Below, piece after piece: positions 1 through 47,510 of a stretch of DNA of 47,510 bases (the first letter of the stretch is position 1; the number at the start of each line of letters is the position of its first letter). Source of the stretch: Clostridiales bacterium DTU086 (lineage in GTDB: Bacteria; Bacillota; DTU086); contig LFTO01000005.1 of NCBI GenBank assembly GCA_001513335.1, forward strand, positions 1 through 47,510, read 5' to 3'. The position numbers and the translations under genes were made by a program. The notes under the pieces are model-generated. The model saw nothing but the letters and a program-made list of their open reading frames with translations. It was not told the DNA's origin and ran no database searches.

Positions 1-818
<818 letters not shown>

Positions 819-851
819 TTAAACGACTGCCTCCCTTGAAAAAAACAATTC

Positions 852-1334
852 TTAAACGCGAATATCCAAAATTTCATATTGGAGAACACCTGCGGGAACC
901 TCAACCTCAACGACACTTCCAATTTTCTGTCCCAACACAGCCTTGCCCACGGGTGATTCGTTAGAAATCTTTTTGTCGGAAGGATCAGCTTCCATGGAAC
1001 CCACTATTTCGTATTCTAAAGTATCCCCGAGTTCCAAGTCTTTCAAAACAACAGTGGACCCCAAGGATACTACTTCAGTTGAACGCTCAGATTCGTCAAT
1101 GATTCGGGCATTCCGCAGCTGCTTTTCCAGGGTTAAAATACGCCCTTCAATAAAAGCCTGCTCATTTTTTGCATCATCGTATTCAGAGTTCTCACTAATA
1201 TCGCCAAAGTCAATTGCCTGTTTTATTCTATCGGCAACTTCTTTTCTTTTGACTGTTTTTAAATATTCTAATTCCTCTTCCAGTTTCTTTAATCCTGCTA
1301 TTGTCAATAAAACTTCCTTTTCACCCACAGCCAT
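852..1334 (-). CDS. greA: Transcription elongation factor GreA
   Basis: [13 protein letters not shown] and [10 protein letters not shown] motifs; adjacent to lysS. Confidence 0.97.
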
Positions 1335-1521
1335 CTCTCCTCGAATTGAAATGCCAAGGACATATTATGAAAAAAATACAGAGTTAATGCCTGTATCCAT
1401 CATAATAAGCACTGTAAACCCGGAAAGCCAGTGCTTCAAGGCTTACAGTGCCGTCCTCCATTATTAAAAAGGTGAGTGCAAAAAAGAAAAATTATTACAT
1501 TAAGTTACCAAGTTAAAAGAT

Positions 1522-1550
1522 ATTATATAGACCTTGATATTTGTTGTCAA
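1522..1550 (-). promoter_or_regulatory. Sigma-A promoter of greA-lysS
   Basis: Perfect TTGACA(1550-1545)-N17-TATAAT(1527-1522). Confidence 0.85.
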
Positions 1551-1601
1551 GAATTAAAGTGTCCGCCGGGGGAATACTACCTTCGTGAAAAAAGAATTCC
1601 C

Positions 1602-2693
1602 CTAGCCAATTCCTGCTGTAGACGCCCCATGGCCGGCGTTATCCCTTATGGAACGGATTTCTTCCGCAGTAACAGGTTTTTCAAAACTCCTAAGCCCTGC
1701 AAGCTTAAAACCGTGTTTTTCCCCCAATTTATAAATCTCATCCACCTGTTCAAAGGTTAGGGACCTGCCGAGAGTATAACTCTCAAACCTGTTTTCCATA
1801 GCCAAAATCATTGTTTCCGCAATACATGCCAGGGTAACGTCAGGCGGGTAACCCAGATTGAGATTGGTTGTTACTTTCCCCGGTACCTGGACCAGACCTC
1901 CTTCTATTACCAAAACATCTTTCCTGGCACCGGCAACCCGAAGAGAAACATCCCGCGGCCGGGCAACGTCACAGACAACACACCCCGGGGGGAGGTCTTC
2001 AGGCTGGATGATATCACCCCCAGAAGACGTCACAGTAATGACTATCTGGGCACTCTTGAGAGCCTTTTTTAGATTATTGGTGATTTTTACTGCCTGGCCT
2101 GTTTGGTGCATAATGCTTCTGGCAAGGTTATCCAGCTTTGTCCTGTCTCTGGCAATCAGGGTAAGGTATTTGCACTCCCTGGAAACCAGATGGGAGCACA
2201 CCGCACCAATGGCGCCGGTAGCACCAATTACAACCACGTGGGCTTCTGCAATATCGATGCCCATTTTAGCCGCAGCCTCCTTAGTACCCTCCATAGCCAT
2301 GGCTACAGTATAACTGTTGCCTGTAGTAACGGGAATTTTCAGCTGCTGCGCTATCGTAATGCCAGCGTCTGCGACTACGGAAGTCATAGCACCAAGGCCA
2401 ACGATACCTGCCCCCGCCTTTTCCGCAACTCTTCCCGCTTTGATAATCTTCTGCACAACGTAATGTTCCGGAAAACTCAGCATCTGTTCTGTTGTCAAAG
2501 GACAGCCGATAAAAATGCCAGAAATAGTCCTGCCCGTTGACTGGGATTTTATACCTTCAATTTTGGAATACTTAAAGGCAGGAAGTCGTGAAAACCATTT
2601 TTCAACAAATTCCCTGGGCAGCCTCTTTGTACCTTTAAACCTGGTTACAATGTCGTTGACATTCATTGGATGTATAATAAACGCAAAATCCAT
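1602..2693 (-). CDS. Acyl-ACP reductase-like NAD(P)-dependent oxidoreductase (COG5322-type; often auto-annotated shikimate dehydrogenase)
   Basis: FAFIIHP, GLGAMTS, TTGNSYT, Rossmann GATGAIG, DVARP, GG, LACIAETMILA and KHGF are collinear with cyanobacterial AAR motifs (LGGFTS, TTGNTHT, GATGDIG, FACFAEAMLL, RHGF). Confidence 0.75.
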   Translation of the reverse strand: MDFAFIIHPMNVNDIVTRFKGTKRLPREFVEKWFSRLPAFKYSKIEGIKSQSTGRTISGIFIGCPLTTEQMLSFPEHYVVQKIIKAGRVAEKAGAGIVGLGAMTSVVADAGITIAQQLKIPVTTGNSYTVAMAMEGTKEAAAKMGIDIAEAHVVVIGATGAIGAVCSHLVSRECKYLTLIARDRTKLDNLARSIMHQTGQAVKITNNLKKALKSAQIVITVTSSGGDIIQPEDLPPGCVVCDVARPRDVSLRVAGARKDVLVIEGGLVQVPGKVTTNLNLGYPPDVTLACIAETMILAMENRFESYTLGRSLTFEQVDEIYKLGEKHGFKLAGLRSFEKPVTAEEIRSIRDNAGHGASTAGIG

Positions 2694-2699
2694 CTTTGA

Positions 2700-3641
2700 T
2701 CAGCCCTCCTGAACTTTCAACCTGGTTGTTGACCACTTCCTGCTAAAATCTACAATCCGCGGGAGGAAACCTATTTTATCCAGCATATTGGAGTAATCTT
2801 CAGGGGAAATGCTGTCTACCGGTTTCTGCAGAAATGCCACCAACAGAGCCTCCATCACATTTGTCCCAAAAGACCGCCCATTAAGTTCGGGCGTGGTGGT
2901 GATCAATTTAGCCGTTCCTGCCTGCTGCAGAATATCTACGTCTTTTTTGGTAACAGTATTCGTGATAATTATTTTTCCATCCAGCCGCTCAGGCATATGT
3001 CTTTTTATGTAGAGAAAGTCCCCGGCAATAATATCCGCTTTCTCGTAGTATTTAAAAAATTCAGGGTTGGGTCTGCTCTCCTGTTTTCCTGTGGGATAGA
3101 TATATTTTGTAGGCAGAGTGCTTACAACAGGTGCCAGCATACGGGCCAGCTTGTCCAGTTTTGCCAGGGAATAAATGGGATAGTCTATCCCCACACTGAA
3201 TATAAGGTCCCCCAAGGTTAGATTTGCCCTGCAGGCTGTTAACTCCTCAGCCATTCCAAAACGATCTACCGCACAAACCAAAAGGACATTGCGCCCCTCA
3301 AAGGATACCTGTCCTGAACTGGCAAGGTACTTGATTACCTTTCTTTCCAGGGTATTTTTTAATCCTGTACCATCAACAATGGGAGTAATCTTCACAGCGG
3401 AAGCCATCTTCCTTCCATCCCGAAGTATATATCTTCTGTTGCCTGCATGAATGTATATGTCAATGCCCCCAATACCGAAGGCATCAACTTTACCATCCAG
3501 CTCTTGCAGGAGGGAAATAGCCCTGGATAAATCTCCGTCCGTACCTATCCTTTCAATCTCAACGGTTTCTCCCATAATTTCTGCTGTTACTTTATGGTTT
3601 CTTTCTGATGCCCCTAGACTTACGCTGACAATTCTCTTCAC
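2700..3641 (-). CDS. Conserved uncharacterised protein ('quinate 5-dehydrogenase'-type annotation), distant paralogue of the neighbouring AAR-like protein
   Basis: GTG start at 3641 with AGGAGG RBS; VSVSLG, DAFGIGGID, PIVDGTGLK and GRSFGTNVMEA motifs. Confidence 0.7.
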   Translation of the reverse strand: MKRIVSVSLGASERNHKVTAEIMGETVEIERIGTDGDLSRAISLLQELDGKVDAFGIGGIDIYIHAGNRRYILRDGRKMASAVKITPIVDGTGLKNTLERKVIKYLASSGQVSFEGRNVLLVCAVDRFGMAEELTACRANLTLGDLIFSVGIDYPIYSLAKLDKLARMLAPVVSTLPTKYIYPTGKQESRPNPEFFKYYEKADIIAGDFLYIKRHMPERLDGKIIITNTVTKKDVDILQQAGTAKLITTTPELNGRSFGTNVMEALLVAFLQKPVDSISPEDYSNMLDKIGFLPRIVDFSRKWSTTRLKVQEG

Positions 3642-3670
3642 AGTCTCGCCTCCTGTTAAAATAAGCCCAA

Positions 3671-4195
3671 TCATTCCATGATATATTTGATGATTTCCCT
3701 AATCTCATCTACTGATACGTACCTGTCGCCCTCAATGGGTGATTTTCCGATTTCTACTCCAATTACTTCTTTGTCAAGGAGAGCCTGACACAGCTTAATG
3801 CGGTAATTTGAACCAATAGTTACGACTATGTCGCAGGTCCTTAAATTTGTGATTATGTTCATGATTGAGTTCAGCAGATCGACACCGCTGGTTCCCTCAA
3901 CAAATTCCCACCTTTCTTTGTCAGTCAACAACAGGGTGTATTCAACACCCTCTTCAACAAGCATCTTCTCCAATTCTTCCTTATTCTCAATGGGAAACCC
4001 AACTACAGCAATTCTCCGCCCTTTGCGTATCTCGCCCAGTCTTTCCAGCCTGGAAATAAAAGGGCGGTCAATATGTAGTCTTTGGGCCACTTCCTGCTGG
4101 GAATAGCCTTTAACCCTAAGTCGGAATATATCCTCAATGATACCAGACACCTTTTCCGTGCTGATGAGTTTATTCCCAATACGTATAATGCGCAT
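3671..4195 (-). CDS. HTH transcriptional regulator (N-terminal HTH, C-terminal alpha/beta domain)
   Basis: ATG 4195 with AAAGGGGA RBS; GYSQQEVAQRLHIDRPFISRLE helix-turn-helix. Confidence 0.75.
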   Translation of the reverse strand: MRIIRIGNKLISTEKVSGIIEDIFRLRVKGYSQQEVAQRLHIDRPFISRLERLGEIRKGRRIAVVGFPIENKEELEKMLVEEGVEYTLLLTDKERWEFVEGTSGVDLLNSIMNIITNLRTCDIVVTIGSNYRIKLCQALLDKEVIGVEIGKSPIEGDRYVSVDEIREIIKYIME

Positions 4196-4566
4196 CTCAA
4201 GTCCCCTTTTTAAGTATTTCCCAAATGTGCACAAAATTGTATACACAAGCCTAGGTAAATTCTACCTCTCCCTGTCCTTCTTTTCAAATCTCCTCCCCGG
4301 AGAATATCAAGGACCTTACCTCAAATTTACATAAAAAGAAGCACGTGGATTACCGTGCCTGTTAAACTCTAATTTATCCGGTTAATTTACCCTGGTATGA
4401 AAAAGGCTTTCCAATGGACTTGCAAAATTTTGTCCAATAGATAATACTTTGAATAATGCTGCTTCAGCAGGCTGATATTCTGCAAAATAAAAAAGTCCCG
4501 TATTGATAATTTCATGTGGAATTATTAATGGTGTTCCAATCGTTGAAACAGTATTCGGAGGATAGT

Positions 4567-5268
4567 ATGGATCCCAGAAAATTTTTTACCGGTCTCAGAA
4601 AAACTTTTCCCTTTATGGTAGGGCTTATACCCTTTGGACTGGCTTATGGGATAATGGGGGCCCAGGCGGGCTTAAATTTAGCCGAAATTATGTTTATGTC
4701 CGTTGTAGTTTTTGCAGGTTCCGCTCAATTTATGGCTGTTGAAATGATCAGTCAAAATATTGGGATTGTATTTATTGCTTTTTCCACCCTCTTAATCAAC
4801 CTGCGGCATATTCTAATGGGGCTGTCTTTATCCCCGTATCTCAGCAGGCTGAGGGCCCGCTGGTTATACATCCTTGCCTTTGGAATGGTGGACGAGACTT
4901 ATGCAGTTACAATAGATTACTATCAAAAGGGTGCCGGGGATTCAGGCAATCCCTATTTCATGCTGGGTTCCTCTGCAGGAATTTATTTTTCCTGGTTACT
5001 AACCTCATTTATTGGGGCTATTTTAGGCAGTTCAATACAGGACCCGTTGGCCTGGGGATTAGATTTTGCCATGCCGGCAACATTTTTAAGCATCCTTATT
5101 CCTCAAATCAAATCCATGAGGATGCTTCTTGTAATGCTGATTTCCGGGGTATCCGCCGTGGCTTTTTTGCTGTTAATTCCCGGAAAGTGGTATATCATTA
5201 TGGCTACCCTTTTGGCCGTTGCAGCAGGGACCACTATGGAAATAGTACAGGAAAGAAGGTCTTCCTAA
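4567..5268 (+). CDS. azlC: AzlC-family branched-chain amino acid exporter, large subunit
   Basis: FAGSAQF, INLRHIL, DETYA and GLDFAMPATF motifs; ATG 4567 after GGAGGA. Confidence 0.9.
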   Translation: MDPRKFFTGLRKTFPFMVGLIPFGLAYGIMGAQAGLNLAEIMFMSVVVFAGSAQFMAVEMISQNIGIVFIAFSTLLINLRHILMGLSLSPYLSRLRARWLYILAFGMVDETYAVTIDYYQKGAGDSGNPYFMLGSSAGIYFSWLLTSFIGAILGSSIQDPLAWGLDFAMPATFLSILIPQIKSMRMLLVMLISGVSAVAFLLLIPGKWYIIMATLLAVAAGTTMEIVQERRSS

Positions 5269-5589
5269 ATGGAAACAAAATATGTAATCTTAATACTGCT
5301 TATGGGATTAGTGACCTATTTAACAAGGGTTAGTTTTTTTCTTTTGTCCAGGAAAGTTAAACTGCCGGATCTGGTTTTCCGGTCCCTGAAATATATCCCT
5401 GTAGCAATCCTGGCAACCTTAATATTTCCCGGGATATTTGTTCCCAATAAAGAATTGGATATTGCCATTACAAACCCATATATCTGGGCTGCCTTAATTA
5501 CCGCTGGCACCTTAATAATCAGTAAAAATTCCCTTGCAGGTATAGTTCTGGGTATAGCCTCACTGGTGGTATTGCGGACAGTGATTTAA
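5269..5589 (+). CDS. azlD: AzlD-family exporter small subunit
   Basis: TYLTR and LKYIPVAILATL; hydrophobic; abuts azlC. Confidence 0.88.
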   Translation: METKYVILILLMGLVTYLTRVSFFLLSRKVKLPDLVFRSLKYIPVAILATLIFPGIFVPNKELDIAITNPYIWAALITAGTLIISKNSLAGIVLGIASLVVLRTVI

Positions 5590-5733
5590 AACACTGCATT
5601 TTAACCCCGGGTTTCTGCGCCTGTCATAACCCAAAAAAACAGTGAAAGAATAACGGGCAGTAATTGTGAATAAATTTCAAGAGCCTGAGGGAAACAGCAA
5701 TAAAAGAAACCAATAATCAAAGGGAGGCAAGCT

Positions 5734-6462
5734 ATGTTTTACGATGAAATTGCCCAATATTACGACCTGATTTTTCCTGCCGGGAAAGCACAGGTAAGTT
5801 TTCTTACGGAAATTGCCGGCAGGCCCCCAAAGAATGTTTTGGATATTGCCTGCGGAACAGGGACATATGCCATTGAACTTGCCAAGGAAGGTTATTCTGT
5901 GACAGCTGTTGATCTAGATGCAGAAATGATAGAGGTATTGAAGAAAAAGACTCTGGACTCTAACCTGGGAACAAAAATTAACCCCATTCAGGGAAACATG
6001 CTGGAACTTCCTCAAAGGCTGAATACCAAATACGATTTAGCCTTTTGCATTGGCAATTCTCTGGTTCACCTGGACGGGGAAAAAGAATTAGAGGAGTTTC
6101 TTTCCGGCATTAAAAGCCTGCTGGTTGACAGGGGACACCTGGTAATTCAAATTATCAATTACGACAGGATTTTGAAAAAAAACATTAAATCCCTCCCTAC
6201 CATTGAAGTAAAGGACAAAGGACTTAAGTTTCACCGCCTGTACCGTTATGACACAAAAATCAATAAAATCCTCTTTAAAACAATTTTAGAGGTACCGGGG
6301 AACGTCATTGAAAATGAAATCCCCCTGTACCCCCTGCTATCCGGTGACCTGGAAACTCTGTTACAAAATAGCGGTTTTACGAATATTCAAGTGTTCGGAG
6401 ATTTTCAAAAATCAGAATTTCAAAAGGACAGCTCTTACAGTTTAGTAGTATGTGCCTCCTAA
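5734..6462 (+). CDS. Class I SAM-dependent methyltransferase
   Basis: VLDIACGTG motif I, AVDLD, CIGNSLVHL; GGGAGG RBS. Confidence 0.88.
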   Translation: MFYDEIAQYYDLIFPAGKAQVSFLTEIAGRPPKNVLDIACGTGTYAIELAKEGYSVTAVDLDAEMIEVLKKKTLDSNLGTKINPIQGNMLELPQRLNTKYDLAFCIGNSLVHLDGEKELEEFLSGIKSLLVDRGHLVIQIINYDRILKKNIKSLPTIEVKDKGLKFHRLYRYDTKINKILFKTILEVPGNVIENEIPLYPLLSGDLETLLQNSGFTNIQVFGDFQKSEFQKDSSYSLVVCAS

Positions 6463-6471
6463 AAGACACGG

Positions 6472-7650
6472 TTAAATAACTTCAATGACAGCTGCGTAAA
6501 AACGGCAGGCATCTATAATCTTACTTATTTCACAGTGCTCATCTCGCATGTGGGCCAACTTGTACTCTCCGGGGCCAAACCCAATAGTAGGAATACCCAT
6601 AGACACCGGGGTAATGGCATTAGTCCCGAAATCCCAGAAATCGTAGCGCTCCGGAGGGCTTCCAAAGACATTCTGGTAAGCTGTATCAAAAGCCAGTTTT
6701 AACGGGTGATTCTCTTCAATCTTCCATGGGGCGTGCATCGGCTCGTAAATTAGCTCTTTGCCTTTCCATGTAGTGTGCCGCAAAGTGCCCACTTCCCATT
6801 CGGCACCTGTACCCTCAACCAGTTCATCCATCTCCCGCCTTACATTGTCCAGAGTATCCCCCAAATTGATACGGCGGTCCAAATAAATAGAGCATTCGCT
6901 GGGCACCGCATTAAGGGAAGCGCTGACACAGGAAATATCGGAAAGGACAATAGTGCCCCGGGGAGATTTCGTCATTAGCTTTTGGTTCAGCTTTTCTACC
7001 CGGGTAATTATTTCAGCCATTTTGTAAACGGCATTGACGCCTTTTTCCGGGGCAGAACCGTGGGCAGATACACCCTTTGTTTTTACCCGGATTTGGGCTT
7101 TTCCGGTATGTCCCAGGGTAATAATATTGTCCGAGGGCTCACAGATAATGCAGTAATCAGGCCTGATGCCCGTTTCCTCATAGAACATTTTCAGGTTTTC
7201 CCCGTCACAGTATTCTTCGCATACTGTTCCGGTTACATAGACTGTTTTTCCCTCAAGAAGTCCTGCTTCTTTGGCAACTGCCGCCCCGAAGACCGAGGCA
7301 CAGAATGCCGATTTCATATCCACTGAACCCCGGCCCCAGATACTGCCCTGGTAAATCTCTCCGGAAAAGGGCGGGACCTGCCAGAGGTCAGCATCGTCCA
7401 CCTCAACAGTATCAAGGTGGGAATCAAAGTGAATGATTCTGCTCCCGTTTCCTACACGTCCTACCACATTACCCGTTGAGTCGATAAATACTTCATCAAA
7501 GCCCAGTTCCCGCATTTTTGACCCGGCAAGGGTAACCATATCCCCTTCCTGGTTGGAATAGCTGCGGGTTTGTACAGCCTTCTGGCAGAATGCAACCAGG
7601 TCAGCAGTGTATTTAGCTGCCAGGGCTGAAATCTTTTCATTTAACACCAT
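6472..7650 (-). CDS. M20 metallohydrolase, YgeY family
   Basis: ATG 7650 with AGGAGGG RBS; DSHLDTV, GRGSVDMK, EEYCDG, HGSAPEKGVNA and AHMRDEH metal-ligand motifs. Confidence 0.8.
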   Translation of the reverse strand: MVLNEKISALAAKYTADLVAFCQKAVQTRSYSNQEGDMVTLAGSKMRELGFDEVFIDSTGNVVGRVGNGSRIIHFDSHLDTVEVDDADLWQVPPFSGEIYQGSIWGRGSVDMKSAFCASVFGAAVAKEAGLLEGKTVYVTGTVCEEYCDGENLKMFYEETGIRPDYCIICEPSDNIITLGHTGKAQIRVKTKGVSAHGSAPEKGVNAVYKMAEIITRVEKLNQKLMTKSPRGTIVLSDISCVSASLNAVPSECSIYLDRRINLGDTLDNVRREMDELVEGTGAEWEVGTLRHTTWKGKELIYEPMHAPWKIEENHPLKLAFDTAYQNVFGSPPERYDFWDFGTNAITPVSMGIPTIGFGPGEYKLAHMRDEHCEISKIIDACRFYAAVIEVI

Positions 7651-7728
7651 ATTCCCTCCTCGAAGGTGCCGGCAGGGACATGCCCTTGACACATACCTGT
7701 CAAAGGACACACACCCGATTTTCTGTCC

Positions 7729-9186
7729 CTATATTACACCAACGGCATCATTAAACTGGCAGATCAGTTTATCGATTTCAGCAGCCTGCCCGTGGATGCC
7801 GCCCCAGTAATTGTCGTAGTCATACCACTGGGCGTTCAGCTCGGACAGTTCGCGGCCCTGCTGCTCAATCCATGTGTAGTATTTCAAATTGTGAATACGC
7901 TTCTTTTCGGGATATGTCAGTTCCAGCAGGTTATCGGTGCCCTGTCCAAGCATAGAGCGGGCATGGTCCACAGCGGCCCTTGTCCTGCTATACGAACCCA
8001 ACCTTTCATTCAGCTCGGCAATCCGGCTGGCATACATCTCCGCGCTGTCGGTAAGGACTGTGGCGATTACATCCTTTTCAGTCAGCTCGTAGTATTTTGC
8101 AAACTTAACGGCGCAGAGAACATTAGCAATGCCTGAAATGCCCAGCAGGGAGAGAGCTTCAACCAAATCAGCATCGACGCCTGCTTCCTCAATTAGGTAT
8201 TCCCTGCCCTTTTCGTCGTTGAAGAGCCGCAGCAGGTTCAGGCTGTCTGCATCATCAATGGCAATAACCATATCGGTATTTTTTACATTGTGGACCCACG
8301 GCACATGCTTGTCACCAATGCCTTCGATGCGGTGGTCCCCGTAGCCGTTAAGGAGCAGGGTAGGACATTGGAGGGCTTCACCTACCGCCACCTGGCTTCC
8401 TGGAAAGACTTCTTTTAAATAATCTCCCGCACCGGTGGTACCTGCAGAACCGCTGGTAAAGCAGCACCCGGCAAAGCGCCCGCCAACTTCCCGTACAGCT
8501 TCTTCAATAGCGGGACCGGTAACGGTGTAATGCCAAAGGTGATTGCCCATTTCCTCAAACTGGTTGAAGATGACCACATCACTGCGGGTATTTCTTAACT
8601 CCCAGGTTTTATCAAAAATTTCTTTTACATTGCTTTCGCAGCCCGGTGTGGCTATAACCTCTCCGGCAACCTGGGAAAGCCATTCAAAACGCTCCCGGCT
8701 CATTCCCTGGGGCAAAATGGCAATGGACTCACAACCCAGGAGAGCAGAGTTGTATGCTCCGCCGCGGCAGTAGTTTCCTGTGGAAGGCCAGACAGCTTTA
8801 TGATAGGTGGGATCAAACTGTCCCGTTACCAGGCGGGGAACAAGACAGCCAAAGCTGGCCCCAACCTTATGGCAGCCGGTAGGGAACCACTTGCCCACAA
8901 GGGCAACAATTTTAGCCTTCACCCCCGTCAGCTCTTCCGGCAGCACAATATAGTTAACCCCTCCGAAAAGGCCTCCCTTTTCCTTGGGTTCGTTTTTCCA
9001 TGTAATGCGGAAAAGGTTGCGGGAATTAATGTCCCAAAGACCGATATCTTTAAGAGAAGCCCTTATTTTTTCAGGGATGTCTTCAGGATGAGCCATTTGG
9101 TGCAGCGTAGGAATTACAATGTTTCTTTCCCTGGCACGTTTAATGTTGCGTTCCAGGGCAGCTTCGTTTTTCGTCAGGTCTATCAC
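7729..9186 (-). CDS. Extended fold-type II PLP enzyme (CysK/TrpB-like)
   Basis: GTG 9186 with GGGGGGAG RBS; PTGCHKVG (Schiff-base Lys), PSTGN, SGSAGT, HRIEGIG, GISG; extended -10 TG-n-TAGAAT at 9234-9226. Confidence 0.8.
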   Translation of the reverse strand: MIDLTKNEAALERNIKRARERNIVIPTLHQMAHPEDIPEKIRASLKDIGLWDINSRNLFRITWKNEPKEKGGLFGGVNYIVLPEELTGVKAKIVALVGKWFPTGCHKVGASFGCLVPRLVTGQFDPTYHKAVWPSTGNYCRGGAYNSALLGCESIAILPQGMSRERFEWLSQVAGEVIATPGCESNVKEIFDKTWELRNTRSDVVIFNQFEEMGNHLWHYTVTGPAIEEAVREVGGRFAGCCFTSGSAGTTGAGDYLKEVFPGSQVAVGEALQCPTLLLNGYGDHRIEGIGDKHVPWVHNVKNTDMVIAIDDADSLNLLRLFNDEKGREYLIEEAGVDADLVEALSLLGISGIANVLCAVKFAKYYELTEKDVIATVLTDSAEMYASRIAELNERLGSYSRTRAAVDHARSMLGQGTDNLLELTYPEKKRIHNLKYYTWIEQQGRELSELNAQWYDYDNYWGGIHGQAAEIDKLICQFNDAVGVI

Positions 9187-9273
9187 AGCACTCCCCCCAA
9201 AAACTTTTTTGTACAACCATATGCTATTCTATCAAACTCCTGTTAGGAATGGTGAACAATCTTCTCTGTCTGC

Positions 9274-9829
9274 CCCGTGTATTATGAGGGAGGGCTTGTT
9301 TCCCGCAAGTCCTTCACCGCTTTGCCGCCGCTAAAAGCATGGGAGCTTTTCCACACAGCAGAATAATATCTGACGACAACCCGGCACAATTTCCAAAAAG
9401 ACAAATAAACCGCCCAAAAAAGGCGGTTCCAACCAGAGTGTTTTCGTGTCTTTCGCGAACGACTAATGAACACAGGCACACAGCTCTTGGCAAAGCGCAG
9501 GGAAAAACAGGGAGGCACAGGCAGGACGCCTGGGCCAGCGGGGGTGGAGACAAGACTTATCGCTTTTTGGGCGGCCCGGTTTGGACCTAAAGCTTTGCCT
9601 TAGAGATGTCCTGTGTGAATTCCTGGAGTGAGCGAAAGGCGGATGAAACATGCCCCGGCGTTTCGCTCAGGATGGCGTGCAAGCTTGTCCGTAGCGGAAT
9701 AATACATTCGGCCTTTTACCCATATAATTGTCAAATTGGAACCGGCACTTACGTTCTGCTGGTGCCGTTCCAGTTTGCGCCAAGAGCTGTTGCCTCAAGC
9801 TTACAAGTCGTTCGCAAAAGGTAAGAAAG
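9274..9829. repeat. Composite structured intergenic repeat, locus 1
   Basis: Core 9458-9717 shares long blocks with 32118-32363 and 33797-34046 (e.g. ATGAACACAGGCACACAGCTCTTGGCAAAGCGCAGGGAAAAAC with locus 4; GCTTTGCCTTAGAG, TCCTGTGTGAATTCC and CTTGTCCGTAGCGGA with both); degenerate unit at 9274-9365. Confidence 0.9.
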
Positions 9830-10945
9830 CTAAAACAGCTCTTCACTGGGCGTGTACTCAAGCCCCTGAGCATCAGCAACACCCTGAATAGTCAGTTTGC
9901 CTTTGTATACGTTAAGCCCCTTCCTCAGTGCACTGTTTTCCTGCATAGCCCTTTCCGCTCCCTTGTTTGCAATTTCAAGGATGTAAGGCAGAGTAGCGTT
10001 GGTCAGTGCAATGGTCGAGGTCCGGGGAACCGCCCCGGGCATATTGCCTACGGAGTAATGGACAACGCCATACTTGATATAATAGGGATTTTCCAGAGTC
10101 GTGCTCCGGTCAATTGTTTCAATGCAGCCCCCTTGGTCAACGGCAACATCTACCAGCACGGAACCCGGCTTCATGGATTTTACCATCTCCTCGGTAACCA
10201 CCTGCGGGGTCCTGGCACCGGGAATCAGTACAGCACCGATAACCAAATCGGCTTCCTTGACCGCTCTGCCAACGTTATAGCTGTTGGACATCAGGGTAAT
10301 TGCGCGGCCGTTAAAGAGATCATCTAGGTATGCCAGGCGGTCTCTGTTGATGTCGATAACTGTAACTTGGGCACCCATACCTACAGCCATCTTGGCAGCA
10401 TTGGTACCAACACTGCCGCCGCCGACAACTACAACTTTACCGGGCTCGACACCGGACACACCTCCAAGTAGAATCCCCCGGCCGCCGTTAGTCTTCTCCA
10501 ACAGGTGGGCACCAACCTGGATGGACATCCGACCGGCCACCTCACTCATAGGCAAAAGCAGGGGGAGAGACCCGTTTGGCAGCTGCACTGTTTCATACCC
10601 TAAAGCAACCACTTTGGCTGCCAGCAGAGCTTGTGTCTGGACAGGGTCCGGAGCCAGGTGAAGATAAGTAAATATTATCTGGTTTTCTTTTAAAAGACCA
10701 TATTCCTGTTCCAGTGGCTCTTTTACTTTGATAATCATCTCGGCCGCATCAAACACTTCCCCGGGAGTATCTAGAATCTCAGCCCCGGCTTCTATATATT
10801 CCGCGTCACTAAAGCTGCTGCCCAGACCCGCGGACTTTTCAACGTAACATGTGTGGCCGGCCCTGACCAGGGTGTCAATACCCGCAGGAGTCAAACCTAC
10901 CCGGTTTTCCTGGGGTTTTATCTCTTTTGTCACTCCAATGATCAA
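9830..10945 (-). CDS. ald: Alanine dehydrogenase
   Basis: [43 protein letters not shown] and [11 protein letters not shown] motifs. Confidence 0.96.
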
Positions 10946-11225
10946 TGTCTTCTCCTCCCCGTCTCTAATATATCAGAGTCTGAAACGATGTTTGCTTAAG
11001 CAGTATTATAAACCGGGTTAACACCCAAAGAAAACAATTAATAACCAATATTATAAATAAACCTCTTTAAATAAACAATTGGATATAATAGCCTCTGTTG
11101 CCCTGCAATCTGCCGCTTTTCAAGTATATATTACACTGTAGTTTTTCCCGAGGAGCTCACCGTATCATCAGGATATATTTCCAATAACCATAAACCGGCA
11201 CTTGTCTACATCCAAATTCCCCTGC

Positions 11226-11714
11226 CTAGCTTCTTACAGGGAGAATAACCTTTTCTAGTCTCCCCTTGGTAATCCTAATCAGATCCACCGGCGACAGTTC
11301 AATTGAAGATCCAATTTTCCCGGCGCTGATAATAAGGTTTTCCAACAATAAACAGGACTCATCAACTACTGTCTCATATTTCCTCTTCATTCCTATCGGC
11401 GAACAGCCGCCCCGGACATATCCGGTGACTTTATTGATTTCATTAACTTTTACCATTTCAAGAGACTTTTCATTTACCACTCTGGCTGCCGCTTTTAAGT
11501 CCAGTTCTGCCGCAACGGGAATTACGAAAACATAATAGGTTTTGCTTGCTCCCCGGCAAACAAGAGTTTTATAAACATATTCAACAGGTTTTCCAATTTT
11601 CTCTGCAGCCGATATTCCGTCAGAAAAACCATTTTTACCCTCATAATGATGTGTTGTATATGAAATGCCTGCCTTATCAAGGATACGCATTGCATTTGTT
11701 TTAGTATCAGCCAA
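11226..11714 (-). CDS. ybaK: Cys-tRNA(Pro) deacylase YbaK
   Basis: KTNAMRILD, VYKTL, TGYVRGGCSPIG and SAGKIG motifs. Confidence 0.93.
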   Translation of the reverse strand: MADTKTNAMRILDKAGISYTTHHYEGKNGFSDGISAAEKIGKPVEYVYKTLVCRGASKTYYVFVIPVAAELDLKAAARVVNEKSLEMVKVNEINKVTGYVRGGCSPIGMKRKYETVVDESCLLLENLIISAGKIGSSIELSPVDLIRITKGRLEKVILPVRS

Positions 11715-11840
11715 AATTTATCACACCTTTTGTTCGTTCTAAGATGTCAACAGCAACAGCACAAATTATTATTATATCTGTTTTTGTATTCCCGGGCTAT
11801 TACTCCCTCTGTTAACGAGTTAGCTGGCGACCCTCTGCAC

Positions 11841-11867
11841 AAAAAGCCGGGGGAAAATACCCGGCTT
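11841..11867 (-). terminator. Intrinsic terminator after dusB
   Basis: AAGCCGGG/CCCGGCTT stem followed by a U-tract on the minus strand. Confidence 0.7.
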
Positions 11868-11926
11868 GACTGACTGTGCAAAGTATTAGTTTTAGGTTTG
11901 TTCTTTTTCCCTGAACTGTACTTCCC

Positions 11927-12889
11927 TTAGTATTCTTCACGGAGGTTTTCCAAAAGCTGCATCAAATCCTCCAGATTGTCAATCTTGTTAATTCTGTCCC
12001 GGAGGCGTGCTGCCCCCCGGAGTCCTTTGGTATACCAGGCCAGGTGCTTGCGCATTTCAAGTAAGCCTCTCTTTTCCCCCTTAAAGCGCACCAGAAGATG
12101 CAGGTGCTCTATAGCTGTTTCCAGCTTCTCCTGCCACCCGGGATCCGGAAGTACGCGTCCCTCTTCAATATAAGCAATGGTCCGGGAAAAAATCCAGGGA
12201 TTGCCCATTGAAGCACGGGCAATCATTACAGCATCGCACCCTGTAGTGTCCAGCATCCGCCGTGCGTCCTCCGGGCTTCGGATATCACCGTTCCCCACAA
12301 CAGGAATCTTCACTGCCTTCTTTACCTGTTCAATAATACCCCAGTCAGCACTGCCGGAGTAAAACTGGTCCCTCGTCCTCCCATGAACTGCAACAGCTGC
12401 TGCACCGGCTTCCTCTACTGCCAGAGCCAGCTCAACGGCGTTAACAGTATCCTCGTCCCAGCCTTTGCGCATTTTGACTGTAACAGGCACCTCTACCGCT
12501 TCTACAACTGCTTTTACAATTTCCGCCGCCAGAGGGACATCTCTCATTAAGGCTGAGCCCTCTCCGTTCTTGACTATCTTCGGTGTCGGGCAGCCCATAT
12601 TGATATCCACTACCGCAGCCCCCGTACCAACAGCTATTTTAGCCCCCTGAGCCATTATTCCCGGCTCACTGCCAAACAGCTGAACTGCAATAGGACCCTT
12701 CTCTTCCTCTAAGTTCAGGATTTCAAAAGTCTCCCTGTTTGAATATGTAAGTGCTTTGGCACTGGCCATCTCAGTTACAATAAGGCCGCAGCCCATTCTG
12801 TGGAGCAGAATGCGGAAAGCTTTGTCGGTAACCCCTGCCATGGGTGCGGCAAAAACCCTGTTTCTTGTTTCAACTGTACCGATCCGCAT
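11927..12889 (-). CDS. dusB: tRNA-dihydrouridine synthase B
   Basis: APMAG, QLFGS, NMGCP, HGRT and GNGDI motifs. Confidence 0.95.
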   Translation of the reverse strand: MRIGTVETRNRVFAAPMAGVTDKAFRILLHRMGCGLIVTEMASAKALTYSNRETFEILNLEEEKGPIAVQLFGSEPGIMAQGAKIAVGTGAAVVDINMGCPTPKIVKNGEGSALMRDVPLAAEIVKAVVEAVEVPVTVKMRKGWDEDTVNAVELALAVEEAGAAAVAVHGRTRDQFYSGSADWGIIEQVKKAVKIPVVGNGDIRSPEDARRMLDTTGCDAVMIARASMGNPWIFSRTIAYIEEGRVLPDPGWQEKLETAIEHLHLLVRFKGEKRGLLEMRKHLAWYTKGLRGAARLRDRINKIDNLEDLMQLLENLREEY

Positions 12890-12906
12890 TTAAATTACAG
12901 CCTCCG

Positions 12907-13677
12907 TTACTTGTTGCGATTATATATGATTCTTAACCCTTCCAGGGTGAGGTCTCCGTTGATCACATCAAATATTTTTACATGGGGACCAACAACCTCA
13001 GCCAGCCCTCCTGTAGCAATGGCCTTTGCACTGCACCCTAAATCATCACGTATCGCCTGGATTGCAAATTGTATTCCACCGATTACGGAATAATAAATAC
13101 CGGCCTGCATAGAGGTAACAGTGTTTTTCCCGATTGCCGAAGCGGGTTTTTTCAGTGCCACACGGGGAAGCTTGGCCGCTTTTTGAAATAAGGCCTCCAT
13201 GGAAATATTTATTCCGGGAGAAATTTGGCCCCCCAGGTACTCCCCTTGGGAAGATATAACATCAAAAGTAGTGGCGGTCCCAAAATCCACCACAATCGCA
13301 GGGCCGCCGTATAATTCATAGGCTGCAACAGTATTGGCTATCCTATCCGCACCGACTTCCCGGGGATTGTCTGTTTTTATAGGTATGCCGGTTTTTATTC
13401 CGGCACCCACTACCAGCGGTTCAGTGCCAAACAATCGGCGAATCATAGCCTGAAGAATTTGAGTGGCATTCGGAACAACAGAAGCTATTATTGCTCCTTT
13501 AATCCCTGAAGGGTTAACTTTAGCAAGGGAAAGAAAACTTCGGGTCATAATTTCATACTCATCAACAGTTTTTATGGTATGAGTACTCAATCTCCATGAA
13601 GCAACCAATTTGTCAGGTAAAAAAATTCCCAGAACAATATTCGTGTTGCCGATATCCACTACAAAAACCAAATTCAA
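12907..13677 (-). CDS. coaX: Type III pantothenate kinase
   Basis: DIGNT, VGADR, VDFGTATT and ATGG motifs. Confidence 0.96.
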   Translation of the reverse strand: MNLVFVVDIGNTNIVLGIFLPDKLVASWRLSTHTIKTVDEYEIMTRSFLSLAKVNPSGIKGAIIASVVPNATQILQAMIRRLFGTEPLVVGAGIKTGIPIKTDNPREVGADRIANTVAAYELYGGPAIVVDFGTATTFDVISSQGEYLGGQISPGINISMEALFQKAAKLPRVALKKPASAIGKNTVTSMQAGIYYSVIGGIQFAIQAIRDDLGCSAKAIATGGLAEVVGPHVKIFDVINGDLTLEGLRIIYNRNK

Positions 13678-13695
13678 TCACATCCTTTGGCATTT

Positions 13696-14667
13696 TTATG
13701 TCATCCCGGTAACGGTAACCTCCCCGGAGTAAAATACTTTAGTGCAGCCTTGATGGTCTCTAAGAAGCAAACCCCCTTCAGGGGTAATATCTTCCGCCAC
13801 TCCTGCAAAATACTTTTCCCCCATTTTTAAGACCACATTGCGGCCTAAAGTTAAGTTGTTTTGCCTCCACTGGTTCAGGATGGATGAAATTCCTTCACGG
13901 CAGTAATGGAAATAGTTTGCTTCTAACTGAGACAGCATTTCACGGACCAGGCTTTTTCTGTCAACGTTCTTTCCCAGGTACATCGCCAGAGTCCCCGCTC
14001 CGGAGGCTTCCTTTTCCAACTGTCTGAAATCAGAATTAACATTGAGACCGATTCCAATGATAATATAATTGACCTGGTCCACTTCACCTTTCATTTCCGT
14101 AAGGATTCCGCATATCTTTTTCCCTTCCAGGAAGATATCATTGGGCCACTTGATGAGAGGGACAAGTCCTGTCACCTTTTTTATGGCATTGACAACAGCT
14201 ACTGCCGCAACCAGGGTAATGCCCTGGACTTTGTGGGGAGGCACATCCGGCCTGAGAATCACGGACATCCAAATACCTCCCGCGGGAGAATGCCAGGACC
14301 TGTTCATACGCCCCCTCCCTTTCGTCTGCTGTTCCGCAATTACAACCGTCCCTTCAGGGGCACCTTCTTCAGCCAGCTTCTTGGCTGCGTTATTCGTGGA
14401 ATCTACCCTGTGGTAATGGCGGATTTTACATCCCAAAACCCTGGTACCCAATCCTTGCGATACTTCCGCGGGATAGAGAACATCAGGCACAGAAACCAAT
14501 TTATATCCTCGTTTGGGTACAGAATGGATAACGTACCCTTCGCTCCTCAGGGCTTCAATATGCTTCCATACTGCTGTTCTGCTAATTCCCAGAGCCAGGC
14601 TTATTTTTTCACCGGAAACATACTCCTTTCCGGCTGATGAAAGGAGAGAAAGAACCTTTTGTCTCAT
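13696..14667 (-). CDS. birA: Bifunctional biotin ligase/repressor BirA
   Basis: N-terminal HTH (SGEKIS...SRTAVWK), GRGRMNR, KWPND, KICGIL; ATG 14667 with GGGAGG RBS. Confidence 0.96.
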   Translation of the reverse strand: MRQKVLSLLSSAGKEYVSGEKISLALGISRTAVWKHIEALRSEGYVIHSVPKRGYKLVSVPDVLYPAEVSQGLGTRVLGCKIRHYHRVDSTNNAAKKLAEEGAPEGTVVIAEQQTKGRGRMNRSWHSPAGGIWMSVILRPDVPPHKVQGITLVAAVAVVNAIKKVTGLVPLIKWPNDIFLEGKKICGILTEMKGEVDQVNYIIIGIGLNVNSDFRQLEKEASGAGTLAMYLGKNVDRKSLVREMLSQLEANYFHYCREGISSILNQWRQNNLTLGRNVVLKMGEKYFAGVAEDITPEGGLLLRDHQGCTKVFYSGEVTVTGMT

Positions 14668-14824
14668 AGAACCTCCCAAAAATTAAAAGTTATATTCAAA
14701 CAGCACCTGTGAAAGAAACATATTTCCCCAATAGTCCTAGTAGAATCTCCCGGATAGCCTATTCATTATCCCAAAGTAACAGATTAAAATAATAGCAAAA
14801 CCTTCTTCCCAAAAGGAAGTTGCA

Positions 14825-15205
14825 ATGGATACCATTCATGTAAGAAATTCCAATAACAAAATAATTGCAAATAACGTTGCGATAGCTGCAAGGTTTTTCC
14901 AACGGGCACGGGGGCTTTTACTTTCCAAGCCTTTAAAGGAAGGGGCAGGGCTGTGGATTAACCCCTGCAATGCAGTTCATACTTTTTTTATGACCTATTC
15001 CATTGATGTAATTTTCCTCGACAAGAATATGCGCATCACCAACATTCTGGAGAATATGTCTCCCTGGCGAGTGAGTCCCATAGAAAAAAACGCTCAAAGC
15101 GTCCTTGAACTGCCCGCCGGAACAGCAAAGAAGCACTCTGTTACCATAGGAGAACAACTTGTTTTTCAACTTCCTGACACCAACAAAAAACAACAGCAGG
15201 GGTGA
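14825..15205 (+). CDS. DUF192-family protein
   Basis: RARGLL, VHTFFM, IDVIFLD and VLELPAG motifs. Confidence 0.88.
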   Translation: MDTIHVRNSNNKIIANNVAIAARFFQRARGLLLSKPLKEGAGLWINPCNAVHTFFMTYSIDVIFLDKNMRITNILENMSPWRVSPIEKNAQSVLELPAGTAKKHSVTIGEQLVFQLPDTNKKQQQG

Positions 15206-15296
15206 AAGGTTTCCAGGTTAAACCCCTTCCATAAACGCATTCCTGGTTGTGTCACTTTGAAAATGGTTGCAATTTATAGGCTTGTTTGCGCCTTTA

Positions 15297-15644
15297 TCAT
15301 TCAAGAGGAATATTGCCTTCTCCCACATGGACAACCACCGGAGAATGTTCTTTCAATTCCTCGGCACTAAAATGACCGTAAGACATGATAATTATTTTAT
15401 CGCCCGGTTCCGCAAGCCTGGCGGCGGCACCGTTAACACAGATCTCTCCCTGCCTCTCGGATTCAATTACGTAGGTCACGAAGCGGCTGCCATTGTTGGT
15501 ATTTACCACGTGGACTTTTTCGTAGGGGAAGATATCCGCCGCCTGGAGGAGTCTCCGGTCAACTGTCAGGCTCCCGACATAATCCACATTCGTTTCAGTC
15601 ACCTTTGCCCTGTGGATTTTGCTCTTAAGCATTTCTCTCAGCAA
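15297..15644 (-). CDS. panD: Aspartate 1-decarboxylase
   Basis: KSKIHRA, YVG-SLT self-cleavage site, TYVI and NGAAAR. Confidence 0.96.
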   Translation of the reverse strand: MLREMLKSKIHRAKVTETNVDYVGSLTVDRRLLQAADIFPYEKVHVVNTNNGSRFVTYVIESERQGEICVNGAAARLAEPGDKIIIMSYGHFSAEELKEHSPVVVHVGEGNIPLE

Positions 15645-15659
15645 CTATATCCCTCCTCA

Positions 15660-16520
15660 TTATGTCCGCCTTTGAGGTGATTCAAAAATGAAATTATCGA
15701 TTAACCTTGTCTTCCCAATCCAAACAGCAACGGCTACCAGTACCCTCCCTTTGATTTCCTCTATGTCTTTCAAAGTCACGGCATCTTTCACCACAAGATA
15801 ATCTATACAGGCCAGGGGTTCCCTCTTGATAACTGCTGAAATTTTTTCTGCTACCAGCGCCGCCCTTTTCTCTCCCTGTTCCAGAAGAGCTCTGCCGGCC
15901 TCGAGGCTTTTGGGGATAACAAGGGCCGCTTCTCTTTCCCTTTTACTCAGGTAGGTATTCCGGGAACTCATAGCCAGACCGTCATCTTCACGTATAATGG
16001 GCATTACCCTTATTTCAACGGGGAAGTTCAAGTCCTCAACCATTCTTTGAACCACCAGTGCCTGCTGGGCATCCTTCTGTCCAAAATATGCCCGGTTGGG
16101 AAGAATAATATTGAACAGCTTGGATACTACCGTGGTCACCCCCCGGAAGTGACCGGGTCTGGAAGCCCCGCACATTTCATCTGTGAGACCGTAAACATTC
16201 ACAAATGTACTGAAATTTTCCGGATACATTTCTCCCGGCGCAGGAACGAATAAAATGTCTACACCGGCTTTTTCAGCCAGATCCTTGTCCCTTTCCAGAT
16301 CCCGGGGATACTCATCAAAATCTTCATTTTCCCCAAACTGTGTAGGGTTGACAAACAGGCTCACAACGGTAAAATCGTTTTCAGCCCTGCTGCCCTCCAT
16401 TAAACTGAGGTGTCCCCGGTGAAAAAATCCCATTGTCGGGACGCACCCGATCGTGGCACCGGTCCTTTTTATTTCCAGACTGGTTTTCTGCATTTCCTGA
16501 ATACTTGTTATTACCTGCAT
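15660..16520 (-). CDS. panC: Pantothenate synthetase
   Basis: VPTMGFFHRGH, FVNPTQF, RPGHF, FGQKD, AMSSRN and RLIDN. Confidence 0.97.
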   Translation of the reverse strand: MQVITSIQEMQKTSLEIKRTGATIGCVPTMGFFHRGHLSLMEGSRAENDFTVVSLFVNPTQFGENEDFDEYPRDLERDKDLAEKAGVDILFVPAPGEMYPENFSTFVNVYGLTDEMCGASRPGHFRGVTTVVSKLFNIILPNRAYFGQKDAQQALVVQRMVEDLNFPVEIRVMPIIREDDGLAMSSRNTYLSKREREAALVIPKSLEAGRALLEQGEKRAALVAEKISAVIKREPLACIDYLVVKDAVTLKDIEEIKGRVLVAVAVWIGKTRLIDNFIFESPQRRT

Positions 16521-16566
16521 CTGTCAGACTCTCCTTCTACCAAAAAACAGCTAAAAAATAATTGCC

Positions 16567-17427
16567 TCAGCTAAGGAGGCTTTTTAATTCTTCAAGTTGA
16601 TCTTTCTTTAGCTTTCCCTTTTCCCAGGCAATCTTTAATGTTCGCCTGCCTAAAGCCTTATAAAGGTCCAGTATATCCGGTGCGTTTTCCTCCAGGCTTT
16701 TTATGTGCCTTGCTACAGTACCAATATCTCCCCGGCTTATCGGCCCCGTAAGTGCACCTGCAGGTTTCATAACCCTCAAGTTCCCCAGAGTACCTTCAAT
16801 AAGAGGCAGGAGGGCTGGAACGAGACAATCCTTTTCCACCCCGGATAAATCAAGAAGTTCCAAAGCAGCATCGAAAAGAGTTACCAGGTAGTTGGAAGCC
16901 ACACAGGCAGCAGCATGATAGAGCACCTTATCCTCTGCATTTAAGACAAAAAATTCTGCCCCAATCCGGGAAACCATAATTTTTCCTATTTTTACCGCTT
17001 CAGGATGGCCTTCCAGGCTGAAAACACACAAAGGCAGGTTTACCAGCGCCTCCTCAACTGAGGCGCAGCTCTGCAGGGGGTGCATGCTCATTACATATGC
17101 CCCACAATCCGCTGCAGGCTGGAGGATTTTAGAGGTATGGGCACCGCTCATATGAACCACAAACTGCCCAGGCCCCAGACATTTGCTTTTGCTTAATCCA
17201 AGAACCACCTCTTTTACAGCATCGTCCGGTGTAGTAATAAACAGTACATCACAGCTGGCAGCTAATTTTGCAGCATCGCTGTAAAATTTGCCTCCAACTT
17301 CTTTTGTGGCCCGGTAGGCGGAAGTCTCCGACCGGCTGAAATAACCCGCAATCTCGTAACCGCAGGCACCTAAAAGGGAACCCATAGTCTTTCCCATTAC
17401 TCCTGCTCCAATGAAACCAATTCGCAT
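16567..17427 (-). CDS. panG: Rossmann-like + DUF2520 protein, probable PanG-type ketopantoate reductase
   Basis: GAGVMG, TPDD, HMSGA, MHPLQS, YHAAACVASNY and LTGPISRGD; first gene of the pan operon. Confidence 0.8.
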   Translation of the reverse strand: MRIGFIGAGVMGKTMGSLLGACGYEIAGYFSRSETSAYRATKEVGGKFYSDAAKLAASCDVLFITTPDDAVKEVVLGLSKSKCLGPGQFVVHMSGAHTSKILQPAADCGAYVMSMHPLQSCASVEEALVNLPLCVFSLEGHPEAVKIGKIMVSRIGAEFFVLNAEDKVLYHAAACVASNYLVTLFDAALELLDLSGVEKDCLVPALLPLIEGTLGNLRVMKPAGALTGPISRGDIGTVARHIKSLEENAPDILDLYKALGRRTLKIAWEKGKLKKDQLEELKSLLS

Positions 17428-17444
17428 AAGCAGCCCCCCAGGAT

Positions 17445-17515
17445 AAAAAAAACCCGGCTTAAACCGGAAGGTATCCTATTATTCCTTCCGTCTCAGTCCA
17501 AAAGGATCCAAGCGG
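17445..17515 (-). ncRNA. pan RNA motif-like cis-regulatory leader with terminator/antiterminator
   Basis: Minus strand CCGCTTGGATCC-TTTT-GGACTGAGACGG resembles the pan motif hairpin as recalled; followed by a CGGAAGG/CCTTCCG antiterminator and a TCCGGT-TTAA-GCCGGG-T8 terminator just before the panG RBS. Confidence 0.75.
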
Positions 17516-17531
17516 GTAAGCGTGTAAGAAT

Positions 17532-17560
17532 ATAGTAGCAGAACAGGATATTCCTGTCCA
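17532..17560 (-). promoter_or_regulatory. Sigma-A promoter of the pan operon
   Basis: TGGACA-N17-TACTAT with extended -10 TG; palindrome ACAGGA-TAT-TCCTGT at 17543-17557. Confidence 0.6.
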
Positions 17561-17659
17561 GTTTACCTGGCAATTTAACCCTTCAAACTCAACAATCTCC
17601 CGTGCCGGGGCTTGAATGCTTTAAGGAAAGGCTGTAAAAAACGACAAATTAAAACCTGC

Positions 17660-18148
17660 TTATTGGGTGTATAAATTAACAAACTGGGTACCAACATCGG
17701 TTTTAGACAGGAATTTCTTCAGCGGAGTGCCATCGGGCAAAGTAACGTCAGGGTTCACTTCCAGCAGAGGAACAAGCACAAAAGCCCTTTCAACCATTCG
17801 CGGGTGAGGGATTTCCAGCTCCCTGTCATGAATAACCTCGTTGTCATACAAGAGAATATCCAGATCGATAATCCTTGGCCCCCAGCGCAACAGGCGCTCC
17901 CTGCCCATTTGTTTTTCAACGGCAAGAAGAACCCGGAGCAGTTCTTTTGGGTTCAGGGTTGTTTTTAACCTGGCAACCATGTTTAAAAACATAGGTTGGT
18001 CCGGCACCCCCCAGGGTTCCGTTTCATAAATAGAGGAAAGGGCATCAATCACTATACTCTCATTTTTCAGGAGCTCCAGAGCACGATGAAGGTTTGCAGC
18101 CCGGCTGCCAACATTCGAACCCAGACTCAAATAGGCTGTATGTGTCAT
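17660..18148 (-). CDS. folK: HPPK
   Basis: LSLGSNVG, YETEPWG, FLN, WGPRIIDLDIL, IPHP and RAFVLVPL. Confidence 0.97.
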   Translation of the reverse strand: MTHTAYLSLGSNVGSRAANLHRALELLKNESIVIDALSSIYETEPWGVPDQPMFLNMVARLKTTLNPKELLRVLLAVEKQMGRERLLRWGPRIIDLDILLYDNEVIHDRELEIPHPRMVERAFVLVPLLEVNPDVTLPDGTPLKKFLSKTDVGTQFVNLYTQ

Positions 18149-18504
18149 TGCCTGCTCCTTTCAACCTGAACCTCCGCGTAGTCCATATAACCGGAAAGGG
18201 GGGGATTTTGTTTTCTAACCCTGATAATTACCCTTGTCACGGGAAACCTTGATATAACAGCACGGGCCAATCTGACGGCAGCAGTTTCAATGAGACTGTA
18301 AGTCTCTTTATTGAACTCACTTTTGATGAATTCGAATACTTCCGCATAGTTGACTGTCTGAAGGAGATCATCAGTGTTCCCGGCCTCTTCGAGAGGAAGG
18401 AATAATTCCGCATCAATTTCAAAATGTCTACCCAATTCTCTTTCACAGGGGTAAACTCCGTGGAAACCGAACATGCGCATTCCCTTTAGGGTGATCCTAT
18501 CCAT
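18145..18504 (-). CDS. folB: Dihydroneopterin aldolase
   Basis: ATG 18504 overlapping the folP end; GFHGVYPCE, TVNY, LIE, RK. Confidence 0.95.
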   Translation of the reverse strand: MDRITLKGMRMFGFHGVYPCERELGRHFEIDAELFLPLEEAGNTDDLLQTVNYAEVFEFIKSEFNKETYSLIETAAVRLARAVISRFPVTRVIIRVRKQNPPLSGYMDYAEVQVERSRQ

Positions 18505-19699
18505 TTCCCGATTCCCCCATTCCCAGTATTGCATCAGTCATCCTGGCCACCTGGCACATTTCTTTCACATCATGAACCCGAACAATATCCGCCCCCCGCA
18601 TAATAGCTGCGGCAACCGTTGCAGATGTTCCGTGAAGCCTTTCCCAGGGAGGGACATCCAACACGCTGCCTATTACAGACTTGCGAGAGGTACCGATAAG
18701 GATCGGGCTTCCAAGACACTTTAGAGCATCCAGACGGTTTATTACCTCCAGATTCTCCCTTGCGTCCTTGGAAAACCCAATACCCGGGTCAAGGATAATA
18801 TTTTCTTCCCTGACACCTTCCTCCAGGGCTTCTCTCTTCTTTTTCCCCAGGGTAGATATTATTTCCCCGATGATATCCATGCCGGGCTCTCTGACACTGT
18901 GCATAATGATAAAGGGTGCCCCATATTCAGCAACAGTGCTGCTCATCAGGGTATCACCGGAACCTGATACATCGTTGATAATGTCAGCTCCCCTGTCCAA
19001 TACGGCCCGGGCAGTAGAAGCCTTGTATGTATCCACAGAGATTGGGATATTAACTTTCTGCGCTACCTTTTCCAAAACCGGTAGAAGACGGGCTATTTCC
19101 TCTTCACTGCCAACAGGCTCATACCCCGGACGGGTGGACTCTGCGCCTATATCAATAATATCTGCTCCATGTTCTTCCATTTCCAGAGCCCTGTCAACAG
19201 CCAGCTGCGGGTCCGAATAGCATCCGCCGTCGGAGAAGGAATCCGGGGTAACATTGAGAATGCCCATTACAAGAGTATGCCTGCCAATAACCAGTTCCTT
19301 ATTGCCGCAGTGAAGGATTCTTAAGCTACTTCCATTTGCCAGGTTATTCAACACATCCTCCAGTTCTTTGGACAATTGGGGCAGTTGAAAATCCTGAAGA
19401 TTTAATTTTGGCAGCAGTTTACGATACTGGGCCAAAGTACCCAGGAGTACAACATAGCTGTCGGAAAGCCCCTTGATAACCTGTCCATGGACAGCTGCTT
19501 CTCCACCCTTGGAAAGCATTTCCTGCTTCAAAATCTGCGCCGCCTGGGCAGAGAGAGGCCCTACTTTAATGGCAAAATGCTGGGCTTTAGGGGCCATAAT
19601 ATTGATACCTTCTTCCCATACCCCCAGGCCTTTCATCAGCTGCCTGGCCTGAGCCTGGCTGTCCACACGGATTGGATGTATATTGAACCTCTTTTTCAT
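18497..19699 (-). CDS. folP: Dihydropteroate synthase with ~130-aa N-terminal extension
   Basis: MGILNVTPDSFSDGG, GAESTRPG, DPGIGF, SRKS and RVHDV. Confidence 0.96.
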   Translation of the reverse strand: MKKRFNIHPIRVDSQAQARQLMKGLGVWEEGINIMAPKAQHFAIKVGPLSAQAAQILKQEMLSKGGEAAVHGQVIKGLSDSYVVLLGTLAQYRKLLPKLNLQDFQLPQLSKELEDVLNNLANGSSLRILHCGNKELVIGRHTLVMGILNVTPDSFSDGGCYSDPQLAVDRALEMEEHGADIIDIGAESTRPGYEPVGSEEEIARLLPVLEKVAQKVNIPISVDTYKASTARAVLDRGADIINDVSGSGDTLMSSTVAEYGAPFIIMHSVREPGMDIIGEIISTLGKKKREALEEGVREENIILDPGIGFSKDARENLEVINRLDALKCLGSPILIGTSRKSVIGSVLDVPPWERLHGTSATVAAAIMRGADIVRVHDVKEMCQVARMTDAILGMGESGNG

Positions 19700-19726
19700 C
19701 GCAAGTTTCCTCCCAAGAAATCAAAA

Positions 19727-19995
19727 AACGGAACAATACATGCGGGCTTTTTTCTCCGTTGTACATTTCAAACTCCTAAAGACCGCATGTGTTGTGGAGC
19801 GGGACTTGTTTTGCTCAGCCGTCGCCGGCTTTGCCGGCGGTAACGGCGTGCAAGCTTGTCCGTAGCGGAGCAATACATGCGGGCTTTTGCCACCGCTTAC
19901 ATGTCAGACTCCTGGAGGCCGCATGTATTGTGGAACGAGACTTGTTTCCCGGAGTGTCTGCTCCGCCGTCGGAAATTGCGTGGGAGCTTGTCCAA
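19727..19995. repeat. Composite repeat, locus 2: tandem ~137-bp hairpin units
   Basis: CAATACATGCGGGCTTTT at 19734 and 19871; CCGCATGT at 19783 and 19919; unit similar to 32402-32510. Confidence 0.88.
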
Positions 19996-20079
19996 CATGA
20001 AATAACCGCCCACAAAGCACCGCCGTCCATTCAAGCAGCTCTTTTCCCAATGTGAATATTTTAGCACTGCCCTGCCGGA

Positions 20080-20436
20080 TTATCCATAATTCACAACCTG
20101 GCTTGAACGAATCTGCCGCACAGACAATGCATACTCGGCACAGTCCAAAACTACCTCCAAAGGAATTTCTCCGATAATGTCGGCTTCAACAATATCCACA
20201 GCAAACCGCCTCCCCAGGGCTTTTGCTGCCTCAAGAACTTTATATGGAGGGACTTCCGCAGGTTTTTTTATTACAGTCAGCACCCTGGCAAGGCTGTCCG
20301 GCCCCAAAACTATCCCGGTGGCGGAAATATTTTCCAAACCCAAGTCCTTTTCCAATTGGTTCGCTATCCAGTCAGCTATGCGACCGTCCTCTGTGGAACA
20401 AGTTAGGTTATAGCGCAAAGCACCAGACCTGTCCAT
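20080..20436 (-). CDS. Stand-alone glutamate formiminotransferase (FtcD) C-terminal subdomain-like protein
   Basis: YNL...IA..IA...GL..ISATG..L...A.V...P.YKV.E.......F.V.IV..DIIG.IPLE.VLD.AEY.L.......QV pattern matches the FtcD C-subdomain; own GGAGGGG RBS. Confidence 0.65.
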   Translation of the reverse strand: MDRSGALRYNLTCSTEDGRIADWIANQLEKDLGLENISATGIVLGPDSLARVLTVIKKPAEVPPYKVLEAAKALGRRFAVDIVEADIIGEIPLEVVLDCAEYALSVRQIRSSQVVNYG

Positions 20437-20556
20437 AACTTCCCCTCCAAAAAATGACTCTTACTAAATAGTTATGCACAGGCAAGTACAACATGCCACC
20501 GGCACAAAAAAAGATGGTGGAAAATCCTTCACGGGTACAAACTTAAAGGTACTATT

Positions 20557-20584
20557 AAAAAAGGGGCGAACAGCTGCGCCCCTT
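20557..20584 (-). terminator. Intrinsic terminator after ndk
   Basis: AAGGGGCG/CGCCCCTT stem plus U-tract. Confidence 0.8.
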
Positions 20585-20591
20585 AAACTTC

Positions 20592-21041
20592 TTATTCGTA
20601 AAGCCATTCCTCTGCAGACTTGGTGTAAGCCAGAAGTTCCTCTTCCTTAAAGTAAATCTTTATTTCACGCTGGGCACTTTCCAGAGAGTCGGCTCCATGA
20701 ATAACATTCCGCCCGATCTCAATCCCAAAATCGCCTCTGATAGTACCGGGCGCCGCCTCTTTAGGGTTCGTTTTTCCCATCATTTTCCTAACTTCCTCTA
20801 CGACTCCCTTGCCTTCCCAGACCATTGCCACAACCGGACCGGAAGTTATATATTCCAAGAGTCCCGGGAAAAAGGGCTTGTCCACATGCTCAGCATAATG
20901 CTCTCTGGCTTTCTCTTCATCAAGCTGCATTAATTTCATACCTGCCAGTTTAAATCCTTTGTTCTCAAAGCGGTTGATAATCGTGCCCACCAAATTCCGT
21001 TGAACACCGTCAGGCTTTACCATTACAAAAGTTCTCTCCAC
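20592..21041 (-). CDS. ndk: Nucleoside diphosphate kinase
   Basis: GTG 21041 with AAGGAGG RBS; [19 protein letters not shown] and NVIHGADS. Confidence 0.97.
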
Positions 21042-21107
21042 TCTTTTGCCCTCCTTGAACACTGCTATTTGCCTGCTGCAGTAAAAAGTAGTGAATTAAA
21101 ACCAGTA

Positions 21108-23057
21108 CTATACCAAATTGATAAGGCTGTAGTTCAGGATTATCGTTGGTTTGCTTGTTGATACAGGCTCCGGCCCACTAATATCATCACCAGAGGTTTT
21201 TGTATCTGTTTCACCATCTGCAGAATTTTCAGAGACTGAAGTAACTGCTTCACTATTATCATTACTTTTTAGCAAAGCTTCAAATTCCTCCGCTTCAAGT
21301 GTCTCTTTTTCCATAAGCTCTCCGGCGATTAGATGAAGCTTTTCTATATTTTCTTTCAACAGTGTTTCGGCCCGGGAATAACATTCATCCATGATCCTCC
21401 TGGCCTCTCTGTCGATGGAAACTGCTACCGCTTCCGAATAATTGCGGTCCCGGGCAATATCCCTTCCCAGGAATACCTGTTCCTGCTTGGTTCCAAAAGT
21501 TAGGGGACCCAGTTCATCCGACATTCCAAATTCGGTAATTATTTTCCTAACAAGCATTGTAGCACGCTCAAGGTCGTTCTGTGCGCCGGTGCTTATTTCA
21601 TCCAGCACAAGATCCTCTGCTACACGCCCACCTAGAAGCATGGTCACTTGGTCCAGAATCTGTGATTTTGTCATATACCTGCGGTCTTCACGGGGAAGCA
21701 GCAGGGTATATCCGCCGGCTCTGCCCCGGGGAATAATAGACACTTTATGCAGCGGGTCAGTATTCGGCAGGAGATAAGCTACCAGAGCATGCCCCGCTTC
21801 ATGATAAGAAACGAGCCTCTTTTCATAATCACTGATAACTCTGGCCTTTTTCTCCGGCCCGGCAATAACCCGTTCCACGCTTTCTTCCAGGGCATCCATG
21901 GTAATCTTCTTCTGCCCCCGTCTGGCTGACAGGAGTGCAGCTTCGTTAACCAGGTTTGAAAGGTCCGCCCCTGTAAAGCCGGGAGTCCTCCTTGCCAAAA
22001 CATTCAAGTCTACATCCTTGGCAATTTGCTTGCCCCGGGTGTGCACTTTCAATATTTCTTCTCTACCAAGGATATCAGGTACATCCATTGTTATTTGACG
22101 GTCAAACCTGCCCGGTCGAAGGAGTGCCGGGTCGAGAATGTCCGGCCTGTTAGTAGCTGCAATAATAATTATTCCTTCATTAGCTTCAAACCCGTCCATT
22201 TCCACCAGGAGCTGGTTCAATGTCTGTTCCCTTTCGTCATGCCCCCCACCAAGACCGGCACCTCTTTGACGCCCAACTGCATCGATTTCGTCAATAAAGA
22301 CAATGCAGGGAGCGTTCTTCTTGGCCTGTTCAAAAAGGTCACGGACTCTGGAAGCACCCACACCAACGAACATTTCCACGAAATCAGAACCACTTATGCT
22401 AAAGAAAGGAACATCAGCCTCACCTGCTACAGCACGGGCAACCAGTGTTTTTCCGGTGCCCGGAGGTCCGTAAAGGAGTACGCCCTTGGGAATACGGGCT
22501 CCGATTTCTGTAAACTTCTTGGGGTTCTGTAAAAACTCAACAATTTCCTGCAGTTCTTCTTTAACTTCATCGGCACCTGCCACATCAGCAAAAGTAACCT
22601 TTTTGTTATCAGTATGCATCCGGGCACGGCTCTTACCAAACTGCATAACCCTGCTGCCGCCGCCCTGAGTCTGCTGCATCATAAAGAACATCAATCCAAT
22701 CAGCAGCAGGATTGGCAGGAAAGTGCCCAAAACTCCCGCCCACCAGGGTGCTTTAGGAGGAGCTTCCGGTTTGACATTTATCCCTTTTGCCCCCAATTCC
22801 TTAGCCAAATCGGGGTCCGGGAGAGCCTCCAGGGTAAATTTGTCCCCACTTTTATAAGTCCCTGTAATACGGTAAACATTATCTTCACTGACGATTTTTA
22901 CATCTTTAACCTGACCGGTTTCAACTTTATTCATAAATTCCGTATAGTCTATAATAGCAATTTGTTCTTGGACCGGGGAAGCCCATCTTACGAAGGAAAC
23001 GGCAATCAAAACAATTAGTAAATATATTGCCAGGTTTTTGAAAATTCTATTCCGCAA
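21108..23057 (-). CDS. ftsH: ATP-dependent zinc metalloprotease FtsH
   Basis: TTG 23057 with GAGGAGG RBS; two TM segments, [20 protein letters not shown] and HEAGH. Confidence 0.98.
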
Positions 23058-23170
23058 AAATGTCCCTCCTCTCAACAAGACAACGGAAATGAAAAACGGA
23101 GCAAGTTTTTTCCCATGAATACTTATTGTAACATAAGGCTGAAATAAACTCAAACACCCGCATTTTCCCC

Positions 23171-24583
23171 TTAATTCCGGTATTGTTGCAACTGAAGCCT
23201 GAGTACCTGCCTGGTACAATCTGTTACTTTCACCCTATTCTCTATGCAAAAACCTGCAACCCAGACAATTCCTCTGCTGTCGTAAACTATTGGTACCTGC
23301 GCTCTCTTACTCTGGGGTACTTTTTTATCAATCAGGTACTTTTTTATTTTTTTGCTTCCCGCACAGCCTAAGGGTTGAAATGTGTCACCTTCTTTTCGCG
23401 GCCCTACCGTCAGGGGCAGCTCCAGCTTATCCAAGTCCAAATAAGCGTCTTCAGGAGGAGCACTAAAAACCCGGCTTCTTACCGCTTCCAGGGGGAAAAC
23501 TTCAGCAGAGATTCTTACACTGGCAGCGGGAATTTCAGTTGTTCCAGGGATATTTAGGGATCGGGGTCCCCATTTCCCCCCTCCGCTGTCAATGTCACGG
23601 TCCTCTTTAACTGTTGAAAAAACTACAAAAGAATATGTCTTTTCTGCCATCACACCCTGGGGAAGATCTAACCGCTTTCCGGTCTGTCCGGAAAGGAAAA
23701 AATCCCTGACCCTTTCGACGTGTCCAAATTCAAGAGTACACTCAGGTCCGGCCAATCTTTTAAAAACTTTCCTCACTAACCTGCGCTGTAAGGCTGCATC
23801 TAAGCTCAGGAAATCTTCAACGCACAGTTGTAAAACACTGCCGGTGAAACCCACCATATCCCTAAATATAATGTCAGTCTCTTTTTCAATATAGTCATTT
23901 TCAGCCCGAATTATTTCTGCTGTCCTTGTAAGAACTTCCACCACATTTCCATTATATTCGGTCAATACCGGGATAAGTTGGTGACGTACTTTGTTGCGTA
24001 AAAATGCCAAGTCTTTGTTGGATGAATCAGTCCTAAATTTTATCCCCAAATCTGAACAAAAAGCTTCGATCTCCCTGCGCCTAACCCCCAGGAGAGGCCG
24101 TACCACAGCCCCTGAAAGGGGCCTCATTCCTGACAGGCCTTCAAGACCCGTGCCATTTAACAGATGGAGCAGCAGCGTCTCTGCCTGATCATCAGCATTA
24201 TGGGCAACCGCTATTTTTGACGCCCCTAATTCCCGGGCTGTCCTGTGCAAAAAATCATAGCGTGCTTTTCTTGCAGCTTCCTCAGTGGACAGTTTCTCCC
24301 GGGCGATTACTGCAGGGACATCGGCAGTACCCACCCTGCAGGGAAGTCCCAGCGAATCAGCAGCACTCCGGACAAAATCGGCATCTTCCCGTGCCTCTCC
24401 CCCCCGGAGCATGTGGTTAAGGTGGGCAACATACAGCTTTAGATCAAGACGGTCCCGCAGAGAGCAGAGAATGTGAAGCATGGCCATGGAATCTGCCCCT
24501 CCGGAAACAGCCAAAACAACAGCATCGCCCGACTTAAAAAGACCGTGCCGGCAAATATCATTCCAAACTTTTTCAACAATCAA
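23171..24583 (-). CDS. tilS: tRNA(Ile)-lysidine synthase
   Basis: [27 protein letters not shown] and RNKVR; start uncertain (TTG 24583 / ATG 24598). Confidence 0.95.
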
Positions 24584-25006
24584 TAAAACCACCGCCATAC
24601 TGCACTTATTCAAATTTCGAGTATTAAACCCGTATTCCTGCTATTTGGCTTATTTTTCCTATACTTTAGTCTAACGCTGGAGAAAGCTGTTTATTCCCCT
24701 TAAAGGCATGAAATAGCAGTTCGAGTACTCATTTGGTTCTACAGACGATAAAAAATTGTGAACCCGGCAGTCTACCGGGGTCAATGTCAAAAACATCTTC
24801 TTTCTAAGGGCAGAAATTCAACCGGGAAAGAAAGTACTTCCTTGATATGGCCGCCGGTTGATATTTGGAATTGTATTTTTTTCGGGGAGAGAAAAAAGCA
24901 GGTTTTGATCCACAAAAGCAAGCCCCCGGGAAAATAACCGGGGCAGCATTGAAGTTTGTGGAAAGAGGTAAGAAGGAAAAGGCCAGCGGTGTAAGGAAGC
25001 CATAGG

Positions 25007-27427
25007 CTAGTGCAGACAGTACGGTACAATCCTCGCCACCACTACCATAATATCGTCTTTCACGGTCCCTCCCGACATTTCTTCAGCCCGGGAAACCAGG
25101 TGATCCGCTATTCTCTGAGGGTCTTCCTGGGAAAACTTGTGCAACTCTCTTATCACCCAGTCCTCCCCGAATTGAGATCTCCGGCCGGCATCCAGCAAAC
25201 CATCTGTCGTCATTACCAGCAGGTCCCCGTTTTCCAGGTCCATGGTCACAGGTTCATAATCTACCGTATCCAGAATTCCGATGGGGAGAGACCCGGAATT
25301 AACAGTATGAATGTTTTTACCCTTCTTAATAAAGCTGGGCTGGGCAGCAATCTTCACAAAATCCGCTTTTCCGGAAAAAAGGTCGATAACAGCCAGGTCA
25401 ACAGTGGAAAAGGTATCTTCCGGGGAACGGAGAGCCAGGGCAGCATTAACGGTTTTTACAGCCAGTTCCCTGTCGAATCCGCATTCCAGCAGGCTTTTTA
25501 ACAAATTTACCGTTGCCATGCTTTCTCTGGCGGCCCTGGAACCGGACCCCATTCCATCGCTCAAGACCAGGGCCGTTCTGCTGTGAAGAAACACTGATGC
25601 AAAACTGTCACCGGACACCCCGTTACCCGTCTTGATACACTGTGCAATTCCCAAATCTATATCCAAAAGGCGTCTGGGAACGAAACTTATCTCGCAGGCT
25701 TTAACTCCGGATTCCATTGCACATTCAAAGTGTCCTATTGACATCCTTACACCGAGGACATCTTCAATAATAGGTGCCGTCTTCTCCGTACAGTCCTTAA
25801 ATCCACGGCAGGGCTTTTTCACAAGGTGACAGTGATAGCTGTGGTTTCTCTTGAATACAGAAACATCCCTTATTCTAATACCGTTGAGCTCCAACACCTC
25901 CACCAGTTTTCGTTCAATCTCTTCTTCGGTGCGGTCCTTGATTTCAGTTTGCTTGACCAACTTGCTGATAATTTCACCAACCCCGTGAAGCTGGGAGGAT
26001 ACCAGGTCTTTGCTTTCGGTAAGCTTTTTCTGCCAAAAACAGTTTACCTGGCAAATATCCCAAACACAATTGATTGTAGCAGCCATTTCCACAGTGCGCC
26101 TGCACCTGGCGCCAAGAACCCCGCGTATATCTTTGTCAGTGATTTTCCCGGTCTCCTCAATTTTTACGAACAAAGCCAGTATGTTCTGGTATGTATTATA
26201 AATATCATTTTCCCAACAGGTCCTAAACATGGAACATTCCCCACAGACATTGGCAGAAATGGTATTCAGCATCAGGTCAAGGCTGTCTATCCCTCTATCC
26301 TCCTGATCGGCTAGATCATCACTCTCAAGGCCAAGCCCGGTCTGTTCGAAAGTCCTGGCCAATTCATGAAATACAAAACCGAGTTCTTTTACTTTTTTCA
26401 AAACTTCTTTGGAGTCCTGTTCCAAACCTGTTCTTTTAGTAAAGGGCATAAGGTATCTCAACCGGTCAAACCAATTTTCCGGGTGAAGCACAAAAATCAC
26501 TCCGGCAAAGAGCACTTCACCCAGTGCAATAGAAAGGGAAGTCTCCCCCAAGAAATAAACAGAAAATATAAGATGCCCAATAATAAATCCTCCCAGAGCT
26601 CCAAACTTTCCAATATGGCGGAAAACCCCTGCACATAATCCGGAAAAGGCATAGATTCCTACGGCATTGGGAACTGCAGCAGCTGTAAGGCTGGGAATGA
26701 TCCCTACCACGGCTCCTATTCCTGCACCCATCCCGCACCCTCCAATATGTGCGGCAGAAATAATCACATAGGTGCTTACGATTCCTGCAAGGCTTAAGGG
26801 ACCAAAATAGACGTCATTGATTCCGCTGATTACACCCGCCCCAAGGACAACGTAACATGCTGCTTCCTCCACAGTAAGGCCTGTCCCCTCTACTTTCATT
26901 CGAGTTAACGACTGCAGCACAATTACAAAAGCATAAGTGAATCCCGCTGCAAGCAGACATTCGAACCCGACGGCCATAAAAGTGTACATAGTGGCAGACC
27001 ATACAGCTGCAAAAGCCCCTTTAACCACTCCGGTGCAAACAAAAGCAACACCGGGTAAAAAGGGAGTCCTGAAATGCCCACGTACATTCACTCCCTGTAG
27101 AATAACGGCACACATTAAAATAACCGCTACTGACTGCCACAGCATATAACCGTCAACTGCTGTCAACAGCCCTAAACTGATAAACAAGGCCAGCGGCCAG
27201 TTAAGGTTTTTTCTATATCCCGCCGCAGCAACAAAAAACGCAGTCCCAAAGGGCAGCAGTTCTCCGAAAACTGCTGCCCGGGAAAGGAGGAAGGCTACGG
27301 CTAACAGACTAATCGTTTCTACCACAAACTGCTTCCCGGTAATCCAGGAACGGCTCAATCCCCATTTGTCTTTTCTTCCAATGGAATAGTTTTGGTTGTG
27401 CGTGTAAGCGTGAGTATCATTTAACAT
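25007..27427 (-). CDS. spoIIE: Stage II sporulation protein E (membrane PP2C phosphatase)
   Basis: About 10 TM helices, Cys-rich middle region, SGD, LSDGMGSG, TDG and KDD PP2C motifs; synteny with tilS and the tRNAs. Confidence 0.96.
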   Translation of the reverse strand: MLNDTHAYTHNQNYSIGRKDKWGLSRSWITGKQFVVETISLLAVAFLLSRAAVFGELLPFGTAFFVAAAGYRKNLNWPLALFISLGLLTAVDGYMLWQSVAVILMCAVILQGVNVRGHFRTPFLPGVAFVCTGVVKGAFAAVWSATMYTFMAVGFECLLAAGFTYAFVIVLQSLTRMKVEGTGLTVEEAACYVVLGAGVISGINDVYFGPLSLAGIVSTYVIISAAHIGGCGMGAGIGAVVGIIPSLTAAAVPNAVGIYAFSGLCAGVFRHIGKFGALGGFIIGHLIFSVYFLGETSLSIALGEVLFAGVIFVLHPENWFDRLRYLMPFTKRTGLEQDSKEVLKKVKELGFVFHELARTFEQTGLGLESDDLADQEDRGIDSLDLMLNTISANVCGECSMFRTCWENDIYNTYQNILALFVKIEETGKITDKDIRGVLGARCRRTVEMAATINCVWDICQVNCFWQKKLTESKDLVSSQLHGVGEIISKLVKQTEIKDRTEEEIERKLVEVLELNGIRIRDVSVFKRNHSYHCHLVKKPCRGFKDCTEKTAPIIEDVLGVRMSIGHFECAMESGVKACEISFVPRRLLDIDLGIAQCIKTGNGVSGDSFASVFLHSRTALVLSDGMGSGSRAARESMATVNLLKSLLECGFDRELAVKTVNAALALRSPEDTFSTVDLAVIDLFSGKADFVKIAAQPSFIKKGKNIHTVNSGSLPIGILDTVDYEPVTMDLENGDLLVMTTDGLLDAGRRSQFGEDWVIRELHKFSQEDPQRIADHLVSRAEEMSGGTVKDDIMVVVARIVPYCLH

Positions 27428-27462
27428 TGTGTACACCTACCTGGCTCAAGTGTTTGCTTCCC

Positions 27463-27561
27463 ATTATAGACAAGCAACCCAAAAATTTTTGTCAGGTTTG
27501 GTTTTATTGCTTTGAGAAACTTTCGACAAATACACGACAAAACCTAAAGTCCAGTATGACA
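27463..27561 (-). promoter_or_regulatory. Spo0A-dependent spoIIE promoter
   Basis: CTGACA(27495-27490)-N21-TATAAT(27468-27463); perfect 0A box TGTCGAA at 27528-27522 and weaker boxes near 27533 and 27555. Confidence 0.7.
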
Positions 27562-27726
27562 GCTCCGAAAAGGGTTTCCGCCGCAACACAATAGCGGGAT
27601 TATTGAAGTAGTTGTTACAGAAAAAAAAAGTAAAATTTCTAAAACAAATTAATTCCTTAAGGTCCTCAAAGATGTTGACAACCGCTGGATTCGGTTCTTC
27701 TGCCAGCCATTCTGGTGGTTACAGGC

Positions 27727-27763
27727 AAAAAAAATCCCCGTACTTGTAATAAGTACGAGGATT
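27727..27763 (-). terminator. Terminator of the tRNA operon
   Basis: AATCCTCGTACTT-ATTAC-AAGTACGGGGATT stem plus U-tract. Confidence 0.85.
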
Positions 27764-27765
27764 AG

Positions 27766-27840
27766 TGGTGACCCGTAGGGGATTTGAACCCCTGTAACCG
27801 GCGTGAAAGGCCGGTGTCTTAACCACTTGACCAACGGGCC
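27766..27840 (-). tRNA. tRNA-Glu (UUC)
   Basis: GGCCCGTTGGTCAAGTGG...CCGGC-CT-TTC-AC-GCCGG...GGTTCAAATCC...CACCA cloverleaf. Confidence 0.97.
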
Positions 27841-27867
27841 TTTTTGTCCAAATACACCCAAAAACTA

Positions 27868-27944
27868 TGGTAGCGGTGGTTGGACTTGAACCAACGACGC
27901 TACGGGTATGAACCGTATGCTCTAGCCACCTGAGCTACACCGCC
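27868..27944 (-). tRNA. tRNA-Met (CAU), elongator type
   Basis: GGCGGTGTAGCTCAG...TACGG-TT-CAT-AC-CCGTA...CCGCTACCA; resembles the Bacillus elongator Met tRNA. Confidence 0.93.
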
Positions 27945-27949
27945 ATAAA

Positions 27950-28025
<76 letters not shown>

Positions 28026-28063
28026 TCAAAAGATAAATATTCATTTTTGTCGTGCATTATTAA

Positions 28064-28091
28064 ATTATACGGATATATAAACAAATGTCAA
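28064..28091 (-). promoter_or_regulatory. Sigma-A promoter of the tRNA operon
   Basis: TTGACA-N16-TATAAT. Confidence 0.85.
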
Positions 28092-28099
28092 GGGGGTAA

Positions 28100-28540
28100 T
28101 CAACTTAACATCAGCCTGGCTCCTAAGGCGAGAAATATCAAACCGGCTAATTTCATGAAGGTAAAGGGCACTTTTTCCAGTCCAAACAGGCCAAATTGAT
28201 CAATCAGCATGGCTGTTGACACCTGCCCCACGATAATAGCAGTTGTAGCCAGGGCAACTCCTACTTTGGGAATGCTGGCAGCCACTCCGTAAATAATCAG
28301 CACACTGATAATGCCTCCCAAATAGGCATACCAGGGAACCTCCATCAATTTACCAAGATTTCCTTTCCCAAACCCAAACAGCACAATCAACCCTGCCATA
28401 GCGCTCCCTATAATATGCACCAACAATGTTGCCTCAATCTGCCCCACATACTTGCCCAGCACGGCATTCAATGACCCCTGTACAGCCATGGCTATACCAG
28501 CCGTTAAGGCAAAGGACATTGCTAACCAATCTAAAGTCAT
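28100..28540 (-). CDS. DMT-superfamily YdcZ/DUF606 membrane protein
   Basis: AVQGSLN, PWYAYLGG, GQ and IDQFGLFG; ATG 28540 with GGGAGGA RBS. Confidence 0.88.
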   Translation of the reverse strand: MTLDWLAMSFALTAGIAMAVQGSLNAVLGKYVGQIEATLLVHIIGSAMAGLIVLFGFGKGNLGKLMEVPWYAYLGGIISVLIIYGVAASIPKVGVALATTAIIVGQVSTAMLIDQFGLFGLEKVPFTFMKLAGLIFLALGARLMLS

Positions 28541-28729
28541 TTTTTTCCTCCCAAAGTTCAGATTTTTGTCCATGTAACATAAATTGTTGCATTTTGACAT
28601 CATTGAATATTCTTGCACCTACCAACCTCGAATATGGTGGAAATATTAACCTTAGAGTAACAGGTATAAACCTTCCCGACCTTTGCCAATATATAAGAGA
28701 AAAAAGAAACAGATAAGGAATGAGGCCCC

Positions 28730-29683
28730 TTGAATTACCGGTTTTTAAAATTTGTTATTATTACAGCTTTTGTTTTTTTTATTGCTATAACCCCTCAAGT
28801 TCACGGGTTTCCCGCCCCCTACGGTGGATGCACTGCTACAGACCGTACTCTCTTTCTCAATGAACCCCCGTTAACAGGAGATGATGTTCTTGAACTCCAG
28901 GAACGGCTTTCGGAACTGGGATATTATAATGGAAAGCTTAGCGGGGTTTTTGACGAAAAAACATGTGAAGCAGTGAAAAAAATTCAAAAAGACTCCAATA
29001 TGAATCCTACGGGAGAAGTTGGCCCGGCAACATGGGAAATACTTTCAAAGGGAATTGAGGCTCCCCCTGTAACCACAAATACTTCCAAAAAGGAAAAACC
29101 TGAAGGGTATATGAGCATCTTGATTGATACCAATAAAAAAACCCTAACCCTATTGTGTGACGGTGAACCTTTCAAAACCTTCCCCTGTGCAGTAGGGAAG
29201 TTCTCAACGCCGTCCCCTATCGGTGAATGGACAATTGTTCACAAAGGAGGTAAGTGGGGTGGAGGATTTGGCGACCGCTGGATGGGTCTCAACGTTCCCT
29301 GGGGAGTATACGGTATTCACGGAACAAATAAACCCTATTCCATAGGTACTAACGCCTCTCACGGATGCATCAGGATGTTCAATGAACACGTCAGAGATCT
29401 GTACCAATACGTTGAGATCGGCACACCTGTAAAAATTGTCGGAGATCCAGCAATGCCTCCCGGTGCAAAGTACAGGAAGTCAATGCGCAAGGATGCTACC
29501 GGTCCTGATGTTGTCCAGGTACAGCTGCGTTTGAAAGAAAAGGGTTTTCTCTGCGGACGTGCAGATGGGCGTTTCGGTACAGCAACAGAACTGGCGGTCA
29601 AGTTTTTTCAGGTACGATCAGGGCTTAAAGATACCGGCATCGTAGAGGAGGAAACTTACTCGGCTCTGGGCATTGAACTCTAA
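28730..29683 (+). CDS. Secreted L,D-transpeptidase (YkuD domain) flanked by two peptidoglycan-binding domains
   Basis: Signal peptide; GDDVLELQERL and GPDVVQVQLRL PG-binding repeats; GIHGT...SHGCIRM catalytic motif. Confidence 0.9.
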   Translation: MNYRFLKFVIITAFVFFIAITPQVHGFPAPYGGCTATDRTLFLNEPPLTGDDVLELQERLSELGYYNGKLSGVFDEKTCEAVKKIQKDSNMNPTGEVGPATWEILSKGIEAPPVTTNTSKKEKPEGYMSILIDTNKKTLTLLCDGEPFKTFPCAVGKFSTPSPIGEWTIVHKGGKWGGGFGDRWMGLNVPWGVYGIHGTNKPYSIGTNASHGCIRMFNEHVRDLYQYVEIGTPVKIVGDPAMPPGAKYRKSMRKDATGPDVVQVQLRLKEKGFLCGRADGRFGTATELAVKFFQVRSGLKDTGIVEEETYSALGIEL

Positions 29684-29803
29684 GGCCTCAACTTGAAGCC
29701 CTTACCGTTGCATAACTTGGGGATTTTACAGGCTTGTTGCCTGCCAGAATCCAAAATGCAAAATATACAGGCAAGAGATGCTTCCTTTGTTACAATTTGA
29801 AAC

Positions 29804-29835
29804 AAAAAATCCTCTTCCCTTAGAAGAGGATTTTT
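29804..29835. terminator. Bidirectional terminator between convergent genes
   Basis: AAAAAATCCTCTTC-CCTTA-GAAGAGGATTTTT. Confidence 0.85.
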
Positions 29836-29871
29836 CTACATTTGCCTTATAAAACTAAGATATGAAACCGA

Positions 29872-30258
29872 TTATATTCTTCCGGCGGCACGTCCCCCGC
29901 GTTTAGATTCGGTATTACGCCTTAGATCCTGCTGCCTTTCATCACTTTCTTTTAAAAACTTTGCCATTTTATCTTCAAAAGAAATTTCACGGCTTTTGCT
30001 TCGATTTTTGTTCCCTCTTGGGCTGGCATTCAATTGTTTAATAGAAAGGCCTATTTTCCCGTCGTCACCAATATTAATAACCTTAACCTTTACCTGCTGC
30101 TTCTCTTTCAAAAAATCATTTACATCCTTAACATAAGTATCCGCAACTTCAGAGATATGAATTAGTCCAGTAATACCGCCAGGCAGTTCAACAAAAGCAC
30201 CAAATTTGGTAATGCCGGTTACTACACCTTCTACAATATTACCCACTGCAAGGGACAT
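29872..30258 (-). CDS. yabR: S1 RNA-binding protein YabR
   Basis: GITKFGAFV, GLIHISE and SFEDKMAKFLKES; own promoter TTGACA(30326-30321)-N17-TATAAT(30303-30298). Confidence 0.92.
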   Translation of the reverse strand: MSLAVGNIVEGVVTGITKFGAFVELPGGITGLIHISEVADTYVKDVNDFLKEKQQVKVKVINIGDDGKIGLSIKQLNASPRGNKNRSKSREISFEDKMAKFLKESDERQQDLRRNTESKRGGRAAGRI

Positions 30259-30322
30259 GCTTTGAATACTCCTCCTAACACAATTAAAACTAAGGCTATT
30301 ATAGCTAATAGCTAGATTCCTG

Positions 30323-30700
30323 TCAATTACTAATGTCCCCCGAATTATTTCTGGTTAATACAAGATTTTCCCCGGGTTTCACCATACCCAACTGCTCCCT
30401 GGCAAGTTTTTCGATATATTCCCCGCTCTGTACCATCTCCATATCTTTCTGAAGCTGTTCCTGGTAGCTCAGCAGCTGCTGTTTCTCCTGTAAGTAAAAG
30501 TCTATTTCCCGGTCAAGCTGTACAATCGTCCAGTGAAGCTGGATTAAATTCCAAAATATGCAGAACACTACTGCAGCACATATCAGTGTTCCATATTTTA
30601 TCTTAATTAGTCTACCTTTTTTTGTCCGGTTTTTAATTGGAAGTTCAGTAACCGGGGTCAGTTTATTATTCATATCAAAAACGTGCTGGCTCCGCGGCAT
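30323..30700 (-). CDS. divIC: Septum formation initiator DivIC/FtsB
   Basis: Single TM, coiled coil, YIEKLAREQLGMVKPGE. Confidence 0.9.
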   Translation of the reverse strand: MPRSQHVFDMNNKLTPVTELPIKNRTKKGRLIKIKYGTLICAAVVFCIFWNLIQLHWTIVQLDREIDFYLQEKQQLLSYQEQLQKDMEMVQSGEYIEKLAREQLGMVKPGENLVLTRNNSGDISN

Positions 30701-30934
30701 TTACTCTTCAACCTCCTCTTCCGGATCACCAAAAATACCGAGAGTATCTCCAGGAAGAATGATCACTACCTGGTACCCCTTTGATTTTGCCCTGTTAAAA
30801 AGTGTAGCCACTGTACTGGGTGCCAGTTTTAGTTGTTTAGCAATTTCGGCAGTTGTCCGACCCATTTCTTTTAACACAACTACCTGGCGCTCCCTAAAGC
30901 TAAGTTTTTCTACTCCCCTGATTTCGATATTCAC
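30701..30934 (-). CDS. Small LuxR/sigma-70 region-4-like HTH protein
   Basis: LSFRERQVVVL..MGRTTAEIAKQLKLAPSTVATL; AGGAAGGA RBS; TAA-ATG coupling to divIC. Confidence 0.8.
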   Translation of the reverse strand: MNIEIRGVEKLSFRERQVVVLKEMGRTTAEIAKQLKLAPSTVATLFNRAKSKGYQVVIILPGDTLGIFGDPEEEVEE

Positions 30935-30952
30935 AGGACAATTCCTTCCTGG

Positions 30953-31098
30953 TTATCCACAAATTATACACATTCTGTGGACAAAAATTGTACATATTTC
31001 TACTCTAAGTTATTCGGCACCGTACTATGATTCCCTTTAGGGGCAGCGCCTAATTTTTTAATTTTTTTTTAACCCTTATCCACAATTTTTGTATAAAA
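30953..31098. promoter_or_regulatory. DnaA-box cluster with sigma-H-like promoter
   Basis: TTATCCACA 30953 and 31076, TTATACACA 30964, near-boxes at 30976, 30988 and 31090; minus strand AAAGGGAAT...GCCGAAT around 31012-31038. Confidence 0.75.
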
Positions 31099-31145
31099 CT
31101 TTTACAGGGTTCAAAGGGGAAAGCAAACAGTAAATACCGGCAGCC

Positions 31146-31622
31146 TTATTCTTTTGGCTTGGGAGGTCGTGAAAAAGATTTGAATAATTTTTTGAAAGGG
31201 AAAATCATTTTGAACAGCAGCAGGCTTAACAGATTGGCTGGAAAAATAAGCACCCTCTGCAGGAAGCTAAAGGGTATTCTAAAAACAGTCCACAACAAGG
31301 AGGCAGTTTTAAAAATTATATATAGCAGCATTTGAATCGGCTTCTGGATCATTCCGCTGATAAACCGGAAATACGCCAGCAGGCCCAACCCCATTCCAAA
31401 AAACACGTACAGCCTTACTTCACCCTGGTTTATATAGAGGAGCACAGCAAAAGCTAACGCAACGAGAAGCAGCCATACCAATAAGTCACCAATATTAGTA
31501 CTCATGGGCTTGAACCTGAAAGTGTTTCTCACCTCACGGTAAATATCAAAGGCTGCGCCCATGACTACACCAAAAAGGATCATGGCAACAAGGGTATAAA
31601 ACTGGACTTCGACAGGAATCAT
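31146..31622 (-). CDS. yabQ: Spore cortex protein YabQ
   Basis: G...G..FD.YR, DLLVW and N.GEVR.Y motifs; follows yabP. Confidence 0.9.
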   Translation of the reverse strand: MIPVEVQFYTLVAMILFGVVMGAAFDIYREVRNTFRFKPMSTNIGDLLVWLLLVALAFAVLLYINQGEVRLYVFFGMGLGLLAYFRFISGMIQKPIQMLLYIIFKTASLLWTVFRIPFSFLQRVLIFPANLLSLLLFKMIFPFKKLFKSFSRPPKPKE

Positions 31623-31641
31623 GAAGTCACCCCAAACAGCT

Positions 31642-31917
31642 TTACTTTAACATTTTCTTGAGAATCCCCTTACCTCTTCCTTTTACTCCTCTGCTTTCAG
31701 AATAAATGACCCCGGAAAAGCTGCCGGAAACAGACATGCTTCCCTGCTCAAGGTTGAGCTCTTCGATATTCAAGCCTTCTCCAAAGAGGTCCAGAAAACC
31801 ATAACTTGTTTCAACCGTTATTCTGCTGCTGTCAAAGTTGTGAACATGCAGCACCCCACCCTCAATTTCCAGGCGGTTTCTTTTCTCCAGGACAACCCGA
31901 TGGTTTTGCTCGCTCAT
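31642..31917 (-). CDS. yabP: Sporulation protein YabP
   Basis: ATG 31917; R..LEI.G.V..V..FD...I..ET..G.L...G..L....LNLE.G; sigma-E-like promoter ATA-N16-CATACATT (31962-31936). Confidence 0.9.
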   Translation of the reverse strand: MSEQNHRVVLEKRNRLEIEGGVLHVHNFDSSRITVETSYGFLDLFGEGLNIEELNLEQGSMSVSGSFSGVIYSESRGVKGRGKGILKKMLK

Positions 31918-32117
31918 AGCCTCACCCCTCACTAAAATGTATGTTGGCACAGCTTTGCATATAACAATTTAGCTTCTTGAAAACACAAGATTTCTCTACA
32001 GTTTCCCGGAGCAGATTTAAAAATAATTAAGCCCGTAACATGCGTACGGGCTCCATAATACATACTGGAGTGGTAATCTCACTATATTGAGCAACTTCTA
32101 TGCGCCCTGCAGGCGAA

Positions 32118-32510
32118 TAGTGAGCGGCGGCAAACAACCCTTGGCGAGACCGAAGGTCAAAGCCCGGAGGCACGAACAGGACGTGAGTGCCAGCCCCATT
32201 TGAGGCAGGATGCCGGTTATGGGGCGGTCCGGTTTTGACTGGAGCTTTGCCTTAGAGATATCCTGTGTGAATTCCTAGAGTGAGCGAAAGGCATGGGAAA
32301 CATGCCCCGGCGCTTCGCTCAAGATGGCGTGGGAACTTGTCCGTAGCGGAGAAGTATATGCGGAGTTTTGTCACAACTGTACATATTGGACTCAAAAAAG
32401 CACGCATGTGTTGCGGAGCGGGACTTGTTTTGCGCTAGCCTTACACGGCTTCCGCCGGCGGTAACGGCGTGCAGGCTTGTCCGTAGCGGAGCAATACATG
32501 CGGACTTTTT
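32118..32510. repeat. Composite repeat, locus 3
   Basis: Branched module 32118-32363 plus a CGCATGT...CAATACATGCGG unit at 32402-32503. Confidence 0.9.
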
Positions 32511-32627
32511 GCCAAACGTACACTAACCTTTGCTTAAAGATGCCTTGCACGAATTCAGGGAGTAGCAAAATCAGTTGAATTAATTTTATCAAGCCGCATA
32601 CGGGCTGGTTTTGCCTATCGTTTTACC

Positions 32628-33593
32628 TTAGTCCCAGGCCTTTTGAATTCTTACATCCCGAAAGAAATATTGTACAATTTCTGCGGCATTCTGCCCCTGC
32701 TCTGCCAGTGCCTTTGCTCCCCACTGGCTCATTCCCACTCCGTGGCCGAATCCCCGGCCTTCGGCTATTAACCTTCCCCCCTGCACTTCAAGTCTGCTCA
32801 ATAGAGTGGAACGCATTACTTCACTCCCCAGGGCAAGGCGTAAAGAAGGGCCGCTTAAAGTAACATTTCCAAGTTTGATTTTGGTAGCCCTTCCGGAGGG
32901 ACCTTTTTCAAGGATTTTTACCTGGTCAATGGCGCCCGGGTCATGTCCTGTCCAGTTCTGTATCTTTTGCCTTACTTCGCTGAGAGGAAATTCTGCTTTC
33001 CACGATTTATTTTCCGGCGGGCTAATCTCAAAACCAGGGTCAGAAACACTCTTTATATAAGGAGCTTTCTCCTGCCGGTAGTCAAGTCCTTCCACAGCGG
33101 AAGCGGCGGTTTTGCCTCCGGCATCAGCATGAAACCAACCGTTTATATACTTTCCGTCATAAGTAACGACCATACCCCGTGTTTGCTCTACGGCATCTTT
33201 TACTCTTTGGTTTATTCTATCTGCCGCATAAGCCTGAAACTCCTTCTCATCTGTAGAGGCATCAGTATTGTGTTCTTTTACGCCACCCTCTTCCATTTTC
33301 TTTAATGTAAATGTTCTGGCCAAAATCGCCTGGGCCGCCAGCGCCTCAGTAGGCCAGGAATTCTCCATTTCTCCGGCTACGACACCCTGGAGATAAGTCT
33401 CCAGTCTCATTTCCTCCACCTGGTCTTTTTCCTTGTTGTAAAGAGAAATTGTCGGTTCCTTTCCTTTACGGGGAAGGTCTTCGGGGCCCTCTCTCCCCGG
33501 ACGGGCAAAGGGACCGGCACACCCTACAAGAAATATTGCAACAGTTGCGAGAGATATTACTGTGACAAGGAAGTTGCTGCTTCTGATTCTCAT
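32628..33593 (-). CDS. SpoIID/LytB-family lytic transglycosylase, lipoprotein
   Basis: Lipobox LVGC; YLQGVVAGEM, EALAAQAILART, FQAY and GFGHGVGMSQWGA. Confidence 0.88.
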   Translation of the reverse strand: MRIRSSNFLVTVISLATVAIFLVGCAGPFARPGREGPEDLPRKGKEPTISLYNKEKDQVEEMRLETYLQGVVAGEMENSWPTEALAAQAILARTFTLKKMEEGGVKEHNTDASTDEKEFQAYAADRINQRVKDAVEQTRGMVVTYDGKYINGWFHADAGGKTAASAVEGLDYRQEKAPYIKSVSDPGFEISPPENKSWKAEFPLSEVRQKIQNWTGHDPGAIDQVKILEKGPSGRATKIKLGNVTLSGPSLRLALGSEVMRSTLLSRLEVQGGRLIAEGRGFGHGVGMSQWGAKALAEQGQNAAEIVQYFFRDVRIQKAWD

Positions 33594-33740
33594 TTTGTTC
33601 TACCTCCGTAAGCGGGCGCTTTTAGAGGTATTATTCCACAAGACACGTCTTTCAATGCGGCAGTTTAAGGCAAGCTCAAAAAAACCCCATCAAAAAAAAG
33701 GGGTTATAGACTGTCGAATAACCGATTAATTGTTTTTTTA

Positions 33741-34046
33741 CTTTACACGGCTTTTGCCGGAGGTAACGGCGCCTTTTCCCCATGCCTTTTTTGGCAAACG
33801 ACTAGATGAACACAGGCACACAGCTCTTGGCAAAGCGCAGGGAAAAACCGGGAGGCCCGGGCAGGACGCCCGGGTCAGCCCAATTTGAAACACGATGTTG
33901 ATTATTGGGCGGCTCGGTTTTGACTGGAGCTTTGCCTTAGAGCTGTCCTGTGTGAATTCCCGGAGTGAGCGAAAAGGCATGGGAAACATGCCTCGACACT
34001 TTCCTTGAATAGCGGGTGAGCTTGTCCGTAGCGGAGTAGTACATGG
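33741..34046. repeat. Composite repeat, locus 4
   Basis: 33797-34046 aligns with 9458-9712; 33741-33772 is a fragment of the tandem-unit module. Confidence 0.9.
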
Positions 34047-34063
34047 AGCCTTCAACCTTCATT

Positions 34064-34309
34064 TTACTTTTCAACCAGCCTGTACATGTCGGAAGCCTGG
34101 GGAGCGGGAACATTTTCACGAATTTCCAAGATCTCCACTTCCGTTACCCTTCCGGCTCTGTTAATAGTGATAATATCTCCCACTTGAACCTCGGCACCGG
34201 CCTTTGCCGGCCGGTAATTCACGGACACCCTCCCGGCATCACACATTTCTTTGGCAACGGTTCTTCTTTTCACCAATCTGGATGTCTTCAAAAATTTATC
34301 AAGGCGCAC
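34064..34309 (-). CDS. yabO: S4-domain RNA-binding protein YabO/RqcP
   Basis: MRLDKFLKTSRLVKRRTVAKE. Confidence 0.93.
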   Translation of the reverse strand: MRLDKFLKTSRLVKRRTVAKEMCDAGRVSVNYRPAKAGAEVQVGDIITINRAGRVTEVEILEIRENVPAPQASDMYRLVEK

Positions 34310-34363
34310 TTCCTCACCGCCTTACTGTCAAGGTGCCCGGCAGATACCCCGGGCATTAAGAAG

Positions 34364-34387
34364 CCAGGTTCCTTTCCGAACCTGGCC
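34364..34387 (-). terminator. Hairpin/terminator after hup
   Basis: GCCAGGTTC-(loop)-GAACCTGGC. Confidence 0.6.
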
Positions 34388-34394
34388 TTGTCGT

Positions 34395-34670
34395 CTACTT
34401 GGCAACTGATTCTTTAAGGGCCTTTCCTGCTTTGAAACCAGGTACCTTAGTTGCCGGTATAGCAATTTCGTCTCCGGTGCGAGGGTTGCGGCCCACTCTG
34501 GCAGCCCTTTCTTTTGTTTCAAAGGTTCCAAAACCGACTAATTGGACTTTTTCACCCTTGGCTAAAGCTTCTTCAATACTTTGGAACACTGCATTAACAG
34601 CTTTTTCCGCATCCTTCTTTGTCAAGTCAGTTTTTTCCGCTACAGAACCTATCAAGTCGGACTTATTCAA
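34395..34670 (-). CDS. hup: DNA-binding protein HU
   Basis: MNKSDLI, VGFGTF, GRNPRTG and PGFKAGK. Confidence 0.97.
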
Positions 34671-34711
34671 GGATTATCCCTCCCATTGTTGGATTGCATC
34701 TTCGCTTTATT

Positions 34712-34738
34712 ATTCTGTAGTCTGGCAAAATATCCTTT
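34712..34738 (-). promoter_or_regulatory. Sigma-H promoter of hup
   Basis: AAAGGATATT...ACAGAAT with canonical AGGA/GAAT spacing. Confidence 0.7.
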
Positions 34739-34758
34739 CACCTGCAAGAAAATTTTAC

Positions 34759-36225
34759 CTAATTTTGAGGATTTAATTCTTTTACTTCATTCCAGAGCCT
34801 GTCCATTTCCTCCAGGGACATCTCTTCTAGAGTAATCCCTCTTTCCTTGGCTGTATTTTCAATGTAATTGAACCTGTAGATAAACTTGTCTATAGTTCCC
34901 GTCAGGGCCTCCTCAGGATCCACTTTTAAAAACCGTGCTGTATTGACTACAGCAAATAATACATCTCCAACCTCGGAAGCCACTCCGGAACCGGATTTAT
35001 CCTGCACCGCATCTTCCAGTTCTTTCAACTCTTCATAGATTTTTTCCCATGCACCCGTAACGTCCGGCCAATCGAACCCCGCTTCAGCAGCCTTCTTCTG
35101 TACCTTTTCTGCGCGCATGAGTGCAGGCAGCTGACGGGGAATATCGAACCGCGGCCTATCCTCTTTCTCTCCGTGTTTGATTTTTTCCCAGTTAACGTTT
35201 ACATCTTCAACAGAATTTACTTCAACACTTTTACCAAAAACATGGGGATGCCGCCTTACCAGTTTCTCGGAAATGCCTCCGATAACATCGTTTACATCAA
35301 AAATACCCTTTTCCCTGGCTATTTGAGAATAGAAGACCACCTGCAGTAATAAGTCTCCCAATTCTTCCTGCAATTTATGCATATCCCCGTCTTCAACTGC
35401 ATCTATCACTTCATATGTTTCCTCTATCAGATACCTTTTCAAGCTTTGAAAGTCCTGTTCCCGGTCCCAAGGGCATCCATCATCACGGCGGAGCCTGGCC
35501 ATGATATCAATCAGGGTTTGAAAGGAATCATACGGCTTGTCTTGGAGCTCTGCAGCAGGAACAAAAAGGCTGGTCAAATAATCGATCCAATCCTGCCTGT
35601 CCAATTCATATAGGGGAATCCTTTTCACCATTTCCCTTTCAGGTACCCCGGCAGCACGAATAACAACAACGGGGTGATCATCAGGATAATACTCCATAAG
35701 AGTCAGCTTAACTTCAGAAGCTATCCTTCTGTCATATAACTGCGTCAGCACAACGGGAGCTGAAGTGTTTCCTTTAAGCCTGCCCCTCTCCAGAAGTTCA
35801 AGGCAGTCCATTACAAGGAGGCCTTCAGTCGGGTCCAGTTCCAGGACAGAATACAATGCATCAAGACAGCTCATAGCCGGCACAATCTCCAGCTGAGTTC
35901 TGTCCGGTACAGCTTCGAGGAGCATCTGTACTGTACGCTCAGCCACCATTGGGTGACCGGGAACAGCATAAAGGACATCCCTTTTTTCTGCTTCCTCCAG
36001 GAGAATATTTACAATATTTTTGTAAACTTCCGCGAAGCTGCTGCCCTGTTCGTAAAGCCTGTCAAAACTCTCAAATGAAATACCCTGGCTCAATAGTTCA
36101 TTAACCAGGGGATGCTTCTCTGTACGCAAATAAATTTTTTGTGCACTATGTAGTAGCTTTAATGTCTTAACAGGTAAATGGTCTAAATTCCCAGGGCCTA
36201 ACCCAACAACGGTGATCTTTGCCAC
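34759..36225 (-). CDS. yabN: YabN: tetrapyrrole-methylase-like domain + MazG pyrophosphohydrolase
   Basis: VGLGPG, YAVPGHP, GCPWDREQ, EELGDLL and RRHPHVF. Confidence 0.94.
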   Translation of the reverse strand: MAKITVVGLGPGNLDHLPVKTLKLLHSAQKIYLRTEKHPLVNELLSQGISFESFDRLYEQGSSFAEVYKNIVNILLEEAEKRDVLYAVPGHPMVAERTVQMLLEAVPDRTQLEIVPAMSCLDALYSVLELDPTEGLLVMDCLELLERGRLKGNTSAPVVLTQLYDRRIASEVKLTLMEYYPDDHPVVVIRAAGVPEREMVKRIPLYELDRQDWIDYLTSLFVPAAELQDKPYDSFQTLIDIMARLRRDDGCPWDREQDFQSLKRYLIEETYEVIDAVEDGDMHKLQEELGDLLLQVVFYSQIAREKGIFDVNDVIGGISEKLVRRHPHVFGKSVEVNSVEDVNVNWEKIKHGEKEDRPRFDIPRQLPALMRAEKVQKKAAEAGFDWPDVTGAWEKIYEELKELEDAVQDKSGSGVASEVGDVLFAVVNTARFLKVDPEEALTGTIDKFIYRFNYIENTAKERGITLEEMSLEEMDRLWNEVKELNPQN

Positions 36226-36432
36226 ATAATCGCCTTCTTTGTTTCAAGATTAAAATTATCTTACCAGTGCAGGAAGCTGTAATCAATACCAAAATAGGCA
36301 ACGCCGTTTAGACCTACAGTTTTGGGAATAGGCCCTTTCCTTTTACCGGCTCCTTTCTTTCAGTAATATTCCTGCTACTCATTCACAATATTTTCTTTAT
36401 GTTGCAAAGCATAATTACCTGTTACATAAAAT

Positions 36433-36453
36433 AAGTGGCGCCTGGCGCCACTT
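36433..36453 (-). terminator. Terminator after spoVT
   Basis: AAGTGGCGC-CTG-GCGCCACTT. Confidence 0.75.
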
Positions 36454-36460
36454 TGAGGTG

Positions 36461-37030
36461 TTATTGTTCCATTTGTTTTGCCAAGAACCCTGCCGCTGTT
36501 TCAGTAAGTTTTACCTCCATATCACCCATTTTCACGTTGTTGTCTTTGGAGCATAGTATTACTGCTCCGATAGGATCCCCTTCCGCAATAATTGGTGCAA
36601 CCACCTGAGCGGAAAACTTGGCTGCCGCTTCCTCATCGTCCACGTCAATTGGGCAGGCAGCACCCTTTTGTGCCTCAGCAGGATCATTTACAAACAGAGA
36701 AGTCCTCGTCTCCATGACTTTTTCCACTGCGGGGCCGATAGGCTTATTCAGGAATTCTTTTTTCGGTGCTCCGCTGACAGCAATTATGTTATCGCGGTCC
36801 GATATCAAGGCAATATGTCCTATAGCCTCATACAGCGAATCGGCATATTCTTTGGCAAAATCGCCTAGTTCTCCGATGGGAGAATATTTTTTAAGAATTA
36901 CTTCCCCTTCGCGGTCGACAAATATTTCTAGAGGATCGCCTTCTCGGATTCTGAGGGTTCTACGTATTTCTTTAGGAATTACTACTCTGCCTAAGTCATC
37001 AATTCTCCGTACGATTCCTGTTGCCTTCAT
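36461..37030 (-). CDS. spoVT: Stage V sporulation protein T
   Basis: MKATGIVRRIDDLGRVVIPKEIRR AbrB domain plus GAF; sigma-G-like GAATA-N18-TATACTA upstream (37121-37092). Confidence 0.97.
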   Translation of the reverse strand: MKATGIVRRIDDLGRVVIPKEIRRTLRIREGDPLEIFVDREGEVILKKYSPIGELGDFAKEYADSLYEAIGHIALISDRDNIIAVSGAPKKEFLNKPIGPAVEKVMETRTSLFVNDPAEAQKGAACPIDVDDEEAAAKFSAQVVAPIIAEGDPIGAVILCSKDNNVKMGDMEVKLTETAAGFLAKQMEQ

Positions 37031-37187
37031 TAACTGGTTTTCCCTCCTTTTCGAAACCTGACGTGAAAACCTGCAGGAACCTTTTCAGTGATAGTATATA
37101 ACCTTCAGCATTTATTTATTCATTATTTTCCATGACCCGTTTTTGTTTTTATGCGAAGTGATACTTCAATAAAATTGGGGTATATCA

Positions 37188-37223
37188 AAAAAAAATTAAG
37201 GTCCCCGTATTTCCAGGGACCTT
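37188..37223 (-). terminator. Terminator after the prsA-like gene
   Basis: AAGGTCCC/GGGACCTT stem followed by a U-rich tract. Confidence 0.65.
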
Positions 37224-37245
37224 CAAGACTAATTTCCTTACTGTT

Positions 37246-38208
37246 CTACTTCAAATTCTCAATCTTAGCTTCACTTTTTGCCTTATTAAAGAAATCACTA
37301 AAGGCTTCATTCTTTTGTTCATTTAGAACCTGTCCTTCCAATGAAGCTTCCAGCTCTTCAAAAGTGTCCTTTTTGTCCAGCACCTTTATTATGTGGAAAC
37401 CATAAGGCGAACGGACAGGTTCCTTGGAAATTTGGCCAACCTCTACCTGGAAAGCCCCATCTACAAACTCTTTAACCAGACTGGTATCATCACGGGTAAA
37501 ATAATAATCAATAACGCCGCCATTTTCAGCAGACTGTGCATCCTCTGAATTGTTTTTTGCCACCTCAGCAAAATCTTCTCCATTATTCAGCTTGGATATT
37601 AAGTTCTGGGCTTTTTCCCGCGCAGCTTTTACCTTTTCCTCTGGCGCATTTTCATCAACAGCAATCAGTATATGAGCCACTTTAGCCTGTTCATATTTAG
37701 CAGGGTTTTTTTCGAAAATGGCTTTTAAAGTTTCTGCATCAACAGAAATGTCACTGGTTACTTTATTGAAAAGTGCCTCGGCTGTTAACTGGATTTTAAT
37801 CTGCTCAGCCAGCTTATCTTCAGTCAGCTTTTGTTGACTCAGGAGCTGTTTGAAAACTTCCGTTCCAAATTGTTTTTTCATGAGCCTTATCTGCTCTTGA
37901 ACCACATCATTGGAAACGGAAACACCTTCTTTTTTGGCCTGCTGCATCAATAAGGCTTCGTCAATAAGCTGATTCATTGCTTCGTCTTCAATCTGCCCCA
38001 GGAGTTCGTCATCTTGCCCTTCCTGCAGGCTGTATCCCTGACTGGCGAGCCCTGATTTTATCAGAGCAATTCTGTCCTCCAACTGGCTCTGCAGGATCTT
38101 TTCGCCGTTTACCCTGGCAATAACGGAAGCATCTCCACCGCAGCCGGCAGAAAAAACAACAATAAAAATTAGTACAAGAAACAGGCTGATTACTTTTCTT
38201 CTAGGCAT
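37246..38208 (-). CDS. prsA: PrsA/SurA-like parvulin PPIase lipoprotein
   Basis: Lipobox SAGC; AHILI, F...A...SED, GG and YGFHIIK. Confidence 0.88.
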   Translation of the reverse strand: MPRRKVISLFLVLIFIVVFSAGCGGDASVIARVNGEKILQSQLEDRIALIKSGLASQGYSLQEGQDDELLGQIEDEAMNQLIDEALLMQQAKKEGVSVSNDVVQEQIRLMKKQFGTEVFKQLLSQQKLTEDKLAEQIKIQLTAEALFNKVTSDISVDAETLKAIFEKNPAKYEQAKVAHILIAVDENAPEEKVKAAREKAQNLISKLNNGEDFAEVAKNNSEDAQSAENGGVIDYYFTRDDTSLVKEFVDGAFQVEVGQISKEPVRSPYGFHIIKVLDKKDTFEELEASLEGQVLNEQKNEAFSDFFNKAKSEAKIENLK

Positions 38209-38244
38209 TTAACCCAACCTTTCTGTTATCTTTAATTCAAACAA

Positions 38245-41200
38245 TTATATCAGATAATCTCTGGCACCAGCAAGCTCCTCAAACCTGCATAATATTTCTA
38301 TTATCCTTTTTCCTAGCTCTGATCCTGAAAGATTGCCTTTGGAAAGCTTGATTACCAATCCTCCCACACTTGAAAAGGACAGCTGCCGGGGAAAATCCTT
38401 GGCCAGGGTCATTAGAATATTCCCTTTTACCGCTGTCTCCTTGTCGAAACTAATCCTCACTTCCTGGCGGAACTCCTTTATTGAATCAATGCCAACTCTT
38501 CTGGCAAGCAGGCGCATTTGTACTATCAGGAAAAGGTTTTGAACTTCCCTGGGGATCTGTCCAAAACGGTCCTCCAGTTCAATTTCGAATTCTTTCAACT
38601 CATCTTCGTTATCAATGTCTCTGAGCTGGTGGTAAACATCAAGCTTAAGAGCAGGTTCTTCAATGTAGCTGTCTGCAACGTAGGCACTAATATTAAGTTC
38701 AATTTCCACATCTTGCTGTTCAGGAGCCTCTTTCCGGGGTTCCCCCTTAAGGAGCCGCACGGCATCTTCCAGGAGCTGGCAGTAAAGGTCAAAACCCACA
38801 TCCAACATATGACCATGCTGCTCTGCTCCCAGCAGGTTCCCGGCACCGCGAATTTCCAAATCCCGCATGGCCAGCTTGAACCCGGAGCCAAACTCCGTAA
38901 ACTCCCTGATGGCGTTAAGGCGCTTCTCTGCAGTTTCCCCCAGGACTTTTCTTTTATCATAAGTGAAATAAGCATAAGCAATGCGGTTTGACCTTCCGAC
39001 TCTTCCCCTGAGCTGGTACAACTGAGAGAGGCCAAATCTGTCAGCATTTTCCACTATCAGGGTGTTAACATTCCCGATATCCAGCCCGTTCTCAATAATT
39101 GTGGTACATACAAGAATGTCTATTTCTCCCTCAATGAACTCAACCATTACTTTATCCAGCTGTTTTTCCGGCATCTGCCCGTGAGCGATAGCAATTCTGG
39201 CCTGGGGCAGGTGTTTCTGCAGCCGGGAAACCCGGCGTTCCAACCCGGATACCAGGTTATACACATAAAAGACCTGACCACCCCTGTCCAATTCCCTGCG
39301 TATAGCTTCAACAACTAATTCCTTGCTGTACTCGACAACATAGGTCTGTACAGGGTAACGGTTTTCCGGAGGTGTATTGATTATACTCATATCCCTGGCT
39401 CCTGCAAGGGCCATATGCAGGGTCCTGGGTATCGGTGTGGCAGTAAGGGTTAATACGTCAATATTCTGCCGCAGCTGTTTCAACCGCTCCTTATGGGCTA
39501 CCCCAAATCTCTGCTCCTCATCAATTATCAGCAGCCCTAAATCTTTGAAACGCACATCCTTGGACAGCAGGCGGTGAGTTCCGATGATAATATCCACTTT
39601 ACCCTGCTCTAACGCAGCGATGATCTTTTTCTGCTCACCTGGGGTTTTTAAACGGCTTAAAACCTCAATTTTTGCCGGAACGCCCCTGAAACGATCCTTG
39701 AAAGTTCGCAGGTGCTGCTGGGCAAGGACTGTTGTAGGCACGAGTACTGCCACCTGCTTATTGTCCATAACAGCCTTAAAAGCACCCCGCATGGCCACTT
39801 CCGTCTTTCCATAGCCCACATCCCCTACCAAAAGGCGGTCCATGGGTTTGCTCTTTTCCATGTCCGACTTGACTTCAGTTATAGCCTTTATTTGGTCTTT
39901 AGTCTCATTAAAGGGAAAAGCCTCTTCAAATTCCGCCTGCCAGGGGGTATCCCGGTTAAAAGCAAAACCTTCAATTGTTTCCCTGGCAGCGTATAGATTT
40001 AACAAATCCTTAGCCAGCTCTTTAACGGATTCCCTGACCTTTTTCTTGGTTTTTACCCACTCACCGGTGCCTAACCTGTGCAGCTTAGGTTTATGCCCCT
40101 CGGCACCTACATATTTGCTGATCAGGTTTACGTTATCAGTAGGAACATAGACTTTATCCTGTCCGAAATACTGAATGTGCAGGTAATCCTTACGGACGCC
40201 CTGAACATCCAGGTTAATTACTCCAAGGTACTTTCCAATCCCATGCTGAACATGGACCACATAATCTCCGGGTTTAATCTCGGAAAAATCGGAAATCCTC
40301 AGGCCTTGATCATATTGTTTCCTTGGCCTGCGCAGCTTGGAGCGCCCAAAGAGCTCGCTGTCTGAAACCAGCACCAGTTTTGCAGCAGGAAATTCAAAGC
40401 CGGATAAAGGTTTACCATAGGTAATGATAACCTGGCCCTCCACCGGTGCCGACAGGATTTCCGGAAGAACTACCGCCTCAATTTTGTTATCCCAGAGCCC
40501 CTCTTTCAGCCGCAAACCTCTGTCCTTTGAAGAAGTCATGATAATTACGGAGTATTTTTGTCTCTGCCAGTCTTTTACCTGGGCAACAAACATGGGGAAT
40601 TTCCCCTGAAACTGGGGCAGATCCCTTCCGGATACGCTGACAGGAGCAACTGCTGAAAAGTCCCTGCTCCCCCCTGGCAGCAGGGAAAAGCCAGCCTTTT
40701 TCCTTTCGGCGGCATCTTCACGAATAAGGTCATATTTCACAAGTATTTCTTCCTGCCGGGGAAGGATTTTCCCCTGCTCCAGCAGTTCTCGAAAAACTTC
40801 CTTTAATTCCTCTTCCCTGCTTTCGGCTTCCTCCCTAACATGAAGGGGCTCGTCAACAATAATAAAGGGTTCCTGGTGGTAATAATTTAGTAGAGTATTC
40901 TTACCCTTCACAAAGTAAGGCAGGTATTGTTCCAGATGATAAGATACAATACCGGATTCCATTTCCTTTATCACCTGATCATACTTGTCCCGTAAATTTT
41001 GTCCAATTGTCTGTACCTTGGATTCATCTAAATCCTTAAAGGCAAGAGTCCAGTCTTTTTCAATCAATGCCTTACCTTCTGCCCACCCTGGTTCTCCAGG
41101 AGCTAAAGAGAATTCCACTGCGGGGAGAAGTGTTACTTCGTCAATGCTCTCCAGGGAACGCTGAGTGTTAGGGTTAAAAATACGAAAAGTTTCTATTTCA

Positions 41201-41799
41201 TCACCAAAAAATTCAATACGTACAGGCTGGCTGGCTGTTATCCCAAACACGTCCATTATCCCGCCCCGTACTGCCATCTGCCCCGGAATTTCCACCACTT
41301 CAACACGTTCGTAACCTAACCTTATCAACCTGCTGATAAGGTCCTCACGGCTGATTTCCTGCCCTTTTTTCAGTGTAACATATAGCTTTTTGAATTCCTC
41401 AGGGGCAGGAAGCATCCGGGACAGGGCTTCAATAGTTGTAACCACACACTGTGCCTTTCCATGAAGAATCTTATCCATTATTTCAACCCGTTGGGATACA
41501 ACTTCCCTGCTCTGGGCGTAGGTTTCCATAGGAACAATTTCCCGAACGGGGAAATAATCCACCCTGTTGGGAGGGAAAAAAACAGACATGTCATGGAGAA
41601 CAGCCCTGGCCTTTTCCTCTTTAGAAGTAATTACCAGAAGAGGAGAACGGGTAAAGAAGCCCAGGGCACTCATAACAAAATGCTTTTGCGCTCTATCTGC
41701 ACCGTAAATTCCTAAAGACAGGTAAATATCTATTTTATTGATAATGTCCTTAAATCGATTCTCATTTTTTATGAATTCAAACAACCCAGGGTGGCGCAA
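38245..41799 (-). CDS. mfd: Transcription-repair coupling factor
   Basis: UvrB-like N-terminus, CarD/RID (VVHVQHGIG), GDVGYGKT, DEEQRFG and QLRGRVGR; probable TTG start at 41799. Confidence 0.98.
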   Translation of the reverse strand: MRHPGLFEFIKNENRFKDIINKIDIYLSLGIYGADRAQKHFVMSALGFFTRSPLLVITSKEEKARAVLHDMSVFFPPNRVDYFPVREIVPMETYAQSREVVSQRVEIMDKILHGKAQCVVTTIEALSRMLPAPEEFKKLYVTLKKGQEISREDLISRLIRLGYERVEVVEIPGQMAVRGGIMDVFGITASQPVRIEFFGDEIETFRIFNPNTQRSLESIDEVTLLPAVEFSLAPGEPGWAEGKALIEKDWTLAFKDLDESKVQTIGQNLRDKYDQVIKEMESGIVSYHLEQYLPYFVKGKNTLLNYYHQEPFIIVDEPLHVREEAESREEELKEVFRELLEQGKILPRQEEILVKYDLIREDAAERKKAGFSLLPGGSRDFSAVAPVSVSGRDLPQFQGKFPMFVAQVKDWQRQKYSVIIMTSSKDRGLRLKEGLWDNKIEAVVLPEILSAPVEGQVIITYGKPLSGFEFPAAKLVLVSDSELFGRSKLRRPRKQYDQGLRISDFSEIKPGDYVVHVQHGIGKYLGVINLDVQGVRKDYLHIQYFGQDKVYVPTDNVNLISKYVGAEGHKPKLHRLGTGEWVKTKKKVRESVKELAKDLLNLYAARETIEGFAFNRDTPWQAEFEEAFPFNETKDQIKAITEVKSDMEKSKPMDRLLVGDVGYGKTEVAMRGAFKAVMDNKQVAVLVPTTVLAQQHLRTFKDRFRGVPAKIEVLSRLKTPGEQKKIIAALEQGKVDIIIGTHRLLSKDVRFKDLGLLIIDEEQRFGVAHKERLKQLRQNIDVLTLTATPIPRTLHMALAGARDMSIINTPPENRYPVQTYVVEYSKELVVEAIRRELDRGGQVFYVYNLVSGLERRVSRLQKHLPQARIAIAHGQMPEKQLDKVMVEFIEGEIDILVCTTIIENGLDIGNVNTLIVENADRFGLSQLYQLRGRVGRSNRIAYAYFTYDKRKVLGETAEKRLNAIREFTEFGSGFKLAMRDLEIRGAGNLLGAEQHGHMLDVGFDLYCQLLEDAVRLLKGEPRKEAPEQQDVEIELNISAYVADSYIEEPALKLDVYHQLRDIDNEDELKEFEIELEDRFGQIPREVQNLFLIVQMRLLARRVGIDSIKEFRQEVRISFDKETAVKGNILMTLAKDFPRQLSFSSVGGLVIKLSKGNLSGSELGKRIIEILCRFEELAGARDYLI

Positions 41800-42058
41800 T
41801 AGGGTTACCTCCAAAATTTAAAACATAAATTATTTGGCAAAGTCGGCTTTAGCCCACCATTTTGTGCCTGAAATAAAGGAGCCCGGGTATCCTTAAGTTA
41901 CTCAAAAGTTTTTTCAGGCAGCAAAACAACGGGCGCTTTCCACAATAAGTATACCAACAGGCACCTGGAGAGGAAGAGCACGTCGCCGGCACTTCAGCCG
42001 GGAACCTGTCCCTGCTCCCTGCAGGTGCAGCGCCAGGAAAACAAAAACTATCGCTTTT

Positions 42059-42451
42059 TTAATTGCGTAAATATATGCCGGTAATCACACGGTTCCAAAT
42101 ACTGTGCACTACCGCAGCAGCGCCAATCCCCAGCAGCAAACTGCCAGTTACTTTGTATATTACAACGGTTATCAGGCCCCAAAAGCCATGGGTGACAAAA
42201 CTCGACAGCCCTCCCACCACCCCTTTAATGCTTTTAGCCCCTAGAATTTCATAACCTGCTTCGATGGCTCCAAAAACTGCGTGGGTACTTATAAGGGAGG
42301 CCCCAAGGGCGGCAGCAGAGAAAGACTTTATCGCTTCCTCAACAATAGGTATGAAAGTTACTATCCCTTTATTACCTGCTTGGCCAATAATTAACTGGTT
42401 AATAACGTATGCAGTTGCTGCTGCCAATACTCCTGCTGCAAGGGAAGTCAT
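42059..42451 (-). CDS. Small PrsW/CPBP-like intramembrane protein
   Basis: PIVEEAIK (EExxK), FGAIE (FxxxE), THG and HSIWN (HxxxN); hydrophobic. Confidence 0.6.
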   Translation of the reverse strand: MTSLAAGVLAAATAYVINQLIIGQAGNKGIVTFIPIVEEAIKSFSAAALGASLISTHAVFGAIEAGYEILGAKSIKGVVGGLSSFVTHGFWGLITVVIYKVTGSLLLGIGAAAVVHSIWNRVITGIYLRN

Positions 42452-42455
42452 GGTT

Positions 42456-43064
42456 TCACTCCAATTTTGCGGGGTTTGAGCCGGGGAGGACAGCAACCGT
42501 TGTTCTATTGTACCTGTTCATGGCTTCCTGTACTCCCTGTACAACCAGGGTCAGCACAGCATCCCTGGCCACAGGCAGGACTTTCTTAAATACATCCCAC
42601 TCACTGTCGTCAAAAACAGACAGGACATAGTCTGGCGTATCCATCCCCTCAGGGGGCCTTCCAACTCCAATTTTTACACGGCAGAAATTATTCGCACCCA
42701 GCTCATTTAATACTGACAAAACCCCTTTATGGCCCCCATGGCCCCCTGAGGCCCTTATACGCAGACGTCCAAGGTCCAAATCCACATCGTCATGGATGAT
42801 AATTATTTCCTCCGGACAGCTCCCATAAGCTGCGGCCAGCTCCGCAACAGCAAGACCGCTGCGGTTCATATAGCACTGGGGTTTTGCCAGAATCAGCTTT
42901 TCACCCCGGTACCTGCCAGTGGCAATGAGACTCTTCCCAAATTCTGTAGAAATATTTCCGCAGCCAATGCTGTCCCCTATCAGATCAAGGACGAGAAAAC
43001 CAGCATTATGCCTTGTAGTCTCATACTGGGGCCCGGGGTTGCCCAGACCAATAATCAGCTTCAT
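42456..43064 (-). CDS. pth: Peptidyl-tRNA hydrolase
   Basis: ATG 43064; GLGNPG, TRHNAGF, KPQCYMN, HDDVD and GGHKG. Confidence 0.96.
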   Translation of the reverse strand: MKLIIGLGNPGPQYETTRHNAGFLVLDLIGDSIGCGNISTEFGKSLIATGRYRGEKLILAKPQCYMNRSGLAVAELAAAYGSCPEEIIIIHDDVDLDLGRLRIRASGGHGGHKGVLSVLNELGANNFCRVKIGVGRPPEGMDTPDYVLSVFDDSEWDVFKKVLPVARDAVLTLVVQGVQEAMNRYNRTTVAVLPGSNPAKLE

Positions 43065-43326
43065 TCCAGTTCCCCCCTGAACAAGTTTCGACAACAGTAT
43101 GGAAGCAGTAAACGTCAAGTTTTTTCACGGCACTCCGGTTCTCCAAAGGCCGAGACGCCCATAGCGACCCCCTGCCCCTCCGGATGAGTTGTGAGAGACA
43201 GCAAACTTTTGTCCGGCAGTTTGTTTGGGAAAGCCCGTATGTATCATGAAACGGGACTTCTTGCGCTCCTTGACCGCCGTTAAGGCCGCGGGAGTGAAAG
43301 GAATAATTTCCTTAAGTAAACTATAA

Positions 43327-43349
43327 GAGGTGTTCCAGCGGAACACCTC
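43327..43349 (-). terminator. Terminator after rplY
   Basis: GAGGTGTTCC-(3 nt)-GGAACACCTC. Confidence 0.75.
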
Positions 43350-43356
43350 CCAGTAA

Positions 43357-44013
43357 TTATTCTTCGCCTTCCTCGCCACCCCTAGCAGGTTCTGCAGGCT
43401 CAGCAGATCCGGCTTCTGCTTCGCCCTCACCTTCAACCTCTGCAGGTTCTTCTTCAGCTTGAGCGGCAACGATTGAAACGATTACTTCTTCTGGATCTGT
43501 TAGAATTTCCACATCGTCTCCCGTTTTCAGGTCTCCTACTGTGATACTTTCACCAAAGTCCAGTTGAGACACATCTACTTCAATGGATTCCGGGATATCC
43601 GTAGGGAGACACCTTACCTGGACTTCTCTCAACAGGTGCTGTAATACCCCGCCGCCCTGTATTCCGGGGGCTTCACTTTCCCCTACAATATGCAGGGGCA
43701 CCATGGCATCCAGTTTTTCTTTAAGGGAAATTCTTTGCAAATCAGCATGCAGGTATTCTCTGCCTACCGGGGAAGTTTGCACTTCTTTTATTAAAATCAC
43801 ATACTCTTTTGAGTCCACTTTCAGTTTAATCAGAGCATTGGGTCCGCCTTCCCTCAGAACTCTGTCCAGGTCACTGGTTTTTACAGTCAAGGGAATTGAA
43901 TCTATTTCTGAACCATACAGAACGCAAGGCAGTAAGCCTTTTCTGCGGAGCTTAGATGCATGCCCTTTGCCCGTCTCTTCTCTGATTTGGGCTTCCAATT
44001 CTAAAGCTTCCAT
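43357..44013 (-). CDS. rplY: 50S ribosomal protein L25/Ctc
   Basis: LRRKGLLPCVLYG, HADL, GGVL, P..IPE, acidic tail; prs-ctc-pth synteny. Confidence 0.95.
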   Translation of the reverse strand: MEALELEAQIREETGKGHASKLRRKGLLPCVLYGSEIDSIPLTVKTSDLDRVLREGGPNALIKLKVDSKEYVILIKEVQTSPVGREYLHADLQRISLKEKLDAMVPLHIVGESEAPGIQGGGVLQHLLREVQVRCLPTDIPESIEVDVSQLDFGESITVGDLKTGDDVEILTDPEEVIVSIVAAQAEEEPAEVEGEGEAEAGSAEPAEPARGGEEGEE

Positions 44014-44122
44014 TTTGTCAAACACTCCTTTTTTTCCTTCATCTTGAGTATATCCCTAATTCTAGCATAATAAACTTTCAATGTGAATAATATCTTGTAT
44101 GATAGCACGGAGGTGAAACACT

Positions 44123-44839
44123 ATGTTAGAAAAGAGTAAAACACTTTTATCCATGCGAATCATCAGCCTCGAAGAAGGCCAGCAAATAGGTAGAGTACGT
44201 GGTATCGTTGTAGACCCGGAAAGCTTCTCCATTGCCGCTTTAGTAACCGATAAACAGGGATGGTTTGGCGATTATAAAGTGGTACCTTTCAGTAAAGTAA
44301 TGAGCATCGGTGACCATGCCATCACCATTGACAAGAAAAGCAGCATTGAAAAACCATCAAATCTCCCTGAAATTGCACGCCTGATGAAGGGAAAACAACC
44401 CCTGTTAGGTGCCAAAGTTTTTTCCGAGTCAGGTACACTGCTGGGTATTGTGGATGAGCTCCTGTACAATAAGGAAACAGGAGTTATCGACAGCCTGGAA
44501 ATATCCGGACGTTTCCTTGAGAGCGTTTTCCGCGGAAGAATCTCCATCCCTGCATCTGCCGTAAAAATTTTCGGGCGGGATGCCATTATCGTGGACAACA
44601 ATTACAAAAGAAACATGCGCTCTATTGATAGTCCCGCAAAAACAAAATTAGATACAGTCAGGTCCTCCGGGAAAAAGCTGTTTGGATCCACAAAAAAAGC
44701 AACCAAAAAATTAAGCAAATCCCTGACAGACTCCATTGATGAGTTCACAGAAAATAAAGAGCAAAAAAAAGAAAACGAAAAACCTGAAGTCAATGCAGAT
44801 GAAAACCAAAAGTCTGACAACGGCAAATCAATTGAATAA
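44123..44839 (+). CDS. Tandem PRC-barrel protein (YrrD/YlmC-like)
   Basis: Two repeats of I.S.E.G..IG.V..I / V.SE.G..LG.V.EL with IG..AI.I; GGAGGTG RBS. Confidence 0.8.
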
Positions 44840-45775
44840 TTCGCTTACGGAAGCATCCTGATGGACGCGCACAATAGCTTCACCCAGCAGTGGAGCAACT
44901 GACAGCACTTTAATCTTGTCTATCTGCTTTTCCTCCGGCAGAGGAATGGTATTAGTAACCACAACTTCTTTCAGACATGACTCGTTGATCCGCTCAATAG
45001 CCGGTCCGGACAGCACCGGGTGCGTACAGCAGGCGTAGACCTCTTTCGCCCCTCGGTTCATCAATGCCTCTGCTCCCAGGGTAATAGTACCTGCTGTGTC
45101 AATGAGGTCATCTGTCATAATTACGGTTTTGCCTTCCACATCGCCGATAAGGTTCATTATTTTGGCCACATTTGGAGCAGGTCTCCTTTTTTCCAAAATG
45201 GCTATCTCTGCTCCCAGATATTCTGCCAAATCCCTGGTACGGGAAACACCGCCTACGTCGGGAGATACCAGGACAACGTCGGTAAAACCTTTTTGTTTGT
45301 AGTACTCACCTAAAATCGGCACACCCAGCAGGTGATCCACGGGAATATCGAAAAATCCCTGAATGGCACCTGCATGGAGGTCCATTGTCATAACCCTCCT
45401 GGCACCGGCAGTTGTAATCAGGTTGGCAACCAATTTGGCGGAAATCGGGTCACGGGCTCTGGTTTTTCGTTCCTGCCGGGCATAACCGTAATAAGGAACA
45501 ACCGCAGTAATTCTCCTTGCAGAAGCCCTTCTTAAAGCATCAATCATAATCAGCAGTTCCATAAGATTTTCGTTAACGGGATAGCATGTAGGCTGGATCA
45601 CATATGCATCACAACCACGTACGCTTTCCGAAATAGTAAGACTTATTTCGCCATCGCTGAACCTGTCCACCTTGGACTTGCCCATTGGAATGCCGATAAT
45701 GCCGGCAATTTCTTCGGCTAATTCAGGATGCGCGTTTCCGGAAAAAATTTTCAGGTTCCCTTTGGAAAAACTCAC
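44828..45775 (-). CDS. prs: Ribose-phosphate pyrophosphokinase
   Basis: [24 protein letters not shown] and DDLIDTAGT. Confidence 0.98.
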
Positions 45776-45872
45776 TTTATCCCCTCCCCATCAGCCAGAA
45801 ACGAAATCTCTCTAAACCCTTAACTGTGGTTCTCTCTTTATTGTTTTATTCCTTTCAAAAAGCGACAAATGG

Positions 45873-47246
45873 CTACTTTTTTTTCTTGCCTTTTTTTGCA
45901 ACCCATCCTTCTTTTGTTGTCTGGCGTTCCCTGGCAATAGCCAGGGCACCTTCAGGAACATTCTCGGTAATTGTAGAACCGGCAGCTATATATGCATCTT
46001 TACCGATCTCTAAAGGAGCAACCAGGTTGGAGTTGCTGCCCACAAAAACATTATCGGAAATAATCGTCTTGTGTTTTTTCTCCCCGTCATAATTACAGGT
46101 TATGGTCCCTGCGCCCACGTTAACCCCTACGCCAACTTCCGAATCACCCAGGTATGTCAGGTGGGGCACCTTGCTTCCTGTCCCAATTGTAGATTTCTTT
46201 ATCTCTACAAAATCACCGATTTTGACATTGTCCCTTAAATCGCTGCCGGGACGCACATAGGCAAAAGGCCCTATTTTACACCCCTGCCCAAATTTGCTCT
46301 CTATAAGAACAGAATACTGGACAATACAGTTGTTACCCAATACGCAATCCTCTAGGCGGCTGCTGGGCCCTATCAGGCAATGACTGCCAATTATACTGTT
46401 ACCTTGAATAATTGTATGGGGAAGAATCACCGTATCCTGTCCAATTTTCACATCTGCATCTATATAAGTTGTGGCAGGGTCAATTAAACTAACACCGGAA
46501 AGCATCAACTCTCTGTTCTTACGACTGCGGAAAATTTCTTCTACTTCGGCAAGCTGTACACGGTCGTTAATCCCCTGAACCTCTTTGGTATCCTCAGCCT
46601 TGAAGGCTGAGACTTTTTTGCCCTGGCGGAAAAAGACGCTGATTACATCGGTAAGGTAGTACTCTCCCTGGGCGTTATCAGGAGTCAGCTTGTCAAGAGC
46701 TGCAAACAAACTAGTTTTCTGAAAAATATAGGTGCCGGAGTTGATTTCCTTAATCAGGAGTTCTTCAGGAGAAGCATCTTTGTGCTCTACTATTTTTTCA
46801 ACATCGCCGGCATCGTTACGGAGGATTCTCCCGTATCCCCAGGGATTATCCATTTCTGCAGTTAAAATAGTCGCTTCCGCTCCGGTTTTTTCGTGGTACT
46901 CAATTAGGTTTTTTAGGGTTGAAGCAGTCAATAAAGGTGTATCACCGCACAGGACCAGAACCCTCTCAACACCTTTCCCAACTGCTTCCCTGGCTTGGAA
47001 AACTGCATGGCCTGTTCCCAGCTGCTGCTCCTGAACAACATAATTCAATTCCGGCAGGCTTTCCAGCAGTGTCTCCCTTCCATGACCAATAACAACAATC
47101 TGTTCCTCAACCCCTGCTTTTCTGGCAGCATCCATAACATGCAGCAGCATTGGTTTGCCACCAACCTTATGCAGGACCTTGGGATGCACCGAACGCATCC
47201 TTTTACCCTGTCCTGCCGCAAGAATTACTGCGCTCACCTGACTCAT
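45873..47246 (-). CDS. glmU: Bifunctional GlmU
   Basis: ILAAGQGKRM, QLGTGHA, EYYLTD, hexapeptide repeats and NYDG. Confidence 0.98.
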   Translation of the reverse strand: MSQVSAVILAAGQGKRMRSVHPKVLHKVGGKPMLLHVMDAARKAGVEEQIVVIGHGRETLLESLPELNYVVQEQQLGTGHAVFQAREAVGKGVERVLVLCGDTPLLTASTLKNLIEYHEKTGAEATILTAEMDNPWGYGRILRNDAGDVEKIVEHKDASPEELLIKEINSGTYIFQKTSLFAALDKLTPDNAQGEYYLTDVISVFFRQGKKVSAFKAEDTKEVQGINDRVQLAEVEEIFRSRKNRELMLSGVSLIDPATTYIDADVKIGQDTVILPHTIIQGNSIIGSHCLIGPSSRLEDCVLGNNCIVQYSVLIESKFGQGCKIGPFAYVRPGSDLRDNVKIGDFVEIKKSTIGTGSKVPHLTYLGDSEVGVGVNVGAGTITCNYDGEKKHKTIISDNVFVGSNSNLVAPLEIGKDAYIAAGSTITENVPEGALAIARERQTTKEGWVAKKGKKKK

Positions 47247-47262
47247 AAAAGACCTCCCCCAT

Positions 47263-47510
47263 TCACGTTACACTACCCAACAATACCTGCTCCACAAGGT
47301 CCAAGTCACTGGGTTTATCTACATCCATGCCAATTTCCGGATAGATGCATTTTACAGCCACGCCCTTAAAGCCCAGCAGCTGGGAAAACTTCTCCTCTGC
47401 TTCTCGAATAGTAAGACGCCGCAAAAGGAACTTGAGGATAAATCCCGGCCCGATTGTCTTACACAGTCCAACAGGGTCTTTCCTCAGGCTTATCAACTCA
47501 TCAGCAAGAT
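47263..47510 (-). CDS. C-terminal part of a MobA-like nucleotidyltransferase-family protein (truncated by window)
   Basis: Frame open to the window edge; YPEIGMDVDKPSDL motif. Confidence 0.65.
   Translation of the reverse strand, partial: LADELISLRKDPVGLCKTIGPGFILKFLLRRLTIREAEEKFSQLLGFKGVAVKCIYPEIGMDVDKPSDLDLVEQVLLGSVT

Follow-up and report, generated by a model that had tools for sequence, protein, structure and literature searches.

A probable acyl-thioester reductase and a predicted structural relative lacking its catalytic cysteine are encoded side by side in anaerobic Firmicutes

The window analyzed here, a 47,510-nt stretch of contig LFTO01000005.1, carries on its minus strand three co-directional genes in the order HTH protein, partner and AAR-like reductase, separated by gaps of 29 and 6 bp (Table 1). 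This layout bears out the three-gene operon that an earlier, sequence-only reading of the DNA had placed upstream of greA and lysS. Across genomes, the block lies in a conserved housekeeping neighborhood (birA-bioY-coaX-dus ... greA-lysS).

Table 1. Genes and promoter-like sites at the locus, in window coordinates
Feature	Positions	Strand	Details
HTH protein gene	3671-4195	minus	174 aa
Partner gene	2700-3641	minus	313 aa; GTG start, AGGAGG 7 nt upstream
AAR-like reductase gene	1602-2693	minus	363 aa
greA	852-1334	minus	downstream of three-gene set
lysS	3-818	minus	downstream of three-gene set; cut by contig end
Promoter-like site, candidate	4259-4287	minus	TTGAAA, 17 nt, TAGAAT; 10/12; 64 nt upstream of HTH start codon
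Perfect sigma-70 consensus	1522-1550	minus	TTGACA, 17 nt, TATAAT; 12/12; in the 267-bp gap (1602 to 1334) between reductase stop and greA

A consensus promoter scan returned 7 sites in the region, compared to 6.5 expected from shuffles, and the 10/12 site upstream of the HTH gene is therefore treated as a candidate only. The 12/12 site delimits the three-gene unit on its downstream side, and greA and lysS are a separate unit under their own consensus promoter. Because of the two short gaps, the candidate promoter upstream and the greA promoter downstream, we propose that the HTH, partner and reductase genes form one operon. No riboswitch or leader RNA was matched in Rfam at E ≤ 0.1 in positions 1-6000.

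Reductases of the acyl-ACP reductase (AAR) type are known to take part in the cyanobacterial synthesis of alkanes as well as in routes to pigments and alkaloids. Residues 36-351 of the 363-aa protein match positions 41-355 of the 837-position NCBIfam PigE model NF053554, which correspond to its reductase half (E 1.7e-65). The AAR model TIGR04058 is matched at 4.1e-35; its 121.7 bits do not reach the equivalog cut-off, set at 449.7, and the score is also under the equivalog cut-off for NF053554. Among PDB entries, 4ppm is matched at 2.1e-35 and 6jzq at 7.9e-26, and the family profile additionally picks up the terminal amidation domain (TAD) of carmabin-type NRPS by sequence at 1.1e-10. Cys290 aligns to AAR Cys294 in 6jzq and 6jzu, the residue changed in the C294S mutant of AAR deposited as 6jzz, and this column is Cys in 110/111 family rows. 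The Gly-rich NAD(P)H loop is intact (G157-A-T-G160-A-I-G163, with G157 and G160 in 111/111 rows and G163 in 110/111), as is the TTG junction motif T123-T124-G125, whose T123 and G125 are each present in every one of the 111 rows. On the basis of the PigE and AAR homology, the Cys290/Cys294 alignment and these two motifs, we assign the protein as the catalytic subunit and as a probable AAR/PigE-type acyl-thioester reductase forming an aldehyde. The earlier proposal of an active AAR-like enzyme downstream of the partner thus holds up at the level of sequence, with catalytic Cys and Gly loop both kept.

No class-III aminotransferase is fused to the reductase, which ends at 363 aa, or found among the neighboring genes examined (HTH, partner, greA, lysS, AzlC, methyltransferase, M20 peptidase and PALP enzyme). 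A search of the organism's own genome, which is 98.8% complete, for the aldehyde-deformylating oxygenase (ADO) family PF11266 found nothing at E ≤ 0.01, and the control in Synechococcus elongatus was detected. We rejected the cyanobacterial alkane pathway because this genome gave no ADO match.

The partner matches no Pfam or NCBIfam family up to E 0.1, and a sequence search of the PDB gave no relative. Its family is very large: one search gave at least 8,000 proteins, and there are 954 representatives at the 50% identity level. The database name of the protein is quinate 5-dehydrogenase, and a comparative-genomics paper counted a family bearing this name as a conserved unknown. We rejected a shikimate/quinate dehydrogenase identity: there is no Shikimate_DH family match up to E 0.1 and no Gly loop, and shikimate dehydrogenases score Z 8.6-9.4 as fold matches, below AAR and TAD.

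The AlphaFold2 model of the partner (pLDDT 94.7) has as its best solved matches AAR 6jzq (VIA-align Z 13.0, rmsd 4.6 Å over 250 residues, chain 1-344, covering both domains) and TAD (Z 12.2). A Foldseek-independent search of 48,161 chains with the same model ranked TAD first (Z 11.7) and AAR second (Z 11.1). Glutamate dehydrogenases trail AAR and TAD by only 1-2 Z units, and the model shares its fold class with the ligand-binding domains of the periplasmic-binding-protein and LacI types, AmiC among them (1pea, Z 7.6). At a deeper, structural level, the relationship between partner and reductase is real: the partner is a very old relative whose model has the reductase's two-domain architecture.

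The sequence-only reading had aligned the two proteins block by block and called the partner a paralogue of the reductase. All seven of its string pairs are found, at collinear positions in both proteins, and in profile space, where each block was compared with about 355 placements, their ranks are 1, 1-2, 2, 31, 1, 1 and 5; the blocks were picked post hoc, and we do not count these ranks as a test. Comparison of partner with reductase by BLASTP gave a best E of 1.4, and hhalign of the two plain family alignments (local, global and sub-optimal) found nothing above chance, with a probability of 0.28%. Profile Smith-Waterman scores lay at z -0.1 and 0.5 against 60 shuffles each. In an unbiased window test, 2/12 and 3/12 top windows fell in the collinear band, numbers that block-shuffled controls reach in 135/300 and 69/300 cases.

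When each profile was widened with 63 fused homologues, hhalign aligned 185 collinear columns, partner 85-293 on reductase 119-330, at E 0.024 and a probability of 2%, which is the sole sequence alignment between the two proteins that might be counted significant. It recovers blocks 2, 3, 5, 6 and 7, and block 4 roughly, and places Asn261 of the partner on Cys290 of the reductase. A bridging motif is visible in the partner domain of the Marinobacter fusion, which reads I-P-V-T-T-G compared to P-I-V-D-G in the window protein; T-T occupies these columns in 28-30 of the 164 partner-family rows. The widened profiles reproduce most of the blocks originally proposed, although ordinary sequence tests do not rise above chance, and the profile-profile comparison suggested at that time finds nothing with the plain families and gives the 185-column alignment with the widened ones. 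'Paralogue' is apt for a very old, structure-level relative, but not in the sense of a recent duplicate.

What the partner lacks had been read correctly from the sequence. In place of the Gly-rich dinucleotide loop, the family consensus after the first Rossmann strand is S-A-x-D-R-x-G, compared to G-A-T-G-x-I-G in the neighboring protein. Position 261, where the catalytic Cys would fall, is Asn in 157/164 family rows, and no column of the family is more than 30% Cys.

Among the 301 genomes of a phylum sample, 196 have both partner and reductase; the partner is found without the reductase in 31, the reductase without the partner in 1, and neither gene in 73. The partner is thus present in 227/301 genomes and the reductase, at E ≤ 1e-30, in 197/301, and 196 of those 197 also carry the partner. 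A re-search of five of the partner-only genomes for an AAR-like gene gave no match in four, even at E 0.001. Both genes were among the top matches listed in 112 genomes, and in 97 of these the reductase lies immediately downstream of the partner in the same orientation. At least four genomes have the partner gene at another site, beside an L,D-transpeptidase gene (with gerM as well in three); the relocated gene remains in the same genome, and the HTH and reductase genes are still together in three of these genomes (G052, G047 and G130).

The two proteins also occur as fusions. Of 72 long homologues, 63 are fusions, 61 with the partner first and 2 with the reductase first, and 9 are other proteins. 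In a tree of 164 partner domains, these two fusion types form two separate clades, with support of 100 each. The partner-reductase fusion was found in 199 genome stretches; the 80 loci kept come nearly all from named Marinobacter isolates or MAGs, together with one Hahella MAG and two Pseudomonadota MAGs, and all sampled Marinobacter examples belong to the large fused clade. As the fusions appear in about 80 named genome records, assembly or annotation errors are unlikely to account for them. The Marinobacter fusion is a stand-alone gene whose neighborhood offers no pathway clue. Adjacency (97/112), co-occurrence (196/197) and fusion in both orders (63/72) argue strongly that partner and reductase are functionally coupled. 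The neighborhood and phylogenetic profiling proposed at the outset thus found the two genes to co-occur and adjoin.

Several further observations concern genomic context. We rejected sporulation as a strict association: Spo0A_C is found in 253/301 genomes, yet the partner is missing from three families whose sampled genomes all carry Spo0A (f5, 6/6; f23, 4/4; f25, 3/3), and several partner-bearing genomes have no Spo0A match. Single cases hint weakly at lipid. One fused homologue lies between a DAGK-type lipid kinase, an NAD_binding_4 reductase and a GT2 glycosyltransferase, and an SCP2 gene directly follows one translocated partner copy.

Our best explanation, which we hold with middling confidence, is that the three genes are one transcription unit encoding a thioester reductase module made up of two proteins, together with a DNA-binding protein of its own. 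By homology to AAR and PigE, Cys290 of the reductase would accept the acyl group of a thioester, either acyl-ACP or acyl-CoA, and the acyl-enzyme would then be reduced with NAD(P)H to release an aldehyde. Lacking a Gly-rich loop and with Asn where the Cys would be, the partner should be unable to carry out thioester reduction. It would instead be a non-redox subunit that contacts the reductase and binds substrate, carrier or effector. In the large clade that includes the sampled Marinobacter, both proteins are parts of one polypeptide with a linker just a few residues long.

The conservation of the partner raises the question of whether it has an activity of its own. R31, G91 and D145 are found in 164/164 family rows, and K223 (151/164), R256 (145/164) and E264 (154/164) are near-invariant, as is N261. 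So many invariant polar residues suggest that the partner may have its own activity or ligand, and would fit a scaffold no better than they fit an enzyme or a binder of a specific ligand. D145 ends the second Rossmann strand of the predicted secondary structure, which we take to be the position at which NAD-type enzymes bind the adenosine ribose. The partner is moreover the hub of the phyletic pattern and not a mere accessory: because it is found without a detectable reductase in 31/227 genomes, it has a role independent of the reductase. In one homologue the fusion is instead with a BioF/Kbl-type 2-amino-3-ketoacid synthase, an enzyme that also uses thioesters. All of this would suit a partner that is itself an enzyme, catalyzing another step of the pathway, one that is non-redox or uses a different cofactor, such as supplying the activated acyl substrate or processing the aldehyde, with fusion and adjacency reflecting substrate channeling between two active sites. 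However, it has neither the catalytic Cys nor the Gly-rich loop and matches no family of known activity, and on balance we consider a separate enzymatic step unlikely.

The third gene of the proposed unit encodes a protein that scores 22.0 bits against Pfam HTH_3 (E 1.7e-4; cut-off 23), and Atlas clusters have HTH_3 on 13-41% of members. Its AlphaFold2 model (pLDDT 91.3) shows an N-terminal helix-turn-helix at about residues 8-57, resembling resolvase, NtrC1 and DeoR DNA-binding domains (Z 5.7-6.5), and a C-terminal flavodoxin-like alpha/beta domain (58-174) with generic flavodoxin-like matches alone (Z up to 6.7, TM below 0.5). Relatives share 45-65% identity over the full length, with N71, E94, R95, D122, S129 and R132 invariant. 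The HTH gene is directly upstream of the partner in 29 of the 30 best loci and occurs in 194/301 genomes, every one of which carries the partner. The 174-aa protein is probably a ligand-sensing regulator or third component; in the reading of a reductase module with its own DNA-binding protein, it would most likely sense a small molecule through the alpha/beta domain and control the operon. The dedicated regulator of the sequence-only reading is thus supported by gene position and a DNA-binding-like fold, but does not extend to the fused forms, for which no HTH gene lies within 7 kb in 81/81 loci.

This distribution bears on another possible role for the partner, that of a sensor or allosteric module passing a metabolite signal to both the reductase and the HTH protein, by analogy with AmiC and AmiR. 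The HTH gene never occurs without the partner, 25 of the 31 genomes with the partner and no reductase retain the HTH gene, and the fold class is common to periplasmic-binding-protein and LacI-type domains, AmiC included. We nonetheless find a sensor improbable, with these fold matches scoring well under AAR and TAD, partner and reductase occurring without an HTH gene in 27 genomes, and the fused forms lacking one nearby.

It is scarcely credible that the genes are neighbors through housekeeping synteny alone, with a protein resemblance that is generic Rossmann-type likeness and no functional link: the conserved surroundings, the negative ordinary sequence tests and the closeness of glutamate dehydrogenases to AAR would all be expected, but this account is strongly disfavored by the two independent fusion types, one of them diversified in a large clade and fixed in the sampled Marinobacter, a cultured genus of another phylum in which the housekeeping neighbors are absent, as well as by the near-constant presence of the partner with the reductase and its retention after relocation.

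Under the preferred explanation of a two-protein reductase module, the set can be compared to several known systems. With AAR (TIGR04058; 6jzq, 6jzu, 6jzy), the reductase shares fold and sequence over its whole length, the catalytic Cys, the Gly-rich NADPH loop and TTG, and AAR is also the best solved structural match of the partner. Here, however, the host is an anaerobic Firmicute and not a cyanobacterium, no ADO was found, and the companions of the reductase are an HTH protein and a relative without the Cys. The literature describes a ping-pong mechanism for AAR and a revision of the PigE N-domain role to that of a reductase (PMC10829540; bioRxiv 10.1101/2024.10.28.620694), and PigE chemistry is proposed to run from thioester to aldehyde (PMC10829540). 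The reductase domain of the PigE/TamH/KecF reductase-transaminase fusions (NF053554; 4ppm) is the closest sequence relative of the reductase, which differs in having an AAR-fold partner as its companion and no fused or neighboring class-III aminotransferase. To our knowledge, PigE has no AAR-fold partner.

The TAD of carmabin-type NRPS (9e4s, 9e4u, 9e4x) shares the two-domain AAR-like architecture predicted for the partner. TAD is reported to retain an invariant Cys and to bind NAD (bioRxiv 10.1101/2024.10.28.620694). The 'cluster 4' of free-standing TAD homologues in that preprint may overlap with the reductase family. The partner, in contrast to TAD, is free-standing and lacks both the Cys and the Gly loop. 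In prozymes, which are dead-paralogue activators, and in the plant CER1/CER3 pair, an active enzyme is teamed with a relative that is itself inactive. The present set would share only this idea with them and has no sequence or family link; the CER1/CER3 comparison made initially is useful as an analogy for an inactive/active pair, but the WAX2-type Pfam family is absent from the matches of both partner and reductase up to E 0.1. Our literature search found no paper describing the partner-reductase pair or the Marinobacter fusion, and no report of activity, substrate or expression for any family member.

A bolder version of the preferred explanation is possible, though we lean against it. The Cys-less partner would be an obligate activating or substrate-presenting subunit, and no AAR-family reductase of the 'prozyme' type would have been known from bacteria before. 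The partner would also be the hub of three proteins that together make and sense an aldehyde, probably lipid-derived. Most anaerobic spore-forming Firmicutes would need this aldehyde, and in Marinobacter the fused form would produce it.

The kind of enzyme is itself known; the partner-reductase set is uncharacterized and widespread. An AAR-type reductase sits amid housekeeping genes in about two thirds of the sampled genomes of one Firmicute phylum, and the three-gene set is common in anaerobic Firmicutes. In all but one of the reductase-bearing genomes, its companion is a protein that is predicted to be structurally related but is devoid of the catalytic residues, from a large family with no Pfam model and a misleading database name. 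As Marinobacter is culturable and genetically workable, the question is directly testable through the fusion. The set may uncover a route to aldehydes that has been missing in anaerobes, and from there to alcohols, amines or modified lipids.

From its sequence, the 363-aa protein is predicted to be a reductase of the AAR/PigE type (AAR, cyanobacterial acyl-ACP reductase). The NCBIfam model for PigE aligns with it over the reductase half (1.7e-65; profile positions 41-355 of 837) and the AAR model gives 4.1e-35, with both scores far under the equivalog cut-offs; Pfam returned Shikimate_DH only. Among solved structures, it is related to PigE (4ppm, 2.1e-35) and AAR (6jzq, 7.9e-26), and alignment to these places Cys290 opposite AAR Cys294, the residue mutated in 6jzz. 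In a 111-row family alignment widened with fused forms, Cys290 is kept in 110 rows and Glu293 in all 111, as are Gly157, Gly160, Thr123 and Gly125 (Gly163 in 110). The current view of the PigE N-domain, as described in PMC10829540 and bioRxiv 10.1101/2024.10.28.620694, is that it reduces a thioester to an aldehyde. Unlike the AAR alkane system, the host genome yielded no aldehyde-deformylating oxygenase when searched, and, unlike the PigE system, no class-III aminotransferase was found among the neighbor genes examined. We thus rejected membership in either characterized pathway and place this putative AAR/PigE-type reductase in a new context.

Upstream of the reductase gene lie the partner and HTH genes (table), and the 29- and 6-bp gaps reported in the sequence-only reading match the gene coordinates. 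Because of the two promoter-like sites, HTH-partner-reductase look like one unit and greA-lysS another. An Rfam scan of window positions 1-6000 found no family match. The partner and reductase genes are each single-copy in their own genome (2.1 Mb, 98.8% complete). They share a reading frame with only TGA and two codons between them (2691-2702), such that loss or readthrough of one stop would yield the fused form seen elsewhere; judged by match coordinates, this shared frame is not kept in relatives. We note that in many genomes 3.5-4.8 kb separate the partner gene from a contig end and that the window itself begins within lysS. Assemblies seem to break just past lysS, and our guess at the cause is a repeat, for instance an rRNA operon.

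Coordinates of the operon, its flanking features and relocated partner genes
Feature	Position	Strand	Remarks
HTH protein gene	3671-4195	minus	174 aa
Partner gene	2700-3641	minus	313 aa; GTG start, AGGAGG 7 nt upstream
Reductase gene	1602-2693	minus	363 aa
greA	852-1334		downstream of reductase gene
lysS	3-818		downstream of greA; truncated by contig start
Promoter TTGACA-17-TATAAT	1550-1522		perfect consensus; between reductase gene and greA
Candidate promoter-like site	4287-4259		ahead of HTH gene; weaker than greA-side site
Relocated partner, locus L033	5389-6339		adjoins L,D-transpeptidase (YkuD) gene
Relocated partner, locus L035	5416-6441		adjoins L,D-transpeptidase (YkuD) gene
Relocated partner, locus L041	5628-6542		adjoins L,D-transpeptidase (YkuD) gene
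Relocated partner, locus L042	5272-6261		adjoins L,D-transpeptidase (YkuD) gene

The 313-aa partner matched no Pfam or NCBIfam family and has no PDB relative by sequence. Its own family is very large, with at least 8,000 significant matches (every candidate scored in one search), 954 representatives at 50% identity, and Atlas clusters that extend to Chloroflexota and Vulcanimicrobiota. Many homologues carry the NCBI name "quinate 5-dehydrogenase"; a family so annotated, which may be the same one, is listed among conserved unknowns of Deinococcus-Thermus in PMC9425974.

The sequence-only reading had taken the partner for a degenerate paralogue of the reductase. Direct sequence tests detected no such likeness: BLASTP gave an E of 1.4, hhalign of the family alignments a probability of 0.28% (global and sub-optimal modes were likewise negative), our own profile alignment a z of about 0, and an unbiased window test scored no better than controls. 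The likeness holds at an ancient, structural level. The AlphaFold2 model of the partner (pLDDT 94.7, pTM 0.91) retrieved AAR and TAD, the terminal amidation domain of carmabin-type NRPS, as top Foldseek matches (query-normalised TM 0.44-0.51; all others at most 0.38). VIA-align gave Z 13.0 for AAR (rmsd 4.6 Å, 250 residues, chain 1-344), 12.2 for TAD and 11.0 for the best glutamate dehydrogenase, and a Foldseek-independent search of 48,161 chains ranked TAD first (11.7) and AAR second (11.1), followed by glutamate dehydrogenase (10.2) and shikimate dehydrogenase (9.4). As this lead is modest, the fold alone gives just an amino-acid-dehydrogenase-like two-domain protein, nearest to AAR/TAD. The TAD preprint (bioRxiv 10.1101/2024.10.28.620694) notes that some free-standing homologues, of unknown function, form a cluster.

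When 63 fused homologues were added to both profiles, hhalign returned a single collinear alignment of partner 85-293 with reductase 119-330 (185 columns, E 0.024, probability 2%). It recovers, independently of the earlier input, blocks 2, 3, 5, 6 and 7 of the collinear series proposed in the sequence-only reading, and block 4 (ANLTL/KYLTL) roughly. It also pairs partner Asn261 with Cys290 and Glu264 with Glu293. At the junction between its two domains, the partner portion of the Marinobacter fusion has I-P-V-T-T-G, the exact AAR-family motif, where the window's partner has P-I-V-D-G; T-T occurs at these columns in 28-30 of 164 partner-family rows. By these comparisons, the widened alignment and this motif would tie the partner to AAR specifically. 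Asn is present at 261 in 157/164 rows, no column of the 164-row alignment exceeds 30% Cys, and S-A-x-D-R-x-G occupies the Gly-loop position. Together with the structure and the widened alignment, this pattern bears out the proposal that the partner lacks the Gly-rich loop and has Asn where the catalytic Cys falls.

We then considered genomic coupling in 301 genomes spread evenly over the phylum (E <= 1e-30 for the reductase, <= 1e-15 for the HTH protein). The partner was present in 227 genomes, the reductase in 197 and the HTH protein in 194: all three in 169, partner and HTH only in 25, partner and reductase only in 27, partner alone in 6, reductase without partner in 1, HTH without partner in 0, and none in 73. 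The partner thus occurs in 196 of 197 reductase-bearing genomes, and the reductase lies directly downstream of the partner on the same strand in 97 of the 112 genomes with both top matches among those listed; among the remaining 15 are contig breaks, second copies and genuine translocations. Of the best 30 loci, 29 have the HTH gene directly upstream of the partner and 29 have the reductase downstream. In four genomes of one genus (G007, G058, G100, G238), the HTH and partner genes are hundreds of kb to 2.4 Mb apart on the chromosome, and each genome has two reductase matches, both weak (about 1e-51 to 1e-53). A strict link to sporulation was not supported by the phylum sample.

The HTH protein model (pLDDT 91.3) resembles DNA-binding HTH domains over residues 8-57 (Z 5.7-6.5), and its flavodoxin-like domain, residues 58-174, has generic matches only (Z at most 6.7, TM below 0.5). 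This C-domain equals the HTH part in conservation and has invariant polar residues; the simplest reading is a ligand-sensing regulator. In five relatives (L034, L038, L039, L043, L044), dus (tRNA-dihydrouridine synthase) stands directly ahead of the HTH gene, where the window lacks it, with birA, bioY and coaX farther upstream in two of the five. A dus gene (L057 4855-5832) also lies 1.2 kb from the Marinobacter fusion; its presence near both may be chance.

The main rival readings are that the partner is itself catalytically active, which appears rather unlikely, and that it acts as a sensor, which appears quite improbable. Several observations argue against a simple dead accessory of the reductase. 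Many polar residues are invariant in the partner family, which suggests that it has a defined site for a ligand or for catalysis. The phyletic hub is the partner, not the reductase, and whole families retain partner and HTH genes without a reductase; four of five re-searched reductase-less genomes had no reductase match even at E 0.001. In G073, the gene that takes the reductase's place (L040 7178-8251) is strongly diverged (30% identity over the Rossmann part only), with no Pfam match and a partly replaced Gly loop. At least four genomes (G052, G166, G047, G130) have the partner gene relocated beside an L,D-transpeptidase gene, with gerM nearby in three of the four and once also cotJABC and SCP2. 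HTH and reductase genes remain together next to greA-lysS in G052, G047 and G130; in G166 a transposase-like gene is upstream of the reductase. Finally, one 762-aa homologue (P0302) joins its partner-family domain not to a reductase but to an N-terminal BioF/Kbl/serine-palmitoyltransferase-like 2-amino-3-ketoacid synthase.

The 72 long homologues comprise 61 partner-then-reductase fusions, with linkers a few residues long, 2 reductase-then-partner fusions and 9 other or unclear forms. A tree built from 164 partner domains, from which the last 9 were excluded, places the two orders in separate clades (support 100 each), so at least two fusion events occurred, one old and diversified. The large clade contains a gene that is fixed in the genus Marinobacter and matches 199 genome stretches; nearly all of the 80 loci kept are from isolates or MAGs of Marinobacter, and the others from one Hahella MAG and two Pseudomonadota MAGs. 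No HTH gene was found within 7 kb in 81/81 loci of the fused lineages. Literature searches found no paper on the partner-reductase pair or the Marinobacter fusion. Fusions, co-occurrence and adjacency rule out mere housekeeping synteny as the cause of the pairing, since the Marinobacter fusion is a stand-alone gene without those neighbors.

Weak, single-case hints point toward a lipid substrate or product. On one metagenome contig (L125 258-7090), a fusion lies on one strand with a DAGK-type lipid kinase and an NAD_binding_4 ("male sterility") reductase before it and a 342-aa protein and a GT2 glycosyltransferase after it, and an SCP2 gene directly follows one translocated partner copy. Overall, we predict, with about an even chance of being right, a two-protein reductase that converts a thioester to an aldehyde and has its own regulator.

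Follow-up and report, generated by a model that had tools for sequence, protein, structure and literature searches.

What are the structured repeats that recur along this DNA, and how did they spread? The window, a 47,510-nucleotide stretch of contig LFTO01000005.1 of Clostridiales bacterium DTU086, contains four repeat loci (9274-9829, 19727-19995, 32118-32510, and 33741-34046). The original prediction described them as one unannotated family, built from shuffled modules A, B, and C in a single orientation, and suggested a structured RNA or single-stranded DNA element, REP/BIME-like or MITE-like, that is mobilized in trans. We confirmed the four loci at these coordinates, with every module on the + strand. 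An Rfam scan gave three RF01731 matches in the window and nhmmer gave nine module-C matches, all on the + strand, and direct-repeat families D1-D6 and D9 join the four loci. The genome-wide blastn and nhmmer searches showed that the family is represented far beyond chance, with the four loci giving 329 HSPs against the window's genome (G000). We consider it likely that two MITEs, moved in trans by an IS1182-type transposase, gave rise to the four loci, which would be old copies that are truncated and nested in one another.

The window has the following repeat features.

9261..9387, +, degenerate module-C hairpin body (model R1, 65.3 bits, E 2.3e-11; nhmmer 9275-9372)
9408..9428, no strand assigned, terminator-like hairpin just upstream of the locus 1 A body (7-bp stem, -10.7 kcal/mol in an RNA fold of 9400-9435)
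9464..9623, +, TwoAYGGAY body, module A (RF01731, 40.8 bits versus a gathering score of 43, full model 1-168)
9672..9715, +, C body, 3' half, downstream of A/B, with A nested in C (nhmmer model 66-109, E 2.9e-10; D2)
19729..19758, +, 3'-end fragment of a C body (repeat family D4)
19771..19894, +, C body close to the consensus, forming a long, irregular hairpin (R1, 132.5 bits)
19907..20021, +, degenerate C body that forms a tandem pair with the 19771..19894 copy (R1, 45.3 bits, E 1.2e-6)
32129..32290, +, A body without most of its 5' basal arm (blastn, 77-79% identity to loci 1 and 4)
32320..32364, +, C body, 3' half, downstream of A/B (nhmmer model 62-106; D2)
32390..32515, +, full C body (R1, 118.2 bits)
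32516..32560, +, candidate fragment similar to the 3' arm of the A basal stem (noted by visual inspection only)
33707..33722, +, worn motif resembling a left terminal inverted repeat (13/16 positions as in the repeat consensus)
33743..33771, +, fragment of the C central hairpin immediately 5' of A (D9, 90% identity to 32441-32469)
33803..33960, +, TwoAYGGAY body, the best copy in the window (RF01731, 62.9 bits versus a gathering score of 43)
34008..34052, +, C body, 3' half, downstream of A/B (nhmmer model 65-109; D2)
43231..43294, +, 5' fragment of a C body, absent from the original prediction (nhmmer model 1-77, E 1.7e-6; D5)

The modules do recur as had been described, but module B is not independent, and what looked like shuffling is nesting. 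The 5' arm of B is the 3' strand of an approximately 18-bp extension of the basal stem of A, and this extension covaries. Module B is thus mostly the 3' strand of a longer A basal stem and no module of its own. Module A is placed within C, 3' of the central hairpin of C, and the reverse nesting, with C inside hairpin 2 of A, occurs elsewhere in the window's genome. The region from 33741 to 34060 forms one long fold (-141 kcal/mol, z -6.2).

Judged by its model match, module A belongs to a family already described in Rfam, TwoAYGGAY (RF01731). The copy at 33803..33960 exceeds the gathering score of 43 bits, whereas the other two window copies fall below it; one of these, 32129..32290, is a partial match (32163-32233, 35.2 bits, model 43-115), and the other, 9464..9623, can be aligned with 14 other copies of the window's genome. 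That genome has 16 matches at an E value of ≤0.01, and 10 of them are over the gathering score. For module A, the claim of an unannotated element is not supported, a match to a described Rfam family being what the original prediction said would remove novelty. The likeness to the published family extends over the full-length model, with a long basal stem leading to two hairpins with GGA loops (PMC2864571). As described for the family, module A is multicopy, differs in copy number from genome to genome, and is found together with other repeats, and an elongated basal stem has been noted for Bacillota (10.64898/2026.09.22.753630). The two-hairpin architecture is present here, but the loops in the window's genome are one base shorter than the RF01731 consensus motif; the copies in G003 have canonical loops. 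A second difference is that the body here is flanked by IS1182-type ends and hairpin duplications and occurs nested with another body; the terms MITE, inverted repeat, target site, and IS1182 do not appear in the main text of 10.64898/2026.09.22.753630. TwoAYGGAY occurs in 8 of 61 sampled genomes. The copies in G051 have other ends and direct repeats of about 8 bp, so the TwoAYGGAY body can be associated with more than one kind of end.

Module C is a hairpin of approximately 110 nucleotides with no match in Rfam. The window's 2.1-Mb genome carries 49 copies by covariance model R1 and 68 by nhmmer (E < 1e-3), and 42 of the 68 nhmmer matches are near full length. Model R1 also found C in four other genomes (G041, G061, G073, and G062), at 1 to 21 copies each. 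Its distribution is patchy (2/61 and 3/41 sampled genomes), and none of three genomes of the same family has it. Since G041 and G061 have C without an RF01731 match and G001 and G003 have RF01731 without C, the proposal of a single modular family did not hold. A and C are distinct bodies, each of which can occur without the other.

The base-paired structure of both bodies is supported by covariation. The compensatory base pairs first listed for these copies can be read in the sequence, and the claim that the copies covary was borne out quantitatively. Among 41 module-C sequences with 37 pairs, pairing holds in 88.7% of cells, compared to 34 to 45% in slid controls; 19 pairs change on both sides. 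In module A, the 37 pairs given by RNAalifold for 32 sequences of three genomes are formed in 96.0% of cells, compared to 40 to 49% in slid controls. Changes on both sides of a pair number 103 cells for C versus a shuffled mean of 43.8 (0/500 shuffles as high) and 87 cells for A versus 29.7 (0/300 shuffles as high), although these shuffle controls overstate independence, because the copies are kin by descent. The covariation could partly reflect subfamily descent instead of independent compensation.

Covariation of this kind might instead reflect selection on RNA folding. If so, the repeats would be multicopy functional small RNA genes whose spread is secondary, with TwoAYGGAY a putative CsrA decoy and C another structured RNA or a terminator cassette. 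TwoAYGGAY has been proposed to be a CsrA-binding small RNA (PMC4333381; 10.64898/2026.09.22.753630). Consistent with this proposal, GGA is present in both terminal loops of the window's A copies, and all five genomes tested have CsrA genes, including the window's own (88.4 bits). The C body at 19771..19894 folds better on the + strand (-61.6 kcal/mol, z -4.4) than on the - strand (-50.8 kcal/mol, z -2.6), and the C pairs include 104 G.T pairs versus 49 A.C pairs. A 436-nucleotide RNA-library contig is identical to 33897-34332. However, one conserved column supplies 35 of the 104 G.T pairs, and the remaining 69 versus 49 is a weak strand signal. The RNA-library contigs have low depth, give no information on strand or ends, and could derive from DNA carryover. 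Moreover, 51 of the 68 C matches are antisense to neighboring genes, G041 and G061 have CsrA or C without TwoAYGGAY, and inverted-repeat ends with hairpin duplications explain the copy number with no need for an RNA function. We regard small RNA function as improbable as the main cause of the repeats, but as an added layer it is compatible with the MITE explanation.

Short, abundant, intergenic imperfect palindromes in which arm pairing is kept by compensatory change are also characteristic of REPIN/REP and of ERIC/Correia-type hairpin MITEs. The elements here share these features, C being an imperfect hairpin that is abundant and intergenic, which raised the possibility of REP/REPIN elements that a RAYT-type Y1 tyrosine transposase would move in the form of single-stranded DNA hairpins. 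The window's genome has one RAYT-like Y1 protein (NF047646, 38.5 bits, a fragment), and G041, which also has C, has a Y1 homologue at 77 bits versus a cutoff of 80 for NF047646. REP arrays have been reported downstream of TwoAYGGAY in Pseudomonas fluorescens SBW25 (10.64898/2026.09.22.753630). However, the Y1 gene has a different motif of its own on either side, an inverted 14-nucleotide repeat with six occurrences in the genome, and the C model has no match in the Y1 loci of G000 and G041. The Y1 family and C are not codistributed, since the family is present in 20 of 61 genomes and 18 of these 20 lack C. The family was not found in G001 to G003, yet G001 and G003 have fresh TwoAYGGAY insertions. 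The structured C strand is mostly (51/68) on the G-poor strand, which is not the strand expected for Y1 activity on the lagging-strand template. We therefore rejected a REP/REPIN identity with a RAYT as very unlikely, and the suggestion of REP/BIME-like or single-stranded DNA mobilization was not supported.

Inverted-repeat ends with target duplications are a hallmark of DDE transposition and not of Y1 elements, and it is such ends that the fresher copies in other genomes have. There, the C and TwoAYGGAY bodies share imperfect 16-bp terminal inverted repeats with CAG...CTG termini, and most of the 34 copies examined have zero to three mismatches to the consensus at both ends. The end motif occurs 30 times in G001, 29 in G003, 17 in G061, and 7 each in G041 and G073, compared to 3, 0, 1, 2, and 3 occurrences, respectively, of a reversed control pattern. 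The copies are flanked by locus-specific direct duplications of 14 to 27 bp, each a terminator-like hairpin, and the gap between the direct repeats and the inverted repeats is mostly 0 to 5 nucleotides. Direct-repeat scores of at least 10 were found for 8 of 17 C copies versus 1 of 272 mismatched-flank controls and for 10 of 17 TwoAYGGAY copies in G001 and G003 versus 0 of 272 controls. Intact elements measure 136 to 142 bp for C and about 263 to 266 bp for A. The elements are thus small, noncoding, and multicopy, as MITEs are, and the 34 copies examined in relatives add the terminal inverted repeats and target site duplications of MITEs.

Structured elements of about 110 to 260 nucleotides in one orientation also have the general form of omega-RNA or bridge-RNA regions, and we considered whether they derive from the ends of IS200/IS605-type (TnpA/TnpB), IS110, or retroelement systems or are guide RNAs of such systems. 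Our searches found neither a TnpB-type domain nor a reverse transcriptase in the window's genome, the IS110-family genes of this genome (four matches) lie on contigs without C matches, and Rfam gave no match other than TwoAYGGAY. An origin from such systems is extremely unlikely. Copies that flank a RAYT/Y1 or reverse transcriptase gene had been proposed as a check, and none were found, the Y1 locus having no C match and the genome no reverse transcriptase.

A MITE should have an autonomous relative with the same ends and the same type of duplication, and G044 provides one. Its IS copies (1,592 to 1,596 bp) have the MITE ends and perfect 21- to 32-bp hairpin-folding duplications in 16 of 16 examined (controls, 0/240). 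On NF033551 (IS1182 family), the transposase of G044 reaches 464.9 bits versus a cutoff of 270, and its Pfam domains are DUF772 and DDE_Tnp_1_6. The intact IS also has a hairpin beside its right end. In G022, three of three IS copies have hairpin duplications of 16 to 21 bp, and the IS copies of G139 are located between the arms of palindromes. Neither C nor TwoAYGGAY was found in G044, the home of the best autonomous IS, and no single genome examined combines the IS, the MITEs, and an intact transposase. The interior of the presumed IS of G001 is unassembled, and its transposase is thus unseen. Shared ends, hairpin duplications, and autonomous IS copies are present in other genomes, and the window's genome has a decayed IS remnant. 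The shared ends and duplications suggest that IS1182-type transposases mobilize the C or A elements, and the predicted MITE-like mobilization in trans is supported by these findings.

The IS1182 family, including IS1272, is reported to target hairpins or terminators with little primary-sequence specificity (PMC4923244, PMC5678879), and the same targeting is apparent here, with autonomous elements that score as IS1182 family. The window differs in having nonautonomous derivatives only. IS1272 is reported to insert with loss of part of the hairpin and no duplication of the target (PMC4923244, PMC5678879), whereas the subgroup here duplicates the whole hairpin, so that the length of the duplication (21 to 32 bp) tracks the hairpin. 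Unusually long target duplications in Firmicutes are also described for the IS1202 family (27 bp for IS1202; 10.1101/2022.12.17.520857). However, that family has TGT-type termini, in contrast to CAG...CTG here, and the matching IS transposase is of the IS1182 type, with 77.6 bits on ISNCY_1 versus a cutoff of 325. We therefore rejected an IS1202 derivative.

These features suggest a model with two MITEs, one with the TwoAYGGAY body (about 264 bp intact) and one with the C hairpin body (about 140 bp intact), whose common 16-bp ends are also those of an IS1182 subgroup encoding a DDE transposase. The transposase, supplied in trans, would insert the element beside a terminator-like DNA hairpin and cut at both feet of the stem, so that the whole 14- to 32-bp hairpin would be duplicated on either side. 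Because the MITE bodies are themselves hairpins, they would become targets for one another, which would account for both the nesting and the seeming shuffling of modules. A need for a hairpin beside the right end of the element may be the reason why pairing persists in the bodies. The eroded copies of the window presumably arrived by the same route as the copies in other genomes; by analogy with those relatives, the hairpin at 9408..9428 may have served as an insertion target.

The window's own genome provides evidence both for and against this model. We found no intact IS1182 element with the MITE ends in G000, only an IS1182-family remnant with two stops (178.8 bits) and an end-motif match approximately 60 nucleotides before its ATG. 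The statement that no transposase is nearby holds for the families searched, with no match on contig C1 to Y1, TnpB-type, reverse transcriptase, IS110, or IS1182 proteins. Most G000 copies have no recognizable ends, and only four left-right end pairs occur genome-wide, at two to three mismatches. In the window, the end motif has two matches versus 1.03 expected, which is not significant alone, and the flanking direct repeats of the four loci score 6 to 8, within the range of shuffled flanks (maximum, 10 to 11). The one worn left-end-like motif, at 33707..33722, is preceded by a hairpin at 33683-33705 (-8.4 kcal/mol). Among related loci, neither the C model (40 loci) nor the Rfam TwoAYGGAY model (20 loci) had a match. 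Insertion into a conserved context is supported by the SpoIID-like gene, whose closest homologue from metagenomes (62% identity) has a yabO-spoIID spacer of 98 nucleotides with no element. Elsewhere in G000, one C copy on contig C69 has a flanking direct repeat of 20 nucleotides, and one TwoAYGGAY copy (C137:3590-3838) has kept both ends and an imperfect hairpin duplication.

The four repeat loci (9274-9829, 19727-19995, 32118-32510 and 33741-34046) were present with all their modules on the + strand, as borne out by the sequence, Rfam, repeat families and nhmmer. The host genome assembly (G000) is 2.10 Mb in 243 contigs and 98.8% complete, and DNA matching it was found in anaerobic-digester and biogas metagenomes. 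A blastn search of G000 with the four loci gave 329 HSPs. Contig ends hold many of the repeat copies, and because many G000 contigs end in elements, such elements break assemblies. The loci interrupt an ordinary row of housekeeping and sporulation genes (MazG, S4/yabO, a SpoIID-like gene, YabP and YabQ); these elements insert between genes of conserved operons. A relative with 62% identity has a yabO-spoIID spacer of 98 nt, followed by different genes, and the elements were not found in the nearest homologous locus. Among related metagenome loci, the best reached 62% protein identity and is too remote for strain-level empty sites. The window also carries the following features:

32628-33593, - strand: SpoIID-like gene, between yabO (S4 domain) and yabP, with repeat loci on either side
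17484-17560, - strand: pan motif RF01749, 37.2 bits, slightly above the gathering score of 36.2
29881-29975, - strand: c-di-GMP-I riboswitch-like match, 28.9 bits, under the gathering score of 35
27769-28025, - strand: cluster of three tRNA genes, where RNA-library contigs from many organisms accumulate

Module A is the Rfam motif TwoAYGGAY (RF01731), scoring 62.9 bits at 33803-33960; the other two A copies in the window scored 40.8 and 35.2 bits, under the cut-off of 43, and G000 has 16 matches at E ≤ 0.01. An alignment of 15 G000 copies showed that the basal stem of A extends about 18 bp past the Rfam model. Module B, which the original prediction treated as a separate stem, proved to be largely the 3′ strand of this extension plus an alternative partner. 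Module C, newly defined here, is an irregular hairpin of roughly 110 nt, for which nhmmer gave 68 matches in G000, 42 of them near full length. Neither B nor C had an Rfam match at E ≤ 1. The predicted repeat family is real, and half of it, TwoAYGGAY, was known before.

RNAalifold alone gave only the outer stem of C; for the inner helices, pairs were placed manually, guided by the fold of a single sequence, before being tested. Across the 41 sequences and 37 manually set pairs used for C, 88.7% of the cells were paired, versus 34 to 45% in slid controls, and both-side changes occurred in 19 pairs. For A, 96.0% of the cells were paired in 32 copies from G000 and two other genomes, G001 and G003. 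Cells with changes on both sides numbered 103 for C versus 43.8 in shuffled alignments (reached by 0 of 500 shuffles) and 87 for A versus 29.7 (0 of 300), with controls that overstate independence because the copies share descent. The + strand of C folds at -61.6 kcal/mol (z -4.4) versus -50.8 kcal/mol (z -2.6) for the - strand. The strand signal in the C pairs is weak (104 G.T versus 49 A.C, yet 35 of the G.T come from one fixed column). C lies on the G-poor strand, antisense to neighboring genes, in 51 of 68 matches, cases that are not independent. In an internal loop of C, two facing unpaired positions change together between lineages in an alignment of copies from G000 and four other genomes (G041, G061, G062 and G073). 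The two bases are T/T in the G000 and G041 copies as well as in two from G061, whereas the other five aligned G061 copies, like those of G073 and G062, have A/G. The joint change could reflect a non-Watson-Crick constraint or plain linkage by descent.

Among 61 sampled genomes, the covariance model of C found 49 matches in G000 and 5 in G041, and C was not found in three genomes of the same family; other genomes gave 19 to 21 matches in G061, 6 in G073 and 1 in G062. TwoAYGGAY was detected in 8 of the 61 genomes, G001 and G003 included, each having between 2 and 26 matches, and was not found in G041 or G061. A and C are thus two distinct bodies, which in G000 occur together and are nested in one another. 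A 21-mer scan of genome contigs returned one true match and one chance match. A pattern scan of viral contigs gave three matches, none confirmed by the model, and C had no blastn match in phage and plasmid collections.

The C copies of G061, G073, G041 and G062 are bounded by imperfect 16-bp inverted repeats and flanked by a locus-specific direct duplication, in itself a hairpin of terminator-like form. These ends and this type of duplication are shared by the TwoAYGGAY copies in G001 and G003. A direct-repeat score of at least 10 was reached by 8 of 17 C copies and 10 of 17 A copies, versus 1 of 272 and 0 of 272 mismatched-flank controls, respectively, and the duplications mostly abut the element ends directly. 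In these MITE-bearing genomes, the end motif was strongly overrepresented relative to a reversed control. Further end-motif matches in G003 and G061 were considered as insertion sequence (IS) copies and rejected as MITE ends or chance. In another genome, G051, the termini of TwoAYGGAY at loci L189 to L198 are different, and the direct repeats there, about 8 bp long, do not form hairpins; since these ends differ, transposon ends of more than one kind may carry the RNA-like body.

G000 carries a decayed IS1182-family transposase remnant with a matching end motif ahead of it. Using the conserved part of the remnant, we sought intact relatives in 101 genomes and found them. One genome, G044, has 31 copies of such an IS, whose transposase scored 464.9 bits on the IS1182 model. 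The 16 copies examined (L243, L249, L254 and L256 to L268) are 1,592 to 1,596 bp long, and all 16 have the same left and right ends as the MITEs and a perfect 21- to 32-bp duplication comprising exactly one hairpin (0 of 240 controls reached the threshold). Hairpin duplications of 16 to 21 bp flanked 3 of 3 copies in G022, and IS copies in G139 are located between palindrome arms. Duplication length tracks the hairpin, which implies that cleavage is positioned by DNA structure; these copies document an IS subgroup in which duplication length is set by the target structure. By comparison, IS1272, another IS1182-family element, is reported to insert at terminator hairpins without duplication (PMC4923244 and PMC5678879). 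In the intact IS, a hairpin abuts the right end, and the C body holds the equivalent position. At least six G001 contig ends (C3, C14, C21, C10, C18 and C26) stop about 88 nt inside IS ends; the IS is therefore multicopy there, with its interior unassembled and its transposase gene missing from the record. One other IS1182 copy, carried by contig C27 of G061, has unrelated ends and was rejected as a partner.

Mobilization by a RAYT was considered as a rival, and G000 does have one RAYT-like Y1 gene, split over contigs C4 (3-347, - strand) and C154 (1-513, + strand) with an exact 62-nt overlap. However, this gene is bracketed by its own inverted 14-nt motif, is unlinked to C and is poorly codistributed with it. 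The motif occurs six times in G000, once as a tandem pair on contig C161, and appears to be a minor REP-like family in its own right. TnpB-type and reverse transcriptase genes were not found in the G000 assembly, and its IS110-family genes (on C180, C31 and C153; one apparently intact, the others fragments) are unlinked to the repeats. An IS1202 lead, followed for its long duplications, was dropped because of the termini and the transposase family. The repeats may have an RNA role: there is GGA in the loops, the genome has CsrA, and there are weak RNA-library contigs. Four RNA-library runs yielded nothing beyond contigs of low depth, which leave parts of the loci uncovered and strand and transcript ends unreadable.

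The repeats are best explained as MITEs of IS1182 type that target hairpins and carry one of two bodies. TwoAYGGAY has been an orphan RNA motif without explanation since 2010. A 2026 preprint (10.64898/2026.09.22.753630) reports that the motif in Pseudomonadota is associated with repeats and has a copy number both high and variable, that its stem is elongated in Bacillota, and that its expansion is "mobile-element-like," with no mechanism given; the terms MITE, inverted repeat, target site and IS1182 are absent from the main text. Searches of the IS1182 literature for MITEs and for palindromes, terminators or direct repeats gave no description of these elements, although supplements may bear on novelty. 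We tentatively propose, as a plausible rather than a probable reading, that in these Bacillota at least, and possibly more widely, TwoAYGGAY is a MITE hairpin body and not a free-standing small RNA gene, its copy number varying through a structure-reading IS1182-type transposase. Such a transposase would read DNA structure, not sequence, and would cut at the base of the stem in any terminator-like hairpin, duplicating the hairpin. It may also require that a hairpin adjoin the right end of the element, which would keep the bodies paired by compensatory change and make the elements mutual targets. If so, every insertion would scatter a duplicated terminator and possibly a GGA-loop CsrA decoy as well. 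Common ends, hairpin-sized duplications and a matching IS1182-family transposase give TwoAYGGAY in Bacillota a concrete, testable mechanism, with C as a second, undescribed body riding the common ends. Such elements can pass for conserved structured RNAs in covariation screens.

The copies in the window are old. Direct-repeat tests detected no flanking duplication at the four loci, a clear duplication is absent for most copies across G000, and one worn left-end-like motif is left in the window (33707-33722), with a hairpin adjoining it. At the last locus and on contigs C241 and C210, A lies inside C, after the central hairpin of C, and elsewhere in G000 the nesting is reversed, with C inside hairpin 2 of A. 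Such nesting would be expected of a hairpin-seeking element acting on hairpin-bodied elements.
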